In this document: positions 1-39,112 of the stretch, in pieces
Position numbering within the stretch: position 1 is the first letter of the stretch
How the letters are laid out: every line of letters starts with the position of its first letter
Origin: a virus
Length of the DNA stretch: 39,112 nucleotides
Strand: one strand, 5' to 3'
Virus record (IMG/VR): IMGVR_UViG_3300023212_000488
Span: 1 to 39,112 of that record
Position numbers and translations under genes: made by a program
The notes under the pieces: model-generated
What the model was told of the DNA's origin: nothing
Database searches by the model: none
Seen by the model: only the letters and a program-made list of their open reading frames with translations

Positions 1-62
1 ATAAGACTTATGTACGGGTTGTGTAATGATTGTATAAGAGTTATATAACTGTTATATAATTT
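1..62. repeat. 62-bp sequence identical to the window end (circular-closure overlap or terminal redundancy)
   Basis: Bases 1-62 read identically to 39051-39112, so the unit genome is about 39050 bp. Confidence 0.95.
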
Positions 63-186
63 GTATGTCTTTTTTGTATAAGGCCTGTTTAGGGCCTACG
101 TTCCCGGGTACAGGACGAACCCAGACCTTCTCCTTATCGCTGTGATAGTCCAACCCAGACGCCCTGGCGCTTAAAGTCCAGAGAAG

Positions 187-261
187 TTATTTAGCTTTAT
201 TCACTAAGAAAGCCCATCCAAATAAACCTGCAGCGAATAAGATGAATTTTATCCAATCCAT
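187..261 (-). CDS. 24-aa hydrophobic peptide MDWIKFILFAAGLFGWAFLVNKAK (type I toxin-like or small membrane protein candidate)
   Basis: Hand translation gives ATG at 259-261 and TAA at 187-189. SD GAGAGG lies 7 nt upstream. The peptide has a single TM-like core and a basic C-terminus. It is below the 60-aa track cutoff. Confidence 0.35.
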   Translation of the reverse strand: MDWIKFILFAAGLFGWAFLVNKAK

Positions 262-291
262 AGAATTACCTCTCTTACCTAAATCTCATCT

Positions 292-320
292 ATTATATTC
301 TAGTTATGCTATCTAAGCAA
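292..320 (-). promoter_or_regulatory. sigma70-like promoter TTGCTT-17 nt-TATAAT facing the 24-aa ORF
   Basis: On the minus strand the -35 TTGCTT is at 315-320 and the -10 TATAAT at 292-297, with an exact 17-nt spacer. Confidence 0.4.
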
Positions 321-369
321 TGAAATTGTCAAAGTAAGAAGTTATTTTAACAACGTCTGATTATCTTCA

Positions 370-582
370 TTATGTTACAAAACGAGCCTCTTCACAATAG
401 TGTGTGAATGGCATGAATGACTTACAAGTATCTGTGGATGATAAATGACTCGTAGCTATAATGTGAGCGCCCATGCGTGTTTTGACCATAGTGTGGAGGT
501 AGTAGATATTGTCAGAATTGCGCTCTTTTTCATAAATAAAGAAACATCTTTTTTGATAAAAATTTATACGATGTTTATCCAT
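370..582 (-). CDS. hypothetical protein (Cys/His-containing, 70 aa)
   Basis: ORF from the track. Its ATG overlaps the stop of the upstream small ORF (ATGGATAA), suggesting translational coupling. No SD seen. Confidence 0.4.
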   Translation of the reverse strand: MDKHRINFYQKRCFFIYEKERNSDNIYYLHTMVKTRMGAHIIATSHLSSTDTCKSFMPFTHYCEEARFVT

Positions 583-739
583 GGTTCTGAATTTTGTACT
601 TCTGTCTAGCTTTTTTGGAGAGATATCCTAAGGTGGGAAAGTTTTTTGAATTTCCTATTTGAGGCTTATAGGGGGTTGAGAGCCATTTATCGTTGGCTTT
701 TTTGATATAACTTAGTTTTGCACTGCCTCTTAAAGCCAT
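575..739 (-). CDS. 54-aa basic protein, paralogous segment to the 730..921 product
   Basis: Hand translation gives MALRGSAKLSYIKKANDKWLSTPYKPQIGNSKNFPTLGYLSKKARQKYKIQNHG. It shares IKKANDKWL with the neighbouring ORF, and its ATG overlaps the neighbour's stop region. Confidence 0.4.
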   Translation of the reverse strand: MALRGSAKLSYIKKANDKWLSTPYKPQIGNSKNFPTLGYLSKKARQKYKIQNHG

Positions 740-921
740 TCATCATATCCTTGTTGTTGCATTTTTTTTCGTTGTAAATGCATAGCAACTTGTCTTTGCA
801 TAAGTCTTCGAAGGGCATCGCTACTTTTTTTCCTTTTGTTTGGATTTTTAGCAAGCCATTTATCATTGGCCTTTTTGATATCGTTCATTTCTTCATGTAA
901 TGGCTTTAGTGCTTTTCTCAT
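730..921 (-). CDS. 63-aa basic protein (MRKALKPLHEEMNDIKKANDKWLAKNPNKRKK...)
   Basis: The ATG at 919-921 lies 1 nt after the ParB-like stop (TGATATG). The longer track ORF 730..1080 overlaps the ParB-like gene in another frame. Confidence 0.5.
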   Translation of the reverse strand: MRKALKPLHEEMNDIKKANDKWLAKNPNKRKKSSDALRRLMQRQVAMHLQRKKMQQQGYDEWL

Positions 922-922
922 A

Positions 923-1396
923 TCAGAACTCAAAGCCACATGAAGGGCATTCGGTTTTCTTTCCTGCTTTTTTTTTCGTTTGCTTTTCTTCGCTATCCTC
1001 TTCCACAACTTCTGAAAAAGCACCAATAAGCTCCTCTTCATGAAATCCCCATGAAAGCAAGTCATCAGCTTCCCATTCATTGGCTAGGATGTCATAATCA
1101 AATGAGCCGGCATTCTTATTCATGCGAATACAAAGCTCTTCGCAATCTTTTTCATTGAGCTGTCTTTCAGGTATCCAACATTCTGTCGATGTATAGCCGA
1201 GCTCTTTAAGAATCTTTATGCGTTGATGACCGCTGATGATTGTATTGTCAGCATTAATGATGGGCTTTTCGGTAAGACCGAATTTTTCGATAGATTTTCT
1301 TAAGTGAAAGTATTGATCTTTGGAAAGTTGTCTTGGGTTCTTTGAGTGCTTTTTTAATGATTTTAAAGGCCGCTCTTGTAATGTCCATTTAATCAT
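923..1396 (-). CDS. ParB N-terminal domain (ParB/sulfiredoxin-like nuclease) protein
   Basis: LKKHSKNPRQLSKDQYFHLRKSIEKFGLTEKPIINADNTIISGHQRIKILKELG matches the ParB-N fold signature (NPR..., GHQR). The acidic C-terminus ends in a single CxxC. Confidence 0.75.
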   Translation of the reverse strand: MIKWTLQERPLKSLKKHSKNPRQLSKDQYFHLRKSIEKFGLTEKPIINADNTIISGHQRIKILKELGYTSTECWIPERQLNEKDCEELCIRMNKNAGSFDYDILANEWEADDLLSWGFHEEELIGAFSEVVEEDSEEKQTKKKAGKKTECPSCGFEF

Positions 1397-1578
1397 ATGC
1401 TCCCTAGCTTAGAAAATAGTATATCTATGAGTTGTTCTCTTTCTGTGAGAGTGAGATATCCATCTTCCACTTGTTGCATGTTCGGTCTCACAGATCTTCG
1501 ACTTTTGAATTTAAGCCATAAGAGATGCAACTGTCGGATATTCTTTTTATAAAAAATAGGGGCGCGTCGTTTCTTCAT
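1393..1578 (-). CDS. hypothetical basic protein, first gene of the minus-strand operon 1578->370
   Basis: ORF from the track, with an ATGA overlap onto the ParB-like gene. Confidence 0.5.
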   Translation of the reverse strand: MKKRRAPIFYKKNIRQLHLLWLKFKSRRSVRPNMQQVEDGYLTLTEREQLIDILFSKLGSI

Positions 1579-1607
1579 AGATTGCGTCTCATCTAAGAAG
1601 ATAAAAA

Positions 1608-1684
1608 TACAATGTAAATAATTTTTTTACAATGTTTTTGTAAAGTTTTTTGTTTTGTTGGATTTTTTTACTAAAGCCTTTACA
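1608..1684. promoter_or_regulatory. divergent control region with repeated TTTACA/TGTAAA half-sites
   Basis: TACAATGTA at 1608-1616; TTTACA at 1626-1631 paired with TGTAAA at 1639-1644; TTTACA at 1679-1684. A possible TTGGAT-17-TACACT promoter lies at 1658-1686. Confidence 0.35.
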
Positions 1685-1703
1685 CTAAGCTGTGGAGGTT
1701 TTT

Positions 1704-1976
1704 ATGGGATGTATTCAATTAGAATTTAATATTGATGAAAAAATAACTCTTGAGAAAAAAATCGAAATTCTTCAAAAGCAATTCAGTCAGCATGAGTTAA
1801 GTTCGAATTCAGTGCGCAAGAAATTGTTTGCTGAAAATAGCGAACTGAAAAATAAATGTGCTGAAATGAGTATTCAGATAACAGAACTTAAAGAACTACT
1901 ATTGAGGATAACGAATGAGCAAATCAATTGGGCCTATGGACAAGAAGGTTGTCTGTTTAATGCGCAAAAATATTGA
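1704..1976 (+). CDS. hypothetical coiled-coil protein
   Basis: The ATG at 1704 is preceded by GGAGG plus 5 nt. The track ORF starts at an upstream GTG (1692). Confidence 0.55.
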   Translation: MGCIQLEFNIDEKITLEKKIEILQKQFSQHELSSNSVRKKLFAENSELKNKCAEMSIQITELKELLLRITNEQINWAYGQEGCLFNAQKY

Positions 1977-2106
1977 ATCTGAAAATTTTGATATTGAAAC
2001 CATGGCAATTAATGATCCTGAAGGAGCAATTGAATATATTCATAGACAGTACAGAAAAGCACAAAGGCAGCTTATTGATAGATCTCTATCTTTACTGCCG
2101 GTATAG
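1915..2106 (+). CDS. hypothetical protein
   Basis: ORF from the track with SD GAGGA 6 nt upstream. It overlaps the neighbouring genes at both ends. Confidence 0.3.
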   Translation: MSKSIGPMDKKVVCLMRKNIESENFDIETMAINDPEGAIEYIHRQYRKAQRQLIDRSLSLLPV

Positions 2107-2434
2107 GATGTTTTTCCTGGTAATATTCCCATTCGATTCTTGGATCGCCATCAGCTCTTCCTTTTGGTAGATTGGGTATAATACAATCTGCTAGCTGATC
2201 GCGAATCCATTTAAGAGAAGATACAAGATTATCGAAATCTAGAAGTCGAGTGGCAAGCCTTGTCATTTTGATCTTGCATGGCAAAGAGACCTCATTATGA
2301 GTCCTTTGCTGATATGCAAGCTTAATGAAAAATTGCTGGCTTTTATGCCTTTTCGATTTGATTGTCCAATGCTCGCTCGTATTAGATTCGCTTATAGTTA
2401 TGATGTTGGAGACCCATGTATATTTCTTATCCAT
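2072..2434 (-). CDS. rusA: RusA-like Holliday junction resolvase
   Basis: The product is 120 aa. PCKIKMTRLATRLLDFDNLVSSLKWIRDQLAD...DGDPRI aligns by eye with the RusA core (D-x-D-N-L ... DD). Confidence 0.5.
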   Translation of the reverse strand: MDKKYTWVSNIITISESNTSEHWTIKSKRHKSQQFFIKLAYQQRTHNEVSLPCKIKMTRLATRLLDFDNLVSSLKWIRDQLADCIIPNLPKGRADGDPRIEWEYYQEKHPIPAVKIEIYQ

Positions 2435-2547
2435 CTGATAATAAAATCTTTACGAAATATATTGTTTCATTTCTCTTTTTCTGATATTGAATAGGCAAAA
2501 AATAACACTAAACAAAGAGATCCATATGCTTCTTAAGTATTTTTGTT

Positions 2548-2823
2548 TCAGTCTCTTCTTAAATCAGATCGCAGTCCCTCAACATGATCTTGATATTTAT
2601 CATGAATCTTGTTGAATGCAGATGCAAAACTTCTTAAAACAGAACGCTTTATTGTTTCGAAGTCACCATCAGGATCGTGAATCATATGATTAAAATACAG
2701 CCACTTACACAAAAACATTCCTTCATCCATCACAGTCATTATTTTTTCTTTAATGTTGTTTGCTTCTGCATCACTTGCTGCGGCCATATTTTCTCCTGTC
2801 ATATTTTGAAAAACAAAAAACAC
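2548..2823 (-). CDS. hypothetical protein
   Basis: ORF from the track, with no recognisable motif. Confidence 0.45.
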   Translation of the reverse strand: MFFVFQNMTGENMAAASDAEANNIKEKIMTVMDEGMFLCKWLYFNHMIHDPDGDFETIKRSVLRSFASAFNKIHDKYQDHVEGLRSDLRRD

Positions 2824-2839
2824 AACCCAAAAAAAATTT

Positions 2840-3082
2840 ATGGAAAAACCAGGAAATTATATATTCAAAAACTTCTCTCGTAAACTAGTTGCAAAACGTT
2901 ATGAAAGGAACCTAACTCAGGAAAAGTTATCTGAATTAGTCGACATTCATGTTGTGACAATTCAAGCTTTGGAAAGAGGTGTAAGAAACCCGTCATTTGC
3001 TACTGCTATTAAATTATCAAAAGTTTTAGACATCCCTATCGCTGAGCTTGCTGAAGCATGCTTAGAAGAGCTAGAGATCTAA
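2840..3082 (+). CDS. XRE-family helix-turn-helix transcriptional regulator
   Basis: LTQEKLSELVDIHVVTIQALERGVRNPSFATAIKLSKVLDIPIAEL is a canonical HTH_3 pattern. Confidence 0.8.
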   Translation: MEKPGNYIFKNFSRKLVAKRYERNLTQEKLSELVDIHVVTIQALERGVRNPSFATAIKLSKVLDIPIAELAEACLEELEI

Positions 3083-3117
3083 AGCATTGTCACTTATATA
3101 TGCACTTTCAAAAAACG

Positions 3118-4056
3118 TCAAGCAATTTGGCATTGATACATTTTCATCTTGTCTTTCAACCTCTCTGTAAATCCTTTTTCTGTGTATTTTAAGAAATCTG
3201 GAGCCTTTTGAGAGGTGTAAAAGATAAACTCAACACCTTTAGCTAAGATATCTATCCCTAAAAAGGATGGTTTTTTAGCTTTCTGGATGATTTCTGCTGC
3301 TGCCTTCTTGTTGATGCTTTCTTCATCATCTTTGCTCAATGGAGGCACAAGCTTTTGCTTACATGCCCATTTTAGCGCTTGGATCAATCCCTTGGTATGC
3401 TTTGTTTCCGGATGTAGAGCCCAAGCTACGGCGTTTTTAACGTCATCTTCGCTATAATGGGTTGTTATCCATTGCTTTTCATAAGGGTCTATCTGCAAAG
3501 ATTCAAGGCATCCATAGACTGCCTTTTGCTGTTGTTTTTTTTCAGAAGAAACAGCAGCAATCGGCGAAGCCGCCTTTTCTTTTGTTGTTGTTTCTTTTGT
3601 ATATATATTTTCTTTTGTGGGTGTCCCATGGGACACTGGGGGGGGTGTTCGGTGGGACACTGGGGGGGTGTCCGACGGGACACTGGTATAAGAATTTTTA
3701 AAACAAGCCATTTCTTCTTCTGTCTCAATACCATCCGATGGATCATGAATTTCTCGTTCATCGGTTTCAGTCACCAGTCCATAGTAACATTTTTGATTGC
3801 CATTGGAACCCACAATTCGTTTGAAAATAAGGTTCTTTTGGATCAACCTAATTAAAATTTTACATACCGATCTTCGTTCATAACCGGTCTTTTGGGCAAG
3901 CATGCTTAAAGTGATCCAATCTTCACATTTATGCCATCCGAAAGTTTGGCGAATAATTATAAGCAAGACACGCATTTCTCCTTCATTAAGAGTTTTCATG
4001 ATCTCATCAAAGAAAATATTTGGAGTGTTGGTATAATTAGGAGCAGGAATTTTCAT
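3118..4056 (-). CDS. replication initiator, lambda O-like (N-terminal winged-helix Rep_O domain)
   Basis: NIFFDEIMKTLNEGEMRVLLIIIRQTFGWHKCEDWITLSMLAQKTGYERRSVCKILIRLIQKNLI resembles the phage replication protein O N-terminus. The ATG at 4056 has GGAGG plus 6 nt upstream. A Pro/Thr linker is encoded by the iterons. Confidence 0.7.
   Translation of the reverse strand: MKIPAPNYTNTPNIFFDEIMKTLNEGEMRVLLIIIRQTFGWHKCEDWITLSMLAQKTGYERRSVCKILIRLIQKNLIFKRIVGSNGNQKCYYGLVTETDEREIHDPSDGIETEEEMACFKNSYTSVPSDTPPVSHRTPPPVSHGTPTKENIYTKETTTKEKAASPIAAVSSEKKQQQKAVYGCLESLQIDPYEKQWITTHYSEDDVKNAVAWALHPETKHTKGLIQALKWACKQKLVPPLSKDDEESINKKAAAEIIQKAKKPSFLGIDILAKGVEFIFYTSQKAPDFLKYTEKGFTERLKDKMKMYQCQIA
3575..3687. other. 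putative origin of replication: three 23-24-bp iterons plus adjoining AT-rich tract, inside the rep gene
   Basis: The units start at 3621, 3645 and 3668, and each carries GTGT(C/T)C-N4-GGACAC followed by TGG and a G-run. The first is the perfect palindrome GTGTCCCATGGGACAC. An AT-rich stretch lies at 3575-3618. Confidence 0.55.
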
Positions 4057-4276
4057 AAAAAACCTCCAAAATCCCAATATTGATGAGTTCTTTTCTGAAT
4101 ATTTCAGGCATGTCTTTCCAATGAATAAGATTGGATTCAAGAAGAGTGTAATATCCTTTAGCAGTTACAGAAAGAATTGGATTTGACAAAATTCTTTTAT
4201 CAATCTGCACATAAGGATTTTCTCTATCATGAGGACATCGTTGAAAAGTAGGTTCATTAGGAATATGATTTTTCAT
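4037..4276 (-). CDS. hypothetical protein upstream of rep (79 aa)
   Basis: The ATG at 4276 has AAGGAG plus 5 nt upstream. The gene overlaps the rep start by 20 nt. Confidence 0.55.
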   Translation of the reverse strand: MKNHIPNEPTFQRCPHDRENPYVQIDKRILSNPILSVTAKGYYTLLESNLIHWKDMPEIFRKELINIGILEVFYENSCS

Positions 4277-4512
4277 TATAAACTCCTTTCAGTTAGAAGT
4301 TTATAATTTTGAACATAACATAAATTATCTGGCGTGAAATTTCGGACTTTGCGTATATTGCTAGCGACAGAGAATAAGATCTCGAAAAATAGAGACATAA
4401 GAACCTCTTGTCTGTAAAGAGATTTATTTTTTTGAGATTGATCTATGAAAGAATGTAGCCGATAGGTACACTGTGTGCGTCATTAGTAAGACAAATGAGA
4501 ATCTTTAAGAAC

Positions 4513-4670
4513 CAGCGTTAGCGCTGTATTTTGTAAAGACCCCATGAGTTATCACTAAGGATACACACATTTCATAGGTGAATCTGGTTTCCCCGTGGGG
4601 GGGAAACTGGGCTAGAGAGTAATCTCTGTTATAAGGGTCTAGGTTAAAACCTAGGCCCTTTCTTTTTTTT
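4513..4670 (+). ncRNA. candidate structured small RNA ending in an intrinsic terminator (antisense to the rep-operon leader)
   Basis: There are four consecutive hairpins: CAGCG/CGCTG at 4513-4526, GTTTCCCC/GGGGAAAC at 4587-4607, AGAGA/TCTCT around 4614-4628, and the terminator at 4635-4658. There is no ORF, and the 5' end and promoter are undefined. Confidence 0.35.
4635..4670 (+). terminator. rho-independent terminator (plus strand)
   Basis: GGGTCTAGGTT..AACCTAGGCCC forms the stem (one G-U pair), followed by TTTCTTTTTTTT. Confidence 0.7.
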
Positions 4671-4671
4671 G

Positions 4672-4965
4672 TCATGAATCTTCAAATTCCTCGAATTCTT
4701 GCCAATCTACAAGTTCGGCGCATATATGTCCAGGTTTTGAATCAAAGAGGCTCACAAGCCCTTCGTTGTTCAAAGCTCTGATATCGTTTGTGACCTTATT
4801 AGGGTGAAATTTTGTGTATAGTTCCTTCTTAGGTATATGTACACAGCAGTTTGTATCGCGCTTTTCCCACAAGTACATATATAAAGTTGCTGCTCCTGAG
4901 CAATGTTCTAAAACTTGTTCTAGAAATGGTTTAGGGGGATAATCCCATAGTTGTGCTAAAGCCAT
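4672..4965 (-). CDS. hypothetical protein (acidic C-terminus)
   Basis: ORF from the track with SD AAGGAAGG upstream of the ATG. Confidence 0.55.
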   Translation of the reverse strand: MALAQLWDYPPKPFLEQVLEHCSGAATLYMYLWEKRDTNCCVHIPKKELYTKFHPNKVTNDIRALNNEGLVSLFDSKPGHICAELVDWQEFEEFEDS

Positions 4966-5021
4966 AACCTTCCTTTCTGTTGGGCGTTATATCTATATTA
5001 GATTTAAAAATTTCGCACCTA

Positions 5022-5056
5022 CACATTTTGCATAAAACAAAAATATGTGTTATGCA
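5022..5056. promoter_or_regulatory. operator-like nested inverted repeats
   Basis: TGCATAA (5029-5035) and TTATGCA (5050-5056) are separated by 14 nt. CACAT (5022-5026) pairs with ATGTG (5045-5049). Confidence 0.3.
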
Positions 5057-5092
5057 TTGGTGTAAGAATTTTTTTTAACGTGGGGTGTGATC

Positions 5093-5212
5093 ATGGATAG
5101 TGTTTTCTTAGAACTTATAGAAGGTTTGAAAAAAGATAAAGTACTAAAATGGCTTGTGGGGGGATGGCTGACGTTGGTTTCTGGAACAATCATAACTTTA
5201 TTATGTATATGA
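5093..5212 (+). CDS. 39-aa peptide with C-terminal TM segment (MDSVFLELIEGLKKDKVLKWLVGGWLTLVSGTIITLLCI)
   Basis: Hand translation, with GGGGTG upstream. The stop abuts the convergent HTH gene. Confidence 0.3.
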   Translation: MDSVFLELIEGLKKDKVLKWLVGGWLTLVSGTIITLLCI

Positions 5213-5485
5213 TTATTCCTGAGAATCCTTCTCCTTTTTCGCAGAATCTTTTGCTTTTGATTTTAGTCGTATACTGTGCATTATTTCTCTACATGTGACC
5301 TTTCCAAAGGTAGCATCTTCGATACGTATGGCGGTAGAAAGCATAGGTTCGCGTCCATTGATCACACTTTTCAAAGTAACATATGAAATACCAGTGCTTT
5401 GAGAGAATTCCCAAAGAGATAAGTTGTTTATTTTCAAAAACTCAGATAGATCCATGCGTAAATTTTCACTTTCTTGTGTTGACAA
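5213..5485 (-). CDS. Cro/CI-type HTH regulator
   Basis: LSLWEFSQSTGISYVTLKSVINGREPMLSTAIRIEDATFGKV is an HTH pattern. The track start is a TTG, and the ATG at 5455 (MDLSEF...) is an alternative. The gene is divergent from the early plus-strand operon. Confidence 0.7.
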   Translation of the reverse strand: MSTQESENLRMDLSEFLKINNLSLWEFSQSTGISYVTLKSVINGREPMLSTAIRIEDATFGKVTCREIMHSIRLKSKAKDSAKKEKDSQE

Positions 5486-5505
5486 GATTTACTGACGTAT
5501 AATAT
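5479..5505 (+). promoter_or_regulatory. candidate early promoter (TTGACA ... TATAAT/TAATAT)
   Basis: A perfect TTGACA lies at 5479-5484. TATAAT at 5498-5503 gives a 13-nt spacer and TAATAT at 5500-5505 gives 15 nt, so the spacing is suboptimal. Confidence 0.35.
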
Positions 5506-5538
5506 AGTAAAGACATCACTCAATGAACACCTCGTTTA

Positions 5539-5739
5539 TTGATGGGTGAGACTATAACAGAGAGTAATTATATGGACAAAGACAAAATGAGAAAAGAGAT
5601 CATTATCCTTAAATTGCAATTAGATAGGATAGATGACTTAATGATTCAAATGCGCGATCAAATAGATTCTTTACAGAATCAAATCATGAACATTGAAGAG
5701 CAAGAAATTGAAGATGCTTGGAGGAAAATATGTATCTAG
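5539..5739 (+). CDS. hypothetical coiled-coil protein
   Basis: ORF from the track. The start is uncertain (TTG 5539, ATG 5542 or ATG 5572). Confidence 0.5.
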   Translation: MMGETITESNYMDKDKMRKEIIILKLQLDRIDDLMIQMRDQIDSLQNQIMNIEEQEIEDAWRKICI

Positions 5740-6032
5740 ATGTTGATTGCGCAAAGGATTATTTCAAGGAGCGCATGGTAGAAAAAATGGAAGAGCGCAA
5801 AGAAGAAGCTGTAGAAGCCGTCGCAAATATCGTAGGAAAAGAGTTAGCTGAAGCTTTTACTAAAGTTCTTTCATCTGCTTATGAGTATGGTTGCCCTGAA
5901 GCAATTAGATTAGCTAGCTGTTTAGGACTGGATGACGACGACTTTTTATGTATCGAAGAAAAATACGATGAATTTGTAGATAGAATGAATCAAATATACG
6001 AAGCAAGATATGTTTCCGCAATGGAGGATTAA
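5730..6032 (+). CDS. hypothetical acidic protein
   Basis: The ATG at 5730 is preceded by GGAGGA plus 4 nt. Confidence 0.55.
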   Translation: MYLDVDCAKDYFKERMVEKMEERKEEAVEAVANIVGKELAEAFTKVLSSAYEYGCPEAIRLASCLGLDDDDFLCIEEKYDEFVDRMNQIYEARYVSAMED

Positions 6033-6033
6033 T

Positions 6034-6744
6034 ATGAACATGATGAGTGAAAATATAAATGAATTAATAAGCGCTTTGGCACTAGCTCAAGGGCAAATCA
6101 GAGGTGCTGTAAAAGATAGCGATAATCCCTTTTTCAAAAGTAAATATGCAGACCTAAATAGCATTTGGAATGCGTGTAGAGAGGCTTTGAGCATGCATGG
6201 ATTGGCTGTTGCACAAACAATGTTTGAAAATGAAAAAGGAGATCTTTTTCTACAAACCACTTTAGGACATTCCTCAGGGCAATGGATAAAGTCAAATCTT
6301 CCAATTAATATCCAATCATCTAAAGAGGGGAGTAGAGTAAATGAATTGCAATTGTTAGGATCAGCAATAACTTATCTTCGAAGATATGCCCTTGCAGCTA
6401 TTGTAGGGGTAGCTCCTGATGAAGATGATGATGGCAATGCTGCTGGAGGATATAAAGCAAAACAAGCAAAATCATATGAAAAAACTTCTTCATCTGTTCC
6501 AAAAAAAATAACTGATAAGCAAGCTTATGATCTTGAGACTATATTAGATGAGTGTGATCCAAGCTATAAGAAATGGTTTTTAGATGTTGCTAAAAAACAC
6601 TATGGAATAGAAAATATTTCCGAAATTCCTCAAGAAAGATTCGAAAAGATGAGACTCGATGCGAATAAAAATCGTGAAGATTACATCAAAAAGCAATCTG
6701 AGCAATATGCCGATCAAGAAATGGCTGCATCGGAGATCCAATGA
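6034..6744 (+). CDS. erf: ERF-family single-strand annealing recombinase
   Basis: NPFFKSKYADLNSIWNACREAL...LGSAITYLRRYALAAIVGVAPDEDDDG is the ERF signature. The ATG at 6034 is preceded by GGAGGA plus 5 nt. Confidence 0.8.
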   Translation: MNMMSENINELISALALAQGQIRGAVKDSDNPFFKSKYADLNSIWNACREALSMHGLAVAQTMFENEKGDLFLQTTLGHSSGQWIKSNLPINIQSSKEGSRVNELQLLGSAITYLRRYALAAIVGVAPDEDDDGNAAGGYKAKQAKSYEKTSSSVPKKITDKQAYDLETILDECDPSYKKWFLDVAKKHYGIENISEIPQERFEKMRLDANKNREDYIKKQSEQYADQEMAASEIQ

Positions 6745-6920
6745 ATGCTAAAAATGTTATCGAACAAATTCAAGAAACCTATGCGGAATGGATAGAACAT
6801 GCTGAAAACCCTTTACAGTTTATTGCAGGGGTTTTAGCAAATAAAATTGTGATGCAGCAGCATCATATAGACTATCTTGAAAGAAGGATTGCGAATGAAG
6901 ACTCTTTCGCAAATAGATGA
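6741..6920 (+). CDS. 59-aa hypothetical protein between erf and the exonuclease gene
   Basis: Hand translation gives MNAKNVIEQIQETYAEWIEHAENPLQF.... There is an ATGA overlap with the erf stop. It is below the track cutoff. Confidence 0.45.
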   Translation: MNAKNVIEQIQETYAEWIEHAENPLQFIAGVLANKIVMQQHHIDYLERRIANEDSFANR

Positions 6921-7488
6921 GAAAGCTTTTATTCAAGGTACTGATGAATGGCTTGCACTTAGGCGCTGGAAGATAACTGCAACAGATGCTGCTGTTATTT
7001 TGGGAGAAAATAGATTCAAAACAGCAAGTGAGCTTTTTGATGAAAAGCTTTTTGGAAAAAGATCAAAAGTGACCGCTGCAATGCAGCGAGGAAGCGATTT
7101 TGAAGAAGACGCTAGAAAACTTTTCATTATCAAAACAGGAATATTTGTAGAGCCTTGTGTTAGAATTTCTAACAAAAATCCTTGGATGATGGCTTCTTTA
7201 GATGGTATTGATGTTACAAATTCACACATTGTAGAAATCAAATGTCCTGGAGAAAAGACACACAATACGGCTAAAAATGGAAAAGTGCCTGAGTACTACT
7301 ATGGTCAATTACAGCATCAAATGGCTGTTTGCAGCGCGAACGCTGTTTACTATTTCAGTTTTGATGGCTTTGATGGAGTTGTGATCAAAGTAGAAAGGAA
7401 TGACCAATATATCGATAAGATGATCGAAGAAGAGAAGAAATTTTATGACAGGTTAATGGAAGAAAAAGAAGCTTTAGGAATAGCCTAA
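6895..7488 (+). CDS. YqaJ-like (lambda Exo-type, PD-(D/E)xK) recombination exonuclease
   Basis: GTDEWLALRRWKITATDAAVILG ... ASLDG ... VEIKCP matches the YqaJ pattern. The ATG at 6895 is preferred over the track start at 6877. Confidence 0.8.
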   Translation: MKTLSQIDEKAFIQGTDEWLALRRWKITATDAAVILGENRFKTASELFDEKLFGKRSKVTAAMQRGSDFEEDARKLFIIKTGIFVEPCVRISNKNPWMMASLDGIDVTNSHIVEIKCPGEKTHNTAKNGKVPEYYYGQLQHQMAVCSANAVYYFSFDGFDGVVIKVERNDQYIDKMIEEEKKFYDRLMEEKEALGIA

Positions 7489-7522
7489 AAAAAAGAGCGA
7501 AGCCCTCAAACTAGACTTCGCC
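7487..7522 (-). terminator. rho-independent terminator for the small-protein operon
   Basis: The stem pairs GAGCGAAG (7495-7502) with CTTCGC (7516-7521). The minus-strand T-run corresponds to 7487-7494. Confidence 0.6.
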
Positions 7523-7608
7523 CCAAAAAAACAAACTAAACAGAGACACAACCCATGTCTCGCTCTACAGAATATTCAATTTTTAATTTGCGTCAATGAA
7601 AATTGAGA

Positions 7609-7791
7609 TTAATATTCGTGAGCTTTTTTAGCTCTTTTGGCTAAGTCTTTTGCGGCAGAACGGGCTTCTTTTTCTTCTATCTTTTCATGTTTTTTCTTTA
7701 CAGTTGACTTCGCTTTTGCGGCTGCCTTTTTGTAATGCATAGCATCCCGCTTTAGCGCTGTGGCTGTCTTCTGCATGATCTTTTTGTGCAT
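7609..7791 (-). CDS. 60-aa Lys/Ala-rich basic protein
   Basis: ORF from the track (MHKKIMQKTATALKRDAMHYKKAAAKAKSTVKKKHEK...). It starts 1 nt after the stop of the upstream mini-gene. Confidence 0.55.
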   Translation of the reverse strand: MHKKIMQKTATALKRDAMHYKKAAAKAKSTVKKKHEKIEEKEARSAAKDLAKRAKKAHEY

Positions 7792-7792
7792 A

Positions 7793-7948
7793 TTATTTTT
7801 TTCCTTTCTTTTTTGGAATCTTTGCGCCAGAACGTCTAGCCTCAGAAAGAGCTATTGCGACAGCTTGCTTTTGCGGCTTGCCATGCTCCATTTCTGTCTT
7901 TATGTTCTTGCTGATGGTTTTTTTACTTTTTCCTTTTTGAAGAGGCAT
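7793..7948 (-). CDS. 51-aa basic protein MPLQKGKSKKTISKNIKTEMEHGKPQKQAVAIALSEARRSGAKIPKKKGKK
   Basis: Hand translation, with GGAG 7 nt upstream of the ATG. The KQAVAIALSEAR motif recalls a widespread family of small basic proteins of unknown function (family name not certain). It is below the track cutoff. Confidence 0.6.
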   Translation of the reverse strand: MPLQKGKSKKTISKNIKTEMEHGKPQKQAVAIALSEARRSGAKIPKKKGKK

Positions 7949-7958
7949 AAGAAAACTC

Positions 7959-8105
7959 CTATTTAGAACCAATTTTGGCTTTTAAACCCATTGTAGAATG
8001 AGATTTTTTAGATGAATGATATTTGTTCGACTCACTTTTGTGGTGTTTTTTTTCTTCGTGATGCTCGTGATGATGCTCTTTACTTTTATGTGCTTTTTTG
8101 TGCAT
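7959..8105 (-). CDS. 48-aa His/Lys-rich protein MHKKAHKSKEHHHEHHEEKKHHKSESNKYHSSKKSHSTMGLKAKIGSK
   Basis: Hand translation, with GAGGA upstream of the ATG (8103-8105). The stop TAG overlaps the SD of the next gene. Confidence 0.5.
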   Translation of the reverse strand: MHKKAHKSKEHHHEHHEEKKHHKSESNKYHSSKKSHSTMGLKAKIGSK

Positions 8106-8287
8106 AATATCCTCGCTTGATTGTTTAAGAATAGTCTAAGAGCGGATTGTAAAGGAAAATATTTAGTATGACAAAACAAAAAATCAGATTTGTGAGAAAA
8201 AACACCATCCTTTGGAAAAAAAAGGAATATGATACGCCTGAAAAGGCTGTAGAGGATCTAAAATCTTTTTACGAAAAAAAGCACCGA

Positions 8288-8482
8288 TTATTGCTTCGGA
8301 GCATTAATGACATCTACTGACAACCTGACATTAGTGTCTTTCTGAAGTGCTTCACGAGACACTTTTATGTTCATTGCAGTATCATCTGCCACTTCTTCCA
8401 TAGCTTGATATAGCTGTGGAAGACTTGAGCAAGCTGTCATGAGAAATAAAGCGATAAGATAACTATAACAATGCCATTTCAT
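8288..8482 (-). CDS. small lipoprotein (lipobox LMTAC)
   Basis: MKWHCYSYLIALFLMTAC|SS is a signal peptide plus lipobox. The ATG at 8482 has GAGG plus 6 nt upstream. Confidence 0.6.
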   Translation of the reverse strand: MKWHCYSYLIALFLMTACSSLPQLYQAMEEVADDTAMNIKVSREALQKDTNVRLSVDVINAPKQ

Positions 8483-8493
8483 ATATAGCCTCA

Positions 8494-8534
8494 ATGTGGA
8501 GTTACTTCACATGAATATAACAAATTTTTTTTTT
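8494..8534. promoter_or_regulatory. divergent lipoprotein-gene control region: 19-bp imperfect palindrome plus T10 tract
   Basis: ATGTGGAGTTACTTCACAT lies at 8494-8512 and a T10 homopolymer at 8525-8534. Confidence 0.3.
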
Positions 8535-8560
8535 AATTTCTCGAAAAATTAAGGATCTTT

Positions 8561-9358
8561 GTGAAAATTTTATCTCTTCTTTCAATATTTATTTTTTCGT
8601 TATCTGCATGCTCGGCAAGAGAGGAAGAAAAATCCTTTAGACTTGATGGTCAACATGAATCTGTTTTGGCATTTGTAGAAAAATATCTTCCTAAAAATCC
8701 AATCATTATTGAAGCGGGAGCATTCGACGGGACAGATTCCATAAAAATGGCTGCTAAATGGCCCAAAGGAAAAATCTATGCTTTCGAACCAGTCGGAGCA
8801 AACTTTCGTTTGCTTCAAGAAAAAACAAAAAATCTTCAAAATGTTTTCTCTCAAAATGTGGCTTTAGGTGATTTCACAGGAAAAACGTATTTTTATATAT
8901 CCGAATGGAAAGAACATCCTCATATGAATGGGTCTGCTAGTTCTATTTTAGCACCTGCAAAGCATTTGGAATATGGAACAGGAATAACATTCGAGACCAC
9001 AGAAGAAGTTGATGTTATAATATTTGATGAGTGGGCAGCAAAAAATTCTATAGATCATATCGACTTTATGTGGCTAGACATGCAAGGATATGAGTTAAAT
9101 ATGCTTAAAAAAAGCCATATAGCTCTTTCTGCAAAAATCATTTATTCAGAGATAGAATTCATAGAAGCATATAAAAATCAATATATCTATACAGATTTCA
9201 TTGAATGGATGAATGATAATGGATTTAAATTAATAGCTATCGATTTCGATCCCGAACAGCCATACAGAAAAATAATACCTGAGAAAGCATATAAAACAGG
9301 GGAAGCTTGGTTTGGAAACGCTGTTTTTCTTAATATTAGATTTGATACCAAGCTGTAA
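8561..9358 (+). CDS. FkbM-family SAM-dependent methyltransferase with lipoprotein signal peptide
   Basis: IIEAGAFDGTDSIKMAAKWPKGKIYAFEPVGANFRLLQEK...NVALGDFTGK matches the FkbM/Methyltransf_21 pattern. The N-terminus MKILSLLSIFIFSLSAC has a lipobox. The GTG start has AAGGA plus 5 nt upstream. Confidence 0.7.
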   Translation: MKILSLLSIFIFSLSACSAREEEKSFRLDGQHESVLAFVEKYLPKNPIIIEAGAFDGTDSIKMAAKWPKGKIYAFEPVGANFRLLQEKTKNLQNVFSQNVALGDFTGKTYFYISEWKEHPHMNGSASSILAPAKHLEYGTGITFETTEEVDVIIFDEWAAKNSIDHIDFMWLDMQGYELNMLKKSHIALSAKIIYSEIEFIEAYKNQYIYTDFIEWMNDNGFKLIAIDFDPEQPYRKIIPEKAYKTGEAWFGNAVFLNIRFDTKL

Positions 9359-10835
9359 AATTAAATGTTGCAGCTGCATTTGCCATTTGAACGACCGCTG
9401 TTGCCGAACTTGTTTTAGAAGCTGTAATTGTTCCTGTAGTTAAGTTTAAAGTGGGATTAAAATTTATTTGTGTTCCAGCTATTGAAGCCCAAGCCCAACC
9501 AGCTCCATTTATAAATATTGTGCCTTGAGGAACATAATTTGCCATATTTTTAACAGTAAATGGTAAAGATCCAATTAGCGCATTGCCTGTTCCTGTAGCT
9601 GCGGTTATGACAATTCGACCTTCCACATAAACTAGATTACCAACAATTGTATACCAACCAACTTGAGTTGTATATGTTGTTGTTCCTGAAACAGACCCAT
9701 CTACAGTTGGAGTCCAAGTGCCAAAATTCAGTGGAGTTCTTGTTGTAACGTCTACAATTTGGCCAGAAGCTGAAAATTGAATCGGAGTATAGTTTAAAGT
9801 TCCAGCTCCTGTAACAACGTGAGAGGCATTAGAACTCGATACCTCACATTGACACATAGTCAAAGTTTGTGATATCGAAACTGCAGCAGCAGTTCCTGAT
9901 AAAAATACTGCTGATCCTGCTCTACTAGTTCCTGAACCACCTACTGTCAAAGCTGTTGTATTTATAGCATTGCAATCGATATCACCGAAATTTATCGCTA
10001 TTCCTGCTGTGGAAGAAGTTGTTATCGGGTTTAATATTTTGGTATGTTCGATTATAACTTTACCAGCAGAAGCTGTATTTGCAGTAGTGCTCGCTCCAGT
10101 ATTAGTAAGAAGACAATATTCGAAAGTAAGAGTGCCAGTGCTAGACATCGAAAAATAAGCTATTCCTGTGGTGCCTAAATTGCCTTGACACTGAAATAAA
10201 TTAATCGCAGATGATGATGAAGATGATGAATAACTAATGCCTGTGTTATTTGAGCAATTTAGATAACATTGAGTAAGATTCAAAATTGATGCAACGGAAC
10301 CCGAAACTGTTACACAATTTCCAGAATTAGTTTGAAGACGAATTCCTGAAATTGTAACTGTTCCAGCAGTAGAAAGAGTACAGTTGCCATTTATTGTTAC
10401 ATTGGGAGTTTGCGCATCACAATCAAAAGCTGTTAAATTTACACCAGCCTTTAGAGTCAAATTTTCAGTATAAACTCCAGTGTTGCCAGGCATAATAAAA
10501 ATTGTATCACCAGCTGATGCTGCATTAATAGCATTCTGGATGGTTACTTGATTACCGCCGGAATTTGGAATAGGGTTTACAATCCATTTAGCTGTGTGTA
10601 GATCAGGAACTACATTTGGATTAGATTTAATGTTGATTGTCCCTGGGCCATTGGTGATAGTGATACTATTGTCGGATGAACTTAATGTTCCAATGTTGCA
10701 ATGAGTTCCACCAGCATTTAAAGCTGTTGAACCAATAAGCAATTGGCCGTCTTGCAACATTTGTCCTGAAGCTATTGCTTGTCCGCTAAAGTCAATATTA
10801 TTTGCGAACACAACATCATTTCTAAAACCTGCCAT
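9336..10835 (-). CDS. tailspike/tail fibre protein, probable right-handed beta-helix
   Basis: The protein is Thr/Ser/Asn/Gly-rich with few charged residues. AINAASAGDTIFIMPGNTGVYTENLTLKAGVNLTAF resembles a pectate-lyase-fold repeat. The C-terminus has a GTWTPTVDG...TYTTQVGWYTIVGNLVYVEG module. Confidence 0.6.
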   Translation of the reverse strand: MAGFRNDVVFANNIDFSGQAIASGQMLQDGQLLIGSTALNAGGTHCNIGTLSSSDNSITITNGPGTINIKSNPNVVPDLHTAKWIVNPIPNSGGNQVTIQNAINAASAGDTIFIMPGNTGVYTENLTLKAGVNLTAFDCDAQTPNVTINGNCTLSTAGTVTISGIRLQTNSGNCVTVSGSVASILNLTQCYLNCSNNTGISYSSSSSSSAINLFQCQGNLGTTGIAYFSMSSTGTLTFEYCLLTNTGASTTANTASAGKVIIEHTKILNPITTSSTAGIAINFGDIDCNAINTTALTVGGSGTSRAGSAVFLSGTAAAVSISQTLTMCQCEVSSSNASHVVTGAGTLNYTPIQFSASGQIVDVTTRTPLNFGTWTPTVDGSVSGTTTYTTQVGWYTIVGNLVYVEGRIVITAATGTGNALIGSLPFTVKNMANYVPQGTIFINGAGWAWASIAGTQINFNPTLNLTTGTITASKTSSATAVVQMANAAATFNFTAWYQI

Positions 10836-10837
10836 AA

Positions 10838-11395
10838 TTAGCTCACAAATACATAGGTTAAAACGGCACGCCAGTCTATTGTTTTAGCGGCAATACCTGT
10901 TACTTGGACTATTGCATTATTAGCGCTCACAATTAGATTTGAATCAATTGTTGTTGCGGCGATACTACCTTCAATATTATCAACTTTATCAGGTGTTCCA
11001 CATAATGTAGCTGCAGCACCAGTCGTTCTCACGGTTCCCCAAAATGTAAATCCAGCTCCGGCCACATCTGTGCTATCAAAAGCAGCTACATCAATTGTGA
11101 AAACAAAAACCCCTGGTGTTGCTCCAAGAGGAAAAGTTATCAATGTTGTTGGTGTAGCATTTAACGTTGTAACAGTAGCTGAAGCACGATTTGTTAATTG
11201 AACGGTTAGTGTATTGCTACCGGAAGAGCCATCAGTTTGAATTCCATTATTGTTATTTACAGTAGAACTTCCACCAAAGACTTTCTCGAGGTTTGCGATT
11301 GGAACCGATGGAGAATTGACATCAGTCTGAAAGGAAGTTGGAACTGCTGGGGGTACTGGCCCTGCTGTCGTACTTATGATTCCTGCTTGGCTCAC
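10838..11395 (-). CDS. tail fibre-associated structural protein
   Basis: The composition resembles the neighbouring fibres, and the gene is tightly packed in the fibre operon. Confidence 0.45.
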   Translation of the reverse strand: MSQAGIISTTAGPVPPAVPTSFQTDVNSPSVPIANLEKVFGGSSTVNNNNGIQTDGSSGSNTLTVQLTNRASATVTTLNATPTTLITFPLGATPGVFVFTIDVAAFDSTDVAGAGFTFWGTVRTTGAAATLCGTPDKVDNIEGSIAATTIDSNLIVSANNAIVQVTGIAAKTIDWRAVLTYVFVS

Positions 11396-11404
11396 AAATT
11401 ATCC

Positions 11405-11731
11405 TTAATTTAGGACGATGAATTGAGAAACTAAAAAAATCAGACCAACGCCAGCTGCACCTTTAACAAAAATCTGTGTACCGGCTGGTATTGCTTCGTG
11501 AGCAGGATTTCCTTCATCTACATCATAAAGCCAAAATGAATTAGCTGGAGCTACATCAATATCTGTAGCACCATCTATGGAGACGGTCACAAGCGTGTTA
11601 GAATTGTTAACAAGTTTAAGAATATATGATGGATGTACAAGAGGACTTCCTACTGCTTGATATAACCCCGTTAAAGTTGCAGAATCAATGCTCCTAAGAG
11701 TCTCCCAAGCAATTTTTGTGGTATAAGCCAT
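11405..11731 (-). CDS. hypothetical virion/fibre-module protein
   Basis: ORF from the track, located in the fibre operon. Confidence 0.45.
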   Translation of the reverse strand: MAYTTKIAWETLRSIDSATLTGLYQAVGSPLVHPSYILKLVNNSNTLVTVSIDGATDIDVAPANSFWLYDVDEGNPAHEAIPAGTQIFVKGAAGVGLIFLVSQFIVLN

Positions 11732-11733
11732 CT

Positions 11734-11940
11734 TTATCCTATAGCTTCTTCTTTCAATTCAGATTCTTCTGTAATCGTATCTTTAGCTGCTTTAGCAGCA
11801 TCTTCAAATTGTCCAATAAATTTTAAATATTGGAACAAAGCTTCCTTTATGGAAGTCGTTGGAGTATCAGAGTCACACAAAAGTTGGATGGTTTTTCCTT
11901 CGATGATAACTTCAAGTTTTGAGATATTTTTCAGCATCAT
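11734..11940 (-). CDS. small acidic protein (possible fibre chaperone)
   Basis: ORF from the track, immediately downstream of the 818-aa fibre gene. Confidence 0.4.
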   Translation of the reverse strand: MMLKNISKLEVIIEGKTIQLLCDSDTPTTSIKEALFQYLKFIGQFEDAAKAAKDTITEESELKEEAIG

Positions 11941-11950
11941 TTTCCTTATT

Positions 11951-14407
11951 TTAGATAGGTCTTACAATGATGTAAGCATAAGAACTTACGTCATTAGTTT
12001 GTGTTGAGCCTGGTGTTCCTAAAATTACCGAAGTAACCGTAAAGGAAGCGCCATTAGAAATTGTGTATGTAAATTCACCGAGTGTTGTGGAGGCATTAAC
12101 AGCTGTTCTTGTGATAAATATCATATCATTAGTTGCAATGTTCGTATTAGCTATCGTCTGTGTACCAGCAGTTAATACGCCTGTACCTCTAAAGTCTGTG
12201 ACAGCACCACCTTTCCATTGAAGCATTTTTGCAGCTGTATTGATAGCAAGGTTACCATTACTGATAAGAACGTTACCAGTACCAGATTGAATTGTGGTTG
12301 TAGAAGTAGTGTTGGTTGAACCAACAGTTACTGTTTTAGCAGCAGCACCAGTACCCAAATTAACAGTAGTCGCAGCTGCATCGTTTGATATATTTAATGC
12401 CCCAGTCCCTGAAATCATTGTAAGAGCACCGTTTGTTGCGGTGATATTAAGATTTCCAGAACCTGATTGGAGAGTTGTTGGCGATGTTGTGTTAGTCGAA
12501 CCGACAGTAACAGTTTTAACACCGGCACCAGTACCTAAGTTAACAGTAGTCGCAGCCGCATCATTTGATATATTTAATGTTCCTGTTCCGGAAGCTAGCG
12601 TCATGGCACCATTTGTTGAGGTGACATTAAGATTTCCCGAGCCCGACTGAATCGTTGTTGGAGATGTGGTATTAGTAGAACCGACAGTGACCGTTTTAAC
12701 ACCGGCACCAGTACCTAAGTTAACGGTTGTAGCTGCAGCATCAGCACTAATGCTTATAGCTCCAGTGCCTGTAGCTAGTGTGAAGATACCATTGGTTGTT
12801 GTATAAGTTGTACCAGCGGTTCCTGTGTTTACATTGACTGCAGTTGCGCCTGTCACGTTACCGATAGTAATTGTTTTAGCAGCTGCATCAGTACCTAAGT
12901 TGATAGCACCTGTACCTGTAGCAAAAGCCAGAGTCCCATTTGTGGTAGTATATGTAGAACCACCGGTACCAGTATTGATATTTACTGCAGTAGCACCCGT
13001 CACGTTACCAATGGTGATTGTCTTAGCAATCGCTGTACCAATATTGATCGCACCAGTTCCTGAGTCTATTGTGACTGCACTTGCGCCTGTTTGGTTACCA
13101 ATAGTGATGGTTTTAGCAGCAGCATCTTGACCGATATTAATCGCCCCAGTGCCTGTGATAAGAGAAAAGTTTCCGTTTGTTGTTGTCCAAGCACAAGCAC
13201 CAGTACCGGAGTTAACGTTCACGGCAGTTGCTCCTGTCACGTTACCAATGGTTACAGTATGGGCAATAGCATTTGTACCAAGATTTAAAGCTCCCGTACC
13301 ACAGTTCACAACAACACTTGTAGCGCCAGTACCATTACCAATGGTGATCGTTTTAGCGGCAGCATCAGCACCAATGTTAATGCCTCCAGTTCCTGTGACA
13401 AAAGCTAAAGTGCCATTGGTAGTCGTATAAGTAGAACCACCTGTACCGGTATTGATATTTACTGCAGTAGCACCTGTCACGTTACCGATAGTGACTGTCT
13501 TAGCAGCTGCGTCAGTACCTACGTTTATTGCACCTGTACCTGACACTAATGCTAAAGTGGCATTTGTAGTAGTAAATGTCGAGCCACCAGTACCTGCATT
13601 GATATTAACTGCGCTAGCACCTGTTACGTTACCAATAGTGATTGTGCGAGCAATAGCATTCGTACCTACGTTAATTGCGCCAGTACCTGCGTTAAGAACA
13701 AGGCTTGTTGCGCCAGTACCATTACCAATTGTTATTGTTCTTGCTGCAGCACCTGTTCCTAAATTGATAGCATCCGCAGAAGCATCTTGACCGATGCTTA
13801 TTGCAGTACCACCAGAGGCCCATGTGCCTCCTACAGTACCTGTAGCAGTAGTAAATGCAAGAGTTGTCACTGCAGCGGTATTTGGAGCGGTGCTACCTAA
13901 TGGTGGATTAGATGCAAAAACAGCAGCTAAGCTTTTTGGCTGGACTGCAAGAGGGGTAAGAGGGTTTAAGTTAGTTCCTGCGACCGATTGAGCATCAGTT
14001 GCCTCTTGGATAAGACCAACAGCTGCTTCAGTAGCTAATGTACCTCCAGCAATCACAACACCATTAACGAAAGTAAACACATCATTTGTTAGAGGAACTA
14101 TGGACCCGGCAGGTGCTGTACCTGTTTGTAATTGCGCAAGAGTTCCTAATGTAACAGTCCCAGGAACTGTTGTAGAAGCAATAGGAACACCACCAGAGTC
14201 CCATGTGGAAGCAAGAACACCACCAACGGATGTTTGTCCCACCAAAATATATTCTACGTTACCAACAGTATCAATCCATCTTTTTCCGATAGGAAAGTTC
14301 ACATCTGTTGTTGCTGGTGGTCTTGTTGTAATAAAAGGTACTTCAACACTTTCAGGACGAGAACCGAATCCTAGTGTGTTTAACATTGCGCCTGGTTGGA
14401 ATGTCAC
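11951..14407 (-). CDS. tail fibre with long tandem Gly/Thr/Ala/Asn repeats
   Basis: The 818-aa product has about 8 units of the form GTGAIN.G.DAAAKT.TIGN.TGATAVN.NTGTGGSTYTTTNGTLA, then 3 units of about 62 aa (GTG.LNISNDAAATTVNLGTGAGVKTVTVGSTNTTSPTT.QSGSGNLN...). Confidence 0.7.
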   Translation of the reverse strand: MTFQPGAMLNTLGFGSRPESVEVPFITTRPPATTDVNFPIGKRWIDTVGNVEYILVGQTSVGGVLASTWDSGGVPIASTTVPGTVTLGTLAQLQTGTAPAGSIVPLTNDVFTFVNGVVIAGGTLATEAAVGLIQEATDAQSVAGTNLNPLTPLAVQPKSLAAVFASNPPLGSTAPNTAAVTTLAFTTATGTVGGTWASGGTAISIGQDASADAINLGTGAAARTITIGNGTGATSLVLNAGTGAINVGTNAIARTITIGNVTGASAVNINAGTGGSTFTTTNATLALVSGTGAINVGTDAAAKTVTIGNVTGATAVNINTGTGGSTYTTTNGTLAFVTGTGGINIGADAAAKTITIGNGTGATSVVVNCGTGALNLGTNAIAHTVTIGNVTGATAVNVNSGTGACAWTTTNGNFSLITGTGAINIGQDAAAKTITIGNQTGASAVTIDSGTGAINIGTAIAKTITIGNVTGATAVNINTGTGGSTYTTTNGTLAFATGTGAINLGTDAAAKTITIGNVTGATAVNVNTGTAGTTYTTTNGIFTLATGTGAISISADAAATTVNLGTGAGVKTVTVGSTNTTSPTTIQSGSGNLNVTSTNGAMTLASGTGTLNISNDAAATTVNLGTGAGVKTVTVGSTNTTSPTTLQSGSGNLNITATNGALTMISGTGALNISNDAAATTVNLGTGAAAKTVTVGSTNTTSTTTIQSGTGNVLISNGNLAINTAAKMLQWKGGAVTDFRGTGVLTAGTQTIANTNIATNDMIFITRTAVNASTTLGEFTYTISNGASFTVTSVILGTPGSTQTNDVSSYAYIIVRPI
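12290..13810. repeat. in-frame tandem coding repeats within the fibre gene
   Basis: Units of about 186 bp recur three times across roughly 12290-12850. Units of about 140-150 bp recur across roughly 12850-13810. Confidence 0.8.
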
Positions 14408-14430
14408 ATAGCCTCCAAATGATATATTTT

Positions 14431-14516
14431 TATCTTGAATTAAAGATAAAACTTTACGAAATATATGTACACAAATTTTTTTATTATTTTTAATTTGTGC
14501 TATTTGTGACTTTGTG
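14431..14516. promoter_or_regulatory. divergent control region with inverted repeats and three TTTGTG direct repeats
   Basis: TATCTT/AAGATA at 14431-14448; CACAAATT/AATTTGTG at 14470-14499; TTTGTG at 14494, 14503 and 14511. Confidence 0.4.
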
Positions 14517-14547
14517 TTACTCTCTAGGAAGAACCAAAGGTAATGGC

Positions 14548-14715
14548 ATGGAAGAGAAAGTGATGAGATTTCGTATCCCTGTGGATATCTTTAAAAGATA
14601 CAAAGTGTTACTTGTTAAAATGGACCTCTCATTTCCAAAGCAAACAACCGAACTGATAAGAAAATTTGTCGAAGTGCAAGAAAAGAATTTAGAATCCATA
14701 AAGGAGGAGAAATAA
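14548..14715 (+). CDS. ribbon-helix-helix (CopG/Arc-like) regulator
   Basis: MRFRIPVDIFKRYKVLLVKMDLSFPKQTTELIRKFVE fits a beta-strand/helix/helix pattern. The ATG at 14548 is preferred over the longer track ORF. Confidence 0.5.
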   Translation: MEEKVMRFRIPVDIFKRYKVLLVKMDLSFPKQTTELIRKFVEVQEKNLESIKEEK

Positions 14716-14716
14716 T

Positions 14717-14929
14717 ATGATCGAAACAATTATCATAGCTATAGGTCTTTTAATCGCTTTTGCAATCGCTATCGGATCAACGGCTATAATTCGCTCGCAT
14801 GGAAAGCTTCATCAAGGTATAGATGAAATTAAACAGGAATGCGCCAGAGCTCATATTAGAATTGATACGACTGGAACAAGAGTAGATAATACATTTCAAG
14901 CTCTTATGAGCTATATAACGAAAAGATAG
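14717..14929 (+). CDS. small membrane protein with N-terminal TM helix
   Basis: MIETIIIAIGLLIAFAIAIGSTAII forms the TM segment. The gene starts 1 nt after the RHH stop. Confidence 0.5.
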   Translation: MIETIIIAIGLLIAFAIAIGSTAIIRSHGKLHQGIDEIKQECARAHIRIDTTGTRVDNTFQALMSYITKR

Positions 14930-14940
14930 ATTATAGAAAA

Positions 14941-15369
14941 ATGAGAACACAAAAAACATTATACGATAAAGATTTTCAAGCTTGGCTTCATCAGCAAGTG
15001 TTTTATTTGCAAAAAAAAGATTTTGCCAAAATTGATCTTCCTCATTTATTGGAGGAAATGGAAACTTTGGGAAATTCTAATCCACAAGCACTTGAAAGTC
15101 ATTTGATTATTATTTTGCTGCATATGCTCAAACAAAAACATCAGCCTGATTATGCATCAAAATCATGGAGAGATTCGATTGTGAATGGAAGAGTCCAGAT
15201 CGATAAAATTATTGAAAATAGTCCGAGTTTGAAAAATCATCTTAAAGATGAGAAAGTTTTCAATAAATGTTTTCAATCGGCGCGAAGATATGCTGCAAAG
15301 GAAACAGGTATTGATATTAGAAAATTCGAAAAAAAATGTTCCTGGAATATAAAAGAAATATTAGAATAA
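14941..15369 (+). CDS. DUF29 family protein
   Basis: LYDKDFQAWLHQQ...IDLPHLLEEMETLGNS...LESHLIIILLHMLK...SWRDSI matches the DUF29 pattern along its whole length. Confidence 0.8.
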   Translation: MRTQKTLYDKDFQAWLHQQVFYLQKKDFAKIDLPHLLEEMETLGNSNPQALESHLIIILLHMLKQKHQPDYASKSWRDSIVNGRVQIDKIIENSPSLKNHLKDEKVFNKCFQSARRYAAKETGIDIRKFEKKCSWNIKEILE

Positions 15370-15429
15370 ATTAGAGGAATAATATGTTAGGATTTATTAT
15401 CTGTCCAATAATTTTGGGGATCACTCTTT

Positions 15430-16752
15430 TTATTCTTCGAGATTGATTTCTCCAGTCAAATCCATATCTAAAAGTTGTTTATCTAGTGCTTTTGCATTTT
15501 TTACGACTTGTGGAGCATTTCCCTTTGCCGCTCCTTCTATAATTTGGAAATAATGATTTCTTAAAGTTGGACTTTTACTCCGCAAAATTGTTTTGAATAA
15601 CTTATAGCCTCCACCACCAATCGATGTAGCTGCTGCTCCTGCTGTAGCTCCTAAAACAGCGCCCATCCCACCTGTTCCTCCGGCAATAAGAGAACCTAAT
15701 AATATTTTAGCGCCGGTGCTTTTTAATTTGGAAGTGGCATGTTTTTCAATGAAATTAGCTATTTTATTGCTTTGTGCATATGCTGCATAAGCCTCATTAG
15801 CTGATTTGCTTAAATTTAAATATTCAGGATTGTATTTTGCACCATATTCTTCGGCTGCTTTGATTATTTCACCTTTCACTTCATTAAGATTGTGAATCGC
15901 TGATTTTCTTAGCCTATCAGTTAAACCGCCTATTTCAAATCCTTTAAATTTATCCACCCATTTATTGATTGATGGACGAAATGCAACAAGTTCTTTAAGA
16001 TCTATTTTACTATTTTCACTGATTTTCCCTCTTATTTCATTAATTTTTGTCAGAGCTTCAACCGTATCTGGCTGAGATCCTCCCATTTTTAATGTTTTTT
16101 CTAATCGATTTAATGAATTTTCGAGATTTGTAGATTTTATCGAAAGTCCTTTAGGAATTGCATCATCTGCTTTTTGAAATAAACTAGAAGCATATTCTTT
16201 GGCTGTTCCAAGACCTTTACGATGTGATAAAAGATCTAAAAGAACCATAGTTCCTAATTTTCCTGCGGCGGCTTTACCTTCTCCCGTTCCGGAATATTTT
16301 AATCCTTCTTTTGCAAGATTTGCCATAACAGGAATTCCAATATTGCGAGCAATACTGTAATGTTTTGCACCTGGAAGAGCAAACAATGCAATATCTTGCA
16401 TAGTTTCGCCAATATTGCTTTCTAACTGATTTTGAGGCTTTGTGTATCCTCCTGTTGCTTTTTCACTAAATTCTTGCAGCTTTTGAGATCCAGGAGCGCC
16501 AATATCAAAACCAAAAAGTCCACCCGCAAAATTTATTAAATCACCTGGCAAACCAAAGGTTGCTTCAAGTATCCGAGACGTATTCATTGCCTGTGAACGT
16601 TCTATATCTCGCTCAACTTGTTCATCACTAATATATTGCTCTTCGGGGGCAGAAATGAGTTTAGCTTTTGATAAAAACTGTGGCTTTTTGTTTTCTGAAA
16701 TTAATTTTGCGCGAGAGAGAAAATTTGGTTTACTCTTCGATGGTGAAGTCAT
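15430..16752 (-). CDS. internal virion/ejection protein candidate with C-terminal Gly-rich TM region
   Basis: The 440-aa product contains LLGSLIAGGTGGMGAVLGATAGAAATSIGGGG. The gene follows the other internal-protein candidates. Confidence 0.4.
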   Translation of the reverse strand: MTSPSKSKPNFLSRAKLISENKKPQFLSKAKLISAPEEQYISDEQVERDIERSQAMNTSRILEATFGLPGDLINFAGGLFGFDIGAPGSQKLQEFSEKATGGYTKPQNQLESNIGETMQDIALFALPGAKHYSIARNIGIPVMANLAKEGLKYSGTGEGKAAAGKLGTMVLLDLLSHRKGLGTAKEYASSLFQKADDAIPKGLSIKSTNLENSLNRLEKTLKMGGSQPDTVEALTKINEIRGKISENSKIDLKELVAFRPSINKWVDKFKGFEIGGLTDRLRKSAIHNLNEVKGEIIKAAEEYGAKYNPEYLNLSKSANEAYAAYAQSNKIANFIEKHATSKLKSTGAKILLGSLIAGGTGGMGAVLGATAGAAATSIGGGGYKLFKTILRSKSPTLRNHYFQIIEGAAKGNAPQVVKNAKALDKQLLDMDLTGEINLEE

Positions 16753-17857
16753 GCTCTAATGCCTCATCAAGATCTTTGGAATCTATTTCATAAAGTGAAC
16801 CATCTGGAGATTTAACTCTAACAACAGCTTTTTTTCCTTTATGAAATGCTTTAATTTTTTTGATGTTGTTTTTAAGCTCTTCTTGTCTATCAATGGCATA
16901 TTTTTTCATTTCCTTACCAGCTCTAGAATCAATATCAGCTCTAACAAAACCAAATTTTTCGCGATCTTTCTCAGCAAAATCATCTATAAGATCTATTCTT
17001 TTTTTTGCTAAATCCAATTTGAATTGCATTCCCTCAGCAGTAATTAAATTAGCTTCGGGAGACCTTCCTATCTTTGGTAATGCATCAGCAAGCTGTTGTT
17101 CAATCCACATATTTGGTCTTGCACCAGCTCTTGAAAGGTCCGAAAGGAAAAAATCTTTAATACCTGTTTTTAATTTTACACCTTCTGCAGATCTTAAAGG
17201 CTCAAAACCTGTCACATCAGCAAAATAATCAAGCGCTCCTACTTTTGGAGAGGCATTTTTAATATCTTGTATAGCTTGTTCTTGTAATGGAATATTTTTT
17301 CTCGCTTCATTCAATTCCAACAAAATTGGTTTGCTTATTTCCGTCTCTTCTTTTCTTCTTAACTTTTCTTTTTCAAAATTGAATTTTTTTTCTTCAGATT
17401 GTCTTTCCAATTCTGCTTTAAACATATTTCCGAAAACTCCAGCTTCTCCTGGTTGTCCAGCAAAAGCAGCGCCTTGTCTAAGTTTTTCTTCAGGAATTTT
17501 CGAAAGATCAAATCCATCTTGAGTTTGTGGCGAAGAACTCATATCTTGTTGGCCGTCCTGCTCCTGACCTCCAAAAAGACGACCATATATATTTTGTTGT
17601 CCTTTTAATGCATTTAAGCGTTCTTCAGCAAGTTGTTGTTGAGCTAGTTGAAGAGGAGTCATTTGCTTTTCAGGAGCGAATTTTTGTTTGAAGTAGGCGG
17701 CTTGGGCTTGTTCAGGTAAAGCAGAAATACTAGGGTCTATGCCAAAATTTTCCAGAGCTTGTCTTTGAGCTTCTTGTTCAAGACCACGCCCAATACCTAC
17801 ATTTAATCTTTGCCCAAAAGAAGGCTTTTTTTGTACTGCAGGAACAATTTGAACCAT
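16730..17857 (-). CDS. internal virion protein candidate (coiled-coil, Gln/Glu/Lys-rich)
   Basis: The ATG at 17857 (MVQIVPAVQKK) lies just after the upstream stop, whereas the track start at 17884 overlaps the previous gene. Confidence 0.4.
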   Translation of the reverse strand: MVQIVPAVQKKPSFGQRLNVGIGRGLEQEAQRQALENFGIDPSISALPEQAQAAYFKQKFAPEKQMTPLQLAQQQLAEERLNALKGQQNIYGRLFGGQEQDGQQDMSSSPQTQDGFDLSKIPEEKLRQGAAFAGQPGEAGVFGNMFKAELERQSEEKKFNFEKEKLRRKEETEISKPILLELNEARKNIPLQEQAIQDIKNASPKVGALDYFADVTGFEPLRSAEGVKLKTGIKDFFLSDLSRAGARPNMWIEQQLADALPKIGRSPEANLITAEGMQFKLDLAKKRIDLIDDFAEKDREKFGFVRADIDSRAGKEMKKYAIDRQEELKNNIKKIKAFHKGKKAVVRVKSPDGSLYEIDSKDLDEALEHDFTIEE

Positions 17858-17867
17858 AATGTACCTA

Positions 17868-18464
17868 TTAAAATGCAGAACCAAGTCTTTGACCTAAAGA
17901 AGCACCAGCTAAAGCGCCCCCAGGACCACCAGCAAAAAAGCCTCCCAATCCACCAAGACCTGCGCCAATTAAGCCTCCCCATCCAGAACTAGAAGATTGT
18001 TTTTGTCTTTTTTCTTGGATGAATCGATCATAAGGTTTTTGAGAGAGTAAGCTTTCACTGATTCCTAAAAGATCAGATAATGCTTGTCTTTGGAGATCAT
18101 GTCTTTGAGCCTGCAATTGTTGTGCAAAGTTTGATGCTGCTGATGTCAATGTGTTTTGAAATCCGCTGCTATGTCTACCACCAGATCCCATGCCGCTAAA
18201 ACGTGAAGCAATGTTTCCTTGAAGTTCATTAAATTGTCTAAGTGCAGGACCTTCTGCCTGCGCAAATGCCGCTTCATCACCACCAGCAAGACGGCTCAAA
18301 TAACTTTGTGGGCCTACATGACCAAAAAGAGAGCTGAAAAGATTCATTTGTTCAGGGGTAAATTGTTGAAGTTGTCCTGCACGATATCCTTTCGGAACGA
18401 TATCTCCAGGACCAGCACCACGAGCACCTGTTGGCTTCATTCCATAACCAGTTGCCATCGACAT
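17868..18464 (-). CDS. Gly-rich internal virion protein candidate
   Basis: The 198-aa product has a C-terminal GWGGLIGAGLGGLGGFFAGGPGGALAGASLG. Confidence 0.4.
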   Translation of the reverse strand: MSMATGYGMKPTGARGAGPGDIVPKGYRAGQLQQFTPEQMNLFSSLFGHVGPQSYLSRLAGGDEAAFAQAEGPALRQFNELQGNIASRFSGMGSGGRHSSGFQNTLTSAASNFAQQLQAQRHDLQRQALSDLLGISESLLSQKPYDRFIQEKRQKQSSSSGWGGLIGAGLGGLGGFFAGGPGGALAGASLGQRLGSAF

Positions 18465-18506
18465 AAAATACCTCTTTTTACTCTAAAATATCAGATAGAA
18501 TTATTT

Positions 18507-18977
18507 TTAAACAGAAGATAACCATTCTAGCACTATCTTTCCTGAAGATAAAGCAGGCGCTCCAGCGCCTAAAACAAAAATTATCTGCGTTGTAGTGATG
18601 AAGAAAGTGATTAAACCTGCAGTTGATGTAGATGTTCCCCATACAAGACCATAACTATTTGTCCCATCAGTATATTGTCCCCAGCAACGAGTGAATTGGC
18701 TTATAGAATTGATATTGATATTGTGAGTGATTGATGAGGTTGAAGAAAAAGTAAAAACTTGTCTTAGACTCTGCTGTCTTTGATTTGCAAAAATAAACCA
18801 TTCTTCGCCTGTAACAGATGGTTGATTAACAGAGAAAATCCCTATCATTCGAGCATTGACAGCATTCGCAATATCAACCCAACTTTTATTTATTTGCAAA
18901 GTTAGCCTATCTGGATCTGATGGAAATTCTCTACTAGTTCTGAGAAAAGAGACTGGATTGACGATATTACTAGACAT
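18507..18977 (-). CDS. virion structural protein (hypothetical)
   Basis: ORF from the track, tightly following the 999-aa gene. Confidence 0.45.
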   Translation of the reverse strand: MSSNIVNPVSFLRTSREFPSDPDRLTLQINKSWVDIANAVNARMIGIFSVNQPSVTGEEWFIFANQRQQSLRQVFTFSSTSSITHNININSISQFTRCWGQYTDGTNSYGLVWGTSTSTAGLITFFITTTQIIFVLGAGAPALSSGKIVLEWLSSV

Positions 18978-18978
18978 A

Positions 18979-21978
18979 TCACACCAAAAGTTGCGATGGT
19001 GAAACGTCCAAAATCATTCCATGAAGTTCAATTTCATCGAAAACATTATTGAAAGATATTTGAGAAATTATGCCTCCAGAAATATATGCAGAAAAACCTG
19101 TTGAATTGACATCCAATGTTATTGTTGATGTTGTCACTGAGATCACTTGATAGTTATTTCCATTAAGTTGTGTCATTCCTAGAACACCATTAATCTGCAC
19201 AAGATCGTTCGCTTCAATACTGAAAGGACCTGTGACTGTTAAAACACATGATGCAGCTTGTGTAGCTCCGGTGATTATGAAAGCTGTTCCAAAAGTTATC
19301 GCATTTATCTGCGCAGGCGATAATGTGAAACCTATTTGCACAGTATCTCCAATCAAAGAAGTATTCATACGATGCCAAATCTGAGCTTGTTGCATAGCTG
19401 TTGGCATCTGTAAATTTGAATTAAATGCAGTTAATCCCAAATTTGTGCTTTCAGGGCATGTGTAGAGAACTTGGCTGTATATAAGAGAACCATTAACATT
19501 AACTGCAGGATCGTTATAAGCCGATGAAGCATTCTGGCTCAGGAATATCTGTAAGGTAATTTGTCCATTTTGAGTAGTCGTCAATAGATATTGTTGAGGA
19601 CCAATTCGCGTTTTTCTTGCCATATCCCATGCCAAAGGAAATTGCTTAGATTGGATTTGAGGAATATATATTCGCGTGATCAAACCACCTCCAAGATATG
19701 TTCCTGAAGGTGTTATATTGATATTGAAAGTATTTTCTGTGACTCCAGAAACTTGAAATATAAAGCCATTTAAAGGTGTTCCAATTGTTCCCAAGCATCC
19801 TGTTATGATGATGAAATCACCATTGAATAATCCATGATCAGGTGATGTAATCGTATTGCTACTAATGGAATTTAAAGTTAAGGAGGACTCTTCGCTTGTT
19901 CCTGTACCACGAACTAAAACAAATCCTTGTTGGTTTCCGCCAATCACAACAGGCTGTAGAAGCTCAGATTCTCCTGCATCCCAAGGGTCATTCCAAACGC
20001 TCCAAGAAGGATAAATATCGCCAACTATGCCCCAAGTAAAACCAGTCTGTTTTCTAAATGATCCATATGTTGTATAGGATTCTCTAAATATCGCCCATGA
20101 TTGATCTCTATAGTTGTACTGAAGCGTTTTTGAAGGAAATCTATAGATTGTGCCATCTTGACTCGAAGTTGGATATGTGAAATAGATCCATTCATTGATA
20201 AAATCGCGTTGCGCTGTGACTCGTTCTGTTCCATTATTCGTTAAGCGTGTCTCAAATACTTCGTCAGGTATCTCAAGATCAATTCTTGCAGCTTGTGTTT
20301 GTGAAGTGATTATATATCCCCGGTTTCCCTTACTTATTACACCATGATCTAGATTGATTGTAGAAAATGTGCTGCTAGAACCAAGCTCAGCATTGATAAT
20401 GAAGAAATTGAAAGGTAATATATCATTACCGGTGTAAATGACACGTGTCTGAATATTCGAATCAAATCCTACAATTAAAGCATCTTCATTGGTCGAGACA
20501 GTGGATATTTGCCTATCTAATCCAGCTGAAGCAAAACCACCGAATCCTGTTTGATCTTCCCAATATGCAGAAGGAGTTGCTGTTTGATTTATAGGGACTA
20601 AAATAGGATTAAATACTGTCGTTGCGCTTAATGGATTTCCTGTGAAAGATGAAGTATAATATGGTGTTCCATTTTGGCTAAAAATGATCGTATCTTGTAG
20701 ATATATAGGTGTAGCCGAAGCTCCAGATGTTTGAATAGCTGGACCAAAGAAAAGCAATCTATCCTTGAAAGGGATTATCATTTTTGCCCCTACAAGGTAA
20801 TACTGAGCTTGTGGTAAATCAGCAATACTGAAAACATTCTGAGATAATGGCGGAGTGAAATTCACCCAACCATTTCCTGCTGTCAACACAGGAGTAGTAA
20901 CACTTCCATTTGTGGGATCACCATCATACCAACGAATACAATCTTTTGTTGTGCTAGAACGATTTGTAAGATATTGAACAATCCCTGGTGTATGTGTACC
21001 AGCAGCAATAGTAGCATTTGGAAAAGTAATCGTAATAGTGTTCGGATTGCCTCCAGATGCCGCTGTAACAAATCCTGTTTGTCCATTCACAGTCGTATCA
21101 TTTGCACTACTTATGGTCCATTCATACATGAATACAAAATCACCTATAACTAAAGGACAATTCGAAATTGTCATTGTCATCGTCGTAGCAGTGCTAGAAA
21201 CAGCACTAATAGTGCTTGCAGGAGCAAACTGCATTCCAATATTTGTGGTAGTGAATGGTTGAGTAAAACCATTTGTTACCCAAATGGCTCCAAGATAGTT
21301 TGTAGACCAATATTGCTGATAATCTTGCCCATTCCAAGTTGTAGTAGTCCAATTAGTTTTTTGTGTATATCCCGAAAAAGATGCTGTAGGTAAATTTTTA
21401 TAAAAACTCACATCATAGGCGCTATAAGGAAATGAAGTTTGGATATTGTATGAAAAGACATCATCAAAAGCTAATGTTCCTGGAAACTGCATTCCTCCTA
21501 AAATAAGTTCTTCAAGGCCCAGGACAGGAAGCGTTGGATAATATGAAAATGTTGCAGAAATGGCTTGCCCAGCTGCGGCAGCGATCGTAATTGCTCCAGT
21601 AGAATAATTAATAGTTCCACTTGGAGAAAATGTTCCATTTCCTTGATCAGTGAATGTTATAGGACCAGGCGCTGTCACAACTACACTTCCAAGTACGATA
21701 GTAGCATTTGTTTGAAGCGATGTAAAACCCGTCAAAATATTTCCATTTCCTGACCCGTCTAATGTAATAGTAGTCGATCCAGGGTTATATACCGTAGAAA
21801 GCGAATTGAAAAATCTCTGGAAGCGACAAAGAAATTGAGTTCCTCGTTTTCTTTTCACTCTACCACGCCATTGATAAGCATTGATAAGAGTTGGAAAAGA
21901 TTCATTATCAATCGCAGAAGGAATAAGATCGTTTCTTAAACCTTTAGGAAACGGTCCAATAATAAGCTTCTCACCCAT
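18979..21978 (-). CDS. large virion structural protein (tail nozzle/tubular-B-like position) with small beta-barrel insert domains
   Basis: The protein is 999 aa. The call rests on gene order (after capsid and adaptor genes, before internal proteins). The C-terminus carries two modules, GDFIIITGCLGTIGTPLNGFIFQV and NDLVQINGVLGMTQLNGNNYQVISV. Confidence 0.5.
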   Translation of the reverse strand: MGEKLIIGPFPKGLRNDLIPSAIDNESFPTLINAYQWRGRVKRKRGTQFLCRFQRFFNSLSTVYNPGSTTITLDGSGNGNILTGFTSLQTNATIVLGSVVVTAPGPITFTDQGNGTFSPSGTINYSTGAITIAAAAGQAISATFSYYPTLPVLGLEELILGGMQFPGTLAFDDVFSYNIQTSFPYSAYDVSFYKNLPTASFSGYTQKTNWTTTTWNGQDYQQYWSTNYLGAIWVTNGFTQPFTTTNIGMQFAPASTISAVSSTATTMTMTISNCPLVIGDFVFMYEWTISSANDTTVNGQTGFVTAASGGNPNTITITFPNATIAAGTHTPGIVQYLTNRSSTTKDCIRWYDGDPTNGSVTTPVLTAGNGWVNFTPPLSQNVFSIADLPQAQYYLVGAKMIIPFKDRLLFFGPAIQTSGASATPIYLQDTIIFSQNGTPYYTSSFTGNPLSATTVFNPILVPINQTATPSAYWEDQTGFGGFASAGLDRQISTVSTNEDALIVGFDSNIQTRVIYTGNDILPFNFFIINAELGSSSTFSTINLDHGVISKGNRGYIITSQTQAARIDLEIPDEVFETRLTNNGTERVTAQRDFINEWIYFTYPTSSQDGTIYRFPSKTLQYNYRDQSWAIFRESYTTYGSFRKQTGFTWGIVGDIYPSWSVWNDPWDAGESELLQPVVIGGNQQGFVLVRGTGTSEESSLTLNSISSNTITSPDHGLFNGDFIIITGCLGTIGTPLNGFIFQVSGVTENTFNINITPSGTYLGGGLITRIYIPQIQSKQFPLAWDMARKTRIGPQQYLLTTTQNGQITLQIFLSQNASSAYNDPAVNVNGSLIYSQVLYTCPESTNLGLTAFNSNLQMPTAMQQAQIWHRMNTSLIGDTVQIGFTLSPAQINAITFGTAFIITGATQAASCVLTVTGPFSIEANDLVQINGVLGMTQLNGNNYQVISVTTSTITLDVNSTGFSAYISGGIISQISFNNVFDEIELHGMILDVSPSQLLV

Positions 21979-22607
21979 TAGTTACCTATAGCTAGCCAAT
22001 AAAAACCTGTGTAAGATGTTGCACTAGGAGTGGTTGTGAATTGCCAACTAAAACCTGTGGCACTTTTTGATGTTATTTGGATTGTTTGACTGCTACTACT
22101 TGTTCCTATCAATGTAGCTTGAACATTTAAACAACCACTTGGAAATGGAATGGAATTACCAGAACTTACTGACTGAAATGTCACACTTCCTGTTTCCAAT
22201 ACTCCAAATGTGACTTGTCCCCATTGAAATATTAGACCATTGCAATAGGCAAAACCACCATTAGAAATTAAAGCAGTACCTGTCATTTGAATAGTACCAC
22301 CATTGTTCGTCATAAATAATTGTGATCCTGCAGAGCCTGCAGGACTACTATTTGGCGTATATGATTTGCAATAAAGTTGCGTAAATTGATTTGATGATGG
22401 TGCCGGACTTGCTGATTGAGCTGGTTGATGAATTATAGTATGCCAGCCGCCGCTATTTGAATTACCGAAAACAGTTTGATTAAAACCAACATGGTCAACA
22501 GCAATCAAAGAATTTATAGAGTTGGTGTTTGTTTGCATTAAAGGCTGATCTGCAGAAGGATTGTTTGGTCCAGCAGGAATTCCGGTGTTATAAACAAAAC
22601 CTGTCAT
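21978..22607 (-). CDS. tail protein with fibre-type C-terminal domain
   Basis: The C-terminus ...ATGFSWQFTTTPSATSYTGFYWLAIGN resembles the W.AIG ending of short-fibre C-terminal domains. There is an ATGA-type overlap with neighbouring genes. Confidence 0.45.
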   Translation of the reverse strand: MTGFVYNTGIPAGPNNPSADQPLMQTNTNSINSLIAVDHVGFNQTVFGNSNSGGWHTIIHQPAQSASPAPSSNQFTQLYCKSYTPNSSPAGSAGSQLFMTNNGGTIQMTGTALISNGGFAYCNGLIFQWGQVTFGVLETGSVTFQSVSSGNSIPFPSGCLNVQATLIGTSSSSQTIQITSKSATGFSWQFTTTPSATSYTGFYWLAIGN

Positions 22608-23836
22608 AAGGTTGAGCCTCCTAAGTTATTGAACCCTGACTGTCCTTGGTTGATGCCTTGGCTATAAATTGTCTGTGTTCTTGATGCTGTAAACTGTCTT
22701 TGACTTCTTTTCCAAACAAGTGTTTCTTGCTCTTTAAAAAGAGGTTCATAAAATTGGAATTGTTCTATATCTCCAGTGTCGGAAAGTATCTTTCTAGCAG
22801 CACCACGAGCGATATATTCACACATATAAGCAAATTGAATTGCTTGATTGGAAGCTAAAAAGCCTGCAGGAGAAAGATAAGCATCGAGTTCGATTAAATA
22901 TTGCTGATCTGGAGGGCTTCTTAAAATAATTGTGTTATTTGTGAAAAGAACACCTCTAGGTAATCCAGTTTGAAAAAGAAAGCATTGAGCATTAATATTC
23001 ACTCCAGCAGGCACTACAACAGGAAAGGTGACATTGACCTGGCCAGTGAAATAATTGATGGTATTTGAGGTTGTGCTATAGCCGCCGGAAAGTGGTTGAT
23101 TCCCATTAGGAGCCTGTCCAGGCTGCATCAGCAAGCCATAATTTTGATTTCCGCTTAAAAATTGACCGCTATCCGTAACCAAAATTGAAGATCCATCAGC
23201 ACCATTTGAAGTAATGAATACTTGAGCTAAGGCATTAGCTACAGGCACACTTGCAATACTTCCTGTGGATCCAATTGCTTGAGCGCTTGTAACCACAGGA
23301 GGATCTGAAAGCCCTCCAAAAGAACTATTAGCTAAAGCAATGACACCATTAAGATCAACATGTCCTCTCAAAATATATTGAAAGGGCGTTGTAAGTGGTG
23401 TGAAATTAGTTGGTGCTATCGGAAAAGTAAATGTATAAGGACCTGCTGTACCATTACCAATAGCCACTACATTCATTTGCTGAACAATATTCGGCCAAAT
23501 ATTAAAAAATGTCGTTTTATCTATCTGGAAAGGCACCTGAATGCCATTTACATAAACAGGATCCAAAAATCCTTGATAAACAGGATAATAGTTTATTACT
23601 TCATTACCATCAGATGATGACTGAATTCCATACAATGGCATGTTGTATTGATCAAATCCAGGAACAGTTTGAAACTGATATTTTGTTTTCAAATCAAAGA
23701 GTTGAATGCGCGCATCCACATCCATAATCCAAAAACGATTGATATAATCGATGATCAAATCATCAGTTATAACCGCATTGGAAGGGCTTTTTATGATTCT
23801 ACGGACATATGTGATAATATCACTTAGAAGATTCAT
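22604..23836 (-). CDS. virion structural protein (adaptor/tail-proximal candidate)
   Basis: The 410-aa gene lies in the packed late operon. No motif was recognised with certainty. Confidence 0.45.
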   Translation of the reverse strand: MNLLSDIITYVRRIIKSPSNAVITDDLIIDYINRFWIMDVDARIQLFDLKTKYQFQTVPGFDQYNMPLYGIQSSSDGNEVINYYPVYQGFLDPVYVNGIQVPFQIDKTTFFNIWPNIVQQMNVVAIGNGTAGPYTFTFPIAPTNFTPLTTPFQYILRGHVDLNGVIALANSSFGGLSDPPVVTSAQAIGSTGSIASVPVANALAQVFITSNGADGSSILVTDSGQFLSGNQNYGLLMQPGQAPNGNQPLSGGYSTTSNTINYFTGQVNVTFPVVVPAGVNINAQCFLFQTGLPRGVLFTNNTIILRSPPDQQYLIELDAYLSPAGFLASNQAIQFAYMCEYIARGAARKILSDTGDIEQFQFYEPLFKEQETLVWKRSQRQFTASRTQTIYSQGINQGQSGFNNLGGSTL

Positions 23837-24420
23837 TAGAAGTTAGCAGCTCCCATAAAAACAGATTTTCTTGAACTTACTGGTGTAGCATCAAGCCTTT
23901 GAACTGTTGTATCAGCAACCATCACTCCAAAGTGCTGATTCCCTTTTTCATCAAAGCCACTTGTTGCACTTTGATCCATGCGTAAACGGTGATAACTAGC
24001 TCTTTTTATCTGCTCAGCAAGATATCTTGGACCCCAAACAGGTTTGTTGACAGGAACTGCCCACTCCTCTGCAGGCACTCCAGGAAACGGTCTTGTCCAA
24101 ATATCAATTGTTTCCCCAATTATTTCTTTATTTTCGGCGATAAACTGGACATACTCTTTTGAAAAGTTGTAATCTTCTCTAAATTTTTCATTGAATTTCT
24201 CTTTGCAACCAATCACTCGCTTTGGCTTAAGATAAATGTCTTTACTTTTCTCAATATCTTTTTGAGAAATCTTTGTTTGTGGCTCTACGTCTTCTTTTGG
24301 AGCCTCATTCATACGATCTTGTGTCAATTCTTTGACGTTCTTATCAAAAGCGTCAAAATGCTTTTGTGCTTTATCCAATTCTTGCTCTGCTAATGAGCCA
24401 GATACTTTTGGTTTCGCCAT
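23836..24420 (-). CDS. virion-associated protein (charged N-terminus)
   Basis: ORF from the track with GGAG plus 5 nt upstream. Confidence 0.5.
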   Translation of the reverse strand: MAKPKVSGSLAEQELDKAQKHFDAFDKNVKELTQDRMNEAPKEDVEPQTKISQKDIEKSKDIYLKPKRVIGCKEKFNEKFREDYNFSKEYVQFIAENKEIIGETIDIWTRPFPGVPAEEWAVPVNKPVWGPRYLAEQIKRASYHRLRMDQSATSGFDEKGNQHFGVMVADTTVQRLDATPVSSRKSVFMGAANF

Positions 24421-24483
24421 AATGTCTCCGATAATGTGTTGCTGAATTTCAAAATTTATTTACATTATATCTTCAAAAAATTT

Positions 24484-24906
24484 TTATGGCGATATATTTA
24501 TAAAGCTTCCTGGGATATTCGTCGTGGGTATTGATCTTCCTGTGCTGCTAATAATGCCAGAATTGACATCTCCAATAGCTGCAATCTGTGGCAGTGTCTT
24601 TGTTTGGAAAGGTAAAAAAGTTGGTGAAGCAATGAAGCTACTTGCTCCATTAGAGTTGATATCCAAAATAACTTGATTAGGAGCAGGAATAGAAAGCACT
24701 ATTCCAGTTTGCTCATTAAGCTCTCGTGAGCCATATTTATCAGGGATCAATAAGCGAACCTGTTGTCCAACAACATAATTATTGTTGACTGAAGTAGTGA
24801 CCGTTGTGTTTACTCCTAGAGAAATAGCTGAAATAACAAAGACACTAGGTTGAAAATTCTGAGGCTCTATCGGTGGATTAGAAAAAGGCGGTCTTGGTCC
24901 TGGCAT
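24484..24906 (-). CDS. small structural protein with one beta-barrel module shared with the 378-aa protein
   Basis: YVVGQQVRLLIPDKYGSRELNEQTGIVLSI...LPQIAAIGDVNSG parallels segments of the 24957..26093 product. Confidence 0.5.
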   Translation of the reverse strand: MPGPRPPFSNPPIEPQNFQPSVFVISAISLGVNTTVTTSVNNNYVVGQQVRLLIPDKYGSRELNEQTGIVLSIPAPNQVILDINSNGASSFIASPTFLPFQTKTLPQIAAIGDVNSGIISSTGRSIPTTNIPGSFINISP

Positions 24907-24923
24907 AATTTATCCTTATAGAA

Positions 24924-24948
24924 GAGGAGGGATATAAAGTCCCTCCTC
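24924..24948 (-). terminator. hairpin (partial terminator/attenuator) after the 378-aa gene
   Basis: GAGGAGGG (24924-24931) pairs with CCCTCCTC (24941-24948). On the minus strand it is followed by TTCTAT. Confidence 0.4.
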
Positions 24949-24956
24949 CCATATGA

Positions 24957-26093
24957 TTACGTATTCTGATCGTGCAAGTAAGCTCTCCAGAAAATTACAT
25001 CTGAAGTACTACCAGCTACGCCACTACCAATGATAAATCCTTGGAAAGTGCCGTTAATGTACGCACCAGCAATAGCAGGACCATTAATGGTCTGTGTAGC
25101 TGTTGTAAGTCCATTATAGCCGTTAAAGATACTTGGAGATGTAAAGTTACTGAGAAGCGAACCACTGTTAATATCACCAACAGCAACGATCTGTGGGAAT
25201 TTCTCGCCAGGAAAAGCAGCAAATGTTTGGTTGCTGTTAAAGGCGGTAAACCCAGTAGAAACGATGTTGACAGTGACTTGAGTGGAACTATTAACTACTG
25301 TCACAAATCCATAGATCGGAGATCCAGGAATTAAGGCGTTAGGAAGCGAGTTTAACTGAGTTGTACCCCAGCTAGCAGGAATCCTAAAAGCAACTTCTTG
25401 ACCCACACTAAAGTTGTGTGGTGTGGTAGTTGTCACCAAAGTTGTAGCACCAGTAGTAATTGCACTAATAACGTTTGTCCCAGGAACATATAAAGCAGGA
25501 AAGAGCACTTGCTTAAATGAACCCACGTTATTTGTCGAAGTAGCTGTATTAAACGCAGTATAATTCGACTGGTTAGTATTCCATGGAATAGTAAAGGTCG
25601 TAGCACCTGTTACAGTGATGGCAAAAGGAATGCCAGCAATTTGCTGCATACCAGTTGTCGATGTCTGTGCCAAGTTAGAGAACACAACTACGTTACCGGT
25701 AACTAAACCGTGATTACCAACGGTGGTAATCCCTGCCGATGCTGCTTTACTAATCTGAAAGTCAGAAACAGGAGAACCACCATGTTGATTAACAGGTCCA
25801 TATTGCAGAGCAATACCACCTGAGAGTGTGCTAAAGCCTGTACCATTTGTTTGACCGCCAGAGCTTGTTCCACCGACAACGTCAATGTAAACTTCGCCTG
25901 TACCAAACAAGTTAGCAGAAGCTGCACCTTGCCCCATATCAGTGTACCATCTTGCAGAAGTGATACCTGAACCAGCTACCTGTCTTGTTTTATTCTCAAT
26001 TTCAATGAAATTTGGAACAAAAGGAAGAACAACTGGAGTTGAACCACCTAAAGATGTCACTTGTCCACTTACTAATGTTGAATAATGAGCCAT
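24957..26093 (-). CDS. abundant head/virion surface protein candidate with two small beta-barrel modules
   Basis: The gene lies immediately downstream of the capsid gene, with AAGGAGGG plus 5 nt upstream. The modules are GNVVVFSNLAQTSTTGMQQIAGIPFAITV and VGQEVAFRIPASWGTTQLNSL...GFVTVV. Confidence 0.5.
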   Translation of the reverse strand: MAHYSTLVSGQVTSLGGSTPVVLPFVPNFIEIENKTRQVAGSGITSARWYTDMGQGAASANLFGTGEVYIDVVGGTSSGGQTNGTGFSTLSGGIALQYGPVNQHGGSPVSDFQISKAASAGITTVGNHGLVTGNVVVFSNLAQTSTTGMQQIAGIPFAITVTGATTFTIPWNTNQSNYTAFNTATSTNNVGSFKQVLFPALYVPGTNVISAITTGATTLVTTTTPHNFSVGQEVAFRIPASWGTTQLNSLPNALIPGSPIYGFVTVVNSSTQVTVNIVSTGFTAFNSNQTFAAFPGEKFPQIVAVGDINSGSLLSNFTSPSIFNGYNGLTTATQTINGPAIAGAYINGTFQGFIIGSGVAGSTSDVIFWRAYLHDQNT

Positions 26094-26108
26094 AAAAAAC
26101 CCTCCTTA

Positions 26109-27080
26109 TTATGGTCCGAAGAGACCAGATAGTCTCGTCGAAGTTAGGTTTCTGATAGCTGTATCTTGAGTGATCGCCTGCGCTTGAGCGAATTTAACCG
26201 CCAAAGTAGCATTTTGTGCGAGCATTCCAGAATAGTAAGGGTCACGATAAATCAGGTTCATGGAATATCCATCCTGATTGATGTGCGTGATAGCCTGTTT
26301 ACCCAAAACAGTATTATAATATACGTCTTGGCCGTTAGCAGAAGCGCCTCTAGCAACAGGAGCTTCAGAACTTGTAAGCACACGAATATTAAATGCAGAA
26401 CCAAACTCACTTGGCAATGCAGAAGCATTCGTAGGATAGTTCCACTGGTTTAAGAACCCAGCACCAACTAGACCATCAAAGTCTGTTTGGAGCTCTGTTG
26501 AGCTCAGCATAAAATATGCAGAACGTACAGGGCCTGTACCAAAACGATCCATACCCTCAATACCGCTCATAAATTTATAAGCGTTATTCGAATCAAGAGT
26601 TGTTGCTACCAAGCTAAAATCGCTCATCGCGAGATTAGTTGGATTGTCTCCATTAGAGCCACCACCAGCGTTAATAACGGAAGCGGCGGAGACAATATAG
26701 TCGCGGAGGATCAAATCCTCTGCCTGGCGCATCGCGACGGCTAATCGCTCTGACACCCAAGCTAAAACACCTTCTTGGTCTTGCAAAATAACTTGTTCGT
26801 TGATTATGCAACCAGTACCAAAGAAAGCCATTTGCGCATCGATAATGTCCCTTTGTGGAACTTGCGCTGGGGGATCTATCCCCGAGTTACCCAATTGTAT
26901 TGTGGGCGGTTGTAATGCGCGTGGGCGCATAAAACGGCATGTGGTCCCGCCATTTGGTGGCATAGAGACTTTGTCACAAACCGTGATGTAGTTCATTGTG
27001 GGAGTAGGCACATAAAGCATCGCAGGAGCTAAGCTCTGGAGAATTAGTGGCCCCAAATTCCCGGTAGTCGTAATCGACAT
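26109..27080 (-). CDS. major capsid protein (inferred)
   Basis: The 323-aa gene follows the scaffold and heads a tightly packed structural block. It has SD AAGAGG and a long leader. The call rests on position and size. Confidence 0.6.
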   Translation of the reverse strand: MSITTTGNLGPLILQSLAPAMLYVPTPTMNYITVCDKVSMPPNGGTTCRFMRPRALQPPTIQLGNSGIDPPAQVPQRDIIDAQMAFFGTGCIINEQVILQDQEGVLAWVSERLAVAMRQAEDLILRDYIVSAASVINAGGGSNGDNPTNLAMSDFSLVATTLDSNNAYKFMSGIEGMDRFGTGPVRSAYFMLSSTELQTDFDGLVGAGFLNQWNYPTNASALPSEFGSAFNIRVLTSSEAPVARGASANGQDVYYNTVLGKQAITHINQDGYSMNLIYRDPYYSGMLAQNATLAVKFAQAQAITQDTAIRNLTSTRLSGLFGP

Positions 27081-27300
27081 TCTAACCTCTTAGGTTAAAT
27101 GTTGATGACATGACGATCGGTAGACGAGCCTATTTACGTCAGTTTTCGATCATATCTGCACGGTTGCGAAGCCGCTAACGCGAAATATCCCCAGCTAAGC
27201 CTACTTAATCTCTGACGCATAACGTCAGCCTTCAGTTAACCAGGGATCACACATAACGCTTGTGCGGGCGGAATATCTATTTTATCAAATATTTATTTTA
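27081..27300 (-). other. GC-enriched, hairpin-rich non-coding leader upstream of the capsid gene
   Basis: There is no plausible ORF. The hairpins are CTGACG/CGTCAG (around 27212-27228), TGACG...CGTCA, and TAACCT/AGGTTA over the SD. GCGAAATATCC and GCGGAATATCT form a direct repeat. Confidence 0.4.
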
Positions 27301-27369
27301 AGTCAAAAGATCTTGCGTTTTTTGTAGTCCCTTTGGTAGATTAATTTCTTAATTTAATAAAGGGATTTT

Positions 27370-28713
27370 ATGAAACTTAGACCATATCAGAAAGATGCAA
27401 TCAACTCCATAAAAGAGCATTTTAAAAGCAATCAAAAGCAATTTATTTGCATGCCAACAGGAAGCGGCAAAACAATAACTTTTCTTTCATATGCGAAAGA
27501 AAATCATGAAAAGATTCTAATCATTGTTCCTTCACGAGAACTTTTGAAACAAGTTTATGAATCAGCTCTTTTGTTTTTTCATAAAGATGAAATCTCAAGA
27601 CATGGAGATATCTATCATGAGGATCCAGCATTTTCTAAAGTTCACATAGGAATTATTAACAGTATTAGACGCGATTATGGATCTTTGTTAGATGATGAAT
27701 TGTTTGATCTAATCATTATCGATGAAGCTCATCACGTTCAAGCAGCTAGTTATGAAAAAATAATAACTTTTTTAGACACGTGGTCTTTTGAGGATCGACC
27801 TAAAATTTTAGGTGTTACCGCCACTCCTGATAGACGAGATGGAAAACTTCTTCAGGATTTATTGCATTGTTGCACATTCGAACTACATATAACTGATTTG
27901 ATTAAGGAAAAATATCTTTGCGATTTAGAAGGATATAGAGTGAAAACAAATCTTGATTTGACTGGAATTCCTTTTTCAAACGGTGATTTCAGCACTATAG
28001 AACTTTACAGAATTTTAGGAACAAAAACGCGAAATGATTTTATCATAAACACATGTAAAAAAGAATTCAAAGATAGGAAAACGTTAATCTTTTGCATAAA
28101 CGTTCAGCATTCAAAAGAAATAAACAAGCTTTTGAATGAGAATGGGTTATCAAGCCGTCATATTGATTCAAAAACAAGTTCTATAGAAAGAAATGTCATT
28201 CTATCTGCTTTTAGAAATGGAGATATCTCTTTCTTATGTAACTGTCAACTTCTTTCTGAGGGATTCGATGAACCATCCATAGATGGAATTGTATTGGCTC
28301 GCCCTACATTAAGTCGTGCTTTATTTATTCAGATGATTGGGCGAGGTCTTAGAACTTTTCCGGGTAAAGAAAGTTGTAAGATTTTTGATATAGTAGATAA
28401 TCACAAAAATTTAATGAGTTTTAACGATATCATCGAAATGCATGAGACTTTTAAACCACTCGACTATTTCAAATCCTTCGACCAATTGAAAAATTATATT
28501 GAAGATTTACGAGTCGAACAAGCTGAATTTGTCATAGAAAGAACTCAATTTTTTAAAGAAAAGTCTATCGATTCTATTTATGCATATGCTCATATGACTG
28601 AGTATCTTGAAAAAAACAACATAATATTTCAAAACCCTATTACATTCAATGAAGCGAGTTTCCTCATTTGGATGGATAAGTTAAAAAAGGAGTACGCCAA
28701 TGGCCTCAATTGA
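27370..28713 (+). CDS. superfamily 2 DEAD/DEAH-box (ResIII-type) DNA helicase
   Basis: The motifs are LRPYQ, MPTGSGKT (I), DEAHH (II), TATP (III) and QMIGRGLR (VI). A possible TTGCGT-18-TAGATT promoter lies at 27313-27342. Confidence 0.85.
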   Translation: MKLRPYQKDAINSIKEHFKSNQKQFICMPTGSGKTITFLSYAKENHEKILIIVPSRELLKQVYESALLFFHKDEISRHGDIYHEDPAFSKVHIGIINSIRRDYGSLLDDELFDLIIIDEAHHVQAASYEKIITFLDTWSFEDRPKILGVTATPDRRDGKLLQDLLHCCTFELHITDLIKEKYLCDLEGYRVKTNLDLTGIPFSNGDFSTIELYRILGTKTRNDFIINTCKKEFKDRKTLIFCINVQHSKEINKLLNENGLSSRHIDSKTSSIERNVILSAFRNGDISFLCNCQLLSEGFDEPSIDGIVLARPTLSRALFIQMIGRGLRTFPGKESCKIFDIVDNHKNLMSFNDIIEMHETFKPLDYFKSFDQLKNYIEDLRVEQAEFVIERTQFFKEKSIDSIYAYAHMTEYLEKNNIIFQNPITFNEASFLIWMDKLKKEYANGLN

Positions 28714-29257
28714 AAAACGTGCGAAAAAGAACGGTGAGATTAACTACCAAGTAAATATAAGAAGAAAAGGGTTTGAAATTTATAAAACTTTTCGAACTGA
28801 AGAAGATGCAAATTTATATGCTTTTTACAAAGAAAGACTTATAGATAATATGGATAACTTCGAAATCGACATAAAAAACAGAGTGACGTTGAAAGATATA
28901 CTAGAAATAAAGCTTAATTCTGTTGAAGATATACGTGCTAGACAAGATATAGAAAATTCATATATGCGCGTTCATCCTTATATTGAAGATAAATTCTTAA
29001 GTGAAATTTCTTATGATGATTGGCTTCATATAGCAAAAAGTCTTTTGGGAGAAAGTGTTTATAGAGGAGCAAAAAATGAAAAAAACAAACGTCTAATGTC
29101 AGTTTCGACCTTAAGGAGATATTTTGCAGTGATGTCAAGCATTTTCTCAAATGCTGCTAATCATGGAATTAGAGTGCACAATCATCCGCTAGATGTTTTG
29201 AAGGCTTATATCTACCCTGAAGTGAATAAAGCAAAAAAGCAAAAAAATTCTATCTAA
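28700..29257 (+). CDS. tyrosine-integrase N-terminal half only (arm-binding plus SAM-like core-binding domains); catalytic domain absent
   Basis: KRAKKNGEINYQVNIRRKGFEIYKTFRTEEDANLYA looks like an arm-type domain. ...STLRRYFAVMSSIFSNAANHGIRVHNHPLD looks like a core-binding domain. The ORF stops 25 nt before the tRNA. AAGGAG plus 7 nt lies upstream, and the start overlaps the helicase stop. Confidence 0.55.
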   Translation: MASIEKRAKKNGEINYQVNIRRKGFEIYKTFRTEEDANLYAFYKERLIDNMDNFEIDIKNRVTLKDILEIKLNSVEDIRARQDIENSYMRVHPYIEDKFLSEISYDDWLHIAKSLLGESVYRGAKNEKNKRLMSVSTLRRYFAVMSSIFSNAANHGIRVHNHPLDVLKAYIYPEVNKAKKQKNSI

Positions 29258-29282
29258 AAAAGGAAAATTTATTCCGAGCTAG

Positions 29283-29354
29283 CTCAGCGGCAGAGCAGTG
29301 GACTGTTAATCCATTGGTCGTAGGTTCGAATCCTACACTCGGAGAAAAAAAAGA
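29283..29354 (+). tRNA. tRNA-Asn (anticodon GTT)
   Basis: Manual cloverleaf: acceptor TCCGAGC/ACTCGGA (one mismatch), D arm GCTC-AGCGGCA-GAGC, anticodon arm GTGGA-CTGTTAA-TCCAT, T arm GTAGG-TTCGAAT-CCTAC. No CCA is encoded. Confidence 0.85.
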
Positions 29355-29392
29355 GAGCTAAGCGAAGTCTCCCTTAGCTCTCTAGCTTCCTA
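29355..29392 (-). terminator. rho-independent terminator (minus strand)
   Basis: A perfect 10-bp stem pairs GAGAGCTAAG with CTTAGCTCTC. On the minus strand it is followed by T8. Confidence 0.7.
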
Positions 29393-29432
29393 TCATTCCG
29401 AAATCACTTTAATCAGCATAAAGAATTTAAGC

Positions 29433-29467
29433 AATAAAAAAGGGCCAAAGGACCGTCCTTTGACCCC
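29433..29467 (-). terminator. rho-independent terminator (minus strand), tandem with the previous one
   Basis: The stem pairs CAAAGG with CCTTTG and has G/C extensions. On the minus strand it is followed by CTTTTTTATT. Confidence 0.5.
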
Positions 29468-29527
29468 ACTCTTAACAAAAGGGTGAAAATATGAAAACGC
29501 TCACATCATAGCATAAAAAGAAATTTA

Positions 29528-29812
29528 TCAAAACGTTTTTATATCTTTTAGAATCCAATTCATGCACACATTTACATCGTTTTCATCTAAAGAAACAGGT
29601 AACCATTTTTCATAAAAGTGTTCATATTCAACAAAAGATAGGCCGCCGTGTCTATCTACTTTCATAAAACATAAAACATTTTTCTTGATTAAATGATTCA
29701 CTACAGCAATATAAACAATGGTTTCCTCATGCAATACACAGCCCAAATTACCGATTTGGGGTACAACATCTTTGACCGAAACATATTTCGTCACATCAGA
29801 TACTTTATTCAT
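29528..29812 (-). CDS. hypothetical protein
   Basis: The ATG at 29812 lies 2 nt after the upstream stop, with AAGGTGA upstream. The track start at 29851 overlaps the previous gene. Confidence 0.5.
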   Translation of the reverse strand: MNKVSDVTKYVSVKDVVPQIGNLGCVLHEETIVYIAVVNHLIKKNVLCFMKVDRHGGLSFVEYEHFYEKWLPVSLDENDVNVCMNWILKDIKTF

Positions 29813-29814
29813 AA

Positions 29815-30000
29815 TTAATTTTTCACCTTGTAGCTTTGCAAAAGCTCGCATATCTCATCGATAGCAGCATCTTTAAAGTCGCCATCTTTAAGATAATCGT
29901 CCTCAAAATGCATTGTGAGGTCGTTTACTTTTGCTAGTATCTCTGAAAATGTAAGAAGATCTTTATTTGATTTTAGTGCTGCAAATAGTCTATCAAACAT
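29815..30000 (-). CDS. hypothetical acidic protein
   Basis: ORF from the track, directly downstream of the scaffold gene. Confidence 0.5.
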   Translation of the reverse strand: MFDRLFAALKSNKDLLTFSEILAKVNDLTMHFEDDYLKDGDFKDAAIDEICELLQSYKVKN

Positions 30001-30010
30001 ATTTCCCCCT

Positions 30011-30673
30011 TTATATTCTCATGTTTTTTTGAAGCTCTTTCATCTTTGCGTAGGCTTGTTTTTGGCCAGCATCACTAAAGTCTCCAGCTGCTGCATAAGG
30101 CGCTGTGCCTACTCCGGACGGCTGATAATAAGGACTCTTACGATTTGCATCGATCTTTTCTTGAATAGATGGTGCTTTTGCTGCTGGTTTATCTAATCCT
30201 AGTGCCTTGATATTCTTGTAGACCAGTTTTTGTCTTTCAAATGTATCAGGCATCTCTAATATGGCTTCAGCTAGCTCAGGATCTTTTTGAGCGAACTTTT
30301 CAGCATGTTGCATCACATCAAAAAAATCTGGATTTGATTTCATCCAACTATCTCTTTTCTGTTGGTCAAGTAGATGACGAGCCTTTTCTTCTGCTTTTTT
30401 CTCGATTTTTTCTTCTAATTTTTTCTCAAATGAAGAAAGCTTACGATCAAGGCGTTTGTGATCTACATAAGGATCATCGTATTCATCTTCTTCAACTTGG
30501 ACTTGCTTTTTCATTTGATATTCGCGAGCTAAACGTTCTGCTTCTTCACGCTTTGTGCGCTCCTCAGATACCTGTCGCTGGTATTTTGCCTCAAGGGCAC
30601 GGAAATTCAGTTCTTTGTCTGATGGTTTTTGTTCTTGATTTTGTGGTTGACTCTCTTGCGTCTGAGCTGTCAT
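30011..30673 (-). CDS. scaffolding protein (inferred)
   Basis: The 220-aa product is highly charged and helical (E/K/Q-rich). The gene lies between the portal and capsid genes. SD AAAGGAA lies upstream. Confidence 0.55.
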   Translation of the reverse strand: MTAQTQESQPQNQEQKPSDKELNFRALEAKYQRQVSEERTKREEAERLAREYQMKKQVQVEEDEYDDPYVDHKRLDRKLSSFEKKLEEKIEKKAEEKARHLLDQQKRDSWMKSNPDFFDVMQHAEKFAQKDPELAEAILEMPDTFERQKLVYKNIKALGLDKPAAKAPSIQEKIDANRKSPYYQPSGVGTAPYAAAGDFSDAGQKQAYAKMKELQKNMRI

Positions 30674-30756
30674 ATTAAAAATTCCTTTACCCGTAACGCT
30701 GGGTTGCGATAGGATTTAAGGATATTTAACTAAAATTTTAATTTGACTGCAAGATT

Positions 30757-30951
30757 ATGATGAAGCTTTTTGTTTCTTCTGGCAACGTTATTACAGAAAT
30801 TGAAGCGGAGGAAGTTTTTACAGATACCTCCGGAATACTTAGATTTTACTACAAAAATCATGTTGTAGCAGAATTCAAGACTTGGGATTTTTGGATCGAT
30901 CAAAAATTAAGCAATAAAACAAAGAAGAAAAATGAAGCTCAATCGGCTTGA
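30757..30951 (+). CDS. hypothetical protein
   Basis: ORF from the track, first gene of a plus-strand island. Confidence 0.4.
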   Translation: MMKLFVSSGNVITEIEAEEVFTDTSGILRFYYKNHVVAEFKTWDFWIDQKLSNKTKKKNEAQSA

Positions 30952-31156
30952 AATGTCAATTGAATATATGCTCGCATTTAATTGGAATTCTGAAATCTTA
31001 GAAGAAGCTAAGAGAGCATTAGAGAAATGGGATGCAAGACCAAAATCTTTTTATAAAAACACTTCTAAGCTTGCTTACACAGTCGATATGAGTGAGAAAG
31101 AACATTACAGAAATTGTGTGCAATTTTGGGAAGAAAGACTGAAAAATGAAAATTAA
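30932..31156 (+). CDS. hypothetical protein (starts MKLNRLEM)
   Basis: ORF from the track, overlapping its neighbours at both ends. Confidence 0.45.
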   Translation: MKLNRLEMSIEYMLAFNWNSEILEEAKRALEKWDARPKSFYKNTSKLAYTVDMSEKEHYRNCVQFWEERLKNEN

Positions 31157-31667
31157 TCGTCTTGAAACACATGATCGTTTACTTCATCTAAAAAAAGATC
31201 AAGCAATCAACATAAATCAAGGCGCTGAAGAGTGCTTAAAGCATAATCGTCTTTCTGTTGGCCTTCAGCAATATTCTCCATATGTTTATCTTTTTGCCCA
31301 TCCACGTACAGCTGACGATGGCGTTACAAAGAAAATGTATTGGCAACCACGCTTGACAAAACCGCGAGCACAGACAAATTCATATCTTTTTCGAGCACAA
31401 TCAAACTCAGATGTCATAGAGATATGTTGGCTTTTGCCTCCAGAAGAGATGTGGATGCAATACAATAAAGGAAATGTTACCGAACATGAAATTGTTCGTT
31501 GGAGCATTCAAATGTTTAAATCGCATCGAGAGGATCTTGAAAGACCTCATGAAGAGGATATAAATGATGAATTTGCGAGAAATATATATCGAAAAGTCGC
31601 TCAAGAAATCGATGAAGAAATCAACAAAGATAAATTAAATGGCATCTATGGAAACAATGAAATGTGA
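31146..31667 (+). CDS. conserved-looking hypothetical protein (starts MKINRLET)
   Basis: The 173-aa ORF contains YLFAHPRTADDG...YWQPRLTKPRAQTNSYLF. The family was not recognised. Confidence 0.55.
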   Translation: MKINRLETHDRLLHLKKDQAININQGAEECLKHNRLSVGLQQYSPYVYLFAHPRTADDGVTKKMYWQPRLTKPRAQTNSYLFRAQSNSDVIEICWLLPPEEMWMQYNKGNVTEHEIVRWSIQMFKSHREDLERPHEEDINDEFARNIYRKVAQEIDEEINKDKLNGIYGNNEM

Positions 31668-31815
31668 AAGATGCCAGCATGAATGTGAATTATGCTTAGC
31701 AGACTGGCCTTGGAGTGATGATTATTGGATTTGTCCTAATTGCGAATCAACTTATTATATAGAAGATGATCTTAAGCCAAACTCTTCGGAGGAGTCTTTA
31801 GCTTCTTTGAAGTAA
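31648..31815 (+). CDS. small zinc-ribbon protein (CxxC-N19-CxxC)
   Basis: Hand translation gives METMKCERCQHECELCLADWPWSDDYWICPNCESTYYIEDD.... It is below the track cutoff, and its 3' end overlaps the convergent gene by 44 nt. Confidence 0.4.
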   Translation: METMKCERCQHECELCLADWPWSDDYWICPNCESTYYIEDDLKPNSSEESLASLK

Positions 31816-31987
31816 CTGCCATCATTCCCATTGAATCGCCGCGCATTCTGCCAATCTTAGCTTTAATACCAGTTCCATAATGATCCCCCATGCCATATTG
31901 CGTATTTTGCGTATGTGCAAAGCGATTCTTTCCTGGTTTCTTGGGATACTGACGATTAGGCTGACCGGCTTGCTGTGCTTGTGCCAT
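31772..31987 (-). CDS. small basic Gly-rich protein with GDHYGTG motif
   Basis: ORF from the track. Its start codon overlaps the stop codon of the upstream paralogue by 1 nt. Confidence 0.5.
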   Translation of the reverse strand: MAQAQQAGQPNRQYPKKPGKNRFAHTQNTQYGMGDHYGTGIKAKIGRMRGDSMGMMAVTSKKLKTPPKSLA

Positions 31988-32265
31988 TATTCATCTATTT
32001 CGGTTTCAAAAAGACCTGGTTTTCCTTGATAAACTTCACTAACTTCCATTGTCTTTATGCCCCTAAGATCTGTTGGAAGCACAGCAACTTTATCTTTTGG
32101 ATCGCCTTTATGACCGACTGGTTGCCTGTGACCTGCACCATAATGAGTGCCAGCATTTACAAAGCAGCTTGATCTTTCATCATATGGAGGACATTCAAAA
32201 GACCAAGGATTTTTCTTTTTCTTTGGATCTTTGATTTTTATAGGGTCGGAAAAACCTGTCTGCAT
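31987..32265 (-). CDS. small protein with GTHYGAG motif
   Basis: ORF from the track with AGGAGG upstream (short 3-nt spacing). Confidence 0.5.
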   Translation of the reverse strand: MQTGFSDPIKIKDPKKKKNPWSFECPPYDERSSCFVNAGTHYGAGHRQPVGHKGDPKDKVAVLPTDLRGIKTMEVSEVYQGKPGLFETEIDE

Positions 32266-32350
32266 ATGCCTCCTAATTTAGAAAGGCGGCTTCCTTTTTT
32301 AAGGGTTCGGCTAGCCGCTAAAGAGCCGTCAAAGGAATACACCTATGAGA

Positions 32351-32572
32351 TTAATTTCTGAAAGTCTCTTTTCTCGGAAGTCCACGAACTTTCTTTTCGC
32401 CAAGCATTTGTTGCTCAGCAATAGCTTCGGTAGTATCTTCATAATGAGATAGCTCACCAGAGTGGCCATCAGAATGTTCTTCTTTTGTTTTATATGGACC
32501 ATCTGGAAATACAGTATTTTTCCCTTTACCGCCTGCCCAAAAGGAATGATCATCTATTCTTCGCCCGGCCAT
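32351..32572 (-). CDS. small protein downstream of portal
   Basis: ORF from the track with GAAGGAGA plus 7 nt upstream. It is preferred over the overlapping ORF 32329..32553. Confidence 0.5.
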   Translation of the reverse strand: MAGRRIDDHSFWAGGKGKNTVFPDGPYKTKEEHSDGHSGELSHYEDTTEAIAEQQMLGEKKVRGLPRKETFRN

Positions 32573-32651
32573 AACATTGTCTCCTTCAGCAAAAGCTGAT
32601 TTTAAAGTTATTTCTTTATAACATTATGTAAATATTCTTCACAACTTTTCT

Positions 32652-34772
32652 TTATGCTGCACCGACAACATTTTGCGAAGGCTGTGTTGCCATCAGTTGT
32701 GCCATAAAACGTTTAGAAAATTCATTCTTTTCAGTGTCAGTTCTAGCCTCTTTTTCCATTTCTTCTTCATCATATTTAATGGATTCAAGTTGATTTGCTC
32801 TTAAGAATGTTTCTACTTCACCAAATTTCTGAATAGCTTCTAACATCTTTGAAAGGGCATCCATTTTTTCGCGTGTAGATATCGCATGGTTCTTAGATAT
32901 CTCAGAAATCCTTTCTTCAAATAGTCCAACATTAGATGCTGATCTAGAATCACGCTCACGAGCTTGTGAAAGCAGGTTATGGATTTTAGCCATGAGTTCT
33001 TTTAGCTTCATCTCTTCAACAGTATGCTGTAAGTTTTGCATTTCAGCTTGAGATGCTTGCATTTGCTGCTCTTGCTGCTGTAAGAATTGGATAACTTCAG
33101 CTTTGCCAGTGATATTAAGCTTTGGAATGATCATTGAAGCAGGAAAGACTTCTCGTCCAAAACGTTCATTCATCTCAAACATCTGTTGAGCTTGTAAATT
33201 TTGTTGGGTTGGCGTTAAGTCGCTCTCTTCAACGATCACTTGGTATTTGGAATATATCTTACTGTAGAAATATGGTGATGGCTCTTCACCTATATATAAA
33301 GCCACTTTTTCTGCATTCCAATTATTCTGTATAATCTTCATCATGCGATCACCAAGGAGCTTATCTGAAAAATCCCATTGATCGAAGTATTTCTGGAATA
33401 CCATTAAGTTTGCAGCTTGTTTGATCATAGCAGTAAGTGCAGAAATCTGCTTGTCCTGCTGTCCAGACCAGTTTTCTAGATTAATTCCAGATGTACTATA
33501 GATAAGATCAGCCATTTGATTGGCTAGCTCAAGATCTGATTGTGGAACAGCTGAAGGGATGATTTTTTCAACATCACCCATCTCATAACCTTCGTTAATG
33601 ATGACATCCCAACCCTGACCTGATTTCTTTAAGTTGTCTTCATTAGCAACAGCACCAACTTTACGCTTCCAGCCAGCATTAATAGTGGCGGCGGCAATAT
33701 CATTATTAGTGATGATCTTGTAATTGTAGAGGAACTGTGGATCACGCATAGTGCGTACAAGGCTGCGTACACGTAGATCGAAATAGTTGATATGAGGCTC
33801 ATAATTCCAAAAATATGGGATAAAAGGACAGTCGTCGAAACCAAGTGGATTGTCTCCTTGAAACATGAGTTGATCATTCAAAATGGTAGCAAGCTTCCAG
33901 GTTGGAACTTCTACTGTTACTGCTTCCAAATCTGGAATGTTGTAAAGAATAGCTTCTAGGTTTTCATCTCCACCTGAAAAGTCAAAGAACTGGTTTCTTG
34001 ACCGGCTATAAAGTCTCTTTTTCTTCCTTTTCCATTTATACCAAACATAACTAAGAACCATAAGATCATTGCGAGCCATGTTATAATTTTCAGGTAAGAA
34101 ATAGAATGAGCCATAACGTTGTGGGGTTCCTGCCATTGGGCGAATTTGTTCTAGTTTATCAGGAAAGCGAGATTCTGCCTCTTTTTTACTGATGTATTCT
34201 TGGCACCAGATGAATTGAGCGTCACTCATATCAGGTGATCTAAAATAAGGGTCGACTAAGAAGCTATTATATTCCCAAATTTTCAGCTTTAATTCGCCTT
34301 GGGCTGCATCATCGCTGCTATAGTCAAGATAAGGCTGCGCCAAACACATTCCTGCGACTGCTGCCAATTCTTTTGCTTTGGATTTCTGTTCATGGATACA
34401 TCCACCATTAGCGACATGTGTTATTAACTTAGTGAATTGATCTGCGGTTTGAGGATCGGCTCCTTCAGTCGGAACATAAGAGAAGTTCTTTCTATGTTGA
34501 CGCTCATAACCTGTGATCATATTCACAGGTTGCTGAATCAAATTGAAATAATATTGCTGATAACTTGTTGTGGGAGAGAAGTTAAAATATCTGTTAACGA
34601 ACGTTTGAGAGCCAGCATAAAATAAAGTGTCAATATTCGATTGATTCCAGCGGCTTTGTTCGATGGGCTGAAATTTCGAGTAAAGATTATCTAGCCATTG
34701 TCTAACGTTACCTTGATTTGGTTCTAATGCGTTATTCCAAGGGGGATAGTAGAAAGAAATATATGCCTCCAA
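32652..34772 (-). CDS. portal protein (inferred) with C-terminal coiled-coil extension
   Basis: The 706-aa gene is the first large gene after terL. It has a long helical Gln/Glu-rich C-terminus. The start is unusual: either a TTG without SD or an ATT 5 nt after GGAGG. Confidence 0.65.
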   Translation of the reverse strand: MEAYISFYYPPWNNALEPNQGNVRQWLDNLYSKFQPIEQSRWNQSNIDTLFYAGSQTFVNRYFNFSPTTSYQQYYFNLIQQPVNMITGYERQHRKNFSYVPTEGADPQTADQFTKLITHVANGGCIHEQKSKAKELAAVAGMCLAQPYLDYSSDDAAQGELKLKIWEYNSFLVDPYFRSPDMSDAQFIWCQEYISKKEAESRFPDKLEQIRPMAGTPQRYGSFYFLPENYNMARNDLMVLSYVWYKWKRKKKRLYSRSRNQFFDFSGGDENLEAILYNIPDLEAVTVEVPTWKLATILNDQLMFQGDNPLGFDDCPFIPYFWNYEPHINYFDLRVRSLVRTMRDPQFLYNYKIITNNDIAAATINAGWKRKVGAVANEDNLKKSGQGWDVIINEGYEMGDVEKIIPSAVPQSDLELANQMADLIYSTSGINLENWSGQQDKQISALTAMIKQAANLMVFQKYFDQWDFSDKLLGDRMMKIIQNNWNAEKVALYIGEEPSPYFYSKIYSKYQVIVEESDLTPTQQNLQAQQMFEMNERFGREVFPASMIIPKLNITGKAEVIQFLQQQEQQMQASQAEMQNLQHTVEEMKLKELMAKIHNLLSQARERDSRSASNVGLFEERISEISKNHAISTREKMDALSKMLEAIQKFGEVETFLRANQLESIKYDEEEMEKEARTDTEKNEFSKRFMAQLMATQPSQNVVGAA

Positions 34773-34812
34773 GAAAAGAGTTTGCTAATCCCAGAAACAT
34801 ATACTAAATTTT

Positions 34813-35034
34813 TTATTGATGCAAGGGGTTCCTTACTTCGATTTTCTGCCAAGTTTTGATGAACTCTTCGATATATTGGATTTGATCAAGACGATTAGGA
34901 CTGTGTAACCAAGCTAAATGAACAGCAGTTAACGGAACACCAGCTTCAACACAAGCTCGACATTTTCTTAAGACATTAAGAATTTCTATTGCTATTGGTA
35001 AATATAGCTCATATTCTTCTTCATTATTTTCCAT
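34813..35034 (-). CDS. hypothetical protein between terL and portal
   Basis: ORF from the track. Confidence 0.45.
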   Translation of the reverse strand: MENNEEEYELYLPIAIEILNVLRKCRACVEAGVPLTAVHLAWLHSPNRLDQIQYIEEFIKTWQKIEVRNPLHQ

Positions 35035-35037
35035 CTT

Positions 35038-35247
35038 TTACCCCACTGGCCATTGTTCTTTGTAATTTTCAATACTCATCATGAGATCTTTTTCTAAATC
35101 CTCATAAATCTTCCCTGAAGCGGCATATGCATTTGCAATAACATATATCATTGCGTTAATTGCATCTGGAGGATCTATATTATTTTCACTTAACATGGAA
35201 TAGATTATATCAACAACTATTTGAATTTTCTCTTCACCCATGACCAA
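35038..35247 (-). CDS. hypothetical protein between terL and portal
   Basis: ORF from the track, overlapping the terL stop. Confidence 0.45.
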   Translation of the reverse strand: MVMGEEKIQIVVDIIYSMLSENNIDPPDAINAMIYVIANAYAASGKIYEDLEKDLMMSIENYKEQWPVG

Positions 35248-36505
35248 ACCTATTTCTCATATAATTTCCTGCATTATGCTTATACGGTTGATATGTAGCA
35301 ACTTTATGTGATGCTAACGCATATCTTAAAGCGTCAATGCAATGATCATTAGTTTTAATAGGTCTGTCTTCACCACGTTCTGCAGATTTTGGATCCCAAC
35401 TATATCCTTCAATTTCACGAATAAGATTTTTGCAACGATCTAAAATGATACATTTGCCATCACGGACTGCTGATGTCATCATCTGAATGCCATTTTCAAC
35501 ATCATTATTAGCATCGGATGTATGCATGCCGCGTCTATTTAATTCAGCTTTCATTGCAGCAGCGCTTGGATCAATATATATGCTTTTGACAGAATAAGGC
35601 TCTAAGAATTTTTCAATATCTTCAGCAAGCTCGCCTACAAGCTTCTGACGACCCTTTTGCTTGATATCCCAAAAATATTCATCTTCCACCCACATTTGTT
35701 TCCCAAGTTGGTTCTCAACACCCGTTGATACACCTATGAGAAGACATGCTGTTGGGTTAGACATACCAAAATCAATAGCAGCAATCCAATAATTTGCAGC
35801 TCGAGGAGGTTCTTTCTCAACATAAATAGTTTTATCCCAAAAATCAAAGATTGCGCCTTCAGCAAGACACCAAAGGCCAAGATAGTTTCGTTTATAAAAA
35901 AGCCCTGACAAGCTATTTGCAAGGGTTTGTTTGTAGTCAGATGGTAAATATGGATTATCATCGATCATGAACTGAAGAGAATAATAAGTCTTATCGCCAG
36001 CTTCCCCAAGATCGATAAGCTTTTTGATCTTATGTGTCGGCTGTTTTGGGTTCATGCTAGCAAAACCAATGCTGTAAGGGAGTCTAAGCCTTGTGAGTAT
36101 CATGTCGATAACATTATCAGGATATAAAGTCATTTCGTCGCAATAGGCAATAGATATAGTTTTCCCTTGTATACGACCAATGCTACCTTCATCTTTTGCT
36201 CCGATGATTGTGATGTTTTTGTCGTGATATTTAAGCTCATTTTTTCCAGGAAACCATGTGCAATAGGGCTTATAGATCTCAAATTGCGGTGTCTCGAAAA
36301 TAAGCCTGATACAGTTCTCATAGATAGTTGACGAACTATATCCAAACATGTAAATTTGGCTATCAGGGCACTCATAAGCGGCTTGAAGGAATCTAAAAAG
36401 TGTTGCCACAGTCTTGCCAGAGCTGACAGGACCGTGAGCAAAGTTCCAGCGAGCAGTGCTTCTGATGACAAATTCTAATTGTTTAGTAGAAAGTGGTGGA
36501 AGCAT
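35234..36505 (-). CDS. terL: terminase large subunit
   Basis: Walker A HGPVSSGKT sits near the N-terminus, with CDE (Walker B-like) further on. The C-terminal nuclease region contains IDPSAAA and NDHCIDALRYA. The product is 423 aa. Confidence 0.85.
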   Translation of the reverse strand: MLPPLSTKQLEFVIRSTARWNFAHGPVSSGKTVATLFRFLQAAYECPDSQIYMFGYSSSTIYENCIRLIFETPQFEIYKPYCTWFPGKNELKYHDKNITIIGAKDEGSIGRIQGKTISIAYCDEMTLYPDNVIDMILTRLRLPYSIGFASMNPKQPTHKIKKLIDLGEAGDKTYYSLQFMIDDNPYLPSDYKQTLANSLSGLFYKRNYLGLWCLAEGAIFDFWDKTIYVEKEPPRAANYWIAAIDFGMSNPTACLLIGVSTGVENQLGKQMWVEDEYFWDIKQKGRQKLVGELAEDIEKFLEPYSVKSIYIDPSAAAMKAELNRRGMHTSDANNDVENGIQMMTSAVRDGKCIILDRCKNLIREIEGYSWDPKSAERGEDRPIKTNDHCIDALRYALASHKVATYQPYKHNAGNYMRNRFGHG

Positions 36506-36612
36506 ATGCGTGGAAGCTTAAATAGGTCAAAAGAAGAGTTAGTTGAAGATCTAAAGTCATTAATCGATATTCTTGATGATTTGCCTCCACAAGCACTTAG
36601 AGAACCTGTTTC

Positions 36613-37044
36613 TCATATGGATTTATTGTCATCTTTAAGGCTTGTCTCAGCAATCTTTTGTGCAGATTGTAAAGAAAGTATTTGATTCATTAAAGCATTA
36701 AATTGCAGTAATGTGTTTTCTGTTGCTGCTTCTTGTGGAAGATCTTTTTGGCCTAAGTACTGTTTTCCAAGCCAAATAGCCATTGTAGCGTTTTTTTTTG
36801 CAATGACGCGTTGATCTCTCCTTAAAGAGCATTTTCCATTTTCAAGGAACTTTTTATAGACTACGGAAAAATCTTCTCCATAATATTCTACAGCTCTATC
36901 TCGAAGAGTATCGGCATTTATTTTAAGGAAACTTGCTATTTCAGATTGTGTACAATGAAGACCACAGAGACTTTCGAATTGATCCCAGTTAATGACTACT
37001 TTGGGACGGCCAGACTTTTTCTTTTCTGTTTCGACTATAGACAT
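36613..37044 (-). CDS. terS: terminase small subunit (HTH type)
   Basis: KKSGRPKVVINWDQFESLCGLHCTQSEIASFLKINADTLRD is a typical small-terminase N-terminal HTH. The gene lies immediately upstream of terL. Confidence 0.7.
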   Translation of the reverse strand: MSIVETEKKKSGRPKVVINWDQFESLCGLHCTQSEIASFLKINADTLRDRAVEYYGEDFSVVYKKFLENGKCSLRRDQRVIAKKNATMAIWLGKQYLGQKDLPQEAATENTLLQFNALMNQILSLQSAQKIAETSLKDDNKSI

Positions 37045-37060
37045 TCACTTATCTTTATAT

Positions 37061-37091
37061 AAAAAGAGCTATAGACTGTTACATCTATAGC
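37061..37091 (-). terminator. rho-independent terminator separating the par/early block from terS
   Basis: A perfect 8-bp stem pairs GCTATAGA with TCTATAGC. On the minus strand it is followed by TCTTTTT. Confidence 0.6.
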
Positions 37092-37150
37092 CCTAAACCA
37101 TAGGAGTTACACTTGGACTAGCTAATTGTATAAAAGATTTTTTAATCTTG

Positions 37151-37465
37151 TCAAGAAATATGGAGTTTTTCAGAGATCTTATGTGAAATAGTCTTTAAAA
37201 GTTCTTTTGCTTCGTCAGGAGATTCACACTCGAATAAAAAATTTGAATTTTCATTTCCACAATAGACAGAAGAATCAACAACCTTAAAATAGTCATATAT
37301 ATTTAAATCGGCTAAGCATCCTTTCCATTCAAGCCAAGTCCTTGGCAGAGGATATGTGGTTTTTTCTTCAGTTTTCCATCCAAAAGTATTCATTGTATTT
37401 TCCTTTTTTAAATGACATTTGCATTCTAATGCATGTTCACCGCAAACATGACATTCGCCGCTCAT
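37151..37465 (-). CDS. hypothetical protein with N-terminal Cys/His cluster (CHVCGEHALECKCH)
   Basis: ORF from the track. Confidence 0.5.
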   Translation of the reverse strand: MSGECHVCGEHALECKCHLKKENTMNTFGWKTEEKTTYPLPRTWLEWKGCLADLNIYDYFKVVDSSVYCGNENSNFLFECESPDEAKELLKTISHKISEKLHIS

Positions 37466-37468
37466 AAA

Positions 37469-37678
37469 TCAATTGTGATTATCAGTTTTTTTTATCACTT
37501 TGAAACCAATATGATCCGTTGATATTATGATGTCATCGCAGTATTTTATAGGCACTTTTTTAGAAAGCATATTCACCCTTTTTTTATTTAAAATAGGGGC
37601 TTTATAACCATCTTTTCTTGTTATAGAATCAGAAAAAGTCCTAACAGGAGCTTGACCATTGGAAATAATCGTTGTCAT
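37469..37678 (-). CDS. hypothetical protein
   Basis: ORF from the track. Confidence 0.45.
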   Translation of the reverse strand: MTTIISNGQAPVRTFSDSITRKDGYKAPILNKKRVNMLSKKVPIKYCDDIIISTDHIGFKVIKKTDNHN

Positions 37679-37692
37679 ATCACATTTCTTTT

Positions 37693-38112
37693 TTATATTG
37701 GTCCTTCTCTCAATATATGTTTCATAGGAACAATATCAGTAGATGCTTGTTGTCTATGCGTTGGAGATACAGGAGCAAATTGTGATGATGCCATTTTCAT
37801 GTGTATGGGAGCTCGTGAGCTATGACGTGCTTTTGGTGTCGGTAAATGACGTTTCTTATTGATATCATCACCCATATTAGCTGTATCTCTTCCTTCAAAT
37901 ACCACTTTGGCAACATTCATCGTTTCTACTGTTGTGTCAGGATCATCTAAAGTTAGAGTTAAATGCCCTTGGGGTTTTGGAGATGGTCCTGGAGATGTTC
38001 GTTTGGTTTGGGAATATTCTACAACCTTAGAAACAGATTGTCGTTTTGTAGCACTTGGGGGAAATTGTGTTATGGGTTCAACCTGAGTTGAATTACAACA
38101 AAAAAAAGGCAT
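37693..38112 (-). CDS. Pro/Ser/Thr-rich, probably disordered protein downstream of parG-like gene
   Basis: ORF from the track, starting MPFFCCNS. It has low complexity. Confidence 0.45.
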   Translation of the reverse strand: MPFFCCNSTQVEPITQFPPSATKRQSVSKVVEYSQTKRTSPGPSPKPQGHLTLTLDDPDTTVETMNVAKVVFEGRDTANMGDDINKKRHLPTPKARHSSRAPIHMKMASSQFAPVSPTHRQQASTDIVPMKHILREGPI

Positions 38113-38114
38113 AT

Positions 38115-38363
38115 TTACTCCTTATTATTTAATCTATTTTGTATGGCTTGCAAAATCCATAATGTGCGAGAACCCAATGTTACTCGTTCATCTATAGATT
38201 TTAGCATATTTATGGGAATTCTTAAGCGAATAAAAGTATGAGTATTTTCAGAAGAGGGAAGTGTGATGTCTTTATCTTCGATACAAAAAGCTCCCTTAGA
38301 GATCATCTTTTCAATTTCTTCTTCTGTGATAGTGCTTTCTTTGAGAGGTTTCCTAATGGACAT
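38115..38363 (-). CDS. ParG-like ribbon-helix-helix partition/centromere-binding protein
   Basis: The C-terminal FIRLRIPINMLKSIDERVTLGSRTLWILQAIQNRL fits an RHH fold. The gene lies directly downstream of parA. Confidence 0.55.
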   Translation of the reverse strand: MSIRKPLKESTITEEEIEKMISKGAFCIEDKDITLPSSENTHTFIRLRIPINMLKSIDERVTLGSRTLWILQAIQNRLNNKE

Positions 38364-38391
38364 ATATAAAATTTATATAAAGGTTATATAA
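38362..38391. promoter_or_regulatory. three (A/T)TATATAA palindromes at 11-bp phasing between parA and parG-like gene
   Basis: ATATATAA at 38362, TTATATAA at 38373 and TTATATAA at 38384. Confidence 0.4.
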
Positions 38392-38394
38392 CGA

Positions 38395-39048
38395 TTAGAT
38401 AAGAGTTGTACATTCATGATATATGAATTGGTACAAGCTCATCAATTCTTGGAGTGCTTTCTTGTCTGGATGTTTCACCTCAACAATTCCTAAACCATCG
38501 CTTGATGAGTTGCCAAAAGTCTTGCGATTGCCTATTGTAAATTTTAGACATTTGAACTCTTCGCATTCTTCCAAAATGCTAATAGCATCATCATTATCTG
38601 TTCCTTTCGGATCGGCTTGATTAATGAATGCAAAAGCTTTTAGCTTGGGATTGACTGTGCGCATTTCGTTGATGATTGTTTTTACATCACCAATAGTCCA
38701 CACATCATATGATCGTGGTTTGAATGGTATTAAATAGACATCAGCCACAGATAAAGCCGAACGCTGTGATGTTGTGTCTCTTCCTCCAGCATCAATGATG
38801 ATATCATCATAATCTCCTTTCATTCTTTCAATTTGGAATCTTATTGTTTTGCCAGCGAGTTGAATTGTTGACCATTTGGTAGCAATTCCTAAAACATCTC
38901 TTTGATTAGAGAAGACTGATGTTGATTTTTGTTCATCAGCGTCGATAAGCAAAACTTTTTTGTTTGCTCCTGATCTTAATACAGCGAGATTGGTAGCAAT
39001 CGTTGTTTTACCGCTGCCACCTTTAACGCCTCCGACAAGAAGGATCAT
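38395..39048 (-). CDS. parA: ParA/Soj-family partition ATPase (small, type Ib-like)
   Basis: MILLVGGVKGGSGKTTIATNLA is a deviant Walker A, followed by LLIDADEQ. The product is 217 aa and lacks an N-terminal HTH. Confidence 0.85.
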   Translation of the reverse strand: MILLVGGVKGGSGKTTIATNLAVLRSGANKKVLLIDADEQKSTSVFSNQRDVLGIATKWSTIQLAGKTIRFQIERMKGDYDDIIIDAGGRDTTSQRSALSVADVYLIPFKPRSYDVWTIGDVKTIINEMRTVNPKLKAFAFINQADPKGTDNDDAISILEECEEFKCLKFTIGNRKTFGNSSSDGLGIVEVKHPDKKALQELMSLYQFIYHECTTLI

Positions 39049-39050
39049 AT

Positions 39051-39112
39051 ATAAGACTTATGTACGGGTTGTGTAATGATTGTATAAGAGTTATATAACT
39101 GTTATATAATTT
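39051..39112. repeat. copy of bases 1-62 (circular-closure overlap)
   Basis: Identical to 1-62. Confidence 0.95.

What the first reader, a model, noticed from the sequence alone, without database searches (positions are those of the whole stretch)
1..39112. Complete circular tailed-phage genome equipped for plasmid-style maintenance (phage-plasmid)
The two window ends are identical over 62 bp, so the sequence closes into a unit of about 39.05 kb. One molecule combines a full virion and packaging module with a small ParA plus an RHH ParG-like partner. It also carries a ParB-N-domain protein and an iteron-containing lambda-O-type initiator. The only integrase-like gene lacks a catalytic domain. 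That combination is the hallmark of P1/N15/SSU5-style phage-plasmids. Here, however, it sits on what looks like a podovirus-like chassis: I recognised no tube, sheath or long tape measure, and the order is portal, scaffold, capsid, large nozzle-like protein, internal proteins, fibres. I did not recognise the structural proteins as any well-known phage group.
Basis: partly seen in the sequence, partly recalled or inferred. Interest (0 to 1): 0.7.

Follow-up and report, generated by a model that had tools for sequence, protein, structure and literature searches.

The report
Uncultured podovirus-like phage carrying a plasmid-partition cassette
This is the complete 39-kb genome of an uncultured short-tailed-type soil phage that has no integrase but carries a full plasmid-style partition cassette and a lambda-like replication origin, so it is a credible but unproven phage-plasmid candidate of a kind already known.

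Summary
The first and last 62 bp are identical, giving a 39,050-bp unit. A second metagenome contig with a different break point reads straight through the junction.

Confirmed genes: P22-type portal, TerL, TerS, N4-gp56-type capsid, a ParF-like ParA, a lambda-O-type initiator with three iterons inside its own gene, and an integrase homologue without a catalytic domain.

New here:
- About seven 11-bp direct repeats lie directly upstream of parA.
- The 82-aa partner belongs to a small family, some members of which score as ribbon-helix-helix (RHH) proteins. In all four contexts examined it lies directly downstream of a ParA.
- The genome belongs to a very large uncultured phage family (over 1000 capsid clusters). 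Its contigs never exceed about 43 kb, and phage-type integrases are absent.

The phage-plasmid reading is only partly supported:
- Circular closure is also expected from permuted virion DNA or replicating concatemers.
- The ParB-N gene is linked to terS in relatives, not to parA.
- The truncated "integrase" is a conserved stand-alone helicase partner, not a decayed integrase.
- The par cassette is a rare, mobile accessory in a family that otherwise looks as much virulent as temperate.

No plasmid state was shown. Verdict: new member of a known kind, moderate interest.

The parts
1..62 (.). Terminal duplication: identical to 39051-39112. This is an assembly overlap of a circular or circularly permuted unit of 39,050 bp.
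   Evidence: an independent contig crosses the junction.
1..68 (-). About seven 11-bp direct repeats (ACATACAAATT / ATATAACAGTT / ATATAACTCTT / ATACAATCATT / ACACAACCCGT / ACATAAGTCTT / ATATATGATCC). They run into the parA start codon. Candidate centromere/operator.
   Evidence: Lag-11 autocorrelation is 0.66, reached by 0 of 1000 shuffles. The same 11-bp periodicity lies upstream of the parA of relative L047.
38395..39048 (-). ParA: 217-aa deviant Walker-A ATPase (KGGSGKT) with no N-terminal HTH. ParF/type Ib-like.
38115..38363 (-). 82-aa ParA partner: basic N-terminal tail, ISKGA motif and an RHH-like C-terminus (FIRLRIP...GSRTLWILQAIQNRL).
   Evidence: The single-sequence AF2 model was unusable.
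3118..4140 (-). Lambda-O-type replication initiator. JGI calls the start at 4056 (312 aa).
3560..3689 (-). Origin inside the initiator gene: three 23-24-nt iterons (3619-3689), each with a GTGTCCC..GGGACAC dyad, followed by an AT-rich tract (3560-3618).
2840..3082 (+). 80-aa XRE/HTH_3 regulator, alone on the opposite strand within the leftward early operon. Candidate maintenance repressor.
   Evidence: No homologue in relatives.
5213..5485 (-). 90-aa HTH regulator, first gene of the leftward early operon. It diverges from a consensus sigma-70 promoter (about 5476-5504, +).
6010..7488 (+). Recombination module: ERF annealase (6010-6744) and YqaJ exonuclease (6877-7488).
923..1396 (-). ParB/Srx-like N-domain protein (157 aa). 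Lies next to terS in relatives, so it is probably not the ParA partner.
35234..37044 (-). Terminase: small subunit (36613-37044) and large subunit (35234-36505).
32652..34772 (-). P22-type portal protein.
30011..30673 (-). Candidate scaffolding protein (charged, Glu/Lys/Arg-rich N-terminal region). Conserved in 64 relatives' loci. No family hit.
   Evidence: composition read from the translation.
26109..27080 (-). Major capsid protein, N4-gp56 type. 87-95% identical across the 120 best homologue clusters.
9336..26093 (-). Tail and ejection module, interrupted at 14497-15369 by a small + strand island that includes the DUF29 gene (14941-15369). Genes: 378-aa E1_FCCH-domain protein, 140 aa, 194 aa, 410-aa SU10-adaptor-like protein, 209-aa Gp53-like fibre, 999-aa nozzle-like protein, four unmatched proteins (156/198/384/440 aa, candidate internal proteins), an 818-aa repeat-rich fibre, and 68/108/185/499-aa fibre proteins.
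27370..29257 (+). Conserved two-gene cassette: SF2 helicase (27370-28713) and an integrase homologue lacking the catalytic domain (28700-29257, overlapping starts). Here it is inserted between the scaffold and capsid genes.
29272..29345 (+). tRNA-Asn (GTT) followed by a hairpin. Relatives also carry tRNA genes downstream of the portal (gene-level position not mapped), so it is not an attP relic.

Best explanation
The window is the complete genome, about 39.05 kb, of an uncultured, probably short-tailed phage with a P22-type portal and an N4-gp56-type capsid. It belongs to a very large metagenomic phage family that lacks phage-type integrases and is never found attached to chromosomal DNA.

Relative to its closest relatives, this lineage has about 2.9 kb inserted between its ParB-nuclease-like gene and terS. 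The insert holds a self-contained type-Ib-like partition cassette with three parts:
- an array of about seven 11-bp direct repeats;
- a 217-aa ParF-like deviant-Walker ATPase;
- an 82-aa centromere-binding partner with a basic N-terminal tail and an RHH-type C-terminus.

The genome also has a lambda-O-type initiator whose gene contains three iterons plus an AT-rich tract, and two XRE-type regulators that relatives lack.

Most likely mechanism (inferred): after infection the genome can persist without integrating, as a low-copy plasmid-like prophage or carrier state. RepO binds its iterons and starts theta replication. Dimers of the 82-aa protein coat the 11-bp repeats, which also autoregulates the operon. 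Their N-terminal tails stimulate nucleoid-bound ParA-ATP, and this spaces the copies so that both daughter cells inherit one. On induction, the long leftward operon drives packaging.

Shown by computation: genome closure, gene identities, repeat arrays, cassette conservation, and absence of integrases or chromosomal junctions. Inferred: DNA binding, partition activity, lysogeny and the plasmid state.
For: Closure and non-integration:
- Closure and an independent junction-crossing contig.
- No recombinase among the window's ORFs.
- The longest contigs in the family are 41.9 kb among the 80 listed of 296 portal loci, 42.9 kb among 64 loci found with the 999-aa protein, 39.1 kb among 7 contigs binned into metagenome-assembled genomes (MAGs), and 42.6 kb among the 120 best of 1022 capsid clusters.
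- Among 132 non-core protein clusters of at least 170 aa from relatives, there is one Xer-like tyrosine recombinase and two small resolvases, and no large integrase. One further resolvase homologue appeared in the second locus set.

Partition cassette:
- ParA matches ParA families, its best solved relatives are TP228 ParA/ParF (5u1g, 4dzz), and it is about 47% identical to plasmid ParAs.
- The partner family (15 homologues of 78-93 aa) conserves NLRxP..ML..IDE..G.SRT.WILEAIQEKL. The L047 partner hits RHH_1 at 3.3e-4, above the gathering score, and one family member hits at 1.4e-5.
- The partner sits directly after a ParA in four separate contexts: the window, L047-49, L011/12/66 and L089. L089 also carries PemK and HicAB addiction modules.
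- 11-bp periodic repeats lie upstream of parA in both the window and L047, and no shuffle out of 1000 reached the observed value. This layout resembles TP228 parH/OF (PMC3130281).
- The cassette sits at three different genomic positions in the family, which suggests repeated acquisition or retention under selection.

Replication and regulation:
- RepO with in-gene iterons and an AT-rich tract.
- XRE regulators specific to this lineage.
Against: - No direct evidence exists for lysogeny or a plasmid state.
- Circular assembly is equally expected from permuted, terminally redundant virion DNA or from concatemers.
- The par cassette is in only 6 of 87 portal-anchored loci (two lineages besides the window's) and in none of the 64 loci anchored on the 999-aa protein. 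The family otherwise lacks par, CI-type repressors and toxin-antitoxin modules. It carries homing endonucleases, an intein and tRNA arrays, which are common in virulent phages.
- No S24-type CI repressor, lysis genes, helicase loader or multimer-resolution function was recognised in the window.
- The window's own 82-aa protein has no direct RHH hit, and its single-sequence AF2 model failed (pLDDT 46).
- No relative is deposited as a plasmid among 72,556 plasmid records.
- ParA also occurs in integrating P22-like phages (PMC7969092).
Confidence: 0.5

Rival explanations
1. A virulent (or only pseudolysogenic) podovirus. The whole family lacks integration and stable lysogeny. On this view the parA-RHH cassette is a horizontally acquired accessory module. 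It might position or segregate replicating phage genomes during slow or chronic infection, or interfere with competing plasmids or phages, rather than maintain a true plasmid prophage.
For: - The par cassette is present in only 6 of 87 portal-anchored loci and in none of the 64 loci anchored on the 999-aa protein.
- Relatives are rich in HNH and LAGLIDADG endonucleases, an intein, RNA ligase, anti-restriction and anti-defence genes, and tRNA arrays.
- CI-type repressors and toxin-antitoxin modules are almost absent in the family.
- No relative is found among plasmids of cultured bacteria.
- No lysogeny gene is conserved family-wide.
Against: - A complete centromere-ParA-adaptor cassette with autoregulatory architecture has one well-established role, segregation of low-copy replicons.
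- It co-occurs here with lineage-specific XRE regulators and a plasmid-capable lambda-type ori.
- A homologous cassette sits beside PemK and HicAB addiction modules on another phage-like contig.
- Relatives carry lambdoid early-region genes typical of temperate phages: ERF/RecT, YqaJ, RusA, Rha, DUF551, DUF1064, Lar.
Confidence: 0.3
2. An integrating temperate phage whose recombination function was not recognised. Examples would be host XerCD-mediated integration or a novel recombinase among the unannotated proteins, with ParA as a bystander as in some P22-like phages.
For: - Several proteins of 140-440 aa have no family match.
- ParA occurs in integrating P22-like phages SE1 and ST160 (PMC7969092).
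- One relative carries a Xer-like recombinase.
Against: - In the 80 listed of 296 portal loci, the 64 nozzle-protein loci, the 7 MAG contigs and the 120 best capsid clusters, no contig exceeds 42.9 kb. No chromosomal flanks are ever seen.
- The unannotated large proteins lie inside the conserved tail module.
- The tRNA-Asn next to the integrase-like gene is an intact phage tRNA gene. Relatives that lack the integrase-like gene also carry tRNA genes downstream of the portal.
Confidence: 0.05
3. An assembly artefact: the 62-bp overlap or the gene combination comes from a chimeric join of a phage and a plasmid fragment.
For: The break point lies inside an AT-rich repeat array, a place where assemblers can misjoin.
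Against: - An independent 39,208-bp contig with 4 mismatches and a different break point has the same order across the junction.
- Homologous par cassettes are embedded in related phage genomes.
- GC content is even across the junction.
Confidence: 0.02

Closest known systems
TP228 ParF-ParG-parH (type Ib partition system)
   Same: - A small deviant-Walker ParA without an N-terminal HTH; ParF and TP228 ParA are its best solved relatives.
- A downstream partner of about 80 aa with a basic flexible N-terminus and an RHH-type C-terminus.
- An array of short repeats directly upstream of the operon (PMC3130281, PMC7308502).
   Different: - The repeats are 11-bp units rather than ACTC tetramers with 4-bp AT spacers, and only about 7 units were seen.
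- The partner has no detectable sequence similarity to ParG.
- The RHH fold is inferred from homologues only.
- The cassette sits in a phage genome and appears to move between positions.
Phage-plasmids P1, N15 and SSU5 (Pfeifer et al. 2021, PMC7969092)
   Same: One replicon combines virion and packaging genes with partition and autonomous-replication genes, and has no integrase.
   Different: - No shared structural genes: portal and capsid have no hit in 72,556 plasmid records, the capsid has no hit in 50,697 phage records, and the portal gives only weak partial matches there.
- Podovirus-like rather than myovirus or siphovirus.
- Type Ib rather than type Ia par.
- No addiction module, protelomerase or dimer-resolution gene recognised.
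- The plasmid state has not been demonstrated.
Podovirus-type phage-plasmid candidates: crAssphage (PMC10983915) and the F116 community with ParA-bearing P22-like phages (PMC7969092)
   Same: Short-tailed-type phages with plasmid-like genes. crAssphage likewise lacks an integrase and was proposed to have a phage-plasmid lifestyle.
   Different: No detectable relationship to either group. SE1 and ST160, as recalled P22-like phages, integrate, whereas this family has no integrase.
Bacteriophage lambda O/ori (and lambda-dv plasmids)
   Same: A Phage_rep_O N-terminal domain, with iterons carrying internal dyads inside the initiator gene, followed by an AT-rich tract. From established knowledge, lambda O/P plus ori can sustain a plasmid (lambda-dv).
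   Different: Three iterons rather than four. No P-like or DnaC-like loader gene was found next to it. The C-terminal half resembles a DnaD-like loader only weakly.
Metagenomic 'putative phage-plasmids' called from ParA/ParB genes (Bellas et al. 2015, PMC4490671)
   Same: Circular metagenomic phage scaffolds of about 37-38 kb with a terminase plus par genes, interpreted as plasmid-like lysogens.
   Different: Those groups usually also carried toxin-antitoxin modules and/or integrases. Here the inference rests on the par cassette, the ori and absence of an integrase.

Membership tests
Phage-plasmid (temperate phage maintained as a plasmid) | Complete virion, packaging and (ideally) lysis gene set on the replicon | tested here: met
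   Portal, TerL, TerS, capsid, adaptor-like and fibre genes were found. Lysis genes were not recognised.
Phage-plasmid (temperate phage maintained as a plasmid) | Plasmid-type partition and/or replication genes | tested here: met
   ParA with an RHH-like partner and upstream repeats. RepO with iterons.
Phage-plasmid (temperate phage maintained as a plasmid) | Extrachromosomal maintenance in lysogens | not testable with these tools
   Only indirect evidence: no integrase, and no contig in the family above 42.9 kb.
Phage-plasmid (temperate phage maintained as a plasmid) | Temperate lifestyle (repressor or lysogeny control) | tested here: inconclusive
   There are two small XRE/HTH proteins. No S24-type CI was found, no shared operators, and the family shows little sign of lysogeny.
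Phage-plasmid (temperate phage maintained as a plasmid) | Gene-content relatedness to a described phage-plasmid group (P1, N15, SSU5 and others) | tested here: not met
   No megablast hit in the phage collection. Portal and capsid have no tblastn hit in the plasmid collection. The capsid has no hit in the phage collection, and the portal has only weak partial matches there.
Type Ib ParA/RHH partition system (ParFG-like) | Small (about 200-220 aa) deviant Walker-A ATPase lacking an N-terminal DNA-binding domain | tested here: met
   217 aa with the motif GGVKGGSGKTT. CbiA/AAA_31 families; best solved relatives 5u1g and 4dzz.
Type Ib ParA/RHH partition system (ParFG-like) | Small RHH centromere-binding protein encoded directly downstream | tested here: inconclusive
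   An 82-aa gene lies 31 bp downstream. Homologues hit RHH_1 (3.3e-4 and 1.4e-5) and are ParA-linked in four contexts. The window protein itself has no hit, and its AF2 model had pLDDT 46.
Type Ib ParA/RHH partition system (ParFG-like) | Centromere/operator of short repeats upstream of parA | tested here: met
   About seven 11-bp repeats; lag-11 autocorrelation 0.66, reached by 0 of 1000 shuffles. The same periodicity occurs in L047. Binding was not tested.
Type Ib ParA/RHH partition system (ParFG-like) | Stabilisation of a low-copy replicon | not testable with these tools
   Needs a partition-probe assay.
Lambda O-type initiator with ori | Phage_rep_O N-terminal domain, with iterons inside the gene followed by an AT-rich region | tested here: met
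   PF04492 at 1.7e-12. Three iterons at 3619-3689 and an AT-rich tract at 3560-3618.
Lambda O-type initiator with ori | Adjacent P/DnaC-type helicase loader | tested here: not met
   No such gene was recognised downstream of repO.
Tyrosine integrase | Catalytic domain (PF00589, R-H-R-Y) | tested here: not met
   The protein has 185 aa, matches phrog_1 positions 114-264 of 611 only, and has no Pfam hit. Foldseek matches only the arm-binding and core-binding domains. All 13 homologues are 177-189 aa.
ParB (type Ia centromere-binding protein) | ParB N-domain plus HTH and a C-terminal dimerisation domain, encoded next to parA | tested here: not met
   Only the N-domain is present (157 aa, phrog_620). 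It lies about 0.9 kb upstream of parA across the junction, with other ORFs between, and sits directly upstream of terS in relatives.
Short-tailed (podovirus-type) phage | P22-type portal and adaptor/nozzle proteins, with no tape measure, tube or sheath | tested here: inconclusive
   P22_portal at 4.5e-58. The SU10_adaptor match (4.5e-4) is below the gathering score. No tail-tube, sheath or tape-measure hits were found, but many tail proteins have no match at all.

The most novel reading that the evidence does not exclude
A globally abundant, uncultured soil and wetland podovirus family lives by non-integrative lysogeny. The family has over 1000 capsid clusters, no phage-type integrase anywhere, and genomes of 37-43 kb. 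On this reading, type Ib parA-RHH cassettes move between genomic positions as self-contained 'maintenance morons'. That would add a large podovirus lineage to the phage-plasmids and give a natural system for watching par cassettes being gained.

A second, independent novelty is not excluded. The SF2 helicase paired with a catalytic-domain-less integrase homologue could be a new kind of origin-binding/helicase replication or mobility cassette derived from a tyrosine recombinase.
Probability: 0.2. Interest if true: 0.65.

Novelty: new member of a known kind. Interest (0 to 1): 0.42.

Why it matters
Phage-plasmids described so far are overwhelmingly siphoviruses and myoviruses of cultured Proteobacteria and Firmicutes (95.9% of those that could be typed; PMC7969092). 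A confirmed plasmid prophage on a podovirus-like chassis in an abundant uncultured soil phage family would widen their known range. It would also show that compact ParA-RHH cassettes can convert an integrase-less phage to stable carriage.

It also carries practical cautions for metagenomic lifestyle calls. Circular closure, a ParB-N domain and an integrase fragment are each weak evidence. Here two of the four cited 'plasmid' features turned out to be unrelated to maintenance.

Tried and rejected
- AF2 on the 82-aa partner alone gave pLDDT 46 and was unusable.
- Sequence and profile searches of the partner against the PDB gave nothing significant. The best match was the HicB RHH domain at E = 1.1.
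- PDB sequence searches for the 999-aa, 410-aa and capsid proteins were uninformative.
- tRNA-Asn as an attP relic was rejected. It is a full tRNA gene with its own hairpin, and relatives without the integrase-like gene also carry tRNA genes downstream of the portal.
- The ParB-N protein as the ParA partner was rejected on domain content and on its terS linkage in relatives.
- A structured RNA in the GC-rich stretch at 79-187 was rejected: z-scores were +0.23 and -0.23, there was no Rfam hit, and it is not conserved.
- No shared operators were found between the two divergent regulatory regions.
- GC skew was uninformative about the origin.
- An exact 30-mer search of metagenome contigs found nothing. 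A ParA pattern scan of IMG/VR found only distant ParAs.
- Host identification failed. MAG bin labels are inconsistent. ParA neighbours are taxonomically scattered. Strong Shine-Dalgarno sites and a consensus sigma-70 promoter argue only against a Bacteroidota-type host.

Full report
**1. Observation**

The window is 39,112 bp with 37.3% G+C. Its first 62 bp equal its last 62 bp exactly, so the unit is 39,050 bp.

The ParA protein is also encoded on JGI metagenome contig Ga0255987_10001351 (39,208 bp). That contig differs from the window by 4 mismatches in the compared part. Its break lies near window position 9080, and it reads through the 39112/1 junction with one copy of the 62-mer. A chimeric or artefactual join is therefore very unlikely.

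In 32 near-complete relatives the portal gene lies anywhere from 0 to 0.95 of contig length. These genomes assemble as circles with arbitrary break points. This shows a closed or circularly permuted unit. It does not separate a plasmid circle from headful-packaged permuted DNA or from concatemers.

**2. Gene content**

Nearly the whole genome is one leftward transcription unit with a few rightward islands.

Confirmed virion and packaging genes:
- P22-type portal: PF16510 at 4.5e-58, phrog_156.
- TerL: Terminase_6N/6C. The best solved relatives are the terminase large-subunit entries 5oe8 and 5oea, at 1.5e-51.
- TerS: a weak match.
- Major capsid protein (MCP): phrog_1357. JGI names close homologues 'N4-gp56 family major capsid protein'.
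- A 410-aa protein with a sub-threshold SU10-adaptor match.
- A Gp53-like fibre protein.
- A 999-aa protein and a 378-aa protein carrying E1_FCCH-like beta-barrel domains.
- A repeat-rich 818-aa fibre protein.

No tube, sheath or tape-measure family was detected. Many tail proteins match nothing, however, so 'podovirus-like' is supported but not shown.

Early genes:
- RepO (PF04492).
- ERF and YqaJ.
- A weak RusA-like protein.
- Two small HTH regulators.
- An FkbM methyltransferase and a DUF29 protein.

No ORF large enough encodes a recognisable integrase catalytic domain, serine recombinase, transposase or protelomerase.

**3. The partition cassette**

ParA has 217 aa and the motif GGVKGGSGKTT. 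It matches CbiA/AAA_31 and phrog_164. It is about 47% identical to many plasmid ParAs. Its best solved relatives are TP228 ParA and ParF, the type Ib prototypes.

The 82-aa gene lies 31 bp downstream and has no direct family or PDB hit. The single-sequence AF2 model failed. Other evidence points to an RHH partner:
- A full-library HMMER search found 15 homologues of 78-93 aa.
- They share a basic N-terminus (M-x-[IV]-[RK]-K-P), an IxKGA motif and a C-terminal pattern NLRxP..ML..IDE..G.SRT.WILEAIQEKL, which is typical of RHH proteins.
- One member hits RHH_1 at 1.4e-5.
- The 45%-identical partner in relative L047 hits RHH_1 at 3.3e-4, above the gathering score.
- The partner follows a ParA in the window, in L047-49, in L011/12/66 and on an unrelated 37.7-kb phage-like contig (L089). 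That contig also carries PemK and HicAB.

Directly upstream of parA, running into its ATG, lie about seven 11-bp direct repeats at window 1-68 on the minus strand. Lag-11 autocorrelation is 0.66, and none of 1000 shuffles reached it. L047 shows the same periodicity upstream of its parA.

This is the layout of type Ib systems such as TP228 parFGH. There, RHH dimers coat a repeat array upstream of the operon, and the flexible N-terminal tail stimulates the ATPase (PMC3130281, PMC7308502).

**4. Replication**

The RepO gene contains three 23-24-nt iterons (3619-3689). Each has an internal GTGTCCC..GGGACAC dyad. An AT-rich tract follows them. This is the lambda ori arrangement.

No P/DnaC-like loader was found.

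**5.

(a) The ParB-N protein (157 aa, phrog_620 at 8.6e-31, no Pfam hit) has only the ParB/Srx-like domain. In seven of the nine relative loci that carry it, it sits directly upstream of terS: L006, L019, L036, L063, L067, L071 and L074. One search lists no TerS match in the same position for the other two. In the window it is separated from terS by about 2.9 kb that includes the par cassette. It is therefore linked to the packaging genes by position, not to ParA. The par cassette looks like an insertion.

(b) The 185-aa integrase-like protein is not a decayed integrase:
- All 13 homologues are 177-189 aa.
- The AF2 model (pLDDT 89) matches lambda Int and isolated integrase N-terminal and core-binding domains only.
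- The gene start overlaps the end of an SF2 helicase gene here and in L090 and L091. It lies directly next to a helicase homologue in L079, L014, L051 and L007.
- The pair occupies different genomic positions in different genomes.

The tRNA-Asn next to it is an intact tRNA gene. Relatives also carry tRNA genes downstream of the portal, one in L004 and five in L016. It is not an attP relic.

**6. Family context**

The portal finds 296 IMG/VR loci, and the 80 listed are 71-85% identical. It also finds 7 MAG contigs with contradictory taxonomic labels. The 999-aa protein finds 64 further loci. The capsid finds 1022 protein clusters.

No contig exceeds 42.9 kb, and many are 37-42 kb. Chromosomal flanks are never seen.

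The capsid is 87-95% identical across the 120 best clusters. Yet it has no tblastn match in 50,697 phage records or 72,556 plasmid records. The portal has only matches of 28% identity or less, covering about a quarter of its length, to Ralstonia, Burkholderia and Pseudomonas phages. This is a large family without a sequenced isolate.

Conservation across the 87 portal-anchored loci, by tblastn:

| Gene | Loci with a match |
|---|---|
| Portal | 87 |
| TerL | 78 |
| Scaffold candidate | 64 |
| MCP | 49 |
| ParB-N | 9 |
| ParA | 6 (two lineages) |
| RepO | 5 |
| Helicase + IntN | 4 |
| 80-aa HTH | 0 |

Pfam scans covered 132 non-core clusters of at least 170 aa and 150 smaller ones from relatives:
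- Recombinases: one Xer-like recombinase and two small resolvases, but no phage-type integrase.
- Homing elements: HNH and LAGLIDADG endonucleases and an intein.
- RNA and anti-defence genes: RNA ligase, ArdA, Tad2-like and Lar.
- Lambdoid early-region genes: DUF551, DUF1064, RusA, RecT and Rha.
- Replication genes: DnaB- and DnaC-like.
- Toxin-antitoxin modules and CI-type repressors: almost none.

The family is therefore non-integrating. Whether it is temperate cannot be decided from its gene content.

**7. Interpretation**

The best-supported reading (about 0.5) is that this lineage can persist extrachromosomally, using a lambda-type ori and an acquired type Ib par cassette. That would make it a phage-plasmid or a stable carrier state.

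The main rival (about 0.3) is a virulent or pseudolysogenic phage in which the cassette is an accessory. An unrecognised integration mechanism (about 0.05) and an artefact (about 0.02) are unlikely.

The par cassette sits at three different positions in the family:
- between ParB-N and terS here;
- between TerL and the portal, on the opposite strand, in L011/12/66;
- in the early region in L047.

**8. Comparison and novelty**

Phage-plasmids are a known and widespread category. Metagenomic candidates called from par genes have been reported since 2015 (PMC4490671). Podovirus-type cases are rare but not unprecedented. They include crAssphage (PMC10983915) and the F116 community, which contains ParA-bearing P22-like phages (PMC7969092).

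This genome is unrelated in gene content to any described phage-plasmid group. It is best filed as a new, unproven member of a known kind, sitting in a notable uncultured phage family.

**Score**

Interest is moderate, 0.42.

Noticed in passing
window 27185-27249 (-): A match to Rfam DUF3800-VIII RNA (RF03075) scores 43 bits against a gathering score of 40.2. It lies in the leader upstream of the major capsid gene. It was not detected at the gathering score in six relatives.
   Followed up: partly
window 27370-29257 (+); also L079, L014, L051, L007, L090, L091: An SF2 helicase and a catalytic-domain-less integrase homologue of about 180 aa form a conserved two-gene cassette. The homologue keeps the arm-binding and core-binding domains. 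The gene ends overlap where read (window, L090, L091). The cassette occupies different positions in different phage genomes, and here it splits the scaffold and capsid genes. It may be an origin-binding/helicase or mobility module derived from a tyrosine recombinase.
   Followed up: partly
window 26109-27080 (-) and relatives: The capsid protein is 87-95% identical across the 120 best of 1022 homologue clusters. The portal is about 75% and TerL about 59% identical in the same family. No sequenced phage or plasmid record has a tblastn match to the capsid.
   Followed up: partly
window 188-263 (-) and 79-187: A 24-aa hydrophobic ORF (MDWIKFILFAAGLFGWAFLVNKAK) has a strong Shine-Dalgarno site. 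It is followed by a GC-rich stretch of about 110 nt, just upstream of the par repeats. The layout resembles a type I toxin. There is no significant RNA fold, no Rfam hit and no conservation in relatives.
   Followed up: partly
window 24957-26093 (-) and 18979-21978 (-): Domains similar to the ubiquitin-E1 FCCH beta-barrel (PF16190) occur in the 378-aa protein after the capsid gene (1.6e-7). They occur twice in the 999-aa nozzle-like protein (3.6e-14). The same domain is annotated in relatives (L156).
   Followed up: no
L011, L012, L066 (between TerL and portal); L047-L049 (early region): Homologous parA-RHH cassettes sit at different genomic positions in related phages. In L066 the cassette is on the opposite strand, inside the packaging module.
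   Followed up: yes
window 12262-13690 (-), inside the 818-aa gene: Tandem repeats of 180 nt, and of 147 and 240 nt spacing, encode a repetitive Gly/Thr-rich fibre-like protein. This stretch is also the most GC-rich part of the genome (0.44).
   Followed up: no
window about 5476-5504 (+); ribosome-binding sites genome-wide: A consensus sigma-70 promoter (TTGACA-N17-TATAAT) precedes the ERF/YqaJ operon, and the structural genes have strong GGAGG-type Shine-Dalgarno sites. This argues against a Bacteroidota-type host, although two MAG bins carry Bacteroidetes labels. The host remains unknown.
   Followed up: partly
L092, L094, L095, L124, L143, L152 and others: In several relatives the match to the 999-aa protein spans 4.1-4.4 kb instead of 3.0 kb. 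Relatives also encode an intein splicing domain and LAGLIDADG/HNH endonucleases, which suggests insertions of selfish elements in structural genes.
   Followed up: no
window 14497-15369 (+): A rightward island lies inside the tail module. It holds a 72-aa protein with an RHH-like N-terminus (MRFRIPVDIFKRY...), a 70-aa single-pass membrane protein and a DUF29 protein (1.2e-41). It may be a moron. It was not examined further.
   Followed up: no

Follow-up and report, generated by a model that had tools for sequence, protein, structure and literature searches.

An integrase-derived protein family paired with a RadD-like helicase in a probable mobile accessory cassette of uncultured phages

The window analyzed here, a 39,112-nt stretch of viral DNA (IMG/VR record IMGVR_UViG_3300023212_000488), carries two overlapping genes between its scaffold and capsid genes that we interpret, with a probability of roughly 75%, as a mobile accessory cassette: an intact member of a family derived from the N-terminal half of tyrosine integrases, together with a RadD-like helicase whose partner it would be. 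We refer to this family of ~180-aa proteins as IntN-like (IntN), a name of our own. As described in an earlier sequence-only reading of this DNA, the scaffold/capsid interval, flanked on both sides by minus-strand genes of the head module, is interrupted by a plus-strand block consisting of the helicase gene, a 185-aa ORF and a tRNA-Asn gene. The features of the locus and its flanks are as follows.

26109-27080, minus strand: major capsid gene (phrog_1357)
27106-27156, minus strand: capsid-gene leader block, almost invariant; delimits the insertion site on the left
27313-27342, plus strand: predicted cassette promoter (-35 TTGCGT at 27313-27318, 18-nt spacer, -10 TAGATT at 27337-27342)
27326-27367, plus strand: inverted repeat (AGTCCCTTT at 27326-27334 and AAAGGGATT at 27359-27367)
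27370-28713, plus strand: helicase ORF (447 aa)
28700-29257, plus strand: IntN-like ORF (185 aa)
29273-29344 (Rfam) or 29272-29345 (ARAGORN), plus strand: tRNA-Asn (GTT)
29345-29383, minus strand: intrinsic terminator 1 for minus-strand transcripts (hairpin 29352-29383, U8 tract 29345-29352)
29431-29467, minus strand: intrinsic terminator 2 for minus-strand transcripts (hairpin 29441-29467, U-tract 29431-29440)
29528-29851 and 29815-30000, minus strand: two small ORFs 3' of the scaffold gene (107 aa and 61 aa)
30011-30673, minus strand: scaffold-like gene

The 185-aa ORF had been proposed to comprise the arm-binding and core-binding (CB) halves of an integrase and to stop at the catalytic boundary, and PHROG, hhalign and Foldseek comparisons all agree with this assignment. 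In PHROG, the ORF matches the integrase family phrog_1 (E 8.6e-10), over the N-terminal part of the profile only. When 123 short family members were aligned with five full integrases using hhalign (99.5%, E 8e-23, 166 columns), family residues 1-173 corresponded to integrase residues 1-177. The Phage_integrase domain of these five begins at residues 177-209 (the catalytic domain, CAT, at residue 183 in P0152), and the window ORF ends ~12 residues past the last integrase-aligned column. We assign an arm-binding-type β-sheet and helix to residues ~3-50 (strands 3-8, 14-22 and 25-31 and helix 34-50 as predicted in an AF2 model with pLDDT 89) and a core-binding-type helical domain to residues ~58-183; a catalytic domain is absent. 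In a Foldseek search of the PDB, full-length lambda Int was the best match (1z1b, 171 columns), followed by integrase N-terminal and CB domains, the latter including 3lys, 2kob, 2kd1, 2oxo and 2kj8 at TMt 0.61-0.75; the E-values are weak (4e-3 and worse), though the matches are consistent. More than 25 full integrases in BFVD align over their N-terminal halves. Searching the PDB with a sequence profile returned only noise. The window protein has no match in Pfam, including its arm-domain models, or in NCBIfam; Phage_int_SAM_5 is matched individually by only 16 of the 123 family members, and Phage_integrase by neither the window ORF nor any of the 123.

The family shares with arm-binding integrases of the lambda Int type the N-terminal three-stranded sheet and helix and the helical core-binding domain. 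Its resemblance to the nearest full-length relatives found (P0152, P0156 and P0159; 354-373 aa) extends to the N-terminal sequence, MASIEKR..G..Y.V.IR.KG in the integrases versus MA[ST]I.KRV...G...YRV..R in IntN. However, the catalytic domain of tyrosine recombinases carries an RKHRH pentad and a tyrosine nucleophile (PMC8138268), and IntN lacks domain, pentad and nucleophile and therefore cannot recombine DNA. We found no catalytic remnant in 29240-29560 or elsewhere in the window, and thus none in the segment directly downstream of the ORF (29258-29530) in which it had been proposed to look for one; a non-truncated integrase with a hidden downstream catalytic domain was rejected accordingly. 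Two further features set IntN apart from integrases, namely a family-specific, near-invariant YKERLIDNM helix and a gene encoded together with a helicase rather than beside an attP.

Profile searching yielded 289 IntN matches, nearly all of 170-197 aa and 136 of them at E ≤ 1e-10. The family comprises at least 136 clusters at 50% identity, all of ~180 aa, and both its strongly conserved motifs with invariant residues and its length, kept down to ~25% identity, characterize it throughout. Since this length is constant over more than 130 clusters at 50% identity, the ORF is not a recent truncation. Its start is preceded by a Shine-Dalgarno sequence (AAGGAG, 28687-28692) and overlaps the helicase stop by 14 nt, which bears out the earlier remark that the ORF is not decaying. 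That it might be a non-functional fragment left open by chance is hardly credible: no curated family recognizes the ORF, but hundreds of sequences are conserved with invariant residues, the fold is predicted with confidence, and Shine-Dalgarno sequence and overlap are conserved. An intact, conserved family of this kind instead fits the second explanation that the sequence-only reading had offered, a domesticated integrase-derived protein, which would presumably bind DNA. The IntN profile found no relative in the contigs of 185,579 species genomes; among deposited phages, neither the capsid nor the IntN protein had a protein match, and by DNA only the tRNA was matched. Look-ups of NCBI clusters gave no names, and our search of the literature turned up no account of an integrase that lacks its catalytic domain and is paired with a helicase.

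The first explanation offered for the locus was that a faulty excision at a tRNA-Asn attachment site had taken the tRNA along and removed the 3' half of a once functional int, making the ORF a recent truncation. We reject this as very improbable, although the ORF does stop exactly at the CB/catalytic boundary, 14-15 nt from the tRNA (rather than the 25 nt first given), and two further loci, L007 and L095, show the same adjacency. Besides the conserved family length and the missing catalytic remnant, the coupling of IntN to a helicase gene (23 of 25 loci) and the distribution of the tRNA oppose it: most IntN carriers have no tRNA, and 12 loci have a tRNA-Asn but no cassette; these genes occupy no fewer than four positions, lie in either orientation and are often found in that scaffold-capsid gap too. 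The tRNA gene itself is complete, as had been stated; ARAGORN also calls it, and its full cloverleaf scores 63.8 bits in Rfam (threshold 29), with a C7-A66 mismatch in the acceptor stem and no encoded CCA. Compared with the tRNA of L007, three anticodon-stem and three T-stem pairs are changed, with every pair kept and none broken; this compensatory evolution within the phage lineage, and the score above the Rfam threshold, are what is expected of a functional tRNA. No identical genomic tRNA was found, the best matches being Patescibacteria and gammaproteobacterial MAGs (68/72), with Chlamydiota at 65/72. With no catalytic domain and a complete, phage-borne tRNA, the locus is not an attP-int module at a tRNA gene. 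The tRNA-Asn is an independent passenger of the scaffold-capsid gap, probably co-transcribed with the cassette.

The upstream gene encodes an SF2 helicase with both RecA-like domains, a Walker A motif (PTGSGKT) and a DEAH motif. Pfam domains ResIII (2.8e-30), DEAD and Helicase_C score above their cut-offs, and the best PHROG match is phrog_16 (E 1.6e-88). Residues 1-349 of the protein form a RadD-like motor core, followed by ~100 family-specific residues at the C-terminus. Residues 3-348 match the two RecA-like motor domains of E. coli RadD (YejH; PDB 6jde, E 5e-35), and further sequence matches in the PDB include UvsW (2oca) and a type I R subunit (3h1t). RadD is also its best NCBIfam match (NF053632), but at 179.5 bits against a cut-off of 720 and over profile positions 1-362 of 573; with the C-terminal profile region unmatched, a true RadD/YejH was ruled out. 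The RadD C-terminal region (profile positions 363-573) is replaced by the family-specific tail, for which neither the window helicase nor that of L098 gave an informative Pfam match. A single-protein helicase scan returned no matches. RadD is described as acting on recombination intermediates with partner proteins (PMC8887467, PMC10238739); the cassette helicase differs in that its partner would be IntN and, as far as known, not SSB or RecA.

In 23 of the 25 loci examined, the IntN gene lies directly 3' of such a RadD-like SF2 helicase gene on the same strand. The two genes usually overlap by 8-29 nt, by exactly 14 nt in nine loci, and this overlapping synteny persists down to 29% identity; the 14-nt overlap suggests translational coupling. 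One of the 23 is a natural helicase-IntN fusion (P0155, locus L056), which sits inside an Erf/YqaJ module. The sole cassette-like helicase without IntN, in L098, also lacks the family-specific C-terminal region, which suggests that the two are co-dependent.

The cassette appears to have its own conserved sigma70-type promoter, whose activity we predict from the alignment of the window copy with a consensus, TTGAnT-17-TATGAT, shared by the upstream regions of 12 cassettes from five genomic positions; a simple scan for promoters missed the window copy. The two arms of the inverted repeat lie on either side of the -10 box; the right one, ending 2 nt short of the helicase ATG, forms the ribosome-binding region. 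In 11 of the 12 cassettes, the spacer retains AATCC(C/G) and the stretch preceding the ATG retains (A/G)GGGATT, and we hypothesize that the repeat could be an operator. Around the cassette, we found no other direct or inverted repeats resembling arm or core sites. In another explanation, IntN would be no more than a transcription factor, controlling its own cassette's promoter by way of this AATCCC...GGGATT repeat, and the helicase would act independently. The placement of the repeat around -10 box and ribosome-binding site would suit such a role, as would the nature of arm-binding and CB domains as DNA-binding modules (PMC8138268). The natural fusion, the strict overlap-coupled synteny down to 29% identity and the joint loss of IntN and the helicase C-terminal region in L098 nevertheless make an independent helicase doubtful, and we regard this explanation as distinctly unlikely.

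The phage has 248 capsid relatives and 296 portal relatives. The cassette is found in at least five positions among phages whose capsids are 84-95% identical. Early or replication regions (L056, L058) harbour it as well. By HMM, helicase and IntN are both absent from at least two to three near-complete genomes (three with 94-98% coverage); these are metagenomic contigs, presumed near complete because of their length. Because near-complete relatives lack it, the cassette is accessory. The scaffold-capsid gap measures 165-4593 nt across the clade, relatives without the cassette included, and is a hot spot for insertions, where tRNA genes, most of all tRNA-Asn, accumulate independently of the cassette. 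The capsid leader block on its left is kept in the window and in L007, L059 and L057, the last of which has no cassette upstream of its capsid gene. The 107-aa and 61-aa minus-strand ORFs are other cargo of this hot spot, outside the cassette; they gave no Pfam or PHROG matches, and tblastn found no homologue in the relatives tested.

Two tandem minus-strand terminators had been said to flank the tRNA. Both are real by their folding energies (hairpin 1, -23.1 kcal/mol, z -3.2; terminator 2, a 12-bp stem followed by UUUUUUAUU, -20.2 kcal/mol, z -3.4), but they lie on the same side, right of the tRNA and left of the 107-aa ORF. The capsid gene is indeed separated from the upstream head genes, as the sequence-only reading held, yet this split of the head operon is nothing special, since cassette-less relatives keep a 165-4593-nt gap and the capsid gene keeps its conserved leader. 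With conserved predicted promoter, terminators, and variable presence and position, the cassette is a moron-like unit.

Patchy distribution and moron-like position are compatible with conflict (defence or anti-defence) and DNA-metabolism roles alike. A module for conflict between elements, serving superinfection exclusion or acting against satellites or defence systems, would be rather unlikely in our estimation. Here, the integrase-derived module would mimic the integrase of a rival element, direct the SF2 translocase to that element's att or arm sites and perhaps also titrate them. The accessory, patchy occurrence at variable positions in late operons, the predicted sigma70 promoter and the cargo hot spot between scaffold and capsid genes are what such a module would show, and the helicase core resembles restriction and defence helicases (PbeA, 1.6e-33; type IV REase, 1e-30; type I R subunit). 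In PADLOC-DB 2.0, however, IntN is unmatched and the helicase matches go no further than the generic motor, in PbeA, in type IV and type I enzymes and in Cas3, so we rejected a known defence system from that database; the cassette shows no nuclease or other effector, its fused form belongs to a recombination/replication module, and no target element is known. Quite doubtful, too, is the more specific idea of a new kind of effector-less, DNA-targeted anti-integration or anti-satellite device exchanged among phages, in which IntN would recognize att or arm sites of rival prophages or satellites, or integrase-DNA complexes, and the SF2 translocase would strip or block these complexes.

We therefore return to the preferred reading, an intact IntN protein acting as helicase partner. 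The family descends from the arm-binding and core-binding half of arm-binding-type tyrosine integrases, probably with the catalytic domain lost long ago, and would act as partner to the RadD-like SF2 helicase whose gene precedes it, the two genes overlapping, occasionally fused and presumably served by one promoter. The cassette is self-contained, placed at intergenic sites that vary among related phages and missing in some; in the window, it lies in the scaffold-capsid hot spot. The pairing with the helicase, the cassette's promoter and its patchy, position-variable occurrence had gone unremarked in the sequence-only reading. Within a putative physical complex, IntN would recognize a DNA site or DNA structure and thereby anchor or target the helicase motor, the likeliest substrates being recombination or replication intermediates of phage DNA.

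Phage morons are accessory genes carried in hot spots between the genes of structural operons. The cassette resembles them as a self-contained, terminator-bounded unit with its own predicted promoter and variable presence and position, often on the strand opposite the late genes, but its cargo is a two-gene DNA-motor module rather than the usual small conversion or defence gene. SF2 motors with a separate or fused DNA-recognition module include HsdR with HsdS/M, herpesvirus UL9 and T4 UvsW with UvsW.1. The cassette may follow the same logic of an ATP-driven motor and a DNA-recognition partner, and UvsW.1 offers a parallel as a small partner gene directly downstream of the helicase; this is a likeness of logic, and the cassette differs in its integrase-derived recognition module and in having neither nuclease nor methylase. 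ICP1 Odn, reportedly a phage nuclease that targets the phage's satellite, could be a precedent for re-using the DNA-binding module of a mobile element against that element, although the cassette has no visible nuclease or known target element.

The IntN family, with at least 136 clusters at 50% identity and hundreds of phage genomes, is not described in curated libraries. It would represent the DNA-binding half of a tyrosine integrase that has lastingly taken on a new use, stripped of its catalytic domain, as the apparently obligate partner of a helicase. For annotation, IntN genes should be taken neither as broken integrases nor as evidence of lysogeny or tRNA-directed integration. The clade of ~40-kb uncultured phages, well sampled and with a cargo hot spot between scaffold and capsid genes, is useful for following the movement of cassettes and tRNA genes, and the cassette provides a testable case in which DNA-recognition modules of recombinases may have been exapted to aim other DNA enzymes.

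The window, a nearly entire phage contig of 39.2 kb (AT-rich, ~37% GC), encodes ParA-like and ParB-like proteins, an O-like replication initiator, Erf, a RecE-like exonuclease and a methyltransferase, together with TerL, a P22-type portal, a scaffold-like protein and the major capsid protein. Between the minus-strand scaffold-like and capsid genes lies a plus-strand block of three genes (helicase, IntN ORF and tRNA-Asn), listed here with its surrounding features:

26109-27080, minus strand: major capsid gene, left-hand neighbour of the block
27313-27318 and 27337-27342, plus strand: putative promoter (TTGCGT, 18-nt spacer, TAGATT)
27326-27334 and 27359-27367, plus strand: repeat arms
27370-28713, plus strand: SF2 helicase, 447 aa
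28700-29257, plus strand: IntN ORF, 185 aa, 14-nt overlap with the helicase stop, AAGGAG 7 nt 5' of its ATG
29273-29344, plus strand: tRNA-Asn(GTT)
29352-29383, minus strand: intrinsic terminator with U8, right of the tRNA
29441-29467, minus strand: intrinsic terminator with a U-tract, right of the tRNA
30011-30673, minus strand: scaffold-like gene, right-hand neighbour of the block

The sequence-only reading had placed the ORF 25 nt from the tRNA, whereas the measured gap is 14-15 nt; the two terminators it described exist, but rather than flanking the tRNA both lie to its right.

The IntN protein has no match in Pfam or NCBIfam, and in PHROGs it matches only the N-terminal part of an integrase profile (positions 114-264 of 611, E 8.6e-10). 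A confident AlphaFold model (pLDDT 89, from 13 homologues) predicts a three-stranded sheet and helix followed by a helical domain. In the PDB it is most similar to full-length lambda integrase and next to isolated N-terminal and core-binding domains of integrases; among predicted viral structures, an uncharacterised phage protein of 170 aa ranks first, ahead of more than 25 full-length integrases that align through their N-terminal halves. When 1.8 billion representatives were searched exhaustively with a profile, 289 hits were obtained (136 at E<=1e-10), almost all of them 170-197 aa long and matching end to end. Proteins of 344-373 aa, which enter the list only at E ~1e-9, are genuine integrases, with a Phage_integrase domain from residues 177-209. 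Profile-profile comparison of 123 short members with those integrases gave a probability of 99.5%, aligning IntN-family residues 1-173 with integrase residues 1-177. Fold matches, profile search and profile-profile alignment thus bear out the proposal that the ORF is the arm-binding and core-binding half of a tyrosine integrase (domains as defined in PMC8138268), and also that it ends at the catalytic-domain boundary, since the alignment stops where Phage_integrase begins. No catalytic-domain remnant was found downstream of the ORF or elsewhere in the window. IntN clearly descends from the tyrosine recombinase family, sharing both DNA-binding domains with its arm-binding type; because the catalytic domain is missing, it stands outside that family in a functional sense.

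Down to about 25% identity, members keep their length, the invariant residues and the YKERLIDNM helix, itself near-invariant, which shows that IntN is an old, selected family, and the conserved length and residues rule out a recent truncation of an integrase gene. The earlier idea of an aberrant excision falls with the presence of the same short gene in relatives, an outcome of a kind that the sequence-only reading had itself named as refuting it; the link to integrases is nonetheless intact.

IntN, an integrase homologue, is paired and coupled with the helicase in an autonomous two-gene cassette. A helicase of the same family lies directly 5' of the IntN-like gene on the same strand in 23 of 25 loci examined, with stop and start overlapping by 8-29 nt in most (exactly 14 nt in nine). 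The pairing extends to a locus (L054) whose IntN member is merely 29% identical to the window protein, and in another (L056) both parts form a single 628-aa protein within an Erf/YqaJ module. The sole cassette-like helicase without IntN (L098) likewise lacks the family-specific helicase C-terminal region. This 570-aa protein (2212-3924, plus strand, between TerL and portal) has the motor core of the cassette helicases; its C-terminal ~200 aa, which differ from theirs and have no Pfam match, may be an alternative targeting module. The window helicase motor (residues 1-349) is nearest RadD/YejH (PDB 6jde, E 5e-35), but the protein scores far under the RadD family cut-off and lacks the RadD C-terminal part; it is an SF2, RadD-like helicase, not RadD. 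PADLOC gave no IntN match, and its helicase matches were limited to the generic motor.

Directly 5' of the helicase ATG, twelve cassettes share a promoter-leader architecture with the consensus TTGAnT, 17 nt, TATGAT, in which AATCC(C/G) in the spacer is complementary to (A/G)GGGATT, the ribosome-binding region. The cassette may in addition regulate itself via the promoter inverted repeat. These cassettes occupy five different genomic places, distributed among the window and related phage loci (L-numbers) as follows:

between scaffold and capsid: window, L007, L059, L095
between TerL and portal, either orientation: L057, L134, L119, L232; adjoining the portal gene: L009
upstream of TerL: L225
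after capsid-proximal genes: L006, L126
early region: L058, L056

To guard against bias from cassette-based finding, the clade was also sampled via capsid, portal and Erf genes. Among the best 80 (84-95% identical) of 248 IMG/VR capsid relatives, about eight carry the cassette <=10 kb from the capsid gene; portal sampling (296 relatives) gave 4 of 79 portal-anchored loci analysed, and Erf sampling 0 of 11 clade members. The cassette is accessory, given that profile HMMs at E<=10 (positive controls E<1e-50) found neither gene in three genomes for which overlapping loci give 94-98% coverage; for two of these, the part left uncovered is too short to hold the cassette. Its proteins are 43-58% identical between carriers, compared with ~90% for capsid. 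The cassette is self-contained, accessory and variable in position.

About 1 kb downstream of its cassette, one carrier (L009, portal 76% identical to the window's) has a separate 314-aa ORF (4835-5779, minus strand) that resembles an entire tyrosine recombinase and shows an HxLR...Y motif; nothing equivalent is present in the window. Some phages of the clade may therefore be capable of integration or of resolving dimers. Another carrier (L003) contains an Rfam int-alpA RNA (10411-10474, plus strand; 37.7 bits, gathering score 35.8). The window itself has ParA-like, ParB-like and O-like initiator genes (38395-39048, 923-1396 and 3118-4140) and no integrase, which points to a plasmid-prophage or a strictly lytic phage. 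Replication modules are mosaic, as L057 has a DnaB-type helicase and an HTH initiator instead.

The gap between the scaffold and capsid genes is a hot spot for cargo. Across 70 capsid-anchored relatives it measures 165 to 4593 nt and holds nothing recognisable (62), tRNA-Asn alone (3), other tRNAs (3) or cassette plus tRNA-Asn (2). One relative (L122/L234) has a five-tRNA array there (Ala, Tyr, Thr, Gly, Arg), and many gaps of 0.4-4.4 kb among L060-L139 have unrecognised content. A near-invariant capsid-gene leader of ~51 nt (window 27106-27156, minus strand), more conserved than coding sequence, lies just 5' of the capsid start codon in the window, L007, L059 and L057. It could form a hairpin, without covariation support, and is likely to control the capsid gene, either as a late-promoter or activator element or at translation. 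Since it is kept with or without an upstream insertion, the transcriptional split of the head operon, real as its terminators are, is the normal state in the clade and not peculiar to the window. The window's capsid-gene leader also contains an Rfam RF03075 'DUF3800-VIII RNA' match (27185-27249, minus strand; 43 bits, gathering score 40.2), inside a ~70-nt segment unique to the window and missing from L007, L059 and L057; RF03075 was not found in relatives at gathering threshold. Downstream of the capsid gene, minus-strand proteins of 140 aa (24484-24906) and 378 aa (24957-26093, with an additional E1_FCCH-like Pfam match) share a repeated domain by reciprocal tblastn and are candidate decoration or head-fibre proteins.

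In this clade tRNA-Asn outnumbers every other tRNA by a wide margin, with about 15 distinct genes matching the window copy at 40-59 of 72 positions, in four or more positions and both orientations, 12 of them in cassette-free loci. This abundance of very divergent copies suggests that selection has repeatedly favoured extra capacity to decode Asn. Between the window and L007, three anticodon-stem and three T-stem pairs differ with all pairing kept; at the acceptor-stem base the window has a C7-A66 mismatch and L007 U7-A66. No sampled genome holds an identical tRNA, the closest (68/72) being in Patescibacteria and gammaproteobacterial MAGs; the A66 acceptor variant also occurs in Chlamydiota copies (65/72). 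Occurrence without the cassette, kept stems and the lack of an identical genomic tRNA mark it as an independent, functional, phage-borne passenger. It stands beside an integrase-like gene by chance, through sharing the same site, and is not an attachment-site relic.

We found no description of a catalytic-domain-less integrase paired with a helicase in the literature searched, and none of the curated models covers the pair. We prefer a role in processing recombination or replication intermediates, given the RadD-like core, the fusion protein encoded within an Erf/YqaJ module and the window's own Erf and exonuclease genes. The moron-like behaviour of the cassette makes a conflict module, for defence, anti-defence or anti-satellite activity, a serious rival to that role. 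IntN would bind DNA via its two integrase-type DNA-binding domains and, once bound, would target or anchor the RadD-like motor.
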